A DNA stretch of 64,000 bases from Cytophagales bacterium (GCA_025359125.1 JANYHI010000034.1:4063-68062), one strand, 5' to 3'. Positions 1 to 64,000 are shown, counted from the stretch's first letter. Notes: generated from the letters alone by a model not told the origin. Made by a program: numbers and translations.

Positions 1-1
1 G

Positions 2-1024
2 GTAACTCATTCTACGCAAGGTAAAGAGTTGCTTCGAAATTTTGTAGTTCATATTTGTCATTGCCAACAAGATTGGACGCCCGATCAATTTGTAGATACC
101 ACCATTGCCGACCTGAAGAAAAAATTAGGTGATGATAAAGTAGTGATGGCGCTATCGGGTGGTGTAGATTCAACAGTGGCAGCCATACTCGTTCATAAAG
201 CAATCGGAAAAAATCTGTATTGCATTTTTGTGGATAATGGGTTGCTTAGGAAAAATGAATTTGAGCAAGTGTTGAATTCTTATAAAGGAATGGGGCTCAA
301 CATCAAGGGAGTTGATTCCAAATCAAAATTCTACGAGGCTCTAAAAGGACTTTCAGAACCAGAAGCAAAACGAAAAGCTATTGGCAGAACTTTTATAGAA
401 GTATTTGATGAAGAGTCTCACTTAATTACCGATGTAAAATGGTTGGGGCAGGGTACAATTTATCCAGATGTAATTGAATCTGTTTCCGTGAAAGGCCCTT
501 CGGCCACTATCAAATCACATCATAATGTGGGCGGACTGCCTGCTAAAATGAAACTTAAGGTAGTAGAACCTCTGGCTACTTTATTTAAAGATGAAGTTCG
601 TTTAGTAGGTAAAACATTGGGTATCGATCCAGTTATTTTAGGAAGGCATCCTTTTCCTGGCCCTGGTTTGGGTATTCGAATTTTAGGAGATGTTTCTATC
701 GAGAAGGTGCGTATCTTACAAGAAGTGGATAGTATTTTTATTGGCGCATTGCGAAAGCATAATTTATACGAACAAGTTTGGCAGGCAGGCGCAGTGTTAT
801 TGCCTGTGTATTCGGTGGGTGTAATGGGCGATGAGCGTACCTACGAACAAGTGGCAGCATTACGTGCCGTGGTTAGTGTAGATGGCATGACTGCCGATTG
901 GGCACATTTGCCTCATACTTTTTTGAGTGAGGTTTCATCGGATATTATTAATAAAGTAAAGGGCGTAAACAGAGTGGTGTACGACATCAGCTCTAAGCCA
1001 CCAGCCACGATAGAATGGGAATAA
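2..1024 (+). CDS. guaA: GMP synthase, C-terminal ATP-pyrophosphatase and dimerisation part (5' end lies upstream of the window)
   Basis: Reading frame is open from the window edge. SGGVDS P-loop ([12 protein letters not shown]). Typical C-terminus ...[11 protein letters not shown]. Confidence 0.9.
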
Positions 1025-1059
1025 TTAATTTGACGATTATTTAATTTGAAAATTTGAAA

Positions 1060-2799
1060 ATGAAGCGACTCTCACCTCTCTCTCACCTCTTATCTCTCAT
1101 TTTTCTATTTCTAATTTTATTCACTTCCTTCAACTCCCAGTCTCAAGATTTTAAAAAGCAATTCAAAAAAGCTAAAGAGCAATTCAACGAGGGAAACTAT
1201 GCCGCTGCAATGGACTCGTTTAATCCCTTAAGCGTGTATGATAAAGAGAATCCGTATGCCGAGTATGCTTCGTTCTACTATGCTCTCTCTGCACAACGCC
1301 TCGGCTTCGCAACGGTATCGAGAACTCAATTTGCTCAGCTTAAAAGATCAAACCCTACTTGGGCACACATACAAGAGGTAAATTTTTGGTTGGCAAAACT
1401 TTATATGGAACGCGGTGATTATTTCGTGGCCATGCAAGTGGCAAAGGAAATAAGTGATGGCGGACTCATTCAAAAATTAGACACCTTAAAGCGAATTAAC
1501 TTTTCTAAGATTGATGATTTGGAGACAGTAAAAATGCTGAATGAAGAAAACTCAAATGATCGTGAAATCGAAAGGGCTCTCGCCAAACTAATTGCTCGCT
1601 ACGATCTTCAAGGTCTGGATTCAGGATTGTTCAACGATTTAATGATTAAAAATAATTGGGAGCTGCGTGAGTTTGTAACTTTTTCCGAATTGACCTCTGT
1701 TTTAAAAGACCGATATCGCGTAGCTGTTTTGTTTCCTTTTAAAGTAAGCACCCTAGAGCCAAGCCCTGAGCGAAAAAAGAATCAACCTATTTTAGATCTC
1801 TATCAAGGTATGAAACTAGCTGTTGATTCATTAAGTAAATCCGGTGTGCAAATTGATCTATTGGCGTACGACACAGAACACGACCCCGAAGTAACAAGGC
1901 AATTGCTTACGAAAGAAGAATTGAAATCTGTTGATTTATTGATAGGACCCTTGTTTGCAGATGATGCAAAGCCTGTTCAATTATTTGCTAAACAAAATCA
2001 GATTAACCTGATCGTAAATCCTGTATCAAACAACAGTGATTTTTTGAAAGACAATCCTTACTCATTTCTGTATCAACCGAGTGACGAAACGATTGGGCAG
2101 CGCGCAGCAGAGTTGGTGAACAATAAAATATCGAATAAGAATACACTGGTTTATTATAGCGAGAGCCCGAAAGATTCTGTGATGGCATTCAATTTTATGA
2201 AACGCGCCTTTGAGTTAGGTCTTAAAGTGGTGTATGCAGAAGAGGTTAGGGCAGAGACCTCGGCAAAAATTTTAGATCGACTGGCGAAGCCAACCAAGTA
2301 CGATGAGTGGAAGAAGCCATTGGAGTTTACAATGAAGCTCGATAGTATTGGGAGCATTTTTGTTGCGTCAGAAAATCCAGTGATTTATACAAAAGTGATT
2401 AATAGTGTGGAATCGCGTGGAGACTCGATCGTAATTATCGGGCAAGAATCCTGGCTGGAAGACAACTCTATTGAGTATACTAAATTTGAAAACACCAAAG
2501 TGGCATTTGCTTCACCTAATTATAATCCTTTATCGAAATTGGGACCTTCTGTTTTTAGAACAGAATATATTAAAAAGCACAGCGTCCTACCTTCTGATAA
2601 TGCTAAAATGGGTTATGAATTGATGATGAATTTAGGAAGAGCAATGGGAAAATATGGCAATTACTACCAAGATCAATTGATGAAAGCTGGTGTAATGGAA
2701 GGTGTTTTAACACCTGGCTACTTACTTCAACCCTTGAGAGACAGTGGATTAGTGCCGTTTGTGTCCTTTGTTTTGGGCGAATTGGTTGAGATTAAGTAG
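1060..2799 (+). CDS. Secreted TPR-like plus type-1 periplasmic-binding-fold (LivK-like) protein, function unknown
   Basis: Signal peptide (LSLIFLFLILFTSFNSQSQ). N-terminal helical repeats. C-terminal part has a LivK-like pattern (YRVAVLFPF...LLIGPLFADDAKPV). ATG at 1060 preferred over TTG at 1054. Confidence 0.6.
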   Translation: MKRLSPLSHLLSLIFLFLILFTSFNSQSQDFKKQFKKAKEQFNEGNYAAAMDSFNPLSVYDKENPYAEYASFYYALSAQRLGFATVSRTQFAQLKRSNPTWAHIQEVNFWLAKLYMERGDYFVAMQVAKEISDGGLIQKLDTLKRINFSKIDDLETVKMLNEENSNDREIERALAKLIARYDLQGLDSGLFNDLMIKNNWELREFVTFSELTSVLKDRYRVAVLFPFKVSTLEPSPERKKNQPILDLYQGMKLAVDSLSKSGVQIDLLAYDTEHDPEVTRQLLTKEELKSVDLLIGPLFADDAKPVQLFAKQNQINLIVNPVSNNSDFLKDNPYSFLYQPSDETIGQRAAELVNNKISNKNTLVYYSESPKDSVMAFNFMKRAFELGLKVVYAEEVRAETSAKILDRLAKPTKYDEWKKPLEFTMKLDSIGSIFVASENPVIYTKVINSVESRGDSIVIIGQESWLEDNSIEYTKFENTKVAFASPNYNPLSKLGPSVFRTEYIKKHSVLPSDNAKMGYELMMNLGRAMGKYGNYYQDQLMKAGVMEGVLTPGYLLQPLRDSGLVPFVSFVLGELVEIK

Positions 2800-2935
2800 A
2801 TTTTTTGATTCGTTTTATTCAAAATTCTTACACTATCATGCCCATAATCTACCTTTTAATTACCTTTAGAGTTGATTAGTTATATAGGATGAGTTTAACT
2901 TTAACCTTTCCTGCTTTTTTTGTTAATTGAAACTT

Positions 2936-3991
2936 ATGGATTTTAAAGTTTACAGGTTTTGCATTTTTTGCCTGCTGTTAATCTCCTTTTCTCTGTCTGC
3001 CCAAGACAAAAAAGAAAAACCAGCCGTTACATACGAAGAGCTTTATGATGAGCCGTACTCAGTCAATAAACTTTTTGTTGGTTTTCAACCGCTTTACGGA
3101 GAATTGTTTGCGACCAACGTAAATGCCGGCTACGGAATTGAGGCGAGCTACTACCTAAAAGATAAAATGGATTTCAAAGCTCATTTCAGAAAAACATATA
3201 GTAGCAATTTTTTTGATTTTAACAGACAAGCAGCAATAGACAACAGCAGTGTAGATACCAAGCCACAAGTTTTTTCTTATTTTGAATTCGGGGGAACCTA
3301 TCACATTAAAGATTTTGATGAGAGCGGTAAAACAAAAATGGTCTTGTATAAAAAAAGTTTTAAAGGCAATAGGTGGGCTGCCAATGTGCCACTACATGCA
3401 GAAGTACCGTGTAAAGTGAGAAAAATATATGGCGTAAGGTTGGGAGGAATTTTTTGGAACAGCACAGTAGATTTAAATAGAGCACTAAAAAATCAAGGCC
3501 TTACCAATGCCGATATTGTAAGGAAAGATGGCACCGGTTTACCGCTAATTGATCCGGCTAACGGAAAGAACCTTAGTGTGTTTGGAAACATGTATGCCAC
3601 TAATATTTATGTAGGAGGTTCGATGGCGTGGTTCAGAAATGTGGCCGTTAGCTTTGATAAATATGAAGAAGGCTTAGACGATGGACTTCTTACTTTATAT
3701 TTCGATATTTTATTTGCTCCTGGTCTTACTGTTGATCCAATTCGCTATCGCGATAATCCAAACGATCAAACAGTAATCAACGAATATTCTACCAGTTCTA
3801 TTAAAACTACTTCTTTCGGAATTCGGGCAGGTATTGACGGAAAATTCAATCGCATCCTTAGCTGGTCGTATGGAGGTGAAGTAGGTCTTCGCCCTTCTAT
3901 TTCAGGTCAGGGATTTTATGTGATGTTTAAAATTGCTTTCCCTGTATTTGGTACCAACCTTGATTACAAGGTTGAATCATTCGGTAAGTAA
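2936..3991 (+). CDS. Hypothetical secreted protein, possibly an outer-membrane beta-barrel
   Basis: Signal peptide (FCIFCLLLISFSLSAQ). Alternating aromatic/Gly-rich beta-strand-like composition. ATG at 2936 preferred over TTG at 2927. Confidence 0.5.
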   Translation: MDFKVYRFCIFCLLLISFSLSAQDKKEKPAVTYEELYDEPYSVNKLFVGFQPLYGELFATNVNAGYGIEASYYLKDKMDFKAHFRKTYSSNFFDFNRQAAIDNSSVDTKPQVFSYFEFGGTYHIKDFDESGKTKMVLYKKSFKGNRWAANVPLHAEVPCKVRKIYGVRLGGIFWNSTVDLNRALKNQGLTNADIVRKDGTGLPLIDPANGKNLSVFGNMYATNIYVGGSMAWFRNVAVSFDKYEEGLDDGLLTLYFDILFAPGLTVDPIRYRDNPNDQTVINEYSTSSIKTTSFGIRAGIDGKFNRILSWSYGGEVGLRPSISGQGFYVMFKIAFPVFGTNLDYKVESFGK

Positions 3992-4002
3992 TTTGTTGAA
4001 CG

Positions 4003-5235
4003 ATGGCCTTTGATCTGCTGATCGAAAATATCAAAGGTCTAGTTCAAGTCAGAGAATCTACTCCGTCTTATCTTTCAGGCTCATCAATGGCCGAACTTCC
4101 CATTCTTGATAATGCATATGTAGCAGTGAAGGATGGATTAATTGTGGATTACGGATCTCAGCAGAATAGCCCTCGTAATGCTTCTCAACTTATTGATGCA
4201 AAAGGAAAATTTGTATTACCCAGTTTTGTAGATAGTCACACGCACTTGGTTTTTGCTGCCAGTCGCGAAGAAGAATTTGTTTTAAAAATTAAGGGCGCGA
4301 GCTATGAGGAGATTGCCGCATCCGGTGGGGGAATATTAAATTCTGCTAAAAAGCTTCAAAGTATTTCCGAAGATGAATTATTCGAAAGATCTCTGCATAG
4401 AGCCTACGAGATAATTAAATCTGGGACAGGAGTAGTAGAAATAAAAAGTGGTTACGGATTGACCGTGAAGGATGAGATCAAAATGCTGCGTGTTGCTAAA
4501 CGAATTGAAATGGCAACTGGTTTGAAAGTTAGAACCACTTTTTTAGGTGCGCATGCAGTGCCCACAGATACCACTAAAGAAAATTACATTCGGTTGATCA
4601 TCGACAAAATGATTCCTGCCATAGCGGAAGAAAAACTAGCTGACTACATCGATGTGTTTTGTGAAAATGGTTTTTTCTCGATCAAAGAAACAATTCAAAT
4701 CTGCGAAGCGGGAAAAAGAGTTGGAATGAAACCACGCATTCATGCAAATCAATTGAATAGATCAGGTGGTGTGCAAGCAGGAGTGGAGGTTGGTGCGTTG
4801 AGTGTTGATCATTTAGAAAATATTGGAGAGGAGGAGATTGAGCTTTTAAAAAATAGTAAAGTAATGCCTACTATTTTGCCGGGTGCTGCTTTCTTTTTAG
4901 GATTACCTTTTCCGCCCGCACAAAAAATGATCCAGGAGGGTTTACCTGTTGCCATTGCCTCAGATTATAATCCGGGTAGTTCTCCCAGCGGAAATATGCC
5001 TTTCATGTTTTCGTTGGCGTGTATTAAAATGAAACTAACACCGGAAGAAGCATTTAATGCCGCAACAATAAATACGGCAAGCTGTTTAGAATTATTAAAT
5101 GAGTACGGCAGCATTACCAAAGGGAAAGTCGCCAATTTGATAATTACTAAAGAAGTGCCTTCGTTTGCTTACTTGCCTTACAAATTTGGAAGTGATTGGA
5201 TTGATGCAATTATTTTAAAAGGAAAAAAATACTGA
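4003..5235 (+). CDS. hutI: Imidazolonepropionase
   Basis: Amidohydrolase metal motif FVDSHTHLVF. SYEEIAASGGGILNS motif. 410 aa, typical for HutI. Confidence 0.85.
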   Translation: MAFDLLIENIKGLVQVRESTPSYLSGSSMAELPILDNAYVAVKDGLIVDYGSQQNSPRNASQLIDAKGKFVLPSFVDSHTHLVFAASREEEFVLKIKGASYEEIAASGGGILNSAKKLQSISEDELFERSLHRAYEIIKSGTGVVEIKSGYGLTVKDEIKMLRVAKRIEMATGLKVRTTFLGAHAVPTDTTKENYIRLIIDKMIPAIAEEKLADYIDVFCENGFFSIKETIQICEAGKRVGMKPRIHANQLNRSGGVQAGVEVGALSVDHLENIGEEEIELLKNSKVMPTILPGAAFFLGLPFPPAQKMIQEGLPVAIASDYNPGSSPSGNMPFMFSLACIKMKLTPEEAFNAATINTASCLELLNEYGSITKGKVANLIITKEVPSFAYLPYKFGSDWIDAIILKGKKY

Positions 5236-5238
5236 TTG

Positions 5239-5775
5239 ATGACACCGATTGAAGAACTGTTAAAGCCATTGTTAAGAGATGTTCCGGATTTTCCTAAACC
5301 CGGAATATTATTTAAAGATATAACTCCCTTATTAGCTCATTCGGAAGCGCGCAAAAAAGTAGTAGTGGCCATTGCTACTCATTTCCAACATCAGAACATA
5401 CAAGCCATTGCTGCAGTAGAGGCACGTGGTTTTATTTTTGGATCACTCATCGCGCAAGAACTTTTCATTCCATTTATTCCCATTCGTAAGTCGGGAAAAC
5501 TTCCGTATAAAAAAATCTCGGAGGAATATTCTTTGGAATATGGAAAAGCTTCGATTGAAATGCATGTTGATGCTGTAACAACTGGCACCCGTGTATTGAT
5601 GCATGACGATTTGTTGGCAACTGGTGGAACAGCAACTGCCGCTGGTAATATGATTAATAAACTAGGAGCAGTAGTGGCGGGTTATTCTTTTATTATCAAT
5701 CTTGATTTTTTACCCGGAAAGACTCTTCTAAAACAACGATTTGGTATAGATCCTCATTTTTTAATAAGTTTTTAA
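5239..5775 (+). CDS. apt: Adenine phosphoribosyltransferase
   Basis: FPKPGILFKDITPLL and PRPP-binding VLMHDDLLATGGTA motifs. Starts 1-4 nt after the hutI stop (TTG 5236 or ATG 5239). Confidence 0.9.
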   Translation: MTPIEELLKPLLRDVPDFPKPGILFKDITPLLAHSEARKKVVVAIATHFQHQNIQAIAAVEARGFIFGSLIAQELFIPFIPIRKSGKLPYKKISEEYSLEYGKASIEMHVDAVTTGTRVLMHDDLLATGGTATAAGNMINKLGAVVAGYSFIINLDFLPGKTLLKQRFGIDPHFLISF

Positions 5776-5835
5776 TTCCAATCTATTCTTAGAATAAATT
5801 GAAACATTAATTCAATTTTAATGTTTAAGTCATAA

Positions 5836-6423
5836 ATGAGCGATTTAATTAAGATTCCTATGTTTCCGCTCTCTATTTTTCCGCTGCCTGGAGAAATGGT
5901 ACCGCTGCATATTTTTGAACCACGCTACCGCCAACTATTAGATGACGCAGAGAAGAGAGATATTCAGTTCGGTATCTATTTCAATCATACTTCAAACGCT
6001 GACAAACTAGGTTCATTAGTTAAATTAGAGAGCGTAATCAAGCGTTATCCTTCGGGTGAATCAGACATCATTGTAAAATGTTTTGACTTGTTTACAATGG
6101 CAACACTCTTTCGCACATTTAAAGATAAGATCTATCCAGGTGGAGAAGTAACCATGTTAAATGTAGACTTGCTATCTACGGCCAGCAGCAAGCTTCAGGA
6201 TGTATATGCAAAGTATTCTTTATTAATGAACATCAGCCACCCTGCCAAGTCTCCCTCTCTTTATCACATCGCGAATGAGTTAAATATGGACTTTGATGGC
6301 AAATTAAAATTTGTGTCTACAGAAGAAGATCGTAAAGAAGGATACCTCCTTACTCAGCTTAATTATCAACTTCAGTTGTTACAACAAGCAGAGAAATCTA
6401 AAGACGTTTTTCATCTTAATTAA
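5836..6423 (+). CDS. LON N-terminal (substrate-binding) domain protein
   Basis: N-terminal PMFPLSIFPLPGEMVPLHIFEPRYRQLL is the characteristic LON-domain opening. No ATPase or protease part. Confidence 0.7.
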   Translation: MSDLIKIPMFPLSIFPLPGEMVPLHIFEPRYRQLLDDAEKRDIQFGIYFNHTSNADKLGSLVKLESVIKRYPSGESDIIVKCFDLFTMATLFRTFKDKIYPGGEVTMLNVDLLSTASSKLQDVYAKYSLLMNISHPAKSPSLYHIANELNMDFDGKLKFVSTEEDRKEGYLLTQLNYQLQLLQQAEKSKDVFHLN

Positions 6424-6695
6424 TTCAACTTCAGCTATTTATTTTTTTAACTGATAATTTTTTTCTATTCATTTATAACAACAGATGTTCAGAAGTGATA
6501 GCTTAAACTTATGTTTACAACATGTTTTGCAATCGAGTACGAAAAATTGAATTCTATTTTTAAAATTATTTCATCGGTAATCCTCTCTAATTTCGCCTGA
6601 GTATTTCATTTTTTAAGTTATTGTTTTCGCAAACGTTTTTTTGAATCAAAATGCAAGTTTACTTACAACTTTCGGCCTTGTGTTGCATTGCCCCA

Positions 6696-6703
6696 TACAT
6701 TTG
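6696..6703 (+). promoter_or_regulatory. Candidate Bacteroidota -7 promoter element (TAnnTTTG)
   Basis: TACATTTG matches TAnnTTTG exactly, 30 nt upstream of the ATG at 6733, at the end of a 309-nt AT-rich intergenic region. Confidence 0.35.
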
Positions 6704-6732
6704 TATCATAAACAAAAACAAAAAAACCAATT

Positions 6733-7329
6733 ATGAAAACAAGACAAATAGTAATAACTGCAGTGATGGTATTAGCTAGCGTGCTTTCTTATGCCATTAA
6801 TCCTACCGATTCTCGTTTGGTAGTAGTGAATCCTAAAACTTCGAGCGTGTTTAAAGTAATCTACAAAAGTGCTGGACAGAATTCAGTAGCTCTTAAGGTT
6901 TATAATAAGCAAGGTGAGGTTGTATTTTCTGATAATATTTATTCATCTAACGGATTTATTCGCCCGTTGAATTTTGAAGGAATGGAAGCGGGTGAATATA
7001 AAGTTGAATTAAAAGCTGGAAGCACAGTTAGTGAACAATCATTTACTTATGCGCCTACAGTAGAATTAACCTCATCTTCATCAACTGGAACAATAAAGGC
7101 TATTCATGTTTCTAAATTAAATGCAGATAACAAATATTTAGTTGCATTTTCTAATACAGGCGATAGCCGTGTAAATGTTAAAATTTATGATGGTGCTAAA
7201 GAATTAGTTTTAAATACCAGCATGAATATTTCTGGAGATAAAGGAATAGTATATTCTTTGAAAAATGTAACTGGAGTTCCTTCATTTGAAGTAACTGGCA
7301 ACAAAGGAGTAATTACTGTTATTAAGTAA
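6733..7329 (+). CDS. Secreted protein made of two tandem beta-rich modules, function unknown
   Basis: Signal peptide. Two ~80-aa halves share a pattern (ALKVYNKQGEVVFSD...EAGEYKVEL and VNVKIYDGAKELVLN...). Confidence 0.55.
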   Translation: MKTRQIVITAVMVLASVLSYAINPTDSRLVVVNPKTSSVFKVIYKSAGQNSVALKVYNKQGEVVFSDNIYSSNGFIRPLNFEGMEAGEYKVELKAGSTVSEQSFTYAPTVELTSSSSTGTIKAIHVSKLNADNKYLVAFSNTGDSRVNVKIYDGAKELVLNTSMNISGDKGIVYSLKNVTGVPSFEVTGNKGVITVIK

Positions 7330-7344
7330 TTCCAAATCAAGATC

Positions 7345-7381
7345 AAAAAAAAGCCTTGACGGTAATTGTCAGGGCTTTTTA
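7345..7381. terminator. Bidirectional rho-independent terminator between convergent genes
   Basis: Stem 7353-7360 / 7368-7375 (gccttgac / gtcagggc, one G-U pair) with a 7-nt loop. Flanked by an A-run upstream and a T-run downstream. Confidence 0.7.
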
Positions 7382-7400
7382 CATGAGACATAATTTCGTT

Positions 7401-10400
7401 TTACATATTCCTTCTGTACTGTCCACCTACTTCAAAGAGTGCTTTCGTAATTTGACCTAGCGAGCAAACTTTTGCAGCTTCCATCAGTTCGCTAAAAATG
7501 TTTTTATTTTTAACAGCCGCATCTTGAATGATTGAGATAGCTGCAGCTGTTTTGTTGCATTGGTAGGCATGTAGACTGCGAAGCATTTTTATCTGATACT
7601 CTTTTTCTTCTGTAGTGGCGCGAATTACTTCTCTGGGCACAATGGTAGGAGAGCCTTTCGAACTTAAGAATGTATTTACGCCAATGATTGGATATTCTCC
7701 CGTGTGCTTCAAGGTTTCGTAATACAAACTCTCTTCCTGAATTTTTCCACGCTGGTACATGGTTTCCATCGCCCCAAGCACGCCACCGCGCTCTGTAATT
7801 TTATCAAATTCTAACAACACTGCTTCTTCCACTAAATCAGTTAGTTCTTCTATGATGAAAGAACCTTGCAATGGATTTTCATTTTTCGCTAACCCTAATT
7901 CTTTGTTGATGATTAATTGAATGGCCATCGCTCTGCGCACACTTTCTTCTGTTGGCGTGGTGATGGCTTCATCATACGCATTGGTGTGTAACGAATTACA
8001 ATTATCGTAAATGGCATACAATGCTTGCAGCGTGGTGCGAATGTCATTAAAGTCAATTTCTTGTGCGTGCAGCGATCTGCCTGAAGTTTGAATGTGATAC
8101 TTCATCATTTGGCTGCGGCTATTGGCTCCGTACTTTTCGCGCATGGCCTTTGCCCAAATTCTTCTGGCTACTCTGCCGATCACAGCGTATTCCGGATCGA
8201 TGCCATTGCTGAAGAAGAACGAAAGGTTAGGAGCGAAGTCGTTGATGTTCATTCCGCGACTCAAATAATATTCCACGTAAGTGAAACCATTGGCAAGAGT
8301 AAAAGCTAATTGTGTAATGGGGTTGGCACCCGCTTCGGCAATGTGATAGCCCGAGATGGAGACAGAATAAAAATTACGAATATTCTGGTCGATAAAATAT
8401 TGCTGCACATCGCCCATCAATCGCAAGGCAAATTCAGTAGAAAAAATACAGGTGTTTTGCGCCTGATCTTCTTTTAAAATATCGGCTTGTACTGTGCCAC
8501 GCACTTGTGCGAGTGTTTCGATTTTAATTTTTTCGTAAATATCTTTTGGTAATACTTGATCTCCGGTTACACCGAGTAACATCAAGCCCAAGCCATCGTT
8601 GCCATCTGGCAATTCTCCTTGGTAAGAAGGAACCTCACCTTTTAGTCCCTTCTCCAAAAGAGAGGGGGAGGAATACAGTGACTTAATTTTAGATTTAACT
8701 TCGTCTTCCAGTCCATTCTTCTTAATGTAGAGCTCACATTGTTGATCGATGGCGGCATTCATAAAATACGCTAGCAACATCGGTGCAGGTCCGTTGATAG
8801 TCATGGACACGGAAGTTTTCGGGTCAGATAAATTAAACCCGCTGTATAATTTTTTGGCATCGTCTAGGCAGCAGATGGATACACCCGAGTTGCCGATCTT
8901 ACCATAAATATCTGGGCGATAATCTGGATCATTTCCATACAGCGTTACAGAGTCGAAAGCAGTCGATAATCTTTTTGCTGGCATCGCCTTGCTTACATAG
9001 TGAAAGCGTCTGTTTGTGCGTTCGGGGCCGCCTTCGCCTGCAAACATGCGGGTAGGATCTTCTCCTTCGCGTTTAAACGGATAGATACCTGCCGTATATG
9101 GAAATTCTCCAGGCACATTTTCTTGCAACATCCATTTTAGCAAATCTCCCCATGCGCTATAGTTGGGCAAACTTACTTTTGGTATTTGCGAGTGCGACAA
9201 CGATTCTGAATGGGTTTCGATGGCGATCTCTTTATCACGCACTTTAAATTTAAAGAGAGGCTCTTTGTATTGTTTTACTTTCGCAGGCCACTGCTCAATG
9301 AGTTTTTTGTTTTTAGGGTCGAGGTTTAAAACCTCCCCCTCTATCTCCCTCTCCAGAGGCGAGGGAGTAGTACTCGATTTCAACATTTTTGCTACACGAT
9401 CTAGTGCATATAAATTCTGCGCAATTTCTGCTTGCGTGTTTACCCATCGATCATACTCGCGGTTACTTTCTGATATTTCACTCAGGTAGCGTGTGCGGTG
9501 TGGCGGAATCACAAAAATCTTTTCCGACATCTCGCGGGTGATCTCGAACGTGGATTTTAAATCAGCTCCTGTTTTCGCTACTACTTTATCGATAATGTGT
9601 TTATAGAGTTGGTTTGTGCCGGGGTCGTTAAACTGAGAGGCAATGGTGCCAAACACGGGCATGTCTTCAGGTTTTTTATCCCACAGGTTGTGGTTGCGTT
9701 GATATTGTTTTTTTACATCGCGCAATGCATCTAATGCTCCGCGCTTGTCAAATTTGTTTAACGCAATCACATCGGCAAAATCGAGCATGTCGATTTTCTC
9801 CAATTGTGTTGCGGCACCATATTCAGGTGTCATCACATAGAGCGATACATCGCTGTGGTCTAAAATTTCGGTGTCACTTTGCCCAATGCCTGATGTTTCT
9901 AAAATAATTAAATCGTAGCCTGCTGCCTTCAACACTTGTACGGCTTCTTTTACATAAGCGGATAGAGCCAAGTTGCTTTGGCGTGTGGCCAACGACCGCA
10001 TAAATACACGATTGTTATTAATGGCATTCATGCGAATGCGATCGCCCAATAAAGCGCCACCTGTTTTACGTTTGCTCGGGTCTACCGAAATCAGCCCAAT
10101 GGTTTTGTCTTTGAAGTCAATTAAAAAACGTCTTACAATTTCATCTACCATCGAAGATTTTCCGGATCCTCCAGTTCCGGTTATTCCCAATACAGGTGCT
10201 TTTGATTTTGACGCCAGCGCATTGATCTGTTCAAAAGTTCCTTTGTGCTTACCGTAATAATTTTCTGCTGCCGAAATCAGCTGCGCTATTTGTGTATGAC
10301 TTTCCACTTTTAACTTTGAACTTTGAACTTCTTCTCCCGTGGGATAGTCGCTTTGTTTTACCAAATCATTTATCATTCCCTGCAAGCCCATGGCGCGGCC

Positions 10401-10823
10401 ATCATCGGGCGAATAAATTTTGGTGATACCATAATCCATGAGCTCTTTAATTTCTTCAGGCAGAATTACACCACCGCCACCACCAAATATTTTTATGTGG
10501 CCTGCACCTTTCTCGTGTAGCAAGTCGTGCATGTATTTAAAATATTCGTTGTGTCCGCCCTGGTAGCTGGTTAGGGCAATGGCTTGTGCATCTTCTTGTA
10601 TGGCAGTATTCACCACTTCTTCCACGCTGCGGTCGTGTCCCAAGTGAATTACCTCTACGCCTGTGGCTTGTATAATTCTGCGCATAATATTGATGGCGGC
10701 ATCGTGCCCATCGAACAAACTGGCAGCCGTAACAATGCGCACTTTGTTTTTGGGCTTATAAGGTTCGGCTGTTGCGTAAGTAGGGACGGGGGATTTTTCC
10801 TTTTCGGGTGCAGTAGTGGCCAT
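7401..10823 (-). CDS. icmF: Fused isobutyryl-CoA mutase type protein (B12-binding domain, MeaB-like G-protein, acyl-CoA mutase barrel)
   Basis: N-terminal B12 domain ([12 protein letters not shown]). P-loop [13 protein letters not shown]-terminal mutase region ([16 protein letters not shown]...). 1140 aa. Confidence 0.85.
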
Positions 10824-10987
10824 TTAGATTCTAATTTTTTAGAACCCAAAAATACAGATAAGGGGTTTATTTAGCTAACACTTGGTAGCATTACACTTGA
10901 TCTGAGAATTTCCTGGGAGTTTGCTACCTCTGCGCAAGAAAATGATTAAATCGCAAAGGGCGCAAAGTTTCGTTACGATAAAATTCT

Positions 10988-11191
10988 ATGAGCAAGCATA
11001 AGACAATTGAAAAATTAAAAAAAAAGAATCCGGATTTTAAGTTTTCGAATGAGTTTCTCAATTCTCTTGAAGAAAAAGACTTGAAGGATTTGTTACTAGT
11101 TGAAACAATTGATCAAACAATAGTTGACAACTATTATAGCGATGTACTTAAAAGGAAAATGCAAAATAAGCGGAATAGAAAATATCCTTAA
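10988..11191 (+). CDS. Small Lys-rich hypothetical protein
   Basis: 67-aa ORF with an ATG start. No recognisable motif. Confidence 0.35.
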   Translation: MSKHKTIEKLKKKNPDFKFSNEFLNSLEEKDLKDLLLVETIDQTIVDNYYSDVLKRKMQNKRNRKYP

Positions 11192-11283
11192 CTTTTATTT
11201 CTTTGCTGGTATTTGTCAAATTCATTTAGGAATTATTACCTTTTTACTTTGTATTGAAACCAACATAACGGAATTTTACTATC

Positions 11284-11745
11284 ATGTTTAAACGCGATGA
11301 TGCCGCGCGCCTGCGCGAAGAATTCTGGACTACCTTTGGTAAATACATGAGTCCGGTGCCGTCATCAGAAGGAGAGAAGATTAATTGGATTAACTACCGA
11401 ACGGGTTTTAAAGATATTCTCTTTCGCATGGATGCCGATAACCACTCGGCCATGATTTCAATTTCGTGCGAGCAGCAGGATGCTGACATGCGCGAGTTGT
11501 ACTTTCAGCAGTGCAAAGAGTTGAAAAAAATGTTTCACGCATCGGTAGCTGAAGAGTGGAAATGGCAATCAAATGCAGTAGTGGTAGAACAAAAAGTAAT
11601 CAGCAGAATTTGTAAAGAGTTGCATGGATTCTCAGTATTCAATAAAGAACATTGGCCAGAGTTGATCTCGTTCTTTAAACCTAGAATTATTGCCTTAGAT
11701 CAGTTTTGGGAAAATGCCCGCTATAGTTTTGAAGCTTTTCGGTAA
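11284..11745 (+). CDS. Hypothetical protein, DUF4268-like by recollection
   Basis: 153 aa with an N-terminal LREEFWTTFGKYM pattern. Family assignment is from memory and not verified. Confidence 0.5.
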   Translation: MFKRDDAARLREEFWTTFGKYMSPVPSSEGEKINWINYRTGFKDILFRMDADNHSAMISISCEQQDADMRELYFQQCKELKKMFHASVAEEWKWQSNAVVVEQKVISRICKELHGFSVFNKEHWPELISFFKPRIIALDQFWENARYSFEAFR

Positions 11746-11760
11746 GCTATCTTTGCAATA

Positions 11761-12126
11761 ATGGAGAATTTGCCAGACAGCAGAAATCAGTTAAACAGCA
11801 AAACTTTGTTTGAGGCTTTTAAAACACAACTGAAAAAGGATTTTGATCAAAGCAATTTTCTGTTTGATTTCGCAGCGGCTTTCGTGCAGGATTACGATGT
11901 AATCCATGAAAGAATAATGAAGGCGCTACAGCACAACGAAAACCGAACAGATTTTACTGTAATGCGCCTGCTAAATAGAATTGATATCAGCGAGCCGCAG
12001 CTTAAAAGATATGTAGCTGAAAATAAGAATGAAGATCGACTTCATGTACTGGCGGAATTAATCATCAAGCGCGTGTTACAAAAAGTAGTAATTAAACAGT
12101 TTTATAAAGACAAGGAGGATTTGTGA
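11761..12126 (+). CDS. Hypothetical protein
   Basis: 121-aa ORF starting 15 nt after the previous gene. No recognisable motif. Confidence 0.45.
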   Translation: MENLPDSRNQLNSKTLFEAFKTQLKKDFDQSNFLFDFAAAFVQDYDVIHERIMKALQHNENRTDFTVMRLLNRIDISEPQLKRYVAENKNEDRLHVLAELIIKRVLQKVVIKQFYKDKEDL

Positions 12127-12204
12127 AATCACTTTGAGTCTTTGTGGTTACATTTTTTTGCCGCTGAGTTTGCAGAGAGATGTATGCTGCTGATTTGTAA
12201 TAGA

Positions 12205-13482
12205 TTACGCTTTCATGTGCCTATAAATTAATGCTAGCTTATCAAACTCCTTCATGATAGTGGGCACGATATTTTCGTTACTTAGCTCTATATCAGCGGG
12301 CGAATAATTTCTTCCAATCGTGAATGAATAAAACATCCACTGATCCGTTTTTGTAAATTCCCATAAGCTATCTTCATTGGCAAAACCCTCCACAGATTTT
12401 CGTTCGCAGGCTACTTCAATACAATAGCCAGTGCCTAATCTGCTAAGCAATGCATAAAATTGTTTGCGGTATTCTGCATCATTCATCTTATCCTTAAAAT
12501 AGTCGCGATCGACTTTGCTTGAGAGCGGAGTACCTACAACTAAACAAATACCCACTTCTTTTTGCCGGAGGATAATTTGCACGTGCATAGTATCAGCAAG
12601 GGCGGTGGCATCTTTCTTTTTTAATTCTGCTTCGCTGTGGCCATACGCTAACCAAATGCTGTGCAGTTGGTGGTCAGTGTGAAGTGCCGGATCGAGGCTG
12701 CTTACAATCGTTTTAATATCTGCAGTCGCATGAAGTTTTAATTTGTGCAGGTGATCTTTTATCTGATCATGCAGCTGTAATAATTTGGTTTGTATACTCA
12801 CGCGCTCAGCATGAAGTTCGGGCGTATGGAAGCGTGCTCTGCCGTTGCTTAGAGCGAGGTAATCTTCTTTTTTAAAATACTGATTTTTAAATTTTATCTG
12901 ATCCCAGCTGAAGCCTGCTGTGGTGACGGAGAGAAATTGTTTCTTTTCTTGTTGTGATGCGTTGTCGCGTTGCTTAAGGGCAGGATAGAGCCATTCGTAT
13001 TCTTCGATGAGGTTTTCAGATAGTGGCTCGGCAAATTCATAATAGTTAATAAACCATGATTTTAAATTTTCAATTTCTTTAGCATCGGTAATTTTATAAA
13101 AAAGTTCTTCGCTGTCTTTGATACCTTCGAGAGTTACGTGGCCAGAGCCAACAAATGCAACTGATTTACGAAACGGCAAATCGAAGATATAAACGTTAGC
13201 ATGAAAGAAATTGCGTGTATAAATGTTGAGTGTAATGCGGCCTTGGTAGTTCCGCCAGATTCTCCTTAGCACTTCAGGAGTTGTGGGCACATCTAAACCA
13301 GTTACAATTTCTATTTTGGTTTTAGTCGGAATGCGACTTCTGATAAAATCGAACCCTGCTTCGGAGAGAGCCGCTGTGGCGATGTAGCAATGCTCTGCTT
13401 GCTGCAGTAGTTTTTCATTAATGAAGGGTACGGCAAGTTTCTTTATGATCATATCAGTATGTGAATTTCTAAACAATGGCAA
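12205..13482 (-). CDS. PLD-like (HKD-fold) domain protein with a degenerate motif plus an uncharacterised C-terminal domain
   Basis: FHANVYIFDLPFRKSVAFVGSGHVTLEGIKDSEE aligns with the HxK(x4)D...GSxN motif but reads HxN...GSxH. An alternative ATG lies at 13452. Confidence 0.6.
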   Translation of the reverse strand: MPLFRNSHTDMIIKKLAVPFINEKLLQQAEHCYIATAALSEAGFDFIRSRIPTKTKIEIVTGLDVPTTPEVLRRIWRNYQGRITLNIYTRNFFHANVYIFDLPFRKSVAFVGSGHVTLEGIKDSEELFYKITDAKEIENLKSWFINYYEFAEPLSENLIEEYEWLYPALKQRDNASQQEKKQFLSVTTAGFSWDQIKFKNQYFKKEDYLALSNGRARFHTPELHAERVSIQTKLLQLHDQIKDHLHKLKLHATADIKTIVSSLDPALHTDHQLHSIWLAYGHSEAELKKKDATALADTMHVQIILRQKEVGICLVVGTPLSSKVDRDYFKDKMNDAEYRKQFYALLSRLGTGYCIEVACERKSVEGFANEDSLWEFTKTDQWMFYSFTIGRNYSPADIELSNENIVPTIMKEFDKLALIYRHMKA

Positions 13483-13564
13483 ATTACTTTATTATCTAAT
13501 TGATTTTTATCAGAATCATAAAAATGACCAAAGCTTATTAACTTTACATTTTATAACCTACCCA

Positions 13565-13762
13565 ATGACTGAACGAGAACTAATCAAACTGGAAGCCAGT
13601 ATACGTAATAAGATGGAAGAGATTAGGAAGCAACGCGTGTCTTTGAAAGACTCTGGCATTGGTGGACTCATGAATTCGTTAAAGAAATTAGATGAAGCTC
13701 TTTACGAAAAAATATTACCCGAATATAAAAAGATGGCTGCGGAGAGCAACATCTTTAAATAG
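13565..13762 (+). CDS. Small coiled-coil-like hypothetical protein
   Basis: The internal ATG at 13565 gives a 65-aa charged helical protein. The longer ORF from 13421 would overlap the divergent gene start. Confidence 0.4.
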   Translation: MTERELIKLEASIRNKMEEIRKQRVSLKDSGIGGLMNSLKKLDEALYEKILPEYKKMAAESNIFK

Positions 13763-13906
13763 CAGGTGAAAAAGTTTCAGTGGCTTGTAATCTTTTTCTC
13801 AAGAAGATATACATCAATCACCCGAAAACATAAATTCCTGTCGATAGAAATGTTGAAAAGCCAATTTTAGGTTGGTAACTCAGTAAATGTTATAACTTGC
13901 TAAGGC

Positions 13907-14275
13907 ATGCTTCCTTCCGAACAAAAAAATATTAGAGAATTTCTGCATAACAAGCCTGCCCATACCATTTTAATTTTCAATCACTTTGTGCATGAGTTTG
14001 AAAAAATGAGCCACATCCAATTAGAGCCTACTAAAACCATGATTGCTGTGGACAATGGCGTGAGGCGTGTAGCATGGATTACGCAATTAGGAAAGAATTT
14101 TATCGATGTGGTTTTTCCTTTTAAGCAGGCGTATACAGATAATCTCTGTTTTCAAAAAGTAGCGCAGGTTCCAGGCAGTAACCAGTTCAACCATCACTTG
14201 CGCATACTCTTTCCAGAAGATATAAATGCGGAAGTAAAAAAATTTATGAGGTTAACTCTTACCGGAGTCAATTGA
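13907..14275 (+). CDS. Hypothetical protein, DUF5655-like by recollection
   Basis: 122 aa. The pattern ...AWITQLGKNFIDVVFPF...HHLRILFPEDINAEVKKFM resembles that family. Not verified. Confidence 0.5.
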   Translation: MLPSEQKNIREFLHNKPAHTILIFNHFVHEFEKMSHIQLEPTKTMIAVDNGVRRVAWITQLGKNFIDVVFPFKQAYTDNLCFQKVAQVPGSNQFNHHLRILFPEDINAEVKKFMRLTLTGVN

Positions 14276-15031
14276 TTTTTTTTGCTCTTGTTGATGTTTT
14301 AAATAAATCTTCGCCATTTCTAATTCTTCAGGTGTATCTACACACATGGTTTCTATATCTGTCTTGGCAACAGTAATCGTGTAACCGTTTTCCATCCAGC
14401 GAAGTTGTTCCAGCGATTCTACTTTTTCGAGCGGAGAAATTTCTAATTGGGTAATGGCTTTTAAAATATCAGACCGATACGCGTACATGCCCACGTGCTT
14501 ATAAAAGTCGTACGTTTTGAGCCAATCTTTTTCTGCTACTTTTTGTAGATAGGGAATAATTGCCCGGCTAAAGTAAAGTGCTTCGTTACGTGTGTTGAAT
14601 GTTACTTTCACTTCACTGTTGCTATGTAACTGATCGAGCGTATCAATTTTTTTGATGAGTGTTGCCAATTGCGTTTGTCCATCTAAGTGCGAGGCAAGCA
14701 AATCAATTTGGCCTGGCTCAATGAAAGGCTCATCTCCCTGAATATTAATGGCGTAATCAAAATTTTCTTTTTGAAGGGTTAGGGCTTCGTAGCAACGATC
14801 CGTTCCGCTAGGATGATGTTCGGCAGTCATGCAGGCCTCACCACCAAAATTAATTACATGATCAAAAATTAATTTGTGTTCAGTAGCCACCACCACTTTA
14901 GAAAGTGCTTTTGATTTTTTGGCTTGCTTATACACGCGCTCAATCATCGACTCTCCTCCGAGATCTGCTAATGGCTTGCCAGGAAAGCGAGTAGATGCAT
15001 AACGTGCGGGAATGATTCCTATTATTTTCAT
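14252..15031 (-). CDS. kdsB: 3-deoxy-manno-octulosonate cytidylyltransferase (CMP-KDO synthetase)
   Basis: N-terminus MKIIGIIPARYASTRFPGKPLADLGG and NIQGDEPFI motif. Confidence 0.9.
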   Translation of the reverse strand: MKIIGIIPARYASTRFPGKPLADLGGESMIERVYKQAKKSKALSKVVVATEHKLIFDHVINFGGEACMTAEHHPSGTDRCYEALTLQKENFDYAINIQGDEPFIEPGQIDLLASHLDGQTQLATLIKKIDTLDQLHSNSEVKVTFNTRNEALYFSRAIIPYLQKVAEKDWLKTYDFYKHVGMYAYRSDILKAITQLEISPLEKVESLEQLRWMENGYTITVAKTDIETMCVDTPEELEMAKIYLKHQQEQKKSIDSGKS

Positions 15032-15080
15032 TTGATATTTGGATACTGGATTCTTGACTACAGATCTAACTTTAAATTTT

Positions 15081-16415
15081 TTAGACTTTCTTCACTCTCA
15101 ACGTAACTCCTTCAGTTCCAATAACCTCAATCGATTCTCCTTTTTCAACATACTCTCCTCTTGTAAATGCATCGTAGACTTGTTCATCAATAAATACTTT
15201 TCCGCTGGGGCGAAGAACGGTATGAGCGATTCCTGACTTACCCAACAACGAAGGATTAGATGTATTTACGGAATAGCCTTGAGTACTTTCTTGCGTATCC
15301 ATTAACGCCATTCGTTGAAATGCTTTGGTGTTAGTCAACTTTGCGCCACCCAAAAATAGTAGAAGCATTCCGCCAGAAATTCCACCTAAGGTTGCGAAGG
15401 TAGCCATCACAATGCTTCCCATCGGCACAAATTCAAAATTAAAGAAGTCGTTGTTAAGCATAATTAAAATCATGGACACAACGGTAAGCGTAATGCCAGC
15501 AACACCGGCTACCCCAAAGCCTGGAATCACAAATATTTCTGCCATCAATAAAAGGATACCAACAAAGAGCGCAATGATTTCCCAGTATTGTGCGAGCCCA
15601 CTTAAATAATAAGGAACGAGGTAAAGAACTAAAGCGGTAAGCGCAGCAAATAATGGAAACCCAATACCGGGAGATTGTAATTCAAAATAAATCCCGCCAA
15701 GGATTACTAAAATTAAAATGCCGCTGATGAATGGATTTAAAAAGAAGGCAACAATTTTTTCAGTGGCTCCTAACTGAAAGCGATGAAGTTGATAGTTCTC
15801 GATTTTGTTTCGTTTTAAAATTTCTTCAATAGATTCTACCTTCGCTTCGCAGTAGCCGTACTTGATTGCTTCACTTGTGGTAAACGTAATTACTTTGCCT
15901 GCTTGCTTAATACTGTCAATCACAATTCTATCGTCTACCATTCCTTCAGCTATGCGTGGGTCACGATGGTTTACTTCTGCTGTTGATCGCATAATCGATC
16001 GCATGTAAGACTGATATTTATCGGGTGCTTGTTTGCCATCGCCTTCCACTACAGTAGCTGCACCAATGCTGGCACCGGGCATCATGTAAATACTATCGCA
16101 TGCAATGGAGATCAAAGCTCCGGCAGAAGCAGCATCTGAATTGATGAAAACCCATACCGGTTTTTTTACACCCATCACCAAATCAACAATTTCTTTGGCA
16201 TCAGTTAACACACCGCCATAGGTATCCATATCAATTATAATGTAGTCGGCTTTTATTTTTTCGGCATGTTCCAGCGCCAGTTTTACCTGCCGCAACATGC
16301 GCGGATCAATCTCATCACGAATTTCCATTACCATCACCTGCGGCTTGGCTGGTTGTGCCGTTGCAGAATACACCGCCAGCACACTCAAAACGACACTTAT
16401 CATCCAATTTTTCAT
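15081..16415 (-). CDS. NfeD-family membrane-bound ClpP-class serine protease
   Basis: Signal peptide, ClpP-like domain (DMDTYGGVL...SAASAGALI), multi-TM middle region, and a C-terminal NfeD OB-like tail. ATG at 16415 preferred. Confidence 0.8.
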   Translation of the reverse strand: MKNWMISVVLSVLAVYSATAQPAKPQVMVMEIRDEIDPRMLRQVKLALEHAEKIKADYIIIDMDTYGGVLTDAKEIVDLVMGVKKPVWVFINSDAASAGALISIACDSIYMMPGASIGAATVVEGDGKQAPDKYQSYMRSIMRSTAEVNHRDPRIAEGMVDDRIVIDSIKQAGKVITFTTSEAIKYGYCEAKVESIEEILKRNKIENYQLHRFQLGATEKIVAFFLNPFISGILILVILGGIYFELQSPGIGFPLFAALTALVLYLVPYYLSGLAQYWEIIALFVGILLLMAEIFVIPGFGVAGVAGITLTVVSMILIMLNNDFFNFEFVPMGSIVMATFATLGGISGGMLLLFLGGAKLTNTKAFQRMALMDTQESTQGYSVNTSNPSLLGKSGIAHTVLRPSGKVFIDEQVYDAFTRGEYVEKGESIEVIGTEGVTLRVKKV

Positions 16416-16511
16416 TCCGTAATTATTTGAACACAAAAGTAATACACTTGCCTATAAAAACGTTTTTTATCTAGTGCCAGAATTGGTAACTTTTCGCATT
16501 GTTTCAACGCT

Positions 16512-17462
16512 ATGATAAAACTATTTTTTGTCCTGATTTCATGGACCACAGCACCTTCAGATTCCCTCCGCCTCGAAACGATCGATGGCAAGCAATTCAT
16601 TATCCATCAAATTGATGCGAAAGAAACCCTCTACTCAATTTCGCGAAGATATGGCGTAGCCGTTACATCAATTTTAGAAAATAACCCAGTGAGCGATGGC
16701 GGTATTGCTGTCGGTAAGTTGTTAAAAATTCCGTTCACGCCTAAACCCAAGGCAAAAGCCGAAGGAGTGAAGCATGTTGTGCAACCAAAAGAGACACTCT
16801 ATTCCATTGCTCGTAAATACGATGTATCGGTAGATGATTTGAAGAAATGGAACAACCTTGCAGAAAATGAACTCTCTTTGGGACAAGAACTTTCCATAGG
16901 TAGGAAGGCTGTTGTTATAAATAATGTAATCGAGCGACCTAAGCTCGAGCAAAAGTCGTTGAGCAGCACACATATTGTAGCTGCAAACCAAACTTTGTAT
17001 TCTATTTCACGCCAATATAATATCAGCGTTCAGCAATTGAAGGAATGGAATAACCTGCAAGATGCAGAAGTAAAAATAGGGCAGATGCTTTTTATTACCC
17101 AGCCAGCTTACAATAGCGGGATGAAAACAACCGAAACGGTTACCGCCACAGTAGTACGTCCAGAAATTAAAATTTCTGAAAACGTAGCGGGCGCAGATGA
17201 AATAAAAGAAGAGGGTATGGCAGAGTTGCTAGAAGGCACAGAGGGTAATAGAAAATACCTAGCGCAGCATAAAACCATAAAGCCGGGCACTATTTTAAAA
17301 GTTCATAACATTGCCAACAATCGCGAAGTATTTGTGCGCATCACAGGTGTATTGCCTTCTACAGCAAGTACTGATGTGATCATGCGTATTTCAAAATCTG
17401 CCTTCGATCGATTGGGTGCAACAGATGCGAAACTAAAAGTAGAGGTTACATATTATAAGTAA
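16512..17462 (+). CDS. LysM peptidoglycan-binding protein (three LysM repeats)
   Basis: Three repeats of the form (K/N)ETLYSI(S/A)R(R/K/Q)Y.. separated by linkers. Confidence 0.85.
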   Translation: MIKLFFVLISWTTAPSDSLRLETIDGKQFIIHQIDAKETLYSISRRYGVAVTSILENNPVSDGGIAVGKLLKIPFTPKPKAKAEGVKHVVQPKETLYSIARKYDVSVDDLKKWNNLAENELSLGQELSIGRKAVVINNVIERPKLEQKSLSSTHIVAANQTLYSISRQYNISVQQLKEWNNLQDAEVKIGQMLFITQPAYNSGMKTTETVTATVVRPEIKISENVAGADEIKEEGMAELLEGTEGNRKYLAQHKTIKPGTILKVHNIANNREVFVRITGVLPSTASTDVIMRISKSAFDRLGATDAKLKVEVTYYK

Positions 17463-17700
17463 CTTGGCGGCCTAGCCAAGCGAAGCGCAAGGCCACCGAG
17501 CTATTCGCTACAAGTCCGTCTGGGCTCACCCCATCGCACTGCGGGCTTTTCGCTTCTATCTCTGGCCGAGGCTCGCCCGTAGTCTTGCACTTTATTTATC
17601 TTCACCTTTCGCAACTACCATAAGTGGTAGTTGTATTACCGCAATAGGCCCCGGCTAGTGAATTCGAGAAGGCATGCGTTACTAACGCGCGCCAGTAATT
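17463..17700. other. GC-rich structured intergenic element (candidate small RNA or REP/MITE-like repeat); strand undetermined
   Basis: I counted 75/120 G+C at 17461-17580, against 23/60 in the preceding coding 60 nt. Hairpin at 17463-17480. Long-range helix 17482-17494 / 17544-17556. Perfect 9-bp hairpin at 17612-17633. Confidence 0.4.
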
Positions 17701-17768
17701 AAAATAACTTTTAAATCTTTGCGTTTTCTTAGCGACTTTGCGTCTCTGCGGTTTTAAAAAAAATTAAA

Positions 17769-18857
17769 GTGCGCCTAACCATTTTCTTCTTACTCTTCTC
17801 CACACTTTCTTTCTCGCAAAACCTTGTTGTCAACGGCAGCTTCGAAGATTTTTTTTCTTGCCCAGGTTCATATACTTCTGAAATGTTTAAAATGCTGGCG
17901 CCTGGCTGGCAGTCTGCCAACAGAGGTACTCCCGATTTATTTAATGTATGTAGCAAAGGCGATGCAGGTTTGCCAACCAATTGGGCCGGAACTTCTAAGG
18001 CATATAGTGGAGTAGGCTATGCAGGTATTTATTGCTACACCCAAAATGGGTACCGCGAATATTTGCAAACCGAACTAACCGAGGCAATGAAACCTGGCAA
18101 CAAGTATTACATCGAGTTTTATTATAAGCTTTCGTCTAATTCAAAATATAGTATCGATCGCATTGGTTTATTCGTGTCAGATTCTGCTCACATCAGAAAA
18201 GATGATTTTGTTGTATATGGAAAACCAACGTATGAATTAAGGCTGGCTTCGCCCTACACGCGTACCACCGGAGTGTGGGCAAAGTGCGGTTACGTTCACA
18301 CCGCTGTTGGGGGAGAAAAATTTTTAACGATTGGTAATTTTTCTAATAATCAAAATACACGTTCGTACCACATCAAATTTTCGAAGGCAAAAGAAGAAAT
18401 GTTAAACACCGCTGCTTATTATTTTATTGACGATGTAAGAGTTATTAATGTAGAAGAGAAGCCTAAAATTGAAAAGCCTCCTGTCATAGCGGGCTATCCG
18501 CCTATCAAAGTAAATGAGACATACATATTGAAAAATATTTTTTTTGAGTTTGATAGTTATAAGCTTGTCAGTAATTCATTTGCAGAGCTGGACAAATGGC
18601 TGGAAGTAATCAAAGCAAAAGCAGATTGGAATATTGAATTAACTGGCCACACCGATGAACGCGGAACAGATGAGTACAATCTTAAACTTTCGGTGCAGCG
18701 AGTGCAAAGCGTTTCGGCTTATTTAATTAAAATGGGAATTGATGCCAATAGAATCAATATTAAAGGACAGGGAAAACGAAAACCTCTTTCTACAGAAAAT
18801 GATGAGGTGGCTCATTCCATTAATAGAAGAGTAGAGATTAAATTTTTGGCAAAGTGA
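17769..18857 (+). CDS. OmpA-family protein (N-terminal secreted domain plus C-terminal OmpA peptidoglycan-binding domain)
   Basis: GTG start and signal peptide. C-terminal FEFDSYKL...LTGHTDERGTDEYNLKLSVQR...NRRVEIKF. Confidence 0.85.
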   Translation: MRLTIFFLLFSTLSFSQNLVVNGSFEDFFSCPGSYTSEMFKMLAPGWQSANRGTPDLFNVCSKGDAGLPTNWAGTSKAYSGVGYAGIYCYTQNGYREYLQTELTEAMKPGNKYYIEFYYKLSSNSKYSIDRIGLFVSDSAHIRKDDFVVYGKPTYELRLASPYTRTTGVWAKCGYVHTAVGGEKFLTIGNFSNNQNTRSYHIKFSKAKEEMLNTAAYYFIDDVRVINVEEKPKIEKPPVIAGYPPIKVNETYILKNIFFEFDSYKLVSNSFAELDKWLEVIKAKADWNIELTGHTDERGTDEYNLKLSVQRVQSVSAYLIKMGIDANRINIKGQGKRKPLSTENDEVAHSINRRVEIKFLAK

Positions 18858-18880
18858 AGCCACAGCTGCAAGAATAGCTT

Positions 18881-19669
18881 ATGACCTCCAAAAGACTAAA
18901 CTATCTTTTAAGCCTCAAAGATTTCTTGGATGAGAAAGTGGGAAGATTCAATCGTCCTAATTTCATCGAGTTAGATCCTATTTCAATTCCTCATCAATAC
19001 ACCAAAAAGCAAGACATTGAAATTGCGGGTCTGTTTACTTCGGTTTTGGCTTGGGGGCAGCGGGTAACAATTATTAATAAGAGTAATGAGTTACTTTCTT
19101 TGATGGATGGTTCTCCTCATGATTTTTTGCTCCATCACAAAACAAAAGATTTAAAGGCATTTGAGAATTTTAAACACCGCACTTTTAATTCAACCGATGC
19201 ACTTTATTTTATCGAAGCACTCGCATCCATCTATCGCAAGCACGAGTCGCTAGAGCGCGCTTTCCTCACTTCGCCAAATGATACTCATGTCGGTAACGGA
19301 TTAATTCAATTTCATAATCTGTTTTTTAGTCTTCCAGATTTCCCGGCTAGAACAAAAAAACATGTGTCAACACCCGAAAGAAAATCAGCCTGCAAACGAT
19401 TGAATATGTATTTGCGCTGGATGATTAGGCAAGATTCACATCGAGTAGATTTTGGATTATGGAAGGAAATTAAACCATCGCAATTAATTTGCCCACTGGA
19501 TTTGCACGTTGAACGCGTAGCTCGTAAGCTTAAACTAATCACTCGCAGGCAAGTAGATTGGGAAACTGCTCTGGAATTAACAGCCAACTTGCGGCTTCTT
19601 GATCCGATTGATCCGGTTAAATATGATTTTGCACTTTTTGGTTTAGGCGTTGAAGGAAGTTTCGTGTAA
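18881..19669 (+). CDS. TIGR02757-family (DUF2400) protein
   Basis: Family-like motifs LAWGQR and PLDLHVERVARKLKL. 262 aa. Confidence 0.65.
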   Translation: MTSKRLNYLLSLKDFLDEKVGRFNRPNFIELDPISIPHQYTKKQDIEIAGLFTSVLAWGQRVTIINKSNELLSLMDGSPHDFLLHHKTKDLKAFENFKHRTFNSTDALYFIEALASIYRKHESLERAFLTSPNDTHVGNGLIQFHNLFFSLPDFPARTKKHVSTPERKSACKRLNMYLRWMIRQDSHRVDFGLWKEIKPSQLICPLDLHVERVARKLKLITRRQVDWETALELTANLRLLDPIDPVKYDFALFGLGVEGSFV

Positions 19670-19746
19670 AAAAAGTGACAGGCGGAATCGATTTCATAAA
19701 AAAAAGTTTTACCTTTTACTTCTATTTTAAACTCTTCCATTAACAC

Positions 19747-21450
19747 ATGAATCTAAATACAGAAGCCGAGAAGAAGAATACCTATGATGCGATTGTAGTA
19801 GGTACGGGTATCAGCGGTGGTTTTGCTGCCAAAGAACTCTCTGAAAAAGGATTGAAAACATTGGTGCTTGAGCGCGGTCGCGATGTGAAGCATCCCGATT
19901 ATCCAACTGCCACCAAAGATCCGTGGGAATTTGAAAACGCAGATATGCCCACGCAAGAAGATTTAAAGAAGCAAAGTGTACAAAATAGAACGGGCTACAC
20001 CGTTCGTCAGTCAACAAAGCATTGGTTTGTAAATGACATAGAGCATCCTTATACAGAAGTGCAACGCTTTGATTGGATGAGAGGATATCATGTGGGCGGA
20101 AGATCTATTACATGGGGGCGCCAAAGCTACCGATGGAGCGACTTGGATTTTGAAGCAAACAGCAAAGATGGCCACGGAGTAGATTGGCCTGTTCGCTATA
20201 AAGAAATAGAGCCTTGGTATGATTATGTAGAAAAATACATTGGAGTAAGTGGACAAAGCGAAGGATACGCCCAACTTCCTGATGGACAATTTTTACCACC
20301 AATGGAATTGAATTGCACCGAACTTGAATTAAAAAAAGCAGTTCGCGAAAAATTTGGAAGGCCATTCACAATTGGTCGCACAGCACATGCTACCGCACCA
20401 CTTCCGCACACACCGTGGAGAGGGCAATGTCAGTTTAGAAATTTATGTAGCCGTGGTTGCCCATACGGAGGGTATTATAGCAGTGTTTCCTGCTCATTAC
20501 CAGCAGCCGAAAAATCGGGCAACATGACACTAAGACCAAACTCTGTTGTATATGAAATTATTTATGACGAAGCGAAAGGAAAAGCTACGGGCGTAAAAGT
20601 AATTGACGGAGTTACCGGAGAGCAAATGGAGTTTTATGCCAAAGTCATTTTCTTGTGCGCTTCCACTTTCGGATCAACTTTCATCATGTTGAATTCAATC
20701 TCTAACCGTTTCCAAAATGGATTTGGAAATGATAGTGGAGAATTGGGACACAATATTATGGATCACCACTTGCAAGTAGGAGCCGGAGGTAGTGTAGAAG
20801 GCTTTGAAGATCAATATTATTTTGGTAGAAGAGCCAATGGATTTTATATTCCTAGATATAGAAACTGGGGAAAAGATAAACGCGACTACGTGCGTGGCTT
20901 TGGGTACCAAGGCGGAGGCAGCAGACAAGGTTGGAATAATTTGGTGGCGGAAGCTACCATTGGTGAAGACTTAAAAAAATTAGCGGCTGCACCAGGCAAA
21001 TGGACCATTGGAATGATGGGCTTTGGAGAAATTCTTCCGTACCACGAAAATTTTGTAGTGATCAATAAGGATAAGAAGGATATCAACGGATTGCCTACGC
21101 TAACATTCGATGCCGGCTTTAAAGACAACGAAAAGAAAATGCGTGTAGATATGAAAAACGATGCAGCAGAAATGTTGGAAGCGGCAGGTGTAAAAAACAT
21201 TTACTCTTATGATAATGAAACAGGTGTTGGATTAGGTATTCATGAAATGGGGACTGCGCGTATGGGTAAAGATCCTAAAACATCTGTATTAAATAAATAC
21301 AACCAAGTGCATGCTTGTAAAAATGTGTTTGTTACAGATGGATCTTTCATGACTTCTGCGGCATGTGTTAACCCATCTCTTACTTATTTGGCATTTACTG
21401 CACGGGCAGCCGACTTTGCGGTGAGTGAATTGAAAAAAGGAAATTTATAA
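19747..21450 (+). CDS. GMC-family FAD oxidoreductase (gluconate 2-dehydrogenase flavoprotein-like)
   Basis: N-terminal FAD fold YDAIVVGTGISGGFAAKEL..LVLERG. C-terminal GMC region (HEMGTARMG). Confidence 0.85.
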   Translation: MNLNTEAEKKNTYDAIVVGTGISGGFAAKELSEKGLKTLVLERGRDVKHPDYPTATKDPWEFENADMPTQEDLKKQSVQNRTGYTVRQSTKHWFVNDIEHPYTEVQRFDWMRGYHVGGRSITWGRQSYRWSDLDFEANSKDGHGVDWPVRYKEIEPWYDYVEKYIGVSGQSEGYAQLPDGQFLPPMELNCTELELKKAVREKFGRPFTIGRTAHATAPLPHTPWRGQCQFRNLCSRGCPYGGYYSSVSCSLPAAEKSGNMTLRPNSVVYEIIYDEAKGKATGVKVIDGVTGEQMEFYAKVIFLCASTFGSTFIMLNSISNRFQNGFGNDSGELGHNIMDHHLQVGAGGSVEGFEDQYYFGRRANGFYIPRYRNWGKDKRDYVRGFGYQGGGSRQGWNNLVAEATIGEDLKKLAAAPGKWTIGMMGFGEILPYHENFVVINKDKKDINGLPTLTFDAGFKDNEKKMRVDMKNDAAEMLEAAGVKNIYSYDNETGVGLGIHEMGTARMGKDPKTSVLNKYNQVHACKNVFVTDGSFMTSAACVNPSLTYLAFTARAADFAVSELKKGNL

Positions 21451-21469
21451 ACGATTAAAAAAGAAAGCT

Positions 21470-22066
21470 ATGAATCAATTAATCGATAGAAGAGAAGCAT
21501 TAAAGAAGACAGCTTTGTTTATGGGGGCGGCATTGTCTGCAGGCGCCATAGCTGGTATCATGAATGGATGCAAAGCAACACCCGACCTTACGTACAAGCC
21601 TGTTTTCTTATCTGAAGATCAGGCACGATTGGTGAGTGAATTAGCGCAAACTATTTTACCAAAGACAGATACGCCCGGAGCAAAAGAAGTGGGTGTACCT
21701 AACTTCATTGATAAAGTATTGAATCAGTGTTATAAGAAAGAAGATCAAGAGCGCTTCCTCGCTGGTCTTACAGCATTTGAGGAAGACGCAAAAAAATCTT
21801 ACGGAGATAGTTTTATCTATTGTAAACCAGAAGATCAAGTTGCGTTAACAAAGAAAACCCTGCAGGCAGCTGTTGAAGAGAAGAAGGCAGATCCGAAGGC
21901 TAAGCGCCCGTTTATTTTAACAACTAAAGAGTTAACGATGTTGGGCTATTTTACCTCAGAGCCTGGCGCTACAAAAGTGTTGCAATACGAAGCGGTACCG
22001 GGTGCATACAAGGGATGTATTCCTTTAAAGGAAGCAGGTAACGGAAAAACCTGGGCAACTCGTTAA
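21470..22066 (+). CDS. Gluconate 2-dehydrogenase subunit-3-like small subunit with Tat signal
   Basis: Twin-arginine leader DRREALKKTALFMGAAL. Lies immediately downstream of the GMC oxidoreductase. Confidence 0.75.
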   Translation: MNQLIDRREALKKTALFMGAALSAGAIAGIMNGCKATPDLTYKPVFLSEDQARLVSELAQTILPKTDTPGAKEVGVPNFIDKVLNQCYKKEDQERFLAGLTAFEEDAKKSYGDSFIYCKPEDQVALTKKTLQAAVEEKKADPKAKRPFILTTKELTMLGYFTSEPGATKVLQYEAVPGAYKGCIPLKEAGNGKTWATR

Positions 22067-22272
22067 CATATGCTCAAAGCAACTTTCAGTTAGATGCAAA
22101 TGTAATTAATCTAAAAGTTGGTTAATGCTGGGGTTGAATCAGTGATGACGTATAAAAGTTATTTTCAGGATATCGCCTTTGGTAAGGTGAATTGAAGTTT
22201 AATTACCGTTCTATCTAACTACTCACTATCTGTGTGAAAATCAACCCGTCAATCTTTGACTAGTGAATTTAA

Positions 22273-22774
22273 TTGATTGGTATGATCGACTTAATAGTTT
22301 ACGATAACATTGAAAAGAAAAGCATAGTTGAACGAGCAGGTTCAAAGAAACTCAATCCTCACGAGAGCCTTGTTTATTCTTTAAATGTTATGGACTTTAT
22401 GGCGTCTTTTAATAAAGATGTAAATAAAAACGATGATGGAGTAGAGTGGAGAATTCTTGAATTGAAATGGCATGGCCGAAAATGAATTAAGAGAGACAAG
22501 TATCGATAAGGATAAACTTAATTTTATTGTTTTCGAAGAAGACATTCCTGAAAATACCTCACACGAATTTCCAAACCGATTTTTTGCCTGTAATGGATGG
22601 CTTAGAAAGTTATCAGCAGTGCAAAGCCAATGCTACGAAAGTAAATTTTGATGGAAACGAGTTCTTTATAATTTCTTACAATGACTTATTAAAAAATAAA
22701 GTGCTATAAATCGAGAGATAGATAAAAGGGATATTTCTGAACTTGAGAAGAAAATGACTAAACCTTTTAATTAA
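22273..22774 (+). pseudogene. Probable decayed gene remnant (C-terminal part resembles a small nucleotidyltransferase-fold family), split over three frames
   Basis: Frame b reads ...KVNFDGNEFFIISYNDLLKNKVL* (ends 22709). It continues in another frame as SAINREIDKRDISELEKKMTKPFN* (ends 22774). An overlapping 59-aa ORF runs from 22470. Confidence 0.3.
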
Positions 22775-22901
22775 AGCAGTCAACTAAAAAACGTAGCCTT
22801 CAAAGAAAAAAAGATTCACCATTCTTTTTGTAAACAGATCAAGTTCAACCTGCAATTCTTATTTTTGCGCCTCACTTTTTCATCTCGTCATTTATTAAAT
22901 C

Positions 22902-25199
22902 ATGGATAAAAATATTCATCTAATTGCTTCTGAGTTAAGTTTAACGCTTTCACAAATTGAAGTGGTGATCAATCTTTTAGCCGAAGGTGCCACCATTCCT
23001 TTCATGGCTCGTTATAGAAAAGAAGCTACAGGCAGCTTAGATGAAGTTCAGTTGGCGAAGATTCGCGATAGGCACGAGCAATTAGCAGAGTTAGATAAAA
23101 GAAAAGAAGCCATACTCAAATCAATTGAGAAACAAGAGAAGCTAACACCCGCTTTGGCCAAAGCAATTGAAGAGGCAATCACTTTAACTGAGCTTGAGGA
23201 TATTTATCTTCCTTATAAACCTAAGCGCAAGACACGCGCTAGCATTGCCAAAGAGAAGGGTTTAGAGCCTTTGGCATTAACTATTTTTGAGCAACATAAA
23301 ATTGATGTAGAAGCTATCGCTACTACTTTTATAAACAATGAACTAGGAGTTACTCACAGTCAGGAAGCATTGGAAGGAGCTCGCGATATTATTGCCGAGT
23401 GGATAAGCGAAAATCAGGAAGCCAGAAAAAATGTGCGCGAGTTATTTTGGCAAGACGGACAAATTCATTCTACTGTTCTCAAATCAAAAGTAGAGAACGA
23501 AGACGCTCAAAAGTTTAAAGACTATTTTGACTGGAAAGAACCTATCAAAAAAACTCCTTCGCATCGATTGCTTGCCATGCGTAGGGCCGAGAAAGAGGGC
23601 TTTATCATGTTGGATATTTCGCCCACTGAAGAGTTAGCTATCCAAACATTAGAAAAACAATTTATAAAATCTTCCAATGCATCGTCAGGGCAAGTAGCAT
23701 TAGCCATTAAAGATTGCTACAAGCGATTATTAAAACCAACCTTGGAAAGCGAAGTAAGGTTAGAAACAAAATTGCAGGCGGATGCCGAAGCGATAAAAGT
23801 ATTTGCCTCTAATCTTAAAAAATTGTTGTTGGCTTCACCACTCGGGCAAAAAAGAGTGTTGGCATTAGATCCTGGTTTTCGTAGCGGCATAAAAACGGTT
23901 TGTCTGGGTGCGCAGGGCGAATTACTTTTTGATACTGTAATTTATCCGCTTGAGCCCCAACGCGAAACAACTAAGTCAGCAACAATTGTATTGGGCTTAT
24001 GCGATCGTTTTAAAATTGAAGCTATAGCCATTGGAAATGGAACCGCCAGTCGCGAGACGGAAGCTTTTGTAAAGAACGTTGGCTTGCCTAAAGAAATTAT
24101 CATTGTAATGGTAAATGAAAGTGGGGCTTCGGTTTATTCTGCATCGGATGTAGCGCGCGAAGAATTTCCGAATCATGATGTAACAGTACGCGGTGCTGTT
24201 TCTATCGGAAGAAGGTTGACAGATCCGCTCGCAGAGTTGGTAAAGATCGATCCAAAGTCTATAGGTGTTGGGCAATATCAACACGATGTAGACCAAACAA
24301 AACTAAAAGACGGACTAGATGATGTGGTTATGAGTTGTGTAAACTCTGTGGGGGTAGAAGTAAATACCGCCAGTAAAGAATTGCTCTCGTATGTTTCTGG
24401 TCTCGGCCCTCAATTAGCAAGGGGAATTGTAGAATATAGAAATCAACATGGACCTTTTAAGAAAAGAGAAGAGCTTCAAAAAGTGCCACGTCTTGGCGAA
24501 AAGGCGTTTGAACAATGCGCAGGTTTCTTACGCATTCAAGATGCGATCAATCCGTTAGATATGAGCGCAGTTCATCCTGAGCGATATGGATTAGTTGAAA
24601 AATTTGCAGAAGACTTGGGCTGTAGCGTCAAGGATTTGATGACGAGTGCAGAACTTAGAAAAAAACTGGATCTTAAAAAATACGTGAGCGAAACGGTTGG
24701 CTTGCCAACGTTGGTAGATATTCTTTCGGAATTAGAAAAACCAGGCCGCGACCCTCGAGAGAAATTCGAATTATTTAGTTTTGAAGAAGGTGTTCACGAA
24801 ATTAAAGATTTAAAAGTGGGCATGGTATTACCCGGCATCGTGACAAACGTGACCAACTTTGGCGCATTTGTAGATGTAGGTGTACATCAAGATGGACTCG
24901 TACATATTAGTCATCTTTCTGATCGATTTATAAAAGATCCGAATCAAGCGGTGGCTGTTCAGCAAAAAGTAAAAGTAACAGTAGTGGAAGTTGATATTTC
25001 GCGTAAGCGAATTGCTTTGTCGATGAAGACAGATCCGTTTGGGGCGGCTCCCACTCATTCAAATACTTCTGAAGCAGAGAAGAGGAGCAACCAAAATAAA
25101 TCGGCATCTAAGCCAATTAAAATGGAGCGGAAACCGGAAAGAGTGGAAGAATCGATGGAACAAAAAATGGCTGCCTTACTGAACAAATTTAAAAAATAG
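22902..25199 (+). CDS. tex: Tex-family RNA-binding transcription accessory protein
   Basis: N-terminal TIPFMARYRKEATG. YqgF-like and HhH regions. C-terminal S1 domain (GMVLPGIVTNVTNFGAFVDVG). Confidence 0.9.
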   Translation: MDKNIHLIASELSLTLSQIEVVINLLAEGATIPFMARYRKEATGSLDEVQLAKIRDRHEQLAELDKRKEAILKSIEKQEKLTPALAKAIEEAITLTELEDIYLPYKPKRKTRASIAKEKGLEPLALTIFEQHKIDVEAIATTFINNELGVTHSQEALEGARDIIAEWISENQEARKNVRELFWQDGQIHSTVLKSKVENEDAQKFKDYFDWKEPIKKTPSHRLLAMRRAEKEGFIMLDISPTEELAIQTLEKQFIKSSNASSGQVALAIKDCYKRLLKPTLESEVRLETKLQADAEAIKVFASNLKKLLLASPLGQKRVLALDPGFRSGIKTVCLGAQGELLFDTVIYPLEPQRETTKSATIVLGLCDRFKIEAIAIGNGTASRETEAFVKNVGLPKEIIIVMVNESGASVYSASDVAREEFPNHDVTVRGAVSIGRRLTDPLAELVKIDPKSIGVGQYQHDVDQTKLKDGLDDVVMSCVNSVGVEVNTASKELLSYVSGLGPQLARGIVEYRNQHGPFKKREELQKVPRLGEKAFEQCAGFLRIQDAINPLDMSAVHPERYGLVEKFAEDLGCSVKDLMTSAELRKKLDLKKYVSETVGLPTLVDILSELEKPGRDPREKFELFSFEEGVHEIKDLKVGMVLPGIVTNVTNFGAFVDVGVHQDGLVHISHLSDRFIKDPNQAVAVQQKVKVTVVEVDISRKRIALSMKTDPFGAAPTHSNTSEAEKRSNQNKSASKPIKMERKPERVEESMEQKMAALLNKFKK

Positions 25200-25211
25200 A
25201 TGATGTTTCTT

Positions 25212-25780
25212 TTATCTTAATTCAGCCGCTAAAACGGTGATAGCTTTTGTTTTTATTTTTTCTAAATCTATGATTGGCATGTTCGTTTTTTTTGCGAGAT
25301 CATCCCATTGACGCATTTTTTTTGCCAGCTCGAATAAAGAATCTTGTTCAAAATTTACACCTCTGATTCACTCATTTTGCCACCTTGAAATTCGAGTGTT
25401 GCTTTACTAGCAGCCGACAATTTTTTATAATAGTCTGGATTTTTACATGTTAGGTATCGTTTTGCTTGTACATGGTTTTCAACAAGCCTGGCAACCTTTT
25501 CAGGGAATCCCTTTTCGCGTAAAAAATCGGCACCAATTTTTTCGTGGCTTTTTGTACCAAAGCCGCCCATATTATTTTCTTTATTTCTACTCACACAAAT
25601 ATGTCCAATATCATGAAAAAATGCCGCTAAAATAACTTCATCATCATATCCGTTCTCTTCTGCTAGTTGTGCTGTCTGCGACATATGTTCAATCTGCGAT
25701 ACAGGCTCGCCAATGTAATCTTCGTTTCCAAATCTCTTATAGAGTTCAAATATCTCATCTACGATTATTGACGGATTCAT
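25212..25780 (-). pseudogene. PhnZ-like HD-domain protein of phosphonate clusters, interrupted by a frameshift at about 25355
   Basis: The 141-aa ORF (25355-25780) has YIGE..SQIEH, FFHDIGH and HVQAKRYL, then ends ...QGGKMSESEV*. The family C-terminus (NFEQDSLFELAKKMRQWDDLAKK...) continues in the -1 frame at 25212-25355. Confidence 0.7.
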
Positions 25781-25920
25781 TTTTGTTTTAAAATTAATGG
25801 CATGAAGGTAAATTCAAATGGTTCGCTATTAGCTACTCGCAGGTTAAGAAATGATTAATTCATTCCACTCAGTATTGAAATAGCAAATATTATAATCTAC
25901 TTGAATCAAATTGAAATGAT

Positions 25921-26604
25921 ATGATAGACTTAGTGGTTTTTGATTTGGCTGGAACAACTGTAAAAGAAAATTTTGATGTGCAGCGCACACTACAAAGTTC
26001 ATTTTTGAAAGTAGGATTAGAAATTACCATTGAACAGGCTAATAAAGTAATGGGTATTCCTAAGCCAATTGCCATTCGCCAGTTGCTGAATTTGGTAAAG
26101 TATGATTCTATTACCGATGATTTTATTCACTCTATTCATGTTGATTTTGTAAAAGACATGATCGTGTTCTACCAGCACGATAAAACTGTTGAAGAAAATG
26201 AAGGAGTGACCGAGACATTTAAAAAGCTAAAAGAGAAGGGGGTAAAGATTGTGGTTGATACCGGCTTTGATCGACCTATTGTAAATGCATTGCTAGCGCG
26301 ATTGAACTGGCTGGAAAATAAGTTAATTGATGCGAGCGTTACGAGCGATGAAGTTGCTCATGGACGGCCTTACCCCGATTTAATTTTTAAGGCAATGGAG
26401 TTGGTGGGCGTAGCCGATGTAAAAAGAGTGGCAAAAGTAGGCGATACCATTTCTGATCTTCGCGAGGGGACAGCAGCAGGATGTGGTTTGGTTGTTGGGA
26501 TTACTTCCGGAGCTTTTACAAAAGAGCAATTGGCAAAAGAATTACCAACTCATTTGATTGCCAACATCCCTGAAATCATCCCGATTTTGGGTTTGGACGA
26601 ATAA
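25921..26604 (+). CDS. Phosphonatase-like (PhnX-like) HAD hydrolase
   Basis: HAD motif I in the phosphonatase-specific DxAGT form (VVFDLAGTTV). Motif IV is KVGDTISDL. Divergent from the PhnZ-like gene. Confidence 0.8.
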   Translation: MIDLVVFDLAGTTVKENFDVQRTLQSSFLKVGLEITIEQANKVMGIPKPIAIRQLLNLVKYDSITDDFIHSIHVDFVKDMIVFYQHDKTVEENEGVTETFKKLKEKGVKIVVDTGFDRPIVNALLARLNWLENKLIDASVTSDEVAHGRPYPDLIFKAMELVGVADVKRVAKVGDTISDLREGTAAGCGLVVGITSGAFTKEQLAKELPTHLIANIPEIIPILGLDE

Positions 26605-26671
26605 AAGTCTTTTAGAGGTTTTTTTAATTTTACTAAATTATTAACTTCATGTTAAATATGCTTAACATGAG

Positions 26672-27262
26672 ATGAGGCAGATATTTTTTATCGTTGTGTT
26701 GGTACAAAGCTTAGGAGGATTTTGCCAAGAGTTAATTTGGGAATCGGGTGTGCTGATTACCAAAAACAATGAAGTTCTTACTGGCTCGCTCGTATACCAC
26801 GCAGCCCATGATGCCGTGCTTTTGAAGCATAACGAAAAAGTAGATTTCTATCCTGCTCACAAAATCCAGTCGTTGAGATTTTATGATTCTAAAGCAGAAA
26901 TCAATCGTCAGTTTGTATCATTTGAAAAGAATGAATTTTTTTCGGCCAATGCGTTAGTAGAAATTGTTATTAACGGTTCGGTTAAAATCATCAGGCGCCT
27001 CAAGAGCAGAATAGATGAGTTAGGCCGCGCAAATGATGCCAACGATTTTGAGTATTACATTCTCGCGAACGCAAAGATTGTTCGTCTTGAAAAATTCAAA
27101 GCAAAGATTTTACCGATATTATTAGAAGCACATTCTTTCGAAATGAAGAATTTTATAGAGCAGGAAAGCATTGATCTCAACACGAAAGTTGCTGCATTTT
27201 CTCTTATTAAAGAACATAATAGATTAAATACTAAGCCGACAGCAATAGCGGCAATCCGCTAG
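26672..27262 (+). CDS. Hypothetical secreted protein
   Basis: 196 aa with a signal peptide (FFIVVLVQSLGGFCQ). No recognisable motif. Confidence 0.45.
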   Translation: MRQIFFIVVLVQSLGGFCQELIWESGVLITKNNEVLTGSLVYHAAHDAVLLKHNEKVDFYPAHKIQSLRFYDSKAEINRQFVSFEKNEFFSANALVEIVINGSVKIIRRLKSRIDELGRANDANDFEYYILANAKIVRLEKFKAKILPILLEAHSFEMKNFIEQESIDLNTKVAAFSLIKEHNRLNTKPTAIAAIR

Positions 27263-28557
27263 CCTTTAATTTCTTTGCTCCAGTGTTTGTGCTTGAAATG
27301 GAAATAGATCATCGAGCCGATAATCAAAAATGTTCCTGTAAAAGACACAATGTATCCGCCTGAAAGGAAAAAGTTAAGCCAACTTAATTTAGCATATCCA
27401 AATTCTTTGAAGAATAGCACGCCAACGCTACCCAAGTATCCAAACGAATCGGCTACGTACATGATAAATCCAACAGTGCCTGCGTATTGAAATGCTGCAA
27501 TCAAACGGTCGAAGAAAATACTATTGAAGGGAATATAGCCCAAGTACAACCCGAGTCCGATTAATGTCATCCAAATCGGGGCGGCAATCAGTGCATGTTG
27601 AAATAAATAGTTGGCAACCCCAATCAAAATCATTCCGATGGCAATAATAACATGATTGACCATCAATGCTCGCTTGTTATTTTTAATCAGCATCAAGCTA
27701 CCCATTACAAAAAGTACGGCAAAGGAGACTGGCACTTCTGTTTTTGTATAAATGGAAGGATCGTTGCCCATGTTCAGCGACTTCCAAATTTCAGCAGAGA
27801 AGTTATCTCTAAAATCGCGGAATGCGGTTAGCAATACATAGGCTAAAACAAATAAAATAATTCCTGGAAGGAAGGTAGAAGTGAATTTTTTCCTCTCTTC
27901 ATTATTCATGGGCAGCCGCTTGGTGCGCAGCTGCTCATCAAGTGGAGAGGGTGGGGGAAGTTGATTAAGTAGGTATAAAAAAATTAGCAAGGGAAGAAAG
28001 AATATGCAGGAGGCAGCAAACGGCATCCAATATTCCGACACGCCCCAATCTCGAATCAGGTATCCGCCTACCGATCGGCAGAGGCCCGCAGAGAAAATGA
28101 AACTGACAGAAAGCGAGGCACCCAACACTTCGGTCATGCGCCTTCCTTCTAGGTAGCCAAATACCATACCCCACACCATGCCTAGCGGCAAGCCATTGAA
28201 AAAAAGAAAAATAATATTGTATGGCGCTGGTACTAGAGCGAATAATATCCAGGCTAATCCTGCAACAGACACCATGATTAAAATTCCGATTCCACGCGAG
28301 TGTGCTTTTAACTCAGAGATAATTTTAATGCCAATAAATTTCGATAGCGCGTACCCAATCACCTGAAATGTAACCAGCCACACTTTATAACTAATGCCGG
28401 CAAATGCCAACCCCTCAAAGGTGGCCGCTGCAAAAGTTTTGCGGAAGGCGTAAACACAAGTATAAAGGCAAAAAGCAGCTAGCGATGCGTAGAGGGTAAA
28501 CCAAACAGGATGCGTTAGCTCAAGCCAAGATGTGATTTTAGATTTCGACTTAGTCAA
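27259..28557 (-). CDS. Polytopic membrane transporter (MFS-like, DUF5690-like by recollection)
   Basis: 432 aa, hydrophobic throughout (about 12 segments by eye). TTG start overlaps the stop of the upstream PHP gene (TTGA). Confidence 0.65.
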   Translation of the reverse strand: MTKSKSKITSWLELTHPVWFTLYASLAAFCLYTCVYAFRKTFAAATFEGLAFAGISYKVWLVTFQVIGYALSKFIGIKIISELKAHSRGIGILIMVSVAGLAWILFALVPAPYNIIFLFFNGLPLGMVWGMVFGYLEGRRMTEVLGASLSVSFIFSAGLCRSVGGYLIRDWGVSEYWMPFAASCIFFLPLLIFLYLLNQLPPPSPLDEQLRTKRLPMNNEERKKFTSTFLPGIILFVLAYVLLTAFRDFRDNFSAEIWKSLNMGNDPSIYTKTEVPVSFAVLFVMGSLMLIKNNKRALMVNHVIIAIGMILIGVANYLFQHALIAAPIWMTLIGLGLYLGYIPFNSIFFDRLIAAFQYAGTVGFIMYVADSFGYLGSVGVLFFKEFGYAKLSWLNFFLSGGYIVSFTGTFLIIGSMIYFHFKHKHWSKEIKG

Positions 28558-29399
28558 AATAGTATTCCATTTTGTTTAAAGTTAAACGCTTTCCACTCAC
28601 CTTCGTGCAAAAAGTGTAATTTTTTAAAACCGATATGCAGCAATAATTTTGCTGTCTCTTCAAACTGATTGACCAAATCATCTGCGTGGTGTGCATCAGA
28701 GCTTAATGTAATGGGAATCCCTTCTTTTAAAATCAATTCTAATATCCATGGACTTGGGTAGGTGGTGGTGGTTTTCTTTTGGTAGATACCTCTTGTGTTA
28801 ACCTCTACGATGGCTCCTGATTTTTTAATTTGAGAGAGCGTTTCATTCACTTGAGTTTGATACCATGCATCCGTTTCAAGAAAGAATTTATTTTCATGAT
28901 TTTGGATTTTCATTTTATCTAAATGGCCGACAACAGAAGGACATGACTTTTCAATCATTTGTCTGGTTAACTCGAAGTAGCGAACGAAAGCAGCCTTGTA
29001 ACTATTTTTAAAAATAGTCTCTAATCCATTTAAAAAAACAGCGTGAGTTCCATCGATTTCCCATGGTTTTCCATCCGCGAAAGCGTCTATAAAATGAATG
29101 GAGCCAATTGTATAATCGAGTCGATTGTTGAATTGGTTGGGCGAAATGCTGCCAGGAACAAAATCAATTTCCAATCCAGCGTAAATTTCTATTGAGGAAC
29201 TAGCTTTTAATTCGGTAATAGTTTTTAAATAAGTATCGAGATCGACAGATTTCATACACCAGTTGCAATCAAAAGGAACAGGCGCGTGCGAAGAGAAGCC
29301 TAGAATTTTTACCTCCAACTCGGTCGCCTTATTTATGTGTTCAGTAAAAGTACTTTTACCATCACAAAAATCAGTATGCGTATGAAAGTTTGCCCACAT
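28554..29399 (-). CDS. PHP-family phosphoesterase (HisJ/histidinol-phosphatase-like)
   Basis: N-terminal metal motif WANFHTHTDFCDGKS. Later GHLD and SSDAHH motifs. 281 aa. Confidence 0.8.
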   Translation of the reverse strand: MWANFHTHTDFCDGKSTFTEHINKATELEVKILGFSSHAPVPFDCNWCMKSVDLDTYLKTITELKASSSIEIYAGLEIDFVPGSISPNQFNNRLDYTIGSIHFIDAFADGKPWEIDGTHAVFLNGLETIFKNSYKAAFVRYFELTRQMIEKSCPSVVGHLDKMKIQNHENKFFLETDAWYQTQVNETLSQIKKSGAIVEVNTRGIYQKKTTTTYPSPWILELILKEGIPITLSSDAHHADDLVNQFEETAKLLLHIGFKKLHFLHEGEWKAFNFKQNGILF

Positions 29400-29444
29400 T
29401 TTTTTAGATTCTAGTTCAGCATTACTTCTCTAAAAAATTTATGT

Positions 29445-30602
29445 TTATAAGTTATATATTTTATCAATACTATGTTTTGAATAACCTGCCGATGTTGTCA
29501 TTCCTTTTCCGCCAATAGCCGTGCGAATATGAATTTTATTTTCTAGATCAATTTCAACAATATCTTTTTCACTATGTTGGGCATAAAATCCTGACCAACT
29601 TGTTGCCACACGATTTACCTCAAAGTTTACAATTCTGCCGGCCTCTTGTAGTATCAGTTGATTGATGTATTCATTCTGCAAAAACCCTAAATCTTCAGCT
29701 TGTTGCGCACTCGCATACTCGTGCGAATCGCCAATGATAATGGAGCCGTCAATTGCTTTTTTAAATAAAATGTGAATTCCCCATTTCTTTAACTCTTGCA
29801 AATGCGCTGGCGTTTTTATTTTTGGAAATGATTTACACTCTTCAAATGATTCGTATCTACGAATTGTAAGCCCTGTTAAAATATTTCCTTCCAACGCCAC
29901 GTTTGGCATGGCTACCGTTCTCAGCATGTGTAGTTTGCTAACCACTATTCCACTTTCGCTGAAAAGATTATTAAATAAGAGTTTAAATTCAGTACCACTG
30001 CAAATAATCGCTTTATCTGCTGTAAATTTTTCATGAAGGTGGCTGGTAACAATCACCTTTTCGCCTGCCACTTCGCAGCCAACAATTGCTGTATCAAATT
30101 GAATGGTAATGTTTTTATATTTTTTTAGTAAGTATTGGTGAAGTCGAAAAATTAATTTTTCTGGTTCAGCACTTAACTCTTGCGGAAAATAGAGTGCTTC
30201 TTTGCAGTATTCGCTTTTTAAAGAGGGCCATTTATTTATGCACTGGTTGGTAGTAAGAAGTTCAGCTTCATAACCTCGCCCATCCATAATTGTCTTTAAC
30301 TCGTGAATTAATTGTTGCTCATCAAGATCGGAGGCAATATAAACGCTGCCATTATTTCTTATGGAAATATCAAATTCAGATTGAATAGAGTTGTACAGTT
30401 CGTTACCGCTAGCGCCATATCCAAACCAATTAGTACTCATCCCCGAAGGAACGATTTGCCCGAAATTCCTAACCGATGCTTGCATTGGAAAGCGATCCTT
30501 TTCTAGCAGCAAAACTTTTTTATTCAGCTTGGCGGCATGATAGGCATGAAACGTACCGAGAATTCCGGCTCCTACAATAAGTAGATCAAAATGTTTGTTC
30601 AT
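29445..30602 (-). CDS. FAD-dependent (DAO-family) oxidoreductase, TIGR03364-like phosphonate-associated clade
   Basis: FDLLIVGAGILGTFHAY Rossmann motif and ASVRNFGQ motif. Context includes a PhnX-like hydrolase. Confidence 0.75.
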   Translation of the reverse strand: MNKHFDLLIVGAGILGTFHAYHAAKLNKKVLLLEKDRFPMQASVRNFGQIVPSGMSTNWFGYGASGNELYNSIQSEFDISIRNNGSVYIASDLDEQQLIHELKTIMDGRGYEAELLTTNQCINKWPSLKSEYCKEALYFPQELSAEPEKLIFRLHQYLLKKYKNITIQFDTAIVGCEVAGEKVIVTSHLHEKFTADKAIICSGTEFKLLFNNLFSESGIVVSKLHMLRTVAMPNVALEGNILTGLTIRRYESFEECKSFPKIKTPAHLQELKKWGIHILFKKAIDGSIIIGDSHEYASAQQAEDLGFLQNEYINQLILQEAGRIVNFEVNRVATSWSGFYAQHSEKDIVEIDLENKIHIRTAIGGKGMTTSAGYSKHSIDKIYNL

Positions 30603-30646
30603 TAGACTTTATATTGTTAGTTGATAAACAATTATTTTTTTAATAT

Positions 30647-31222
30647 CTATTTTATGGTGAGAAAATAAAAAACAAGCATGATCACTTTTCGTTTTGATAG
30701 GTTGACAGGATAATGTGGTTTAGAAGCGTCAAAATAAATGGAATCGCCCTCGCGCAAAGTTATTTTTTCATCTTCAATATAATAGTCACAATCACCAGCA
30801 ATTATATGTTTGAATTCAAAACCATCTGTTGTGGTAGGCTTACTTTTAGCTTTGGGTTTTATGGTTAATAAAACAGTTTCCATTGTGCAACCCGGTATGG
30901 TTTGAGAGAAAATAGATAGGTAGTCAAATCCGGGTCTGTCTTCTTTTTTTAGGTGCCGGTAATCTTTTCTTTTAATGTGGAAGTATGTTTGATTTTTTCG
31001 CACGGATAGGGTCTCGAAAAAATCAGTTGGTTTAATCTCTAATGCCGCCAGTAAAGTTAAAAATACAGGAAGCGAAGGAACTGTTCTAGAGTTTTCAATT
31101 TTTGAAAGTAGGCCTTTGGTTAAGTTAGTTCGCTCACTCAACATTTGTAGTGTAACTCCCCGCTCTATTCGCAGTGCCTTAATTCTTTTTGCCATCTGGC
31201 CAATAAGTTCTTCTTGTATCAT
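30647..31222 (-). CDS. XRE-family HTH regulator with C-terminal cupin domain
   Basis: HTH region VTLQMLSERTNLTKGLLSKIENSRTVPSL, followed by a beta-rich cupin-like C-terminus. First gene of the minus-strand operon. Confidence 0.8.
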   Translation of the reverse strand: MIQEELIGQMAKRIKALRIERGVTLQMLSERTNLTKGLLSKIENSRTVPSLPVFLTLLAALEIKPTDFFETLSVRKNQTYFHIKRKDYRHLKKEDRPGFDYLSIFSQTIPGCTMETVLLTIKPKAKSKPTTTDGFEFKHIIAGDCDYYIEDEKITLREGDSIYFDASKPHYPVNLSKRKVIMLVFYFLTIK

Positions 31223-31472
31223 TCAACGGGGTTTACTATTTGTCAACTTTTGGTTGAGCAGGCAAGCTACATGGCAATTGTTAACGTATTGTTATTTCAA
31301 ACTTATGTTTTATGCTACTAAATTCTATGATTTCTTTAGAAGAGTTTATGGCAGCATTACCATTATTTTTTTAACGCAGCTAATCTTAACCGATCGTTAA
31401 CCTGCATCTAAACTCCACGTCAACTCTTTCCTCAATCTTTGGGCAAGTGAAAAACTAAACCTAAAAACTATT

Positions 31473-34400
31473 ATGCGTGAAACTTTACTAACCCAAAACA
31501 GCAAGCCGAAATTGATTTTGCAAATCATCTTCGCTTTGTTGGTAAGCTTGGCAGGCACAACCGCCATGGCGCAGTATTCAGTATCCGGCAAAGTAACTTC
31601 CGGAGAAGATCAAAGTCCATTGCCAGGTGTGAATATCTTGGTTAAAGGAACTTCTAACGGCACCATTTCTGATGCGAATGGTTCGTTTGCAATTAATACC
31701 AACTCTGCGTCTGATATATTAATTTTTTCTTTTGTTGGTTTCACCACACAAGAAGTAGCTATTAATAATCGCTCTTCATTAGACGTGGTATTGGCTTCCG
31801 ATGCCAAGCAGTTAAGCGAAGTGGTGGTGACTGCCTTGGGTATTGAAAAAGACAAAGGAAAAATAGGCTATGCAATACAAGAGGTGAAGGGTCAAGATTT
31901 GACAAAAGCACGTGAGCCAAATGCTATTAATTCATTGGCTGGCAAGGTCGCTGGCTTAAACATTGGCGCTTCTTCTGAAATTTTAGGGTCACCAAATATT
32001 TCGTTGCGAGGCAGGACCCCCTTTTTTGTAGTTGATGGGGTTCCATTGGTTTCAGATACATGGAATATCAGCCCTGATGATATTGAAAGTTACACTGTAT
32101 TGAAAGGTCCAGCTGCTGCCGCTCTGTACGGGTCTCGAGGTATTGATGGTGCAATTATTATTACTACCAAACGAGGTTCAAAAGATAAGCGTGGGTTTAG
32201 TATTGATTATAATTCTTCCACGATGGCTGAGAACACTTTCTTGACAATACCAAAAGTACAAGATGAATATGGCCCTGGGGACCATGGACGTTATGCATAT
32301 AAGGACGGCAAGACCGGACTGAATGATGCTGACTATGATGTTTGGGGACCTAAGTTTAACGGCCAATTGCTTCCTCAATATGACGGAGAGTACACACCTG
32401 GCACTTCATATACCACCACCTTTCCAAGTGGGGGAGTACCTTGGGTCGGTAACATCAAACCCACACCTTGGATTGCGCGTGGTAAGGATAATCTCAATCG
32501 GTTTTTGGAAGCCGGATTACTTTCAACAAACAACGTGGCTATTTCGGCTAGTGGAGATAAGTATGATCTACGGTTTTCATATACTCACACCTATCAGAAA
32601 GGACAAGTTCCTAATACGAAGTTAAATAGCGATAACTTTAATTTATCTGCCGGATTTGATTTTTCAGACAAAGTTCGGTTAGAGTCGAATATCAACTACA
32701 ACCGCCAATACACGCCCAATATTCCGGACGTACAATATGGGCCGAACAGTATGATTTATAATATCACTATTTGGGGTGCTGCAGACTGGAACATTGACGA
32801 CATGAAAGACTACTGGGAGAAAGGCAAAGAAGGCATACAACAAAAATATGAGGAACATACACGGTACAACAATCCCTACTTTTTAACGCAGGAATGGTTG
32901 CGAGGCCATAACAAAACTGACATTTATGGAAACCTTGCCCTTAAGTACAAGGTTACAAAAGACTTGGAATTAATGGCACGTACTTCAGTTACTACTTACG
33001 ATATATTAAGAAGTGAAAAATTCCCTTACTCTGCTACCGTTTATGGACGTGAGCAAGCAAAGGGCGATTACCGGGAAGATCGCAGGAATTTGTTCGAGAA
33101 CAACACCGATGTATTGGCCACATATAATAAAAAATTGACCCCGGATATTTCGCTCACTGCATCAGCGGGTGGTAATATCCGTACCTATGATTATCAATCT
33201 GCGTTCATCACAACAGACTACTTGAATGTTCCGGCATCATCGCTTACCCCAGGAGCATATTCGTTTGATAATTCATTGAATCCAATCAAAGCTTATAATT
33301 ATAACGCACCCATGTCAGTATTAAGTGCTTACTGGTTTGTGGATGCCTCGTACAAAAACTGGATCAATCTTTCTTTGACAGGGCGTTGGGATAAAAATTC
33401 AACCCTGCCAGCAGCGAAGAATTTAGGTTTCTATCCTTCTGCCTCGCTTAGTTTGGTTCTCTCTGAGGCATTAAAATTGCCAAAAGTAATTTCGTCTTTA
33501 AAGGTGCGCAGTTCATATGCACAAGTTAATAAGGGAAATACCTTCTCAAATATCGGCCCCACACCGAGTGCTTCTTTTCCGCTAGGATATGGTTCGACCT
33601 ATAATTCCCCTTATGATGGTCCGGACTATTCCAATTCTGCTGTGTATAGTACTCCTTTGGTGTATGATAATAAGCCAGGGGCGTATTATCCAAATACACT
33701 TACCAACAGCAATCTTAATACCTATCAGACAACAGGTACCGAACTCGGTTTAGACGTTCGTTTCTTATCGAATCGGATTGGATTAGATGTTACATACTTT
33801 AACAACATTGACGGTCCACGTATTTCTGCACAAGCATTACCTTCTTCAACAGGTTACAACGGCTATTTAACCAATGGTGAAAAAACCCAACGTGAGGGTG
33901 TGGAGATCACCATCAACGCAAGACCTGTCGACAAGGGAGATTTCAAATGGAATGTTCTGCTCAACTGGTCTACGTTCAAAGAAACCTGGAAGGAATTTGC
34001 ACCTGGGCAAACTCAAAAAGGGTTCTATAAGATCGGAGATCGTGTGGATGGTTACTACGCTGGCGCATTTTACAAAACACCTGATGGAAAGCTGATCAAT
34101 GATGCAGGAGGCAGGCCCATTCGCACTAACGTTGCTCAATTCCTTGGCAACCTTAATCCTGATTGGTCATGGGGTATCACCAATAAATTCACTTATAAGA
34201 ATTGGGGATTAACGGTGCAGTTTGATGGCCGTGTGGGTGGATCTATTGTTAACTACATCCAGCGTCAAACATTCCGCGGTGGACGGCATATAGAAACTGT
34301 TCAAGGAGCAATGGGCATTGCCCGGGCGCAAGATGAGCAAGGGATAAAGTCTTGGGTTGGTCAAGGCGTTGTAATTAGTAACGGACAGAGCATCAAGTAT

Positions 34401-34754
34401 GACCCTGTGACCGGTGCCATCACTAATTACAGCGAACTTCAATTTGCGCCAAATACAACAGCCACATTTTTGCAGGATTACATCAGTCGCTACTATGCAG
34501 CCGAGGAAGCAAACCTCATGAGTCGCAGCTACGCAAAACTCCGCGAAGTAACACTTTCCTATAATGTTCCTATTGGTTTATTGAAAAGCTCCTTCATAAG
34601 AGCGGCCTCTGTGTCGCTAGTTGGTAGAAACCTACTTTACTTTGCAGATAAGAGTGATATGGACATTGATCAGTTTGTTGCCCCTGATGGTTACGCCAGT
34701 CTGCAATCTCCTTCTTTAAGACGTTATGGGTTTAACATTAACCTCACTTTTTAA
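31473..34754 (+). CDS. SusC/RagA-family TonB-dependent outer-membrane transporter
   Basis: Signal peptide, carboxypeptidase-regulatory-like domain (YSVSGKVTSGEDQSPLPGVNILVKGTSNGTISDANGSF), plug, 1093 aa, C-terminal ...YGFNINLTF. A SusD-like gene follows 10 nt later. Confidence 0.9.
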   Translation: MRETLLTQNSKPKLILQIIFALLVSLAGTTAMAQYSVSGKVTSGEDQSPLPGVNILVKGTSNGTISDANGSFAINTNSASDILIFSFVGFTTQEVAINNRSSLDVVLASDAKQLSEVVVTALGIEKDKGKIGYAIQEVKGQDLTKAREPNAINSLAGKVAGLNIGASSEILGSPNISLRGRTPFFVVDGVPLVSDTWNISPDDIESYTVLKGPAAAALYGSRGIDGAIIITTKRGSKDKRGFSIDYNSSTMAENTFLTIPKVQDEYGPGDHGRYAYKDGKTGLNDADYDVWGPKFNGQLLPQYDGEYTPGTSYTTTFPSGGVPWVGNIKPTPWIARGKDNLNRFLEAGLLSTNNVAISASGDKYDLRFSYTHTYQKGQVPNTKLNSDNFNLSAGFDFSDKVRLESNINYNRQYTPNIPDVQYGPNSMIYNITIWGAADWNIDDMKDYWEKGKEGIQQKYEEHTRYNNPYFLTQEWLRGHNKTDIYGNLALKYKVTKDLELMARTSVTTYDILRSEKFPYSATVYGREQAKGDYREDRRNLFENNTDVLATYNKKLTPDISLTASAGGNIRTYDYQSAFITTDYLNVPASSLTPGAYSFDNSLNPIKAYNYNAPMSVLSAYWFVDASYKNWINLSLTGRWDKNSTLPAAKNLGFYPSASLSLVLSEALKLPKVISSLKVRSSYAQVNKGNTFSNIGPTPSASFPLGYGSTYNSPYDGPDYSNSAVYSTPLVYDNKPGAYYPNTLTNSNLNTYQTTGTELGLDVRFLSNRIGLDVTYFNNIDGPRISAQALPSSTGYNGYLTNGEKTQREGVEITINARPVDKGDFKWNVLLNWSTFKETWKEFAPGQTQKGFYKIGDRVDGYYAGAFYKTPDGKLINDAGGRPIRTNVAQFLGNLNPDWSWGITNKFTYKNWGLTVQFDGRVGGSIVNYIQRQTFRGGRHIETVQGAMGIARAQDEQGIKSWVGQGVVISNGQSIKYDPVTGAITNYSELQFAPNTTATFLQDYISRYYAAEEANLMSRSYAKLREVTLSYNVPIGLLKSSFIRAASVSLVGRNLLYFADKSDMDIDQFVAPDGYASLQSPSLRRYGFNINLTF

Positions 34755-34764
34755 TCATTAGAGT

Positions 34765-36303
34765 ATGAAAAATTTAATAAAACCTATACTAATTATTTTA
34801 CTTGCATTCGGCACCTATGGCTGCCGTGATTTCGATGTATTGCCTAATAATCCAAATCGCCCAGCGGCTGTTCCGCCTTCATTAATTCTTCGGGGGATAG
34901 AAAGCGATCTAAATCAAGGCCCTTGGAGTTTGGAACACCGCCAAAACCAATTTTGGTGCTGCAACTACAACTACTACGGAACTAACGAGTATTGGGTAAA
35001 AGCAGACTTGAATTTTCTCACGCTGAAAAATGTGCTGAAAATGGAAGAAGCCGCTAAGGCAAGTTCAAAAGCGACACCCTATGGTGCGCTTGCGAAATAT
35101 TTTAAGGCGGTTTTTTACGCCCGAATGACCCAGAAAGTAGGCGACCTTCCTTTGACGGATGCGTTGAAAGGGCTAGACAAAAAAGATCCAGCTTACAATA
35201 CTCAAAAGGAGGTCTATATTCAGATTCTAAAATGGTTGAATGAATCAAATGCAGACCTTAAGGCTTTGATTGCTAGCAATGATATCTCGTTGGATGGTGA
35301 TTTTTTGTATGGAAATAACTTGACTGCGTGGCGCAAAGCGGTGAATACATTTACGCTGCGTACACTTATTAGCTTAAGTAAGAAAGACGCTGATCCGGAT
35401 TTGAACATCAAAACAAAGTTTGCTGCAATTATCAACAATCCAGCGGAGTATCCGATCATGACTTCGAACAGCGATAACATGAACTATGTTTATAATGGTA
35501 CAACGCAACTCTATCCAACTAATCCAGGCAACAAAGGATTTGATAAAGGACGTTATAATATGGCTGAAACATATGTGAAGGGACTAACTACATTGAACGA
35601 TCCGCGCGTATTTGTAGTGTGCAATCCTGCGAAAGCCAAATTAGCAAGCGGTCTTTCAGGAACCGATTTTGCTGCTTACGTTGGAGCGCCTGCTGGACAG
35701 AGCCTAGACGATATGTCTTCCCAAGCTGGATTAGGTAATTTTTCTTATTCCAACCAGAAAAGATATTATGGTTCCTTAGCTGGCCCTGAGCCTAGTGTTC
35801 TATTGTCATACTCGGAACTATGTTTCAATATTGCTGAGGGTATCAACCGTGGATGGGCAGCCGGAAACGCAGATACTTACTATCAAAATGGTATTAAAGC
35901 ATCCATGTCATTTTATGGAATTACGGATGGAGCTTCGATCACTGTAACTAATCAAGACGAAGTAGCTATTGGTACAGTAACGGCATCAGTAACAAATTAT
36001 TTAGCCCAACCCTCAGTAGCTTATGCAGGAAACAATGCTGCTGGACTAAATCAAATACTTACCCAGAAATATCTGGCATTTTTTCAAAACTCAGGCCAAG
36101 AAGCATATTTCAACTACCGCAGAACAGGCGTGCCGGCTTTTAATGCAGGGCCTGGTACTGGAAATACCGGAGTAATCCCAAGACGTTGGTTGTACCCGTC
36201 TGATGAATCGTTTTACAACGTAACCAATTTAAATGCTGCGTTGAACAACCAGTTTGGTTCAACGGTCGATGATGTAAACAAAGATCTCTGGATCGTCAAA
36301 TAA
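34765..36303 (+). CDS. SusD/RagB-family outer-membrane lipoprotein
   Basis: Lipoprotein signal (LLAFGTYGC). 512 aa. Lies immediately downstream of SusC. Confidence 0.8.
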   Translation: MKNLIKPILIILLAFGTYGCRDFDVLPNNPNRPAAVPPSLILRGIESDLNQGPWSLEHRQNQFWCCNYNYYGTNEYWVKADLNFLTLKNVLKMEEAAKASSKATPYGALAKYFKAVFYARMTQKVGDLPLTDALKGLDKKDPAYNTQKEVYIQILKWLNESNADLKALIASNDISLDGDFLYGNNLTAWRKAVNTFTLRTLISLSKKDADPDLNIKTKFAAIINNPAEYPIMTSNSDNMNYVYNGTTQLYPTNPGNKGFDKGRYNMAETYVKGLTTLNDPRVFVVCNPAKAKLASGLSGTDFAAYVGAPAGQSLDDMSSQAGLGNFSYSNQKRYYGSLAGPEPSVLLSYSELCFNIAEGINRGWAAGNADTYYQNGIKASMSFYGITDGASITVTNQDEVAIGTVTASVTNYLAQPSVAYAGNNAAGLNQILTQKYLAFFQNSGQEAYFNYRRTGVPAFNAGPGTGNTGVIPRRWLYPSDESFYNVTNLNAALNNQFGSTVDDVNKDLWIVK

Positions 36304-36330
36304 ATTTTCGCCTAGTGTTTTTAATCAATT

Positions 36331-36360
36331 ATCCGGGGCCTTGTTGCCCCGGATTTTTTT
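36331..36360 (+). terminator. Rho-independent terminator after the SusC/SusD pair
   Basis: Perfect 9-bp stem atccggggc / gccccggat (36331-36339 / 36346-36354) with a 6-nt loop and a T-run through 36360. Confidence 0.8.
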
Positions 36361-36366
36361 AATCGA

Positions 36367-37458
36367 ATGAATATGAAAATAAAACTTATCATTTTCTTCT
36401 CAATCATTTCTTGGTCATTGTCTCAGGCGCAAAAAGCCAAAACCGAAAATGTAATTCTCATAACCTTAGATGGCATGCGCTGGCAAGAAGTTTTTAATGG
36501 AGCGGAGAAAAGATTGATGACTAAAAAATTTGTACAAGATTCTGCCGCCTTGTCAAATGCATTTTGGAACGAATCCTCAGTGGTTAGAAGAGAAAAACTA
36601 ATGCCCTTCTTCTGGAATACCATTGCCAAACAAGGCCAATTGTATGGGAATAGACACCTTGGAAATAAAGTAAATACATCCAATAAAATGTGGTTTTCTT
36701 ATCCTGGCTATAATGAAATCTTATGCGGATTTGCTGATGATGAAAGAATTAACAGTAATGACCCCACCGATAATCCAAATAAAAATATTTTAGAATTTCT
36801 GCAGGCGCAGAAAGAATTTTCTGGCAAGGTTGCCGCATTTACTTCTTGGGAAACTTTCCCATGTATAATCAATACCAAACGAAGTGGTGTGCCGGTAAAT
36901 GCCGGATTGATGAAAGCTGAAAAAAACCCTACCGAATCAGAAAAATTATTGAATGAGTTGATGTTTCAGCAACCGAATATTACGGGTGGCACTCGCGTGG
37001 ATGCATTGACATTTTATTGCGGGTTGGAGTATTTGAAGAAAAATAAACCCCGCGTACTGTTTTTTTCCTTTGATGAAACAGACCACTGGGCGCATGAAGG
37101 AGAATATGATAAATATCTTCGAGCGGCCAATTACACAGACGAGTTTATTAAAATACTTTGGAGTTGGCTTCAATCGCAACCTAAATACAAGAATAAAACT
37201 ACACTTGTCATTACTACCGATCATGGTCGAGGAAATGTGAATGACACGGACTGGCGCCACCACGGAAGCAAAATGCTTTTTGCGGATGAAATCTGGTTTG
37301 CATTTTTAGGGCCCGATACCCGCGCCATGGGCGAAGTAAGCGTACAGCAACAACTCTATCAAAGTCAGATAGCGCAGACCATCGCAACACTTTTAAAAGT
37401 AAATTACATAGGCAATAAACCAACAGGCGAAAGGGTGTCAACGGCTATTATCAAATAA
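36367..37458 (+). CDS. Secreted alkaline-phosphatase-superfamily phosphoesterase (NPP/phosphodiesterase-like)
   Basis: Signal peptide. Metal-ligand motifs ITLDGMRW, DETDHWAHEG and TTDHGRG. Confidence 0.7.
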   Translation: MNMKIKLIIFFSIISWSLSQAQKAKTENVILITLDGMRWQEVFNGAEKRLMTKKFVQDSAALSNAFWNESSVVRREKLMPFFWNTIAKQGQLYGNRHLGNKVNTSNKMWFSYPGYNEILCGFADDERINSNDPTDNPNKNILEFLQAQKEFSGKVAAFTSWETFPCIINTKRSGVPVNAGLMKAEKNPTESEKLLNELMFQQPNITGGTRVDALTFYCGLEYLKKNKPRVLFFSFDETDHWAHEGEYDKYLRAANYTDEFIKILWSWLQSQPKYKNKTTLVITTDHGRGNVNDTDWRHHGSKMLFADEIWFAFLGPDTRAMGEVSVQQQLYQSQIAQTIATLLKVNYIGNKPTGERVSTAIIK

Positions 37459-37486
37459 TACCATCTAATATTAAATATATAAAATA

Positions 37487-40273
37487 ATGCGATTTTTTAC
37501 ACTCATGCTATTAGTTACTGCTTTTTCATGTACAAAGAAGGCAGCAACCGAACAAAAAATCTGGACAGCGTCTGCACCGGCTCTCGATCGGTATACTCAA
37601 ATTGACAGAACTGAAGAAACAGTTTTGCCGAACGGAAGAATTATTACGCCAGCAGGTAAACAAATTACAGTAGCGCCACATCCTTTTGGGTTGGCTTTAA
37701 GCCCTGATGGAAAAACAATTATTACCTCTAATTCAGGTGTTGGCCCATTTTCGATTTCTATTATTTCTAATTACGAATTGGATTCGCCTGTGATAAAGCA
37801 AATTCCTGAAACGCTAAACCAAGAGAAGGGTTTGTTGGATGCAGCCTTTATGGGATTGGCTATTTCTCCAGACAATCAGAAAGTTTATGTGGCAGGTGGC
37901 CAACAAAATAAGATTTATATTTTTGACGTCACCACAAATAAAAAATTAGGAGAGATAGACTGTAATAAATCGTTTGATGGAACGGATTATAATGACGGGT
38001 ACATTGGAGACTTGGTGTTAAACAGAGATGGCACACGACTTTACGCGGTAGATCAAATTGGTTTTAGAATGATCATTATTGACACTAAGACCAATCAGGT
38101 AATTCAAAATATAAAAACGGGTCGCTACCCATTTGGCATGGCACTATCGCCCGATGAAAAGACAGTTTATGTAGCGAATGTTGGCATGTTTGAATACAGC
38201 TACATCAAGAGTTTAGATAAGAAGAAACTAAATGAAACGGCCGCAAAATACCCAACCTCTGCGTATGGTTCAAAAGAAATGAGAGATGGGGTAAAAAATG
38301 ATTCCATCGAATTTGCAGGTTTGGGTGATCCAAATGTTCCTGAATCTTTTTCGGTGTGGGCAATAGATGTGAGTAAAAAAGAGGCGGTAGTTATTTCAAA
38401 AGTTAAAACAGGAATTTTAGTGGGCGAAGAAGTGGAAGGCATTGCGGCTGTAGGCGGATCGAGTCCTAACTCAATAGTAGCAACCGATGAGTTTGTTTAC
38501 GTGAGCAATGGAAATAATGATAATATTTCAGTGATTGATCCGAAGAAAAATATAGTGGTGAAGAGCATAGAGTTAAAACTAGATGAACGACTAAAAAATT
38601 TGAAGGGGATTATTCCATTTGGGGTAACTATCTCGCCCGATCAAAAAAGATTGTATGTGGCCGAAGCGGGTATCAATGCAGTGGCGGTCATCGATCTTTC
38701 ATCGCATGAAGTAGTGGGTCATATTCCTACCGGATGGTTTCCATCTAAGTTAAAAATAACTCCAGATGGTAAACAATTAGTTGTAACAAATGCAAAAGGC
38801 TTTGGCAGTGGCCCCAATGGTGGTAAAGATTTTAAGCCTCCGTTCGATCATCCCTATGCCAGTTACATTGGCGCATTGATGCAAGGCTGTGTGTCAATCA
38901 TGGATATACCTACAGATGAAAAATTGAAATTACTCACAGAAAAAGTAATTACTAATAATTTCTCTTTTAAAGAGATCACGTCAGCGAAAAGTGAGAATCC
39001 AATCCCCACTTTTCCGATGGCAAAAGAATCGCCCATCAAATACATTGTTTTTATCTCTAAAGAAAACAGAACCTATGATGAAGTATTCGGACAATTGAAA
39101 ACGGGAAAAGGAGATTCTGCTTTGGCTCATTATGGTGCAAACGTTTCTTTTACAAATAAGAGTAAGACCCTAAAAGTAGAGAAGGCAACTGTGATGCCGA
39201 ATCATTTGGCGCTGGCAGAACGATTTTCAATCAGTGATAATTTTTATGTTGATTCAGATGTTTCTGCAGATGGTCATGTATGGTTAACGAATACCTATCC
39301 GAATCAATGGATGGAGACACACCACCCCGCTTCTTATGGAGGTAAAAGAAATCAACGAGAAGAATCGAAGGCTCCTGGTAAATTTGGAATGACAGGGGCG
39401 GCAGGTGCAATTTTTCCTGAGTCGTACAACCAGGCGGGCTCGATGTGGGAACATTTAGAGCGGCACAATATTGAATTTTATAATTTCGGTTTTGGAGTGG
39501 AGTTTGATGCCGGAAGTTTTTCTGATTCTACTTTTAAATTTGGAGGAGTTCGGTATCTGGTAAATTACCCACTTCCAGGGCCATTGTATAGTCGTACTTC
39601 TCGTCAGTTTCCAACGTTTAATATGGCCATACCCGATCAATTTAGAGCAGATATTTTTATCAAAGAAATTACCGATAAATACATCGAAACAAAAAAACAA
39701 TTGCCTTCGGTGCTTACCCTCCAATTGTTGAACGATCATGGTGCGAGCGAAAGAGCCGCAGCCGGATTTCCATTTACTGAAAGCTACATGGCCGATAATG
39801 ATTTGGCACTGGGCAGAGTAGTGGAATTTTTAAGTCATTCGCCTTATTGGAAAAATATGATGATTGTGGTAACTGAAGATGATGCACAAGGAGGCCATGA
39901 CCACATTGATGCGCACAGAAGTATTTTGATGGTGCTTTCGCCCTACTCAAAAAAGAATTTTAACAGTCATCAACACTATAGCTTTGGCAGCATCTTTAAA
40001 ACGTTTTGGAATATACTTGGTACTTCCTATCTAAACCAATATGATTTTGGTACTACCGACTTGTCAGATTGTTTTACTACCCAACCAGATTTTACTCCTT
40101 ACAATGCATTGTCAGTTGATCCGAGAATTTTTGATCCAACCAAAGCGCTAACACCCCTACATGAAAAATTTGATTGGAAGGCATTTATAAACTCACCTGA
40201 ATTAGATGATTCTGAAGACATGAAAGAAAACTCAAAAAGAAAAGATGATGGTAGGAAGAGTGTGAATCACTAG
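37487..40273 (+). CDS. Fusion of a YVTN-type beta-propeller with a phosphoesterase-family (PLC/AcpA-like) domain
   Basis: Repeated blades (LSPDGKTIIT, ISPDNQKVYVA, LNRDGTRLYAV, LSPDEKTVYVA, ISPDQKRLYVA, ITPDGKQLVV). C-terminal IVFISKENRTYDEVFG ... TEDDAQGGHDHIDAHRS. Confidence 0.75.
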   Translation: MRFFTLMLLVTAFSCTKKAATEQKIWTASAPALDRYTQIDRTEETVLPNGRIITPAGKQITVAPHPFGLALSPDGKTIITSNSGVGPFSISIISNYELDSPVIKQIPETLNQEKGLLDAAFMGLAISPDNQKVYVAGGQQNKIYIFDVTTNKKLGEIDCNKSFDGTDYNDGYIGDLVLNRDGTRLYAVDQIGFRMIIIDTKTNQVIQNIKTGRYPFGMALSPDEKTVYVANVGMFEYSYIKSLDKKKLNETAAKYPTSAYGSKEMRDGVKNDSIEFAGLGDPNVPESFSVWAIDVSKKEAVVISKVKTGILVGEEVEGIAAVGGSSPNSIVATDEFVYVSNGNNDNISVIDPKKNIVVKSIELKLDERLKNLKGIIPFGVTISPDQKRLYVAEAGINAVAVIDLSSHEVVGHIPTGWFPSKLKITPDGKQLVVTNAKGFGSGPNGGKDFKPPFDHPYASYIGALMQGCVSIMDIPTDEKLKLLTEKVITNNFSFKEITSAKSENPIPTFPMAKESPIKYIVFISKENRTYDEVFGQLKTGKGDSALAHYGANVSFTNKSKTLKVEKATVMPNHLALAERFSISDNFYVDSDVSADGHVWLTNTYPNQWMETHHPASYGGKRNQREESKAPGKFGMTGAAGAIFPESYNQAGSMWEHLERHNIEFYNFGFGVEFDAGSFSDSTFKFGGVRYLVNYPLPGPLYSRTSRQFPTFNMAIPDQFRADIFIKEITDKYIETKKQLPSVLTLQLLNDHGASERAAAGFPFTESYMADNDLALGRVVEFLSHSPYWKNMMIVVTEDDAQGGHDHIDAHRSILMVLSPYSKKNFNSHQHYSFGSIFKTFWNILGTSYLNQYDFGTTDLSDCFTTQPDFTPYNALSVDPRIFDPTKALTPLHEKFDWKAFINSPELDDSEDMKENSKRKDDGRKSVNH

Positions 40274-40397
40274 CGTTAGCTGAACGGAAACTAAGAGGTA
40301 TTTTCTATTCTCAATAGAGTAATCTTCGGGAGAGAGATGATTTCAATAAAATTCGTGCTATCAAAAAAATAAGTAATCTTTGCACTTAATTTTACAT

Positions 40398-40428
40398 CGG
40401 TTGGTGATTCGCCAGCCGTTTTTTTTTT
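40398..40428 (+). terminator. Hairpin plus T10 (terminator of the upstream gene, or a leader attenuator of the downstream MBL gene)
   Basis: Stem cggttgg / ccagccg (40398-40404 / 40412-40418, one G-U pair) followed by ten T. Lies 125 nt after the stop at 40273 and 15 nt before the ATG at 40443. Confidence 0.55.
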
Positions 40429-40442
40429 GAAGCCAATAGAAA

Positions 40443-41282
40443 ATGACCTTACAAGTAGCATCCCTTAATTCTGGCAGCAATGGCAATTGCTATTACATTG
40501 GCAATAAAAATGAAGCGGTTTTTATTGATGCTGGAATTTCTTGTCGCGAAACGGAACGCAGGATGAAGCGATTAGCGCTTTCTATAAAAAAAGTGAAAGC
40601 GATATTTATTACGCATGAACATGCAGACCACATCAACGGACTAACCAAGCTTGTTAAGAAATTAAAAATTCCTGTATACATTTCAGCGTCCAGCAGAAAA
40701 TCTTCAGCGCTCAACTGGACGGAGGGAATAGCGGTAAATTTTAAAGCCTACGAACCAATAATTATAGGTGATCTTACCATAACGGCATCACCCAAATTTC
40801 ATGATGCGAGTGACCCATACAGTTTTGTTGTATCGCATAAGGGTATTCATGTGGGTGTTTTTACAGATGCCGGCAGAGTGTGCGATGATTTAATCAAGAA
40901 TTTTAAAATTTGCCACGCTGCTTTTTTAGAATCTAACTACGATGAAGAAATGTTAGAGCAGGGCGATTATCCGTTGTCATTAAAAAACAGAATACGCGGA
41001 GGAGAGGGCCATATTTCAAATAAAGAGGCGTTGCAACTTTTCTTGGCTCACCGCCCGCCATTTATGACGCATCTTTTCTTGGCGCATCTTTCTAAAAATA
41101 ATAATACGCCAGAAATTGCTGAGGCTTTATTTAAAAGCGTGGCAGGTGGAACACAAATTATAGTAGCACCTAGAAGCGGAGAAACAGAAGTGTATGATAT
41201 TGATGGAGTACCGGTTGCAAATACCGTTTCAAATTCTGCCTACAAAAATAAGTCTATTAATCAGCTTACTCTTTTTAGTTAG
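40443..41282 (+). CDS. MBL-fold metallo-hydrolase
   Basis: HxHxDH motif (ITHEHADHINGL). 279 aa. Confidence 0.8.
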   Translation: MTLQVASLNSGSNGNCYYIGNKNEAVFIDAGISCRETERRMKRLALSIKKVKAIFITHEHADHINGLTKLVKKLKIPVYISASSRKSSALNWTEGIAVNFKAYEPIIIGDLTITASPKFHDASDPYSFVVSHKGIHVGVFTDAGRVCDDLIKNFKICHAAFLESNYDEEMLEQGDYPLSLKNRIRGGEGHISNKEALQLFLAHRPPFMTHLFLAHLSKNNNTPEIAEALFKSVAGGTQIIVAPRSGETEVYDIDGVPVANTVSNSAYKNKSINQLTLFS

Positions 41283-41327
41283 CATAAACTTTTTCAACCT
41301 TAACTCTGAACCTTGAACGTTGAATTC

Positions 41328-42539
41328 CTAAAACCACTCGCCCAATCCGATGTAAAAATTAAATGCACCGGGCGCAAAGCCAAAATCAATAGCCAAGTTA
41401 GTATCGGATTTCTTATTGAATTTTACTCGGGCGCCAAAGCCAACAGCGGGGTTGATGTATTCAAATTTGTTAGTGAGGGGCTCACTCATGATTTGAATAT
41501 TTAAAAATCCAACGCCACCAAATAATCCATTTCTTGAAATATCGAATCTGTATTCTCCTTCTGCGTAAAACATATGTCTTCCGCGAAAGCGTGCAAGCGG
41601 ATATCCTCTGCCAGATCTGCCGTTTATATCTAGCTGCGTGCCGGGTAAATTGAAGTAAGGTACTTTTCCGTACGAACCCCAGTAGTAGGCAGAGACGGCA
41701 ATAATTTTTCTTTTAGGATCATCTAATCTGTAATACCTTCTCCAATCTAAAAAGAAAGATGTCCATAAATCTTCATTGCTAAGCCACGAAGGATTCACGC
41801 GCAGCATACCTAAAACAAAAAGTCCATCTGATGGATTGATTGAATTTTTTCGGTTGTCGTGCAGTAAGTTAAATGTAATTCCTGTAGCTGAATACGATGT
41901 TTTTGTGCCGATACCATATTTTTCAAATTCACCGGGCAAGCTCGGAATCTCACTTACACCGACACTAAAATTACGATCATAGGCCAGACCCATTCCTCCA
42001 AAAATATGATCATATAAGTTGTAATTGGCGCTGGCGTTAAACCGGATGTTGTCAAAGGTTAATCGAAATTGATCTGACTGTGTAGTGCCGCCTCCTAACC
42101 CAAATGAGTATTGAGTTAACGTGCTGACTCTGAATTCACCCGGTATGTTCCAAACGTTTCTTGGTGTGAAGAGATTGTACTTAAGACCAAATCCAAAATT
42201 TTCTGAAAAGTCGGTGTAGGGAAGAAAAAAAACGCTTGAGAAGTTTGTCTTTTCCTCATGGCCAATTATAAAAGCAGCATTAATAGAAGAAACCAGAATT
42301 TGTTTTCCTCCCGATTGGGTGGTAGCAGGGATAATTGTAAAAGCAACTTTCTTTCCTTTTTGAGGAGGAGCGCCTTCAGGAAGCGGTACTTTTTTGGTTA
42401 TGATTTCGATTATATCGGTTTGTATTATTTTTTTATTCTTTTGCGCAAACGCATGACTACTTAGAACTAATAAACAAATCAATAGAACCGAGCGCCTACT
42501 TATACTCATCATCAAAATCATTTCTGTAATTTGACCCAC
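41328..42539 (-). CDS. Outer-membrane beta-barrel protein (Omp85/surface-antigen-like C-terminal barrel)
   Basis: Signal peptide. Gly/aromatic-rich alternating strands. Terminal ...IGLGEWF. Confidence 0.55.
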   Translation of the reverse strand: MGQITEMILMMSISRRSVLLICLLVLSSHAFAQKNKKIIQTDIIEIITKKVPLPEGAPPQKGKKVAFTIIPATTQSGGKQILVSSINAAFIIGHEEKTNFSSVFFLPYTDFSENFGFGLKYNLFTPRNVWNIPGEFRVSTLTQYSFGLGGGTTQSDQFRLTFDNIRFNASANYNLYDHIFGGMGLAYDRNFSVGVSEIPSLPGEFEKYGIGTKTSYSATGITFNLLHDNRKNSINPSDGLFVLGMLRVNPSWLSNEDLWTSFFLDWRRYYRLDDPKRKIIAVSAYYWGSYGKVPYFNLPGTQLDINGRSGRGYPLARFRGRHMFYAEGEYRFDISRNGLFGGVGFLNIQIMSEPLTNKFEYINPAVGFGARVKFNKKSDTNLAIDFGFAPGAFNFYIGLGEWF

Positions 42540-42796
42540 TCTAATATTAAATTACTAAGCCAAAGGTATTGCGTTTTCAACTATTATTAATTGTGTTTTT
42601 TTGGGATTGCTTCCTGAATTTTGGAAACAAGTGTTGATCACAAGAAATAGATAAACTCATAATTCAAGTAAATGAAAATTTTAAGAGACAACGGGTGTGA
42701 TTTACCTAGATTTTGCTTAGATATTTAAAAAAAATATTGATCTTTAATCACTTTACTTATCTGTAAAATTTATAAAAATTAAATCGATTTCTTAAA

Positions 42797-44818
42797 ATGA
42801 GAATAACTGTATTCCTATTGTTGCTGCATCTTGTAAGCTTCGGCCAACAGAATCAAGAATGGCTTATTCAAACGCCATCCATTAACCCCAACAACTACTA
42901 CGGTGTAACGGTAGCCAACGGAATGGTAGGCTTGGTTTCATCTACAGAGCCCATGAAAGTAAAAGATGTGGTGTTGAATGGAGTTTATGATTATTATCAG
43001 CGCGGTCGCGTATCCAATATTCTTAAAACCTTTAACCATGTTAACATGAATATGGATGTAGACGGTAGTAGGGTTTCATCTTCTAATGTTTCCAATTATA
43101 GGCAGGTTTTAGATATGAAGAAGGCTGCATTGACAACTTCTTTTGATGTTGCAGATAAGGTATCTGTTGAGCACACATTAATGTCGCTTCGCCATTTACC
43201 TTATACCGCCATGACAATTGTTAAAATCACTGCTAAGAAAAACGTTACTGTAATACCCATGAGTGTGATTGAAGCACCGAATCACTTAACGGATGTTAGA
43301 AATTTGTATAGCGAAATCGATCGACCACATGTTAAAATTCCGTTACTTACCTCTGTTGGAAAAAGTCCATCGGGTAAACATACACTGGCCGTAAGCAATA
43401 GCTTTATTTTTAGCGAACCTCATGGACAGGAACCTGATTTGATTCACGAAGATTGGGACTACAACATGCACCTAGCCAAGTTTACTAAAGTTTTAAAAGC
43501 AGGAGAGACGTATAGTTTTAGTGTTGTTTCTTCGGCAACTTCTACCGGGCATTATAAAGATGCGCTAAATGAAGCTGAACGACTTACCATTTTTGCTAAG
43601 CTGGAAGGCACCGAGCGTTTATTAATGCGCCACCAAGAAGCATGGGATGAATTATGGAAAAGCGATATTTTAATTGAGGGCGAACCGCAGATTCAAAAAG
43701 ATGTACGTTTTGCTTTATATCATTTGTATTCTTTTTCCCGAGAGGGTACCGCATATAGTCTTTCGCCCATGGGGCTTTCTGGGCTAGGATATAATGGTCA
43801 TGTTTTTTGGGATACCGAATTATGGATGTATCCTCCGCTACTCGCATTGCAACCAAAAATTGCAAAGTCTTTATTAGAATATAGATTTCAGCGATTGGAG
43901 GCAGCAAAGCAAAATGCTTTTTCGCATGGATATAAAGGCGCGATGTTTCCTTGGGAATCATCTGATGAAGGTTCTGAGGATACACCCGTGTGGGCGCTGA
44001 CGGGTCCTTTCCAACATCATATTTCCGGATGCATTGGTTGGGCATTTTGGAAATATTATCAGGTAACAAAAGATAAAGTGTGGTTGAAAGAAAGAGGCTA
44101 TCCAATCTTAAAAGAGGTGGCTGATTTTTGGGCAAGTAGGGTAGAGAGAAAAGGCCTTGGTAAATATGAGATCAATAATGTGATTGGCGCAAATGAGTGG
44201 CAAGAGAATATCGATAACAATGCATTTACAAATGGAATGGCGATAACAGTTCTTCGCTACGCCAATCAGGCCGCGAAGGAGTTAGGGTTACCCATCAATG
44301 CAGATTGGGAACTGGTTGCTCAGAATATTCCTATCTTAAAATTTGCTGATGGAACTACAAAAGAGAACGCTACTTATGATGGTGTACTGATCAAGCAAGC
44401 AGATGTTAATTTGCTGGCGTATCCGTTAGATATTGTTTCTGATAAATCTCAAATCGAAAAAGATTTAGCTTACTACGAACCTCGCTATGCACCCGATGGC
44501 CCGGCCATGGGCTCTTCTGTGTTGGCAACTTTATATGCTAAGCTGGGGAAGGCCGATAAGGCGGCAGAAATTTTTAAGAAAAGCTATGAGCCCAATAAAG
44601 TTCCTCCATTTGGAGTGCTATCTGAAACGGCTGGTGGAACGAATCCATACTTTGCAACCGGAGCGGGAGGAATGTTGCAAGCTGTTATTTTTGGTTTTGG
44701 CGGATTAACTATTTCAGATACTGGCATCCAACAGCAAAAAGGAGTCATTCCTAAAAGCTGGAAGTCGCTGGAGATAAAAGGTGTGGGCGCAGGTAAAAGC
44801 ACATTTTTGATTAAGTAG
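42797..44818 (+). CDS. Secreted glycoside hydrolase family 65 protein
   Basis: Signal peptide (VFLLLLHLVSFGQQ). GH65 core motifs (GYNGHVFWDTELWMYPPLL, NEWQENIDNNAFTN). Confidence 0.85.
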   Translation: MRITVFLLLLHLVSFGQQNQEWLIQTPSINPNNYYGVTVANGMVGLVSSTEPMKVKDVVLNGVYDYYQRGRVSNILKTFNHVNMNMDVDGSRVSSSNVSNYRQVLDMKKAALTTSFDVADKVSVEHTLMSLRHLPYTAMTIVKITAKKNVTVIPMSVIEAPNHLTDVRNLYSEIDRPHVKIPLLTSVGKSPSGKHTLAVSNSFIFSEPHGQEPDLIHEDWDYNMHLAKFTKVLKAGETYSFSVVSSATSTGHYKDALNEAERLTIFAKLEGTERLLMRHQEAWDELWKSDILIEGEPQIQKDVRFALYHLYSFSREGTAYSLSPMGLSGLGYNGHVFWDTELWMYPPLLALQPKIAKSLLEYRFQRLEAAKQNAFSHGYKGAMFPWESSDEGSEDTPVWALTGPFQHHISGCIGWAFWKYYQVTKDKVWLKERGYPILKEVADFWASRVERKGLGKYEINNVIGANEWQENIDNNAFTNGMAITVLRYANQAAKELGLPINADWELVAQNIPILKFADGTTKENATYDGVLIKQADVNLLAYPLDIVSDKSQIEKDLAYYEPRYAPDGPAMGSSVLATLYAKLGKADKAAEIFKKSYEPNKVPPFGVLSETAGGTNPYFATGAGGMLQAVIFGFGGLTISDTGIQQQKGVIPKSWKSLEIKGVGAGKSTFLIK

Positions 44819-44841
44819 TAGTTTTCGGTTCGAAATATCAT

Positions 44842-45153
44842 ATACCCAAGATATTCCAGTATTTAAATTATGTCATTAGGTTTTACTCAAATGATCATCT
44901 TCCGATTCATGTTCATGTACAGCTCGGTAATAATCAAGAGTGTAAGGTTAATTTGTTGATTGAGGGGAATAACCTAATTTTGATATTTAAGAAGGTTAAA
45001 GGAAAAAGACCTTTGACGCTGGCTCAGGCGAATGAGGTTTCAGTTTTTCTTAAAGCGTACAAATCAAAAATAATTGAAAAATGGCAACAAGTATTTATCT
45101 TACACAAAGAAGTAAAGTGCGAGGTAATAAGATTAAAATTAAAAAGGAAGTAA
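44842..45153 (+). CDS. DUF4160-family small protein with no canonical start codon (ATA at the expected Met position)
   Basis: The frame is open from 44815. IPKIFQYLNYVIRFYSNDHLPIHVHV matches the family opening MPxI...Y..DH.P.H.H. There is no ATG/GTG/TTG before the TTG at 44953. Confidence 0.5.
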   Translation: MPKIFQYLNYVIRFYSNDHLPIHVHVQLGNNQECKVNLLIEGNNLILIFKKVKGKRPLTLAQANEVSVFLKAYKSKIIEKWQQVFILHKEVKCEVIRLKLKRK

Positions 45154-45425
45154 TCTTTATTACTGCCGCAGAGTATCTTATAGATTTTGTAATATCCCTT
45201 GGATTCAATACTGGCGAGAGTAGAAATGTTGATTTTTTGCCTCTTTTTCATCGCTACGTTAAAGGAACTAATCTCAAGTACTTAACTATTAAAAATTTTA
45301 AGAATTTCATTGTACAAGATGGTAATATTTTTTGGGGTAAAAACGAAGATGTAATTTTTACAATTGATTCTCTGTATGATGTTAATTCGAAGCAACAAGA
45401 TGAAATTCTATATATTATCAAATAA
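45081..45425 (+). CDS. DUF2442-family small protein
   Basis: VIFITAAEYLIDFVISLGFNTGESRNVDF... matches the typical DUF2442 core. The ATG at 45081 overlaps the DUF4160 3' end by 73 nt. Confidence 0.55.
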   Translation: MATSIYLTQRSKVRGNKIKIKKEVIFITAAEYLIDFVISLGFNTGESRNVDFLPLFHRYVKGTNLKYLTIKNFKNFIVQDGNIFWGKNEDVIFTIDSLYDVNSKQQDEILYIIK

Positions 45426-45432
45426 TAAATTG

Positions 45433-46758
45433 ATGATGCGTATCATATTTATTGTTTTCATTTATTTTTTGATTCCATGTGCCTGTAACACACCCTCAGA
45501 GGAATATAAATCAAAGGCAAACAACCCTGAGTTTCTTCATCGCACGATGAAGGCGATCACTGATCGTATCGTACACGATATTTTCTCTCCCCCGGTAGCC
45601 AGCAGAATTTATACCTATTCCAGTGTGGCTGCCTACGAGGCAATAATTCAGGGCGATAAAAATTTTAAAAGTTTAGCCGGACAGTTACACGGGTTAGATT
45701 CAGTTCCTAAGCCAGATCCGAATCTCGAATATTGTTTTCCACTGGCCTCTACTCAGGCGATGATTAAGGTAGGACGCACCTTAATTTTTTCTGAAGATGA
45801 CTTTGATAAGTTTACAGAACAGATTTACAACGAATGTAAAAATACAGGAATACCAGACGATGTGTATGAAAGATCCATCGCATATGGAGATCAGGTGGCA
45901 GCTCATATTTTAGAATGGTCCTCAAAAGATAATTACAAACAATCCAGAAGTTTCCCTAAATATTCTATCGAAAATAATCCGGCCACATGGAAACCCACGC
46001 CTCCTGCATATATGGATGCAGTAGAACCACATTGGAATAAAATCAGAACCTTTGTGATCGATTCAGCAGCTCAGTTTAAACCAATTCCGCCCACTCCGTT
46101 CTCCACTCAAAAAAATACTCAGTTTTATAAAGAGGCGACAGAAGTGTATGAGGTGGTGAAGAATAGTACCGCTGAGCAGCGCGCTATTGCCAGTTTTTGG
46201 GATTGCAATCCCTTTGCTATGAATGTGCGCGGCCACGTGATGTTTGCCACCAAGAAGATTTCTCCGGGAGGGCATTGGATTAACATCACGCGAGCAGTTT
46301 GTACAAAGTCGAAAGCAACTATGGCACAATCTGCCGAAGCGTACGTGAGAGTATCGTTATCATTAGTAGATGGATTCATCAGCTGCTGGGATGAGAAATA
46401 CAGAAGCCGCGTAATAAGACCTGAGACTTATATCAATCAATATGTTAATGAAGATTGGGTACCTATCTTACAAACTCCCCCGTTTCCGGAATATCCTAGC
46501 GGGCATAGTGTAATCTCTGCTTCCGCCTCTGTTGCTTTAACTAAATTGTTTGGAGACAATTATGCATTCACAGATTCGACAGAACTTGAATTTGGTATGC
46601 CGGCCAGAAGTTTTAAATCATTTTATGAGGCTTCAAAAGAGGCAGGCATCAGTAGAATGTATGGAGGAATCCACTATCGCCCTGCTGTAGAGCAAGGACA
46701 AAAGGAAGGCATAGCGGTGGGAGAATTTATAGCTTCAAGAATAATAACTAAGAAGTAA
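45433..46758 (+). CDS. PAP2-superfamily protein of the acid-phosphatase/vanadium-haloperoxidase type
   Basis: Signal/lipobox-like N-terminus (FLIPCAC). Motifs KYRSRVIRP, YPSGHS and SRMYGGIHYRPA. Confidence 0.75.
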   Translation: MMRIIFIVFIYFLIPCACNTPSEEYKSKANNPEFLHRTMKAITDRIVHDIFSPPVASRIYTYSSVAAYEAIIQGDKNFKSLAGQLHGLDSVPKPDPNLEYCFPLASTQAMIKVGRTLIFSEDDFDKFTEQIYNECKNTGIPDDVYERSIAYGDQVAAHILEWSSKDNYKQSRSFPKYSIENNPATWKPTPPAYMDAVEPHWNKIRTFVIDSAAQFKPIPPTPFSTQKNTQFYKEATEVYEVVKNSTAEQRAIASFWDCNPFAMNVRGHVMFATKKISPGGHWINITRAVCTKSKATMAQSAEAYVRVSLSLVDGFISCWDEKYRSRVIRPETYINQYVNEDWVPILQTPPFPEYPSGHSVISASASVALTKLFGDNYAFTDSTELEFGMPARSFKSFYEASKEAGISRMYGGIHYRPAVEQGQKEGIAVGEFIASRIITKK

Positions 46759-46814
46759 AGCAGCTTGCATCTTCCATTTCCTTTCGGCAACTTTAATCGG
46801 TTAACGAAACGTAA

Positions 46815-48164
46815 ATGAATATCCCGAAGCCGCAACTCACGTTCTCGCAAATCATTAACATGAATGTGGGGTTCTTCGGAATTCAATATAGTTTTGGATT
46901 GCAACAGTCGGCCATCAATCCACTCTATACTTTTCTACATGCTAACCCCGATGATTTACCTTTATTAAATTTAGCCGGGCCGATGACAGGTCTTTTGATT
47001 CAACCGATCATTGGCGCGATGAGCGATAAAACATGGTCGCCAAGATGGGGAAGAAGAAAACCTTATTTTCTAGTCGGAGCAATCTTTTGCAGTCTTTGTT
47101 TATTTCTCTTCCCATTCAGCAAAGCTTTATGGATGGCTGTAGGTTTACTTTGGATTTTAGATGCCGCTAACAATACGGCTATGGAACCTTACCGCGCTTT
47201 TATTGCCGATAAACTTCCGGATAATCAAAGGCCAACAGGTTTTTTAACGCAAAGTTTTTTTACTGGTTTAGGAATTACATTAGCAAACCTCTCTTTATAC
47301 TTTTTTCAAAAACTGATTACCGGATCTACCGTTGCAGATGACGGCCAGAGTGGAATTCCTTATTGGGTATTCGGCTCATTCTTGGTAGGTGCCATTTGTT
47401 CGATCGGCTCTGTTTTGTGGTCCGTATCTACCACACCCGAAATTCCACCAACGGAAGATGAACTCCGCGCATTGCGAGCGCAACCTACAGGCACGTTGGC
47501 TCCCATCATAGAAATTTTTTCTGCTATAAAAGATATGCCCTCAGTGCTTTGGAGATTAGCAGTTGTCTATTTGTTTCAATGGTATGCTATGTTTTGCTAC
47601 TGGCAATTTATTTCGTTGAGTATTGCGAAGTCAGTGTGGAATGCTGGCCCCGAATCGAATATGGAACTGTATAGTGAAGCCGTAGGGTGGACGGGCCTTG
47701 TAAATGGATTTTATAATATCGTGACTTTTCTTTCAGCCTTTGGATTAGTTTGGCTGGTGAAGAAAATTACAGCTAAATATGTTCACATGATTTGTCTCGC
47801 TGCCGCGGGATTAGGTTTGTTATTGATGCCCCATATTCATGATAAGTATTTTCTATTTGCACCGATGATCGGCTTCGGTGTTGCATGGGCAAGTATGATG
47901 GGCGTTCCATACATTATGGTAGTCGGAAGCATTCCGAAAGAAAGATATGGCGTGTATATGGGAATTATAAACATGATGATTGTAATTCCAATGATTATTC
48001 AAACCCTTTCATTTGGATTTATTTATAAGAATTTTTTGGGCGCTGATCCAGGGCTGGCAATAACGTTTGCGGGAGTTCTTCTATTAATAGCTTCGCTTGC
48101 CACCTCCCGAATACAATCACAACAGTCAGGTGAAATGGCAATGCCTTCGGGTAGTTCACATTAA
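46815..48164 (+). CDS. MFS sugar transporter (GPH/SLC45-like)
   Basis: Twelve hydrophobic segments by eye. SDKTWSPRWGRRKPYFLVGA motif, typical of glycoside-pentoside-hexuronide/SLC45-type carriers. Confidence 0.75.
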   Translation: MNIPKPQLTFSQIINMNVGFFGIQYSFGLQQSAINPLYTFLHANPDDLPLLNLAGPMTGLLIQPIIGAMSDKTWSPRWGRRKPYFLVGAIFCSLCLFLFPFSKALWMAVGLLWILDAANNTAMEPYRAFIADKLPDNQRPTGFLTQSFFTGLGITLANLSLYFFQKLITGSTVADDGQSGIPYWVFGSFLVGAICSIGSVLWSVSTTPEIPPTEDELRALRAQPTGTLAPIIEIFSAIKDMPSVLWRLAVVYLFQWYAMFCYWQFISLSIAKSVWNAGPESNMELYSEAVGWTGLVNGFYNIVTFLSAFGLVWLVKKITAKYVHMICLAAAGLGLLLMPHIHDKYFLFAPMIGFGVAWASMMGVPYIMVVGSIPKERYGVYMGIINMMIVIPMIIQTLSFGFIYKNFLGADPGLAITFAGVLLLIASLATSRIQSQQSGEMAMPSGSSH

Positions 48165-48175
48165 ACATAAATTTT

Positions 48176-48880
48176 ATGAGTCCTTATTTTGCTGAATTTT
48201 TAGGCACGATGCTATTAGTTTTATTAGGAGATGGAGTAGTTGCTTCGGTAGTTTTAAAAAAATCGAAAGCAGAGAATGCCGGCTGGCTTACCATTGTAAT
48301 AGGTTGGGGTTTAGCTGTGATGCTGGCCATTTATGCAGTTGGTAAAATTAGTGGAGCGCATCTCAATCCGGCAGTAACTATTGCACTTGCCATTAACGGG
48401 AGTTTTGAGGCCGATCAGGTAGCCGGATATATTCTTGCGCAAATGGCGGGCGCGATGGTCGGAGCAACGTTAGTTTGGTTACACTATCTTCCGCATTGGA
48501 GAGAAACGCACGATCAAGGTGCAAAACTGGGTGTATTTTGCAGTGCCCCCGCGATTAGAAATACCTTTACCAATCTTATAAGTGAAATCATAGCTACGAT
48601 GGTTTTGGTTTTGGCACTATTGTTCATTGGCGCTAACGAATTCTCTTCGGGTCTCAATCCTATCGTAATCGGGCTATTAATTATTTCAATTGGTTTGAGC
48701 TTAGGTGGTACTACCGGTTTTGCTATAAACCCAGCTCGCGATTTGGGTCCACGTATGGCACATGCCATTTTGCCAATTCATGGAAAAGGAAAATCGGATT
48801 GGAGCTACTCATGGATTCCAGTTGTTGGGCCAGTGGTAGGAGGAGTTTTGGGAGCGCTGATTTATAAAGCAATATTCTAA
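48176..48880 (+). CDS. glpF: Aquaglyceroporin (glycerol uptake facilitator)
   Basis: Two NPA boxes (HLNPAVTIA and INPARDLGPR). 234 aa. Lies directly upstream of glpK. Confidence 0.85.
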   Translation: MSPYFAEFLGTMLLVLLGDGVVASVVLKKSKAENAGWLTIVIGWGLAVMLAIYAVGKISGAHLNPAVTIALAINGSFEADQVAGYILAQMAGAMVGATLVWLHYLPHWRETHDQGAKLGVFCSAPAIRNTFTNLISEIIATMVLVLALLFIGANEFSSGLNPIVIGLLIISIGLSLGGTTGFAINPARDLGPRMAHAILPIHGKGKSDWSYSWIPVVGPVVGGVLGALIYKAIF

Positions 48881-48890
48881 ACATGTCTTC

Positions 48891-48932
48891 AGTTGCTAGT
48901 CACTAGCAACTAATAGCCACCAACTAGCAACT
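48891..48932. promoter_or_regulatory. Perfect 10-bp dyad plus a third direct half-site between glpF and glpK (candidate operator)
   Basis: agttgctagt c actagcaact at 48891-48911. actagcaact repeats at 48923-48932, 21 nt from the right arm. No T-run follows. Confidence 0.4.
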
Positions 48933-48936
48933 TTAA

Positions 48937-50433
<1,497 letters not shown>

Positions 50434-50441
50434 TCCAATTT

Positions 50442-51191
50442 TTACTTCCCCTTCAAGCCCTTCATTACTTTATTAATGAAAACAAAATCATCTAATTCTT
50501 TCACACCCGAGTGAGTGATATCATCATTACTTCCCTCCCACAGTTTATCTCCTTTGTATAAAAACATAATTTTCTCACCAATTCCAAGTACCGAATTCAT
50601 ATCGTGGGTAACGACCAGTGTAGTGATGTTGAACTCATGCGTGATTTCATGAATCAGCTCATCAATCAAAATAGAAGTTTGGGGATCTAGTCCAGAGTTG
50701 GGTTCATCACAAAAAAGATAATTTGGGTTGTTAACAATGGCGCGCGCAATACCAACACGCTTCTTCATGCCTCCACTTATTTCAGAGGCCATTTTTTTAT
50801 TTACATTTTCTAAACCTACACGCTTCAAACAAAAATTTACACGATCAAGCTTTTCGTCTGGTGGCATTTTGGTAAGAACATTCAATGGGAACATCACATT
50901 CTCTTCTACATTTTTAGAATCGAATAACGCACTGCCTTGAAAGAGCATTCCAATCTCTCTGCGTATTTCTGATTTTACTTCTTTGTCTGCCTCGGTAAAG
51001 TTTCGTAAATCATAAAAAGCATTTCCGGTGTCAGGTTGAGATAGCCCCACAATACATTTTAGCAAAACGCTTTTACCGGTTCCACTGGCTCCAATAATCA
51101 GATTTGTTTTTCCCTTATCAAACTCTCCACTAATGCTATGCAAAACACTTTTGCCATTGAACGACTTACTGATATTCTTGATCTTAATCAT
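50442..51191 (-). CDS. mlaF: ABC transporter ATP-binding protein (MlaF-like)
   Basis: Walker A GASGTGKSV, signature ISGGMKKRV and Walker B LFCDEP. Follows the MlaE-like permease. Confidence 0.8.
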   Translation of the reverse strand: MIKIKNISKSFNGKSVLHSISGEFDKGKTNLIIGASGTGKSVLLKCIVGLSQPDTGNAFYDLRNFTEADKEVKSEIRREIGMLFQGSALFDSKNVEENVMFPLNVLTKMPPDEKLDRVNFCLKRVGLENVNKKMASEISGGMKKRVGIARAIVNNPNYLFCDEPNSGLDPQTSILIDELIHEITHEFNITTLVVTHDMNSVLGIGEKIMFLYKGDKLWEGSNDDITHSGVKELDDFVFINKVMKGLKGK

Positions 51192-51194
51192 AGA

Positions 51195-51923
51195 TTAGAG
51201 CAAAAGGTTTGCTAAAAAATAATCTGCCAGTAAAACGGCAATTACGCTAGAGGTAACTGCTTCTGTGCTGGCAATGCCAACTTCTAATGCGCCACCTTGT
51301 GTGTAGTATCCTTTAAAGCAAGAAATAGATCCAATCAAAAACGCAAACACAAATGATTTGATCAAAGCGAACGTAATGGTAAATTCGTTAAACAAAGATC
51401 GTAAACCTTGTATAAATTCGGTAGGTGTTAATATTCCCGTTAAGGTGCCAACTAAATATCCTCCAAAAATAGAACACACTCCTGCAAAGATTACCAACAT
51501 CGGGTACATAATCATTGAAGCAATAATTTTTGGGAGAACCAAGTATGAAGAAGAGTTAATTCCCATTACCTCCAAGGCATCTATTTGTTCTGTAATGCGC
51601 ATGGTGCCTATTCCGCCCGCCATACTCGAACCAATTTTTCCTGCAAAAATGATGGCCATTATAGTGGGCGCTAACTCTAACACTGTCATTTCTCTTACCA
51701 CTTGTGCTATTACATAGCGGGCCACCAATGGCGTTACCAAATTAAAAGCTGTTTGCACCGTAGTTACCGCACCCATAAAAGTAGAAACGAGCACAAACAG
51801 CGAAATGGATTTTACTCCAATTTGCATACACTCTTCAATCACCAACCGGTAGTAGGTGATAAATGTTTCCCTTCGCACAACAAGCGATTGTAGAAATAAT
51901 AGGTAACGGCCAAACTCCTTCAT
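51195..51923 (-). CDS. mlaE: MlaE-family ABC permease
   Basis: 242-aa polytopic protein with an MlaE-like pattern (MRITEQIDALEVMGI). Stop lies 3 nt before the ATPase start. Confidence 0.8.
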   Translation of the reverse strand: MKEFGRYLLFLQSLVVRRETFITYYRLVIEECMQIGVKSISLFVLVSTFMGAVTTVQTAFNLVTPLVARYVIAQVVREMTVLELAPTIMAIIFAGKIGSSMAGGIGTMRITEQIDALEVMGINSSSYLVLPKIIASMIMYPMLVIFAGVCSIFGGYLVGTLTGILTPTEFIQGLRSLFNEFTITFALIKSFVFAFLIGSISCFKGYYTQGGALEVGIASTEAVTSSVIAVLLADYFLANLLL

Positions 51924-51967
51924 CTAGTTAAATTGAAATACTATCTTGCTCAAAGATAAATATTCCT

Positions 51968-52672
51968 ATGAACAAATTAGTGGTAGTTACGGGTGGCACC
52001 AAAGGGATTGGGCGAGCCATTATTGAGCGTTTTGCATTGGCAGGTTTTGATATTGCTACATGTGCGCGAAAAGAAGACGACTTAATAAAATTGAAAGAAG
52101 TGGTAGAGGCCAAGTACAAGGTAAAGGCGTTTACTTACCAGGCAGACATGTCAATTAAGAATCAGATTGTCGCTTTCGCGGGATATGTGAAATCTCTTAA
52201 CCAACCGGTAGATGTCCTGGTTAATAATGCAGGCTATTTTATTCCGGGTTCTGTTTTAGATGAGATAGAAGGATCGCTCGAAAGTATGATTAATAGCAAT
52301 GTATACAGTGCCTATTATACTTCTAGATTGCTGGTGCCTGCTATGAAATTGAATAAGAAAGGTCACGTGTTTAACATGTGTTCTATTGCTAGTATTAAAG
52401 CATACCCAAATGGAGGCTCTTATGCAATCTCTAAATTTGCATTGCTCGGATTTTCGAAAGTGTTGCGCGAAGAATTGAAAGAATTCGGTGTGCGCGTTAC
52501 CGCGATTTTACCGGGCGCTACCCGCACCGCCAGTTGGGATGGTGTTGATTTGCCCGAAGAAAGATTTATGAAAGCAGAAGATGTAGCGGAAACTGTTTTT
52601 GCGGCCTACTCATTATCGGAAAGAAGTGTGGTGGAAGAGATTTTGATAAGGCCACAGCTGGGAGATTTATAG
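51968..52672 (+). CDS. Short-chain dehydrogenase/reductase (SDR)
   Basis: TGGTKGIG cofactor motif, NNAG, and catalytic YAISK. Confidence 0.85.
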   Translation: MNKLVVVTGGTKGIGRAIIERFALAGFDIATCARKEDDLIKLKEVVEAKYKVKAFTYQADMSIKNQIVAFAGYVKSLNQPVDVLVNNAGYFIPGSVLDEIEGSLESMINSNVYSAYYTSRLLVPAMKLNKKGHVFNMCSIASIKAYPNGGSYAISKFALLGFSKVLREELKEFGVRVTAILPGATRTASWDGVDLPEERFMKAEDVAETVFAAYSLSERSVVEEILIRPQLGDL

Positions 52673-52673
52673 A

Positions 52674-52702
52674 GTTACAGGTTTCCTGTTACCGGCTTTT
52701 TT
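52674..52702 (+). terminator. Probable rho-independent terminator after the SDR gene
   Basis: Imperfect stem 52674-52681 / 52685-52692 (one T-T mismatch, 3-nt loop), then cggc and a run of six T. Confidence 0.45.
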
Positions 52703-52761
52703 GCAGAGGCTAAACAAGAAACCTAGCAAGAAACTGGTAACCGATCCAAACCAAAAAGAGT

Positions 52762-52769
52762 TAATTTTG
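52762..52769 (+). promoter_or_regulatory. Candidate Bacteroidota -7 promoter element (TAnnTTTG) for ispG
   Basis: TAATTTTG matches TAnnTTTG and sits 6 nt before the ATG at 52775. This would imply a very short or absent leader, or use of the ATG at 52781. Confidence 0.3.
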
Positions 52770-52774
52770 TTGTG

Positions 52775-54739
52775 ATGAATATGCCCGTGAACCACCAGAT
52801 TTCGAAAGTAAAGCAATATTGTAACAGCCTGGTGAAATACAGCCGAAGGAAAACCCGCGAAGTAACCATTGGTGATTTGCCCATGGGTGGAGAAAATCCC
52901 ATTCGTATTCAATCGATGACTACTATTGATACGATGGATACCCAAGGTTCAATCGAACAAACCATTCGAATGGTAAATGCAGGGTGCGAATATGTGCGCA
53001 TTACCGCACCTAGTTTGAAGGAAGCACAAAATTTGGAAGAAATAAAAAAAGGTTTGCGCTTACGCGGATACAATGTTCCGCTGATTGCTGATATTCATTT
53101 TACACCTAATGCAGCAGAATTAGCTGCGCGTATTGTAGAAAAAGTTCGGGTTAATCCGGGCAACTATGCAGATAAAAAGCGCTTTGAAGAAATTGAATAT
53201 ACAGATGCTGCTTACCAGGCAGAACTAGATCGGATTAGAAAGAAGTTTACTCCGTTAGTAAAGATTTGTAAAGAGCACGGCACTGCCATGCGTATTGGTA
53301 CCAATCATGGTTCGCTATCCGATCGTATTATGAGTCGCTATGGAGATACGCCCCTTGGCATGGTGGAATCTGCTCTGGAATTCTTGCGTGTGTGTGAAGA
53401 TCTGAATTATTACAATATTGTATTATCAATGAAGTCGAGCAATCCGCAAGTGATGGTGCAGGCATATCGGTTGTTAGTACAAAAGTTAGATGAAGAAGGC
53501 TTTCAACCTTATCCATTGCACTTAGGTGTAACCGAAGCGGGCGATGGAGAAGATGGAAGAATAAAATCTTCCGTTGGGATAGGAACATTACTGGAAGATG
53601 GCCTAGGAGATACGGTACGCGTTTCGCTTACAGAAGAGCCAGAGGCAGAAGTGCCAGTAGCGCAAGAGTTGGTGAATCGATATGCCACTAGAAAAACTTC
53701 GATTACTATTCCTGAAATAAAAGAATATCCGATCAATCCATTTGGGTACACACGAAGAGCAACACACGAAGTTCAAAACATTGGTGGTCACCAAGTGCCG
53801 CGCGTAATAGCTGATTTCGCCTCAAAGGAAAAAATTACCCCCGCTTCTTTCTTCGCATTAGGTTATCACTATTCGGTTCCGTTAGATAAATGGAACATTG
53901 CCGACATGGCATGTGATTATGTTTTTGTAAACGATAAGCAAGTTGATTTCGAAATACCGGGTACATTAGGAATTGTATATTCACATGCTACGTGGTTGTT
54001 GAATAAAGAAAAGCCAAGATCTTTTCCCTTTATAAAATCTGCTGATTACTTGAAAGGAGTGGAGCAATCTAAAAACCTGAATTTTATTTATGCTTGCCTG
54101 CCAGATGTTACATCAGATTTAATCCAAAAATTAAAATCAGACTCTACAGTTGTGTTGTTGATTGATACCTACAACGATCATGGAATGGCAGAGCAGCGCA
54201 GATTGTTTGTTGACTTGATTGACAATGATTGTAACCTGCCCGTTATTATCGGTCGCGCTTACCGCGATTTAAAACCCGATCAATTACAATTGTTTGCCGC
54301 TACTGATATGGGTGGTTTGCTGATTGATGGCTTGGGAGATGGCTTGTTTATCGCGGCCGAAAATTGTGGATCTGATAAAATGGTGAATGAAACTGCTTTT
54401 AATATTTTACAGGCAACGCGCACGCGTATTTCAAAAACAGAATATATTTCTTGTCCTTCGTGCGGGCGAACACTTTTTGATTTACAAGAAACAACAGCAA
54501 AAATTAGATCGCGTACCAGTCACTTAAAAGGAGTGAAGATTGGAATTATGGGGTGCATCGTAAATGGACCAGGTGAAATGGCAGACGCAGATTACGGATA
54601 CGTTGGCTCAGGCCCTGGAAGGATAACTTTGTACAAAGGAAAAGAAGTGGTTAAGAAAAATGTGCCTACACTGCAAGCCGTTGATGAATTGATCAATTTG
54701 ATTAAAGATGGAGGAGATTGGATGGAAATGCCTAATTAA
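52775..54739 (+). CDS. ispG: 4-hydroxy-3-methylbut-2-en-1-yl diphosphate synthase, long form with inserted domain
   Basis: GGENPIRIQSMT and RVNPGN motifs. C-terminal 4Fe-4S Cys ligands (SCPSCGRT ... GCIVNGPGE). 650+ aa, the long type with a central insertion. Confidence 0.9.
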   Translation: MNMPVNHQISKVKQYCNSLVKYSRRKTREVTIGDLPMGGENPIRIQSMTTIDTMDTQGSIEQTIRMVNAGCEYVRITAPSLKEAQNLEEIKKGLRLRGYNVPLIADIHFTPNAAELAARIVEKVRVNPGNYADKKRFEEIEYTDAAYQAELDRIRKKFTPLVKICKEHGTAMRIGTNHGSLSDRIMSRYGDTPLGMVESALEFLRVCEDLNYYNIVLSMKSSNPQVMVQAYRLLVQKLDEEGFQPYPLHLGVTEAGDGEDGRIKSSVGIGTLLEDGLGDTVRVSLTEEPEAEVPVAQELVNRYATRKTSITIPEIKEYPINPFGYTRRATHEVQNIGGHQVPRVIADFASKEKITPASFFALGYHYSVPLDKWNIADMACDYVFVNDKQVDFEIPGTLGIVYSHATWLLNKEKPRSFPFIKSADYLKGVEQSKNLNFIYACLPDVTSDLIQKLKSDSTVVLLIDTYNDHGMAEQRRLFVDLIDNDCNLPVIIGRAYRDLKPDQLQLFAATDMGGLLIDGLGDGLFIAAENCGSDKMVNETAFNILQATRTRISKTEYISCPSCGRTLFDLQETTAKIRSRTSHLKGVKIGIMGCIVNGPGEMADADYGYVGSGPGRITLYKGKEVVKKNVPTLQAVDELINLIKDGGDWMEMPN

Positions 54740-54745
54740 TATTTT

Positions 54746-54946
54746 ATGGAAGCAAATAAGGAAGACAAGAAAAGCGGATTAAAAGAATTTTTTACGTTGG
54801 GTGAAGTAGGCAATTATTTTTTCCGCAAGAAAGATCCAAATAGACCATCTAACATCAACATTAAAATGATGCACGGAGTAAATAAGCTTTCCATTTTCAT
54901 TTTTCTAATGGCTGTTATTTATTTGGTGCTGAAAAGATTGTTATGA
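54746..54946 (+). CDS. Small single-pass membrane protein
   Basis: 66 aa with a C-terminal hydrophobic helix (LSIFIFLMAVIYLVL). Its stop overlaps the next ATG (ATGA). Confidence 0.4.
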   Translation: MEANKEDKKSGLKEFFTLGEVGNYFFRKKDPNRPSNINIKMMHGVNKLSIFIFLMAVIYLVLKRLL

Positions 54947-55296
54947 ATCTAGAAACTTTTCAAAGCTATTGTCTGGCTAAGAAAGGAGTGACGGAAGAAT
55001 TTCCGTTTGATAACTCCACATTGGTTTATAAAGTCATGGGCAAGATGTTCGCTCTTACTGGCCTTGAAAAATTTGAAAGCATTAACCTAAAATCCGACCC
55101 CGAAATAGGCGCACAATTGAGAGAAGAATATGCCAGCGTAGTACCCGCTTATCATATGAATAAAAAGCACTGGATTACGGTGTTGATAGATGGTAGCATC
55201 TCTGACAAACTGCTACGCGAATGGATCGATTCATCCTATAATCTGGTTTGCCAAAGTCTTACCAAATCCCATCAAAAGGAACTCGACAGCCTATAA
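54943..55296 (+). CDS. MmcQ/YjbR-family protein
   Basis: Family pattern GVTEEFPFDNSTLVYKVMGKMFAL ... HMNKKHWITV. Confidence 0.7.
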   Translation: MNLETFQSYCLAKKGVTEEFPFDNSTLVYKVMGKMFALTGLEKFESINLKSDPEIGAQLREEYASVVPAYHMNKKHWITVLIDGSISDKLLREWIDSSYNLVCQSLTKSHQKELDSL

Positions 55297-55384
55297 ATTG
55301 ATTATCAATTGATTACATTTCTTACATTCTTCGGATTACTTCGGTAAATTTTTTAGTTTTGTTGATTAGGCACACCACTTTTTG

Positions 55385-56254
55385 ATGTATAGGGCTTTAA
55401 TCATATGTGTTTTGGCGCTCTCTGGGCTGTTATCAAGTTGTAGCACCCAAAAGAGTATATGCCCTGCCTATCAAAGTGCCTTCTTGCACGATAAGCAAAC
55501 ACGGAATGAAACCTTTGTTTATTACAACGCCAATAAGAGTCAGGCTCGCGAAGTATTAGCTTCAAATAGCAAGACACTAACATTACCAGCCAACGATTCT
55601 ACGTGGTCTAACAGCATAGTATTACCGGGTCCGTCTTTGCCTAAGGAGAAGAGAAATAAGCGCACTCGTTACCTATTACTGCCAGAGAAGACTTATAAAA
55701 AGGCATTGCGTGCGTTGCAGACTGTTGAGATGAAGCCAGTGTATCCTAAGAAGGAAATTGATTCTACTAACATTAAAAATTTATTGGATAGTGCCGCACG
55801 CAGCATAAACGATACGCTGACATCTACCGCCAAGACCAGTGACGAAAAAGTAGAGGAGAGGGATAGTACTTATGTGATCTCAATAGAAAAAGAAAAATTC
55901 AATGTAGATCAGGATATTTACATGTGGTACTTCCGAAATATTTTGGTGTTGCCCGATGTGAGAATTGCAATGGAAGGAGCAAAAGAAGATGGCAAAACAG
56001 CAACTTCTAAAAAGCAGAAAAAAGGCTTCTTCGGATTCTTTAAAAATCTGTTTGGCAAGAAAGAAAAGAAACCGAAAGAACCAGTAAAAATCTCCACAGA
56101 TTTGCAAGACCAACCAACTGACTCAACTTCAGTAACGGCACCTGTAGAGGAGGTTCCAAAAAAGAAGAAAGGCATTTTTGGTTTCATGAAAAAGAAACAA
56201 AAAGTAGCACCACCAAAGCCCGAAGCGAAGAAAGAGGAGGAGGAGAAGTTTTAA
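55385..56254 (+). CDS. Lipoprotein with a Lys-rich C-terminal tail carrying two amphipathic GFFGF-type repeats
   Basis: Lipobox LSGLLSSC. Repeats KKQKKGFFGFFKNLFGKKEKKPKEP and PKKKKGIFGFMKKKQKVAPPKPE. Confidence 0.6.
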   Translation: MYRALIICVLALSGLLSSCSTQKSICPAYQSAFLHDKQTRNETFVYYNANKSQAREVLASNSKTLTLPANDSTWSNSIVLPGPSLPKEKRNKRTRYLLLPEKTYKKALRALQTVEMKPVYPKKEIDSTNIKNLLDSAARSINDTLTSTAKTSDEKVEERDSTYVISIEKEKFNVDQDIYMWYFRNILVLPDVRIAMEGAKEDGKTATSKKQKKGFFGFFKNLFGKKEKKPKEPVKISTDLQDQPTDSTSVTAPVEEVPKKKKGIFGFMKKKQKVAPPKPEAKKEEEEKF

Positions 56255-56272
56255 TCTTTTTACATATACCCC

Positions 56273-56677
56273 ATGAGGCTAATTTTAAAGCTTTACGCAA
56301 TTGCACTCCCTGTTTTTTTTCTCATTGATATTATTTGGTTGGGATTTATTGCCAAGAATTTTTATAAAAGCCAAATTGGCTTTTTGATGAAGTTCGAAGT
56401 GAATTGGGTAGCGGCTATTGTTTTCTATCTTTTATTTTTAGCGGGCGTGGTAATATTTGTAATTGAGCCTGCTGTGCTAAAGAAAGATTGGATTCAGGTA
56501 TTGTGGATGGGTGCCTTGTTTGGATTGATCACTTATGCCACGTATGACCTTACTAATCTCGCTACATTAAAGGATTGGCCATTAAAAGTTGTAGTAGCAG
56601 ATATGCTTTGGGGAACTGTACTTTCAGCAAGTGTTAGTTGTATTACCTATTGGGTGGCGCTTAAGATTAATCTTTAA
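56273..56677 (+). CDS. DUF2177-like integral membrane protein
   Basis: 134 aa with four hydrophobic segments. N-terminal FFLIDIIWLGFIAKNFY pattern. Confidence 0.55.
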   Translation: MRLILKLYAIALPVFFLIDIIWLGFIAKNFYKSQIGFLMKFEVNWVAAIVFYLLFLAGVVIFVIEPAVLKKDWIQVLWMGALFGLITYATYDLTNLATLKDWPLKVVVADMLWGTVLSASVSCITYWVALKINL

Positions 56678-56697
56678 AATAGTAATAACTAAAGTAT

Positions 56698-57072
56698 ATG
56701 ATTAATCGATACGTAGGAGAAATCCATATCAATCCCATTCGCATTTTACGAAATGATGATTTTAACAATGATGGACACATCAAAGATATGGAAGCTACGC
56801 TTTCTCAGGCACTGAGTTTAAATCAGAAAATAAGTGATCAACTAAAATTAATTCAAGCTTGGCTTAAAAAAAATAATTCTGCGGGAGTTCAATTCCATTT
56901 TACAGATGCAGGTTACATCAGCTTGAAAGGTTTATCAGATTCTCACCTGAAAGAATTAGCGACAAAAGGTATGATTGAGTTATTCGATTTCGCGAAAGAG
57001 AAAAGTTGGGTAAAAAAATACGGTCAGCAATTTGGTTTGATATGGGAAGATGGTAAGGCTGTAGAAATATAA
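56698..57072 (+). CDS. Hypothetical protein
   Basis: 124-aa ORF with no recognisable motif. Confidence 0.4.
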   Translation: MINRYVGEIHINPIRILRNDDFNNDGHIKDMEATLSQALSLNQKISDQLKLIQAWLKKNNSAGVQFHFTDAGYISLKGLSDSHLKELATKGMIELFDFAKEKSWVKKYGQQFGLIWEDGKAVEI

Positions 57073-57075
57073 TTT

Positions 57076-57438
57076 CTATTGATGGAACACGCTAGACTTA
57101 ACGATCAGTCCATTTTCTACTTCCAGCATTTCGCCTACCATTAAATCCTCCTCTCCATTCACATGCCTTATGTATTCTAAAAATACTCGGTTTTCATAGG
57201 GAGTTAATCGGATAACTTGATATTGCAGAGTGGGCAATCGTTCAAAGGCATCTTTCCACCACGTCCTTAGCGCATCTTTTCCTATTATCCACCCATTCGT
57301 CTCCTGTCTTCGTAGTTTTAACTTCGGACTAAAATGTGAAGCGTTATTATCGTACAGTGCTAAGAGTGCATCTAAATCATGATTGTTGAAAGCTTTAAAC
57401 CAACAACTCGCAATCTCATTTAATTCTGTTGCCTCCAT
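57076..57438 (-). CDS. NTF2-fold (SnoaL-like) protein
   Basis: 120 aa. Pattern WFKAFNNHDLDALLALYDNNA..., typical of SnoaL-like domains. Confidence 0.65.
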   Translation of the reverse strand: MEATELNEIASCWFKAFNNHDLDALLALYDNNASHFSPKLKLRRQETNGWIIGKDALRTWWKDAFERLPTLQYQVIRLTPYENRVFLEYIRHVNGEEDLMVGEMLEVENGLIVKSSVFHQ

Positions 57439-57498
57439 TTATCGCTGAAACTTATTACTTTTAAGTGATACTGTTGTCAGTAAAATTAAAATTACACT

Positions 57499-57897
57499 AT
57501 GTCTTTTACGAGAATCATCAAGAGTTTAGTTGTGTCATTATTTTTTGTGGTGATGATTTCAAATTCACAAGCACAAGATACCAGAATCATTCGTAAGGAT
57601 TCTGTGGTAAAAAGAATAGTCTATCGCGATACTATTGTCTATCAATATAAATACGATACCATTCGAATTAAACATTACATACATTCAGATACTGCTTGGA
57701 CTGTACCAGTAGTTGCAGTGGAAAAGAAGAAGAAGGGTTTCATTAATCAAGCGAACTGGGGTATTGGGCCATCTGTGGGTGCCTATTATTCGCCTTTTAA
57801 TGGCTTTGATGTGAACGTAGGTTTTGGAGTTCAATATTATCTACTAGCTGTTCCGAGCTTTAGAAATCCGCATTTAGGCCACAAGCGAAAAAGATAA
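57499..57897 (+). CDS. Hypothetical secreted protein
   Basis: Signal peptide (LVVSLFFVVMISNSQAQ). 132 aa. No recognisable motif. Confidence 0.45.
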   Translation: MSFTRIIKSLVVSLFFVVMISNSQAQDTRIIRKDSVVKRIVYRDTIVYQYKYDTIRIKHYIHSDTAWTVPVVAVEKKKKGFINQANWGIGPSVGAYYSPFNGFDVNVGFGVQYYLLAVPSFRNPHLGHKRKR

Positions 57898-57898
57898 T

Positions 57899-58546
57899 AT
57901 GTCGCAAAAGAATAAACCTATCGTTACTATAAAAGAAGAAATTGCGAATGCCATTACACACGGAATTGGTGCGGCTTTGGCAATTGCGGGGTTAGTGTTA
58001 TTGATTGTTTTTTCTTCCTTGAGAGGCACAGTCTGGCATATAGTAAGCTTCTCTATTTTTGGTGTTACCTTAGTATTACTCTATTTTGCTTCTACGCTTT
58101 ACCACAGCCTCACTCACATAAAAGCAAAAGGTGTATTTCATAAGTTCGATCATATTTCTATTTACTTACTTATCGCAGGCACCTATACGCCATTTTGCTT
58201 AACTGTATTGAGAGGTTGGATAGGCTGGACCATGTTTGGTATTGTGTGGGCTTGTGCCATTGCTGGTGCAATATTTAAAGCCATTGATGTAGGCAAGCGC
58301 GTAAAGCTATCAACTGCCTTATATGTGTTAATGGGTTGGGTAATTTTGGTAGCTATTAAACCGCTTTATGAAGTAATGCCTTACAATGGTTTTTTATTGT
58401 TGATAGCGGGCGGAGTGTCTTATACTATTGGAACGATATTTTTTATCCGCAATCAGGTTAAGTACAATCACAGTGTGTGGCATCTTTTTGTGTTAGGTGG
58501 AAGTGTGCTGCATTTTTTCTCTGTGCTTACATTGCTAAAACTTTAA
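57899..58546 (+). CDS. Hemolysin-III/PAQR-family membrane protein
   Basis: Seven hydrophobic segments. Motifs EEIANAITHGIG, STLYHS and HSVWHLFVLGGSVLHF. Confidence 0.85.
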   Translation: MSQKNKPIVTIKEEIANAITHGIGAALAIAGLVLLIVFSSLRGTVWHIVSFSIFGVTLVLLYFASTLYHSLTHIKAKGVFHKFDHISIYLLIAGTYTPFCLTVLRGWIGWTMFGIVWACAIAGAIFKAIDVGKRVKLSTALYVLMGWVILVAIKPLYEVMPYNGFLLLIAGGVSYTIGTIFFIRNQVKYNHSVWHLFVLGGSVLHFFSVLTLLKL

Positions 58547-58597
58547 CTTATATTTTGTAATCGAAATACCATTGCATAACCTGACGAATGAAAAGGC

Positions 58598-59296
58598 CTA
58601 ATCGAACAAAGTCAGATTGCCGAATTGATCTGCAGCAGGCATTGGTAAAGTAAGTGAAGGCTTGTCTAGCTCAATTAAATTTAACTGTGGCGAAACCGTA
58701 TAACCTTCCATGGGTTGGGCATAAATAGAAGAAACTATTTCTAAAATTTCTACTTCGGTTAATACTGCTTTCAACCAATTTTTTTCTTGTTCTTTTGTCA
58801 AGATCAGCGGCATCCGATCGGTAACGGAGCTAACAATAGGATCTGTTGGTGGTGACGTGATGATAGAGAATGTATGGAACGATTCGTTATCATCTTCATA
58901 TTCTTCCCAAATCCCAGCCATGGCAAACACCTCTTTTGATTTTAAAGTAAACCGCCACGGAATAAGCGTTTTCTTTCCAACTTTTTTCCAAGCGTAAAAT
59001 CCATCAGCCGGAACTATGCAACGGTGCTTTGTTAATTTCTTTTTTAGTGCAGGCTTCTCTTCAACTTGTTCTATCCTAAGATTTATGATTCGTTCTGCTA
59101 TCGATTTATTTTTAGCCCATGTAGGAGACAAGCCCCAATAAAAAAGCGAAAAGCCTTGTGGACTTTCGTTGGTAATAACTGGAAACAGCTGAGCAGGGGC
59201 ACCATTATATTTTGGCTGAAATGAAACAGGCTCCTCTGTAGAAAAGCGTTTTGCTAATGTACTGGGTGGAACGCCAATTGAAAATCGCTCGATCAT
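58598..59296 (-). CDS. SRAP (SOS-response-associated peptidase, YedK/HMCES family) homologue lacking the catalytic Cys, Glu and His
   Basis: Family scaffold is present (YNGAP, FYWGLSPTW, INLRIE, RCIVPADGFY.WKK, .DRMPLIL). The N-terminus is MIERF rather than MCGRF, with YAW for the Glu position and TDRMP for HDRMP. Start ATG at 59296 overlaps the upstream stop (TAATG). Confidence 0.75.
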   Translation of the reverse strand: MIERFSIGVPPSTLAKRFSTEEPVSFQPKYNGAPAQLFPVITNESPQGFSLFYWGLSPTWAKNKSIAERIINLRIEQVEEKPALKKKLTKHRCIVPADGFYAWKKVGKKTLIPWRFTLKSKEVFAMAGIWEEYEDDNESFHTFSIITSPPTDPIVSSVTDRMPLILTKEQEKNWLKAVLTEVEILEIVSSIYAQPMEGYTVSPQLNLIELDKPSLTLPMPAADQFGNLTLFD

Positions 59297-60243
59297 TAGG
59301 ATTGAATAAAAGCAAGTGCCCGTAACTCCGACCAATATAAACCATTTTGGTTAAACTGTGCGAAGCCCACATGGCCGCCTCTTTCCGGTTTTTCAAATTT
59401 GATAAATGGATGATGAGCCAACTCCGGAAAGCATTCTTGGCTAAGGAATGGATCGTTTTTCGCATTGACGATCAGTGTCGGTAATTTGATGTGCTCTAAG
59501 AAACTTAGTGAGCTGGATTTAATATAATAATCAATCGCATTTTCAAAACCGTGAATGGGTGCCGTAAAATGATCATCAAATTCTAAGAGTGTTTTAATCC
59601 GATTAAGTTTAGAAACAGCAATCCCCTCTCTAAATTTTGATTTCTGAAGAACCTTTGCTTTTAAACTTCTTAAAAACCGTTGGTGGTAAATCCAGTTAGA
59701 TGGTTTTAAAATCTGAAGGCAACTATGGTACAAATCCAAAGGCACAGAAAACGCTACGGCTTTTTTCAGAGATGGATTTAAATTTTTCTGTTCGCCCAAA
59801 TATTTGAGCGTAAGGTTTCCACCCAAACTAAAACCAACGAGCGAAATCTGATCATACATTTTAGAAGCATGATTCAAAACCGTTTCTAAATCATCGGTTG
59901 CCCCGCTGTGATAAAATCGAAGTTGATTATTCATTTCGCCACTGCAACCGCGATAATTCCAGGCGAGCACATCGAAGCCGTTTTCAAAAAAAATATTCGC
60001 CATTCCCTTCACATAACTTCGTTCGGAATTGCCCTCCAGTCCGTGAGAAATGATAACAAGGTCTTTGCTTCCTTGTTTTAACCAATCTAAATCCAGAAAG
60101 TCATTATCGGGAGTTATGATTCGTTCGCGCTGATAAGATGTTAATTTTACCTTGCGAAATAGGGAAGGGAAAATTGTTTCGAAATGTTTATTAAAAAGAA
60201 TAGCGGGGGCAGAATAACTTTCTGATTTTGAAAGCGAAGTCAT
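59296..60243 (-). CDS. Alpha/beta-fold hydrolase (YheT-like)
   Basis: HGLEG oxyanion region, nucleophile elbow GFSLGG, and C-terminal GGHVGF. The ATG at 60243 overlaps the upstream stop (ATGA). Confidence 0.8.
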   Translation of the reverse strand: MTSLSKSESYSAPAILFNKHFETIFPSLFRKVKLTSYQRERIITPDNDFLDLDWLKQGSKDLVIISHGLEGNSERSYVKGMANIFFENGFDVLAWNYRGCSGEMNNQLRFYHSGATDDLETVLNHASKMYDQISLVGFSLGGNLTLKYLGEQKNLNPSLKKAVAFSVPLDLYHSCLQILKPSNWIYHQRFLRSLKAKVLQKSKFREGIAVSKLNRIKTLLEFDDHFTAPIHGFENAIDYYIKSSSLSFLEHIKLPTLIVNAKNDPFLSQECFPELAHHPFIKFEKPERGGHVGFAQFNQNGLYWSELRALAFIQS

Positions 60244-60773
60244 TTCCAATTCACACGCTTTTTTAATGAGGTAATATGGGCGAGATGATGCTCTCCATGC
60301 CACGCATAAGTTCCTAACAATTGATTCAAGCTGATTTCTTTCTTTGTTTCCGGATGGATAAATTTTCTATTCAAATCTTCAGCAGGAATTAATTTTGCCA
60401 ATGCCACCATTTTGGCGTGTAGAGCTATTAAAAAATGAATCGAAATATCAATGGGTAATTTAGTCTCATGCGTTTCGGCCCATAACTTTTCTTCATAGGC
60501 TTTAATAATTGGAGCGCTTTCTGTTAACGTCCATTTGATACGGATATAAGCGTTACAATGACTGTCTGCAAGGTGGTGTACTACTTGCCTTACTGTCCAT
60601 CCACCCTGCCGATATGGAGTGTCTAGTTGTAGATCGTTTAAAGTTGAAACGGCTTCAATTAATCTTTTGGGCAGGTTTTCAATTCTTGAAATGTATTCGG
60701 CAACATCTTGCGAAGTGTAGGAATCTTGAGGCTGAAATTTTCCTATCGGATATCGAAGATCTTCTGCTTGCAT
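60240..60773 (-). CDS. DinB/YfiT-family metal-dependent protein
   Basis: YPIGKF opening and the His triad pattern (VVHHLADSH ... WHGEHHLAHI). Confidence 0.8.
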   Translation of the reverse strand: MQAEDLRYPIGKFQPQDSYTSQDVAEYISRIENLPKRLIEAVSTLNDLQLDTPYRQGGWTVRQVVHHLADSHCNAYIRIKWTLTESAPIIKAYEEKLWAETHETKLPIDISIHFLIALHAKMVALAKLIPAEDLNRKFIHPETKKEISLNQLLGTYAWHGEHHLAHITSLKKRVNWK

Positions 60774-60778
60774 TAGAG

Positions 60779-61618
60779 TTAGTCTTTTATTGCTTCTTTA
60801 ATATCTGCTTCGCTATACTGCTTATGAAGTTTAACGGGTTTTGTTTTTGCCTTCTTATCACTTCGCTTCTTTTTAACCCGAATGTTGGTTAGCTCAATTA
60901 AAAGAGAAAATGCCACAGCAAAGTAGATGTATCCTTTTGGCACAACAAACTCAAGTGCTTCTAAAAATAGCATGAAACCAATTAATATCAGGAAGCCAAG
61001 TGCAAGTACCTCCATAGAAGGGTGTTGCTGAATAAATCTACTGATGTTGCCAGAGAAGAACATCATCACACCAATAGAAATAACTACCGCAATAATCATA
61101 ATGATTACTTGATCTACTATTCCAATGGCGGTTAATATTGAATCGAAAGAAAAAATAATATCGAGTAGAATAATCTGAAGGATAGTGGCGCTGAGGGTGG
61201 GGTGCTTTGGTTTCTTGCCATCTTCCTCTTCACCTTCTTCACCTTCCATCTCATGGTTAATTTCCATCGTGCTTTTGGCGATCAGAAACAGTCCCCCAAA
61301 TCCGAGGATCAAATCTCTGCCACTAAAGGTATGGTCTCCATGAAAGCCCATAAACTTAATTAGCCAATCAGGCATAAAGTCGCTCACCGCAAACAGAGGC
61401 TCCTTAAAACCGATAATCCACGTTATGCATAATAAGAAAGCGATGCGCACAAACATGGCCAAAAACAATCCGGTATTGCGGGCTCTCTTTCGCTGCTCTT
61501 CGGGTAGTTTATTTGATACAATAGAAATAAAAATGATGTTGTCTATACCCAATACAATCTCTAAGAAACAGAGCGTTAGAAGAGCAAGCCAAGTGTCAGC
61601 TTTTAAAAATATTTCCAT
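60779..61618 (-). CDS. TerC-family integral membrane protein
   Basis: N-terminus WLALLTLCFLEIVLGIDNIIFISIV and a second DxxFSxDS-type repeat (LLDIIFSFDSILTA). Confidence 0.85.
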   Translation of the reverse strand: MEIFLKADTWLALLTLCFLEIVLGIDNIIFISIVSNKLPEEQRKRARNTGLFLAMFVRIAFLLCITWIIGFKEPLFAVSDFMPDWLIKFMGFHGDHTFSGRDLILGFGGLFLIAKSTMEINHEMEGEEGEEEDGKKPKHPTLSATILQIILLDIIFSFDSILTAIGIVDQVIIMIIAVVISIGVMMFFSGNISRFIQQHPSMEVLALGFLILIGFMLFLEALEFVVPKGYIYFAVAFSLLIELTNIRVKKKRSDKKAKTKPVKLHKQYSEADIKEAIKD

Positions 61619-61746
61619 AGACAGGATTTGAAATTCGCATCCAAATTAAGCAAAGGCTTCAATTAAAAAAACAGCCGTTAGTAAAAGAAAATCACACATT
61701 TATAGCATTTTTGGTGCATTCTATTTTTAATTGTTGTAATTAACTC

Positions 61747-63393
61747 ATGACACCTCCTTTTTCTTTCGCTATTCGCCAGCAGGCGATCCGACAGATGACC
61801 ACCAAAGAGTTTGATTTAATAGTAATTGGTGGAGGTATTACTGGTGCCGGTATTGCATTAGATGCTGCCTCAAGAGAACTTTCTGTCGGTTTATTGGAAC
61901 AATCAGATTTTGCCTTTGGCACTAGCAGCCGATCTACCAAATTAATTCATGGTGGGCTCCGTTATTTAAAACAGCTCGAGTTTGGGTTGGTAAAAGAAGT
62001 GGGAAGTGAACGAGCCATTGTACACAGACTTGCCCCTCATTTAGTTGTTCCTGAAAAAATGCTGCTGCCTCTTTACGAAAAGAAAGGGCTTGGTTATTGG
62101 CTTACTTCCATCGGATTAAAGATGTATGATTTGCTGGCAGGGGTAAAGCCCGAAGATCAGCGGAGAATGCTTACCAGAAAACAAACGCTGAAGCGAGAGC
62201 CTTTGTTGAAACCAGAAGATGTAAAGGGAGGTGCCATTTATGCTGAATATAGAACAGATGATGCCCGGCTTACTATAGAGATTATTAAAACGGCCTTTGA
62301 AAAGGGAGCATTATTGGCCAATTACTGTAGCGTTACAGATTTTGTTTATAAGGATAAAAAAGTATCGGGTGTTAAGGTTACTGATTTGATAACAGGCACT
62401 ACATTTTCAGTTCAAGCAAAAGTAGTAGTAAATGCAGCCGGACCTTGGGTAGATGAACTGCGCGAAATCAACCACTCAAAAAAAGGTAAACGCCTTCATC
62501 TCACCAAAGGTGTACATGTGGTGGTTGCGCACGATCGTTTTCCGGTAAAGCAAGCTATCTATTTTGATGTAGAAGATGGACGAATGATTTTCGCTATTCC
62601 ACGCGGGCGAACCACTTACATAGGCACTACCGATACTAATTATAGTGGAAGTAAAAAAGATGTTACTACCTCTAAAGAAGATGCATTATACATTATTAAT
62701 GCCCTCAACAGAACTTTCCCCAAAGCAGCACTTACTTTACAGGATATTGAATCTAGTTGGGCAGGGCTAAGGCCGCTGATTCATGAAGAGGGTAAATCAG
62801 CTTCAGAGCTATCTCGCAAAGATGAAATATTTGAATCAGAAAGCGGATTGATTTCTATTGCCGGAGGTAAACTTACAGGGTATAGAAAAATGGCCGAACG
62901 CATTGTTGATAGAGTAATCAAAAACTATTTTCCTCAGCTAAATAAAAAGTGTTTAACGGAAACCATTCAGTTTACAGGATCTGATTTTAAAAACTATGAC
63001 GAAGTAAAAAATTATAAAGGTGGTTTAGCAATTCAGTTGCGCGTATTAAATCTGGAAGATTATGCAGGGTATTTAGTGCACAACTATGGCAAGCAATGCA
63101 ATACAATTATGGAGCGTCTTAAATCTAATCTTGAAAGAGATACCGAACTAGCTTTGCTCAAAGCCGAGCTTTGGTTTAGTGTAGAGTATGAAATGGTTAT
63201 TAAACCAACCGATTTTTTGGTAAGAAGAACAGGGCTTTTGTATTTTAATATCCCTCTATTGTTGAAATACAAAGATTCAATACTTCATGAATTCAAAAAC
63301 CATTTCCAATGGTCTGATCAGGTGGTAGAAAACGAATCGAACGAATTAGAAAGAGTAATTTCACTATCCCATCAATTTTTAAAAGAGAGTTAA
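61747..63393 (+). CDS. glpD: FAD-dependent glycerol-3-phosphate dehydrogenase
   Basis: FDLIVIGGGITGAGIALDAA, TSSRSTKLIHGGLRYL and a C-terminal GlpD alpha-helical domain. Confidence 0.9.
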   Translation: MTPPFSFAIRQQAIRQMTTKEFDLIVIGGGITGAGIALDAASRELSVGLLEQSDFAFGTSSRSTKLIHGGLRYLKQLEFGLVKEVGSERAIVHRLAPHLVVPEKMLLPLYEKKGLGYWLTSIGLKMYDLLAGVKPEDQRRMLTRKQTLKREPLLKPEDVKGGAIYAEYRTDDARLTIEIIKTAFEKGALLANYCSVTDFVYKDKKVSGVKVTDLITGTTFSVQAKVVVNAAGPWVDELREINHSKKGKRLHLTKGVHVVVAHDRFPVKQAIYFDVEDGRMIFAIPRGRTTYIGTTDTNYSGSKKDVTTSKEDALYIINALNRTFPKAALTLQDIESSWAGLRPLIHEEGKSASELSRKDEIFESESGLISIAGGKLTGYRKMAERIVDRVIKNYFPQLNKKCLTETIQFTGSDFKNYDEVKNYKGGLAIQLRVLNLEDYAGYLVHNYGKQCNTIMERLKSNLERDTELALLKAELWFSVEYEMVIKPTDFLVRRTGLLYFNIPLLLKYKDSILHEFKNHFQWSDQVVENESNELERVISLSHQFLKES

Positions 63394-63395
63394 TC

Positions 63396-64000
63396 ATGAA
63401 GACTATTTTGTTTTTAGTAGGGATTATTTTGATGATAGGTGCCGAGGTAGCCCGCGTTTACTACATCATGCCCTTTCCGGGAAGTCAGGTAGATACGGTA
63501 ATTGACTTAGCATATTTCATTCAAAAATATATCTGGATTTTCCGATTGGTAGGAATAACATTGATCGCTTATCCTGCATTTGATTTTATAGTTGGAGCTA
63601 ATCCGTATTACAAATGGACAGCGGCATCGCTGCTAGCTTTTTGGGTTATTGTGGTCTACGCATTCAACTTTCAGTTTTTGGCAGACAAAATGTTCTATCA
63701 GCCTGAGTCTGTTGTACTGCTGTCAAAAAATGAAAGCAAGGTAAATGTAGATCAGTTAATTATTGGGATTTCAATCAATGGCCAAGCGAAGGCATACCCG
63801 ATAGAAATAATTGGGTATCATCATCAGGTAAGAGACACCCTTGGCGGGAAAGAAGTGATGATTACCTATTGCACGGTGTGCCGAAGTGGTCGTGTTTATC
63901 TTCCGTTAGTCGATGGAAAACCGGAAACGTTCAGGCTCGTGGGCATGGATCACTACAACGCTATGTTTGAAGATGCTGCTACCAAAAGTTGGTGGCGCCA
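63396..64000 (+). CDS. DUF3179-family protein (3' end beyond the window)
   Basis: ATG at 63396 lies 3 nt after the glpD stop, and the frame stays open to the window end. N-terminal TM segments, then AKAYPIEIIGYHHQV and ITYCTVCRSG motifs. Absent from the ORF track because it is truncated. Confidence 0.7.
   Translation, partial: MKTILFLVGIILMIGAEVARVYYIMPFPGSQVDTVIDLAYFIQKYIWIFRLVGITLIAYPAFDFIVGANPYYKWTAASLLAFWVIVVYAFNFQFLADKMFYQPESVVLLSKNESKVNVDQLIIGISINGQAKAYPIEIIGYHHQVRDTLGGKEVMITYCTVCRSGRVYLPLVDGKPETFRLVGMDHYNAMFEDAATKSWWR

Follow-up and report, generated by a model that had tools for sequence, protein, structure and literature searches.

A SusC/SusD pair among phosphonate-catabolism genes in an uncultured Cytophagales bacterium: a candidate aminophosphonate utilisation locus

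Genes and control elements of the locus

The window, the whole stretch of DNA that was analysed, comprised 64,000 nt from an uncultured Cytophagales bacterium (GCA_025359125.1, JANYHI010000034.1:4063-68062), and the locus occupies its positions 25212-40273. Genes were called as ORFs and assigned to families using Pfam and NCBIfam profiles with the family cut-offs. More than 2,200 SusD homologues were found in all, and the best 80 species-level loci carrying the SusD orthogroup (48-88% SusD identity, several orders, 44 loci from Cytophagales) were compared. The full flank of +/-10 kb was present in 35 of the 80, and the others were scored within the available flank. All genes named in the original prediction were present at their coordinates by ORF, Pfam and NCBIfam evidence, although the PhnZ-like gene was broken, and the divergent region measured exactly the 250 nt given for it. 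The features were as follows.

25212-25780, minus strand: PhnZ-like HD-domain phosphonate oxygenase gene, disrupted, 569 nt (TIGR03276, Pfam HD)
25921-26604, plus strand: PhnX-like HAD phosphonatase of the TIGR03351 type (TIGR03351, TIGR01422)
26672-27262, plus strand: 196-aa protein with a signal peptide (hydrophobic N-terminus)
27259-28557, minus strand: DUF5690 protein, predicted inner-membrane transporter (PF18943, 550 bits)
28554-29399, minus strand: cytoplasmic PHP-domain phosphoesterase of the HisJ (histidinol-phosphatase) family (TIGR01856)
29445-30602, minus strand: FAD-dependent aminophosphonate oxidase, PbfD-type (TIGR03364, 328.3 bits versus 285.1)
30647-31222, minus strand: XRE-family HTH and cupin regulator (HTH_3/HTH_19, Cupin_2)
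31223-31472, no strand: intergenic divergent control region, 250 nt
31231-31247, no strand: candidate operator GTTTACTATTTGTCAAC (family consensus GTTTAC-N5-GTAAAC)
31433-31441, plus strand: candidate Bacteroidota -7 element for SusC, CAATCTTTG
31473-34754, plus strand: SusC/RagA-type TonB-dependent transporter (TIGR04056, 502 bits versus 368)
34765-36303, plus strand: SusD-like lipoprotein lid of the PF12771/PF12741 subfamily (PF12771, 236.8 bits)
36331-36354, plus strand: terminator-like hairpin between SusD and the alkaline-phosphatase-superfamily gene
36367-37458, plus strand: alkaline-phosphatase-superfamily enzyme with NPP-like metal-site motifs
37487-40273, plus strand: YVTN beta-propeller fused to a PLC/AcpA-type phosphoesterase, 928 aa (PF04185, TIGR02276)
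40398-40418, plus strand: terminator-like hairpin closing the plus-strand unit on the right

PhnX-like and PhnZ-like genes had been placed at 25.2-26.6 kb, and both lie there, but the PhnZ-like gene is not a single ORF. Loss of one nucleotide near 25359 leaves two ORFs, at 25355-25780 (141 aa) and 25212-25316 (34 aa), of which the 141-aa fragment scored 176.6 bits with TIGR03276 and matched Pfam HD. The identical split occurs on an NCBI MAG contig (L002), and the gene is unbroken (189 aa) on sibling metagenome Logan contigs (L001 and L003). The frameshift in this assembly counts against a role in aminophosphonate use, and so does the fact that no PhnY partner was seen at the locus. So does the TIGR03351 score of the PhnX-like protein (207.5 bits), slightly below the cut-off of 218.9; with TIGR01422 it scored 114 bits. 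The protein lines up with true PhnX at both the DxAGT nucleophile motif (FDLAGTT) and the Lys of the cap domain (MGIPKP), and the retained Schiff-base Lys position counts in favour of such a role. The adjacent 196-aa protein matched no Pfam or NCBIfam family; 14 Cytophagales loci have a homologue in the corresponding position.

The DUF5690 protein contains 12 hydrophobic segments arranged 6+6 around a central loop. It is predicted to be an aminophosphonate permease, as it and an AepP-like GlpT-family MFS protein alternate in one operon slot across loci. Its lack of detectable sequence relation to MFS or AepP (hhalign probability 3% against AepP) counts against this, and no published function of DUF5690 was found in the literature. 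The PHP phosphoesterase scored 136.9 bits with TIGR01856 (cut-off 90.2), matched the PDB histidinol phosphatases 2yxo and 3dcp, and had no signal peptide; export signals were likewise lacking in the catabolic enzymes of the locus.

The XRE-cupin regulator is weakly PuuR-like (NCBIfam), and its presence suggests substrate sensing. Of the 15 loci with the regulator, 14 have the palindrome GTTTAC-N5-GTAAAC at a distance of 8-12 nt from the start codon of the XRE-cupin gene; among 16 intergenic regions lacking the regulator, a single one has it. In 1.29 Mb of loci its strict form turned up just 10 times, and the motif is a candidate operator of this regulator. The consensus of the Bacteroidota -7 promoter element is TAnnTTTG, on the basis of which CAATCTTTG was taken as a putative promoter element; in an alignment of 15 orthologous intergenic regions, the 8-mer AACCTTTG was kept at the matching position in 10.

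SusC matched the TIGR04057 signature (48.2 versus 46.2) and has CarbopepD_reg_2 and Plug domains but no STN signalling domain. SusD follows after 10 nt and is a lipoprotein, with an invariant Cys20 and acidic residues directly after it. The strong hairpin behind it (9-bp stem with 7 GC pairs, then a T7 run) parts SusD from the two esterase genes, so that co-transcription is not assured, a point against a single system.

In the alkaline-phosphatase-superfamily enzyme, D35, S111, D239/H243 and D285-H286 are invariant. It matched the Phosphodiest, Metalloenzyme and Sulfatase families and the Xac NPP profile weakly, and Foldseek with its AF2 model (pLDDT 77.6) returned only generic superfamily matches (TM 0.5-0.6). 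Profile and Foldseek searches found no close characterised relative, which counts against the aminophosphonate reading. The fusion protein, whose relatives NCBI names [quoted passage not shown], consists of a propeller of TIGR02276 repeats (residues ~45-440) and a PLC/AcpA-type domain (residues ~515-860; PF04185 32.5 bits versus 23). It matched AcpA (2d1g) by profile with E=1.3e-4, and its motifs ENRTYDEVFG and TEDDAQGGHDH and its lipoprotein Cys15 are invariant; the poor model of the PLC-like domain (pLDDT <50 over residues 499-928) weighs against that reading as well. Both phosphoesterases had been described as secreted. This needs correction, because the former has an SPI signal peptide and the latter a lipoprotein signal lacking the acidic surface-export motif, and both are probably periplasmic.

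At the right edge, the hairpin at 40398-40418 has a 9-bp stem with 6 GC pairs and a T10 run, and the MBL gene past it is not conserved at orthologous loci. The claim that the locus lacks glycoside hydrolases held within 25.2-40.3 kb, but a GH65 gene lies 2.5 kb downstream (42797-44818); it adjoins no orthologous SusCD pair.

Conservation of the gene neighbourhood across Bacteroidota

At least one gene of a C-P cleavage pathway for 2-aminoethylphosphonate (AEP) lay beside SusCD in 62 of the 80 species-level loci, and in 31 of the 35 with full flanks; a phosphoesterase with an export signal was additionally present in 47 of 80. Recurrence in 62 species-level genomes places the arrangement far beyond chance. 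The original prediction that SusCD and the phosphonate genes form one system was therefore supported by comparative genomics, with synteny conserved in relatives across orders. Against it count four full-flank loci (L024, L027, L062 and L067) with no C-P gene within 10 kb. The best 80 loci placed the SusCD clade in Cytophagales, Chitinophagales and Bacteroidales; Flavobacteriales were not among them.

The Cytophagales gene set is PbfD, PhnX-like and PhnZ-like. Across the 44 Cytophagales loci, the PhnZ-like gene was present in 23 and the PHP phosphoesterase in 16, and the XRE-cupin gene adjoined SusC in 15. Prolixibacteraceae, other Bacteroidales and relatives carry PhnW at 496 bits, PhnX at 289 and PbfA at 702, all above the NCBIfam cut-offs. 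There these genes and SusCD form an array, PbfA-u179-SusC-SusD-PhnX-AepP-like-PhnW, that reads in one direction with 9-130 nt between neighbours, and an esterase is often absent. The AepP-like GlpT-family MFS gene stood between PhnX and PhnW in 10 of these distant-clade loci.

Relation to known systems

The physical coupling of a SusCD importer to phosphonate genes had been thought undescribed. This was not the case, as pusD4/5/6 neighbourhoods with phnX, dao, dgdA and gpmI1 appeared in bioRxiv 10.1101/719427 (2019), where these Flavobacterium clusters were induced by Pi depletion. The name PusCD, as originally given, is indeed that of the Flavobacterium literature. Co-localisation of PusCD-like pairs with aminophosphonate-hydrolysing genes was reported by Lidbury et al. 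(bioRxiv 10.1101/719427; PMC8115612, ISME J 2021; bioRxiv 10.64898/2026.09.03.749221), and none of these aminophosphonate-linked pairs has been characterised, including the substrate and mechanism of PusCD4/5/6. Compared by description, PusCD4/5/6 resemble the window in joining a SusCD-like pair to phosphoesterases, phnX, a "dao" FAD oxidoreductase and inner-membrane transporters without CAZymes; they also have a "dgdA" class-III aminotransferase (the family of PbfA) and alkaline-phosphatase-superfamily genes annotated "gpmI1/deoB". They differ in their Flavobacterium hosts and in their demonstrated induction by Pi depletion.

PusCD1 imports small organophosphates (GroPI, IP1), whose hydrolysis follows in the periplasm (bioRxiv 10.64898/2026.09.03.749221). 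Pus1/PusCD1 and Pus2/PusCD2 of F. johnsoniae, which serve phosphatidylinositol and glycerophosphoinositol, share with the locus a TonB-dependent SusCD-like importer that takes up, here putatively, a small organophosphorus head group, a PLC-type enzyme that is probably periplasmic here too, and the lack of CAZymes. However, PusD1/2 are of the pf07980+pf14322 type, whereas the window SusD is PF12771+PF12741; control is by ECF sigma/anti-sigma factors rather than by an XRE-cupin regulator beside a SusC without STN; and the enzymes are PI-PLC, calcineurin-like and PhoA instead of propeller-PLC/AcpA and NPP-like. Moreover, PusD1 recognises its ligand by Trp stacking on the inositol ring, and AEP has no such ring.

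The TIGR03364/TIGR03351 synteny is likewise stated in PMC10590968 (Zangelmi et al. 2023), which gives phosphonoacetaldehyde as the product that PbfD enzymes form from AEP and N-methyl-AEP by oxidation. As in its pbfD2-phnX clusters, the TIGR03364 oxidase in the window adjoins a PhnX-type hydrolase without PhnW; the distant-clade loci carry the gene set of the PhnW-PhnX pathway with PbfA. The published PbfD-PhnX clusters, as described, have only cytoplasmic enzymes and inner-membrane/ABC transporters, whereas the window adds SusCD; neither TonB nor Bacteroidetes occurs in the main text of that paper. AepP is a proven AEP permease, found also in a Bacteroidetes genome together with PhnWX (Murphy et al. 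2021, PMC8316502). It resembles the MFS protein of the distant-clade loci, and the window has DUF5690 instead. AepP, AepXVW and AepSTU all lack an outer-membrane component, which SusCD would supply here. Classical PULs of the Sus paradigm likewise pair SusC with an adjacent SusD, whose gene is followed by a terminator-like hairpin and whose product is a lipoprotein lid, but the locus lacks their conserved GHs, surface glycan-binding proteins and hybrid two-component/ECF regulator.

Proposed pathway and alternative readings

We consider it fairly probable that the locus serves aminophosphonate utilisation and is of the PusCD type. SusC/SusD would capture AEP-type compounds at the cell surface for TonB-energised import across the outer membrane, the candidate cargo being free AEP, 1-hydroxy-AEP or small esters of AEP, for instance the deacylated head groups of phosphonolipids. 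A phosphonate monoester is a chemical analogue of a phosphodiester, and the NPP-like enzyme and the membrane-anchored propeller/PLC-AcpA lipoprotein may cut the single P-O-C ester of AEP (to glycerol, ceramide or a sugar) in the periplasm, releasing AEP. The 12-TM DUF5690 protein would move it over the inner membrane, after which the PbfD-type oxidase would turn AEP or N-methyl-AEP into phosphonoacetaldehyde, and the PhnX-like hydrolase would cleave its C-P bond to give acetaldehyde and phosphate. The PhnZ-like oxygenase, if intact, would cleave 1-hydroxy-AEP; more speculatively, the HisJ-type PHP phosphatase may remove the phosphate group from phosphoethanolamine, the phosphate analogue. The XRE-cupin protein may bind GTTTAC-N5-GTAAAC, and expression probably answers a small-molecule ligand. 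One difficulty is that AEP is small (~125 Da) and could cross porins, so that the need for a TonB importer is not self-evident.

Less likely, though worth weighing, is that two neighbouring functions are involved, with SusCD and the esterases scavenging ordinary phosphate esters in the way described for Pus1/Pus2, for instance head groups of phospholipids (glycerophosphoethanolamine) or fragments of nucleic acids, and the minus-strand operon catabolising AEP that enters otherwise. A common role in phosphorus nutrition would then alone account for the shared neighbourhood of the two units and, perhaps, for a shared regulator. The divergent orientation of the units, the hairpin after SusD, the broad phosphodiesterase-type esterase families with no demonstrated phosphonate specificity, the phosphate-ester substrates of PusCD1/2, and the retention of SusCD and esterases in L024 and L027 all agree with this. 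It is hard to reconcile with at least 12 distant-clade loci that have C-P genes and SusCD without an esterase and hold SusCD between PbfA and PhnX in the tight array, or with a SusCD link that persists where both the entire catabolic route and the inner-membrane transporter have been replaced.

Quite improbable is a variant of a glycan-type PUL that targets phosphonoglycans or other AEP-decorated polymers, importing AEP-oligosaccharides from which the esterases strip AEP before GHs nearby or elsewhere finish the work. SusCD pairs are classical oligosaccharide importers, PMC6697681 describes AEP as a common decoration of bacterial surface glycans, the window has its GH65, and a GH1 gene is found on the same strand behind PhnW in L061, L076 and L085 and in the vicinity of three Cytophagales loci. 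But GH1 is the only GH beside orthologous SusCD, in only 6 of 80 loci, in keeping with the expectation that these pairs would not adjoin glycoside hydrolases; GH65 lies past the terminator and two non-conserved genes and is missing from every orthologous locus; and many loci have no hydrolase beyond the cytoplasmic AEP enzymes. Adjacency through mere inheritance from a common ancestor can practically be set aside: most loci are from related Cytophagales MAGs with nearly identical gene order, but the association spans Cytophagales, Saprospiraceae/Chitinophagales, Prolixibacteraceae, Lentimicrobiaceae and Runella (48-53% SusD identity), with order reshuffled and components swapped between groups and flanking genes varying by locus.

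The coupling of SusCD to aminophosphonate genes is already reported for Flavobacterium PusCD, and dozens of Bacteroidota species have the same arrangement. Since the catabolic gene sets differ by clade, the link of SusCD appears to be to the substrate and not to one gene set.

Gene content and borders of the locus

The original prediction had described window 25212-40273 as a candidate organophosphorus utilisation locus. ORF listing and Pfam/NCBIfam profile searches recovered every gene that it had named there, and the features were as follows.

Features of the locus, in window coordinates
25212-25780, PhnZ-like HD oxygenase, split ORF
25921-26604, PhnX-like HAD hydrolase (TIGR03351, 207.5 bits)
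26672-27262, u196, a 196-aa protein with a hydrophobic N-terminal signal-like segment, function unassigned
27259-28557, minus strand, DUF5690 membrane protein with twelve hydrophobic segments (6+6)
28554-29399, minus strand, PHP-domain protein of the HisJ histidinol-phosphatase family
29445-30602, minus strand, TIGR03364 FAD oxidoreductase (328.3 bits, cut-off 285.1)
30647-31222, minus strand, XRE-HTH/cupin regulator, nearest minus-strand gene to the divergent region
250 nt between the XRE-cupin and SusC genes, intergenic divergent region
31473-34754, plus strand, SusC (TIGR04056, 502 bits)
34765-36303, plus strand, SusD (PF12771, 237 bits)
36367-37458, plus strand, 363-aa alkaline-phosphatase (AP)-superfamily protein
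37487-40273, plus strand, YVTN beta-propeller/PF04185 PLC/AcpA-type phosphoesterase fusion, 928 aa (propeller-PLC)

SusC passed the cut-offs of both its families (TIGR04056, 502 versus 368 bits; TIGR04057, 48.2 versus 46.2 bits), and the SusD gene lay directly downstream after a gap of 10 nt. SusD carried a lipoprotein signal with an invariant Cys20 followed by acidic residues, as expected of a predicted surface-exposed lid. The neighbours of the pair were phosphatases and phosphonatases rather than CAZymes, which is the arrangement of PusCD-type loci (the SusCD-like phosphorus utilisation pairs of Flavobacterium); no CAZyme of the kind that accompanies SusCD in a classical PUL was present within 25.2-40.3 kb. 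The statement that the locus held no glycoside hydrolase was accurate for this interval in Pfam/NCBIfam searches, but a GH65 gene was located just outside it, at 42797-44818.

Two strong terminator-like hairpins were found on the plus strand, at 36331-36354, between the SusD and AP-superfamily genes, and at 40398-40418, 3' of the propeller-PLC gene. The latter is the right-hand border of the locus. The former may cause attenuation, leaving the SusCD transcript more abundant than the esterase transcript. Neither the right-hand genes (MBL hydrolase, Omp85-like, GH65, PAP2, MFS) nor those on the left (Tex, GMC oxidoreductase and others) were conserved beside orthologous SusCD pairs, and the genes flanking the locus on both sides are unrelated to it. 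The GH65 and MBL genes were rejected as members because they were unconserved and lay beyond the terminator. The GH65 protein, with a signal-like N-terminus, was followed in one plus-strand row (42797-48164) by a protein of 464 aa with a PAP2 domain and by an MFS transporter; this row, none of it kept beside orthologous SusCD, may constitute a small unit of its own for sugars or phosphate esters. Also unrelated to the locus was a minus-strand gene at 7401-10823 encoding a 1140-aa IcmF-like fusion of B12-binding, MeaB GTPase and methylmalonyl-CoA-mutase domains.

Conservation of SusCD beside AEP genes

Fifteen SusD orthologues were aligned and one genome per GTDB species was scanned, and the best 80 loci, with 48-88% SusD identity, were retained. 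They came from Cyclobacteriaceae, Chryseolinea, Ohtaekwangia, Saprospiraceae, Lewinellaceae, Prolixibacteraceae, Lentimicrobiaceae, other Bacteroidales, Chitinophagales and Runella. The window proteins were mapped onto these loci, all neighbouring ORFs were clustered, and recurrent clusters were annotated. At least one C-P pathway gene for 2-aminoethylphosphonate (AEP) was present in 62 of the 80 loci, and in 31 of the 35 with full 10-kb flanks; a C-P gene together with an exported phosphoesterase was found in 47. Phosphoesterases of any kind were present in 57 of the 80 loci. The synteny was therefore conserved in relatives from several orders, and the SusC/SusD orthogroup co-occurred with AEP genes in most of the 80 loci. 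Neither of two outcomes that the original prediction had named as refuting it, loss of the synteny and orthologues beside glycoside hydrolases, was borne out. One contig, labelled 'MAG: Bdellovibrio sp.' (L045, JANOJH010000850.1, 3.8 kb), carried SusC, SusD and propeller-PLC genes of the Cytophagales type at 60-76% identity and was probably mis-binned.

Cytophagales loci shared essentially the gene order of the window, and an additional TonB-dependent receptor often followed propeller-PLC. This non-SusC receptor of 699 aa, heme/hemoglobin-receptor-like, was found in 14 Cytophagales and 5 distant loci, 3' of the propeller-PLC gene (L006-L033, e.g. L052:17679-19778), and was absent from the window.

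The TIGR03364 oxidoreductase, scoring above its cut-off, lay in the same cluster as the PhnX-like gene, 2.8 kb away, and this pairing recurred in 29 Cytophagales loci. Purified PbfD enzymes produce phosphonoacetaldehyde from AEP and from N-methyl-AEP, and phnX is often the only partner of a pbfD gene (PMC10590968). TIGR03364 corresponds to PbfD, and by score and synteny the window protein is a predicted aminophosphonate oxidase. The PhnX-like protein narrowly missed the curated TIGR03351 cut-off of 218.9 bits, and its FDLAGTT and MGIPKP segments aligned with the FDWAGT and MGLAKK segments of those PhnX proteins from related loci that were TIGR01422-positive. The hallmarks of PhnX, as in the Bacillus cereus enzyme, are a DxAGT nucleophile motif with Ala for the second Asp and a Schiff-base Lys in the cap domain. 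Judged by the alignment, the PhnX-like protein keeps both hallmarks of phosphonoacetaldehyde hydrolase, nucleophile motif and cap lysine.

The PhnZ-like gene of the original prediction was present, but not as one ORF: a single-base deletion near 25359 left two ORFs, of 141 and 34 aa, in its place. Two independent metagenome contigs (Logan L001/L003), otherwise near-identical to the window, carried the gene intact (189 aa), and the same split was present in the NCBI MAG GCA_043725905.1, identical to the window over 24765-41054. The deletion (within 25355-25362), which was outside any homopolymer run, may mark a genuine pseudogene at strain level or an assembly error common to both sequences. 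The truncated product was without the RQWDD segment, which in the PhnZ structure holds metal ligand D161, and the fragment scored 176.6 bits against a cut-off of 214.6. The oxidative pathway of an intact PhnZ with PhnY was thus not found in the window, and the clustered neighbouring ORFs gave no recurrent PhnY-like cluster in any of the 80 loci, so the PhnZ-like enzyme probably acts on pre-formed 1-hydroxy-AEP. No signal peptide was found in the PbfD-type, PhnX-like, PHP or PhnZ-like proteins, which are predicted to be cytoplasmic.

Loci of the distant clade (48-53% SusD identity; Prolixibacteraceae, other Bacteroidales and relatives) encoded a true PhnW (496 bits), a true PhnX (289 bits) and PbfA (702 bits), the 1-hydroxy-AEP ammonia-lyase. 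The permease of these loci was AepP-like (GlpT family) or was replaced by DUF5690. Their array ran in one direction as PbfA, u179, SusC, SusD, PhnX, permease and PhnW, with gaps of 9-130 nt. The association outlived replacement of the pathway, the inner-membrane transporter and the regulator; what it follows is thus AEP, the substrate, rather than any one gene set.

Several variants were seen in this clade. The 179-aa exported protein u179, with no Pfam/NCBIfam match, lay immediately upstream of SusC in 20 of 36 loci (L056-L085, e.g. L078:6120-6659); considered as a homologue of u196, it proved unrelated (hhalign probability 0.1%). Five loci encoded a PHP-domain protein of ~365 aa with a signal peptide (L058:3005-4105, L067:4740-5828, L071:11813-12901), distinct from the cytoplasmic HisJ-type protein of the window (hhalign probability 6%). 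In L061, L076 and L085 a GH1 gene was co-directional after PhnX-PhnW and a saccharopine-dehydrogenase-like gene stood between SusD and PhnX, which hints that these variants handle glycosylated AEP compounds.

Exported phosphoesterases and the control region

The two phosphoesterases had been called secreted. Export was borne out by a type-I signal peptide on the 363-aa enzyme and a lipoprotein signal on propeller-PLC, but in the latter Thr-Lys-Lys came after the invariant Cys15 and an acidic export motif was lacking, and it is probably anchored facing the periplasm. On these signal types, 'secreted' is better read as exported and probably periplasmic, a siting that matches the proposal for Pus1 of F. 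johnsoniae in the 2026 PusCD preprint (bioRxiv 10.64898/2026.09.03.749221).

Propeller-PLC passed PF04185 (32.5 versus 23 bits; no single stretch passed alone) and gave a profile match to Francisella AcpA (2d1g, E=1.3e-4). Its motifs ENRTYDEVFG and TEDDAQGGHDH, of the ENRSFD- and DExGGxxDH-type, were invariant in 20 sequences, and relatives are named 'bifunctional YncE family protein/alkaline phosphatase family protein' at NCBI. The C-terminal domain of its AlphaFold2 model had a pLDDT below 50 and was unusable for fold search, so the putative PLC/AcpA assignment draws on the Pfam score, the motifs, the AcpA match and the NCBI name. The 363-aa enzyme had invariant D35, S111, D239/H243 and D285-H286, a model with a confident core (pLDDT 77.6), 37 bits to PF01663 (cut-off 23) and a weak PDB profile match to Xac NPP (E=0.019). 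Foldseek returned sulfatases, LtaS, YejM and NPP about equally (TM 0.45-0.6). These matches are generic to the AP superfamily, so that no specific function can be transferred; the protein had no CxPxR sulfatase motif, and Foldseek and profile searches against the PDB gave no solved structure closely related to it in fold or sequence.

In the divergent region, a palindrome GTTTAC-N5-GTAAAC was located 8-12 nt from the XRE-cupin start codon in 14 of the 15 loci with that gene (window copy GTTTACTATTTGTCAAC at 31231-31247), and in only 1 of 16 intergenic regions where the regulator was missing. In its strict form it occurred just 10 times in the 1.29 Mb of DNA from the loci, and it is a good candidate operator. 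Upstream of SusC, the conserved element CAAyCTTTG is similar to the -7 box of Bacteroidota. No credible Pho box was found in the intergenic region (best match, 7 mismatches of 18 to a consensus that is E. coli-type, not Bacteroidota), and a sigma-70 promoter scan gave 40 matches versus 50 expected with a model that is uninformative for Bacteroidota.

Chryseolinea-type loci (L008, L016, L020, L021, L025, L026) had, ~60-170 nt upstream of SusC, a long conserved leader from the putative SusC promoter to the start codon, with a conserved hairpin AAACCAGGA...TCCTGGTTTAT. This element, absent from the window, could be an attenuator or RNA element. In some Chryseolinea genomes the locus was adjoined by a 227-aa response regulator resembling OmpR/PhoB and by a 224-aa PAP2-like membrane protein, which lay 3' of the AP-superfamily gene in L016, L020 and L026 and upstream in L050; the regulator may be a link to two-component, possibly Pho-type, control.

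Proposed route of aminophosphonate utilisation

From the gene identities, motifs, export signals and synteny we infer the ligand, substrates and regulation of an aminophosphonate utilisation system, a model that as a whole we favour with moderate confidence. At the outer membrane, SusCD would capture AEP-type compounds, and the loci with no esterase suggest that it recognises the AEP head group itself. In the periplasm the two phosphodiesterase-type enzymes would release AEP from esters. The head-group linkage of a phosphonolipid is a phosphonate monoester, an analogue of a phosphodiester, so that PLC-type cleavage would give free AEP. DUF5690 would bring AEP through the inner membrane, PbfD and the PhnX-like enzyme would free the phosphate in the cytoplasm, and 1-hydroxy-AEP would be dealt with by the PhnZ-like enzyme in Cytophagales and by PbfA in the distant clade. 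With low confidence, the PHP protein might act on phosphoethanolamine, which is suggested by histidinol phosphate being a substituted phosphoethanolamine.

The putative role of DUF5690 comes by analogy, from its alternation in the same operon slot with the AepP-like permease; AepP is a proven AEP permease (PMC8316502). The 6+6 hydropathy pattern of DUF5690 came with no MFS Pfam match, a 3% hhalign probability against AepP-like MFS and no match among PDB sequences, and our literature search found no function assigned to the family.

SusCD and the esterases might instead handle ordinary phosphate esters, with the AEP operon merely a neighbour. Arrays of the distant clade often had no esterase at all, and we regard this alternative as unlikely. 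The locus might also be a PUL variant for AEP-glycans, but the only recurrent glycoside hydrolase, GH1, stood beside the orthologous SusCD in 6 of the 80 loci, and we consider this reading less probable again. That the adjacency has no functional meaning is highly improbable beside its recurrence in several orders.

PusCD, which the original prediction had correctly named, is real; its claim that coupling of SusCD to phosphonate genes was undescribed did not hold, since an aminophosphonate-linked PusCD subtype has already been noted in the literature, uncharacterised. Our literature search found no characterised TonB-dependent (SusCD) importer specific for phosphonates, and the supplementary tables of PMC8115612 held nothing usable on phosphonate-linked PusD forms. 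PusD1/2 of F. johnsoniae are reported with pf07980 and pf14322, whereas the window SusD matched PF12771 and PF12741. PusCD1/2 (Fjoh_4168/Fjoh_3250) have ECF sigma/anti-sigma factors, whereas no such pair was found in the window locus and its SusC was without an STN domain; the enzymes and regulators differed likewise. Judged by SusD families, regulators and enzymes, the locus is not an orthologue of PusCD1/2. The feature is real, conserved and functionally coherent, and by gene content it is best filed with PusCD-type loci, in the aminophosphonate-linked subtype.

The general idea is already published, so the finding adds breadth and a sharper hypothesis and no new concept. New here are the tie of the same SusCD orthogroup to three alternative AEP gene sets outside Flavobacterium, a candidate operator, and working hypotheses for DUF5690, the 363-aa protein and the 'bifunctional YncE/alkaline phosphatase' lipoproteins. 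More tentatively, the SusCD orthogroup might be the first TonB-powered outer-membrane importer specific for free AEP/1-hydroxy-AEP or head-group esters, DUF5690 a new inner-membrane family of aminophosphonate permeases, and propeller-PLC/AcpA a dedicated phosphonolipid (phosphonate-monoester) phospholipase C, together completing an envelope-spanning phosphonolipid-mining route of non-Flavobacterium Bacteroidota in soils and freshwaters.

Phosphonates, chiefly lipid- and glycan-bound AEP, make up a sizeable store of phosphorus and nitrogen in organic form. To our knowledge all characterised AEP transporters are inner-membrane, and we know of no described passage across the Gram-negative outer membrane. 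The comparative result offers a concrete, testable candidate: in several orders, one SusCD orthogroup is wired to three different sets of AEP catabolic genes. According to the 2026 preprint (bioRxiv 10.64898/2026.09.03.749221), PstSABC and ABC-type organophosphorus transporters are often missing from Bacteroidota, so that an importer of the SusCD type, coupled to AEP catabolism, would account for their competitiveness for the phosphonate pool.
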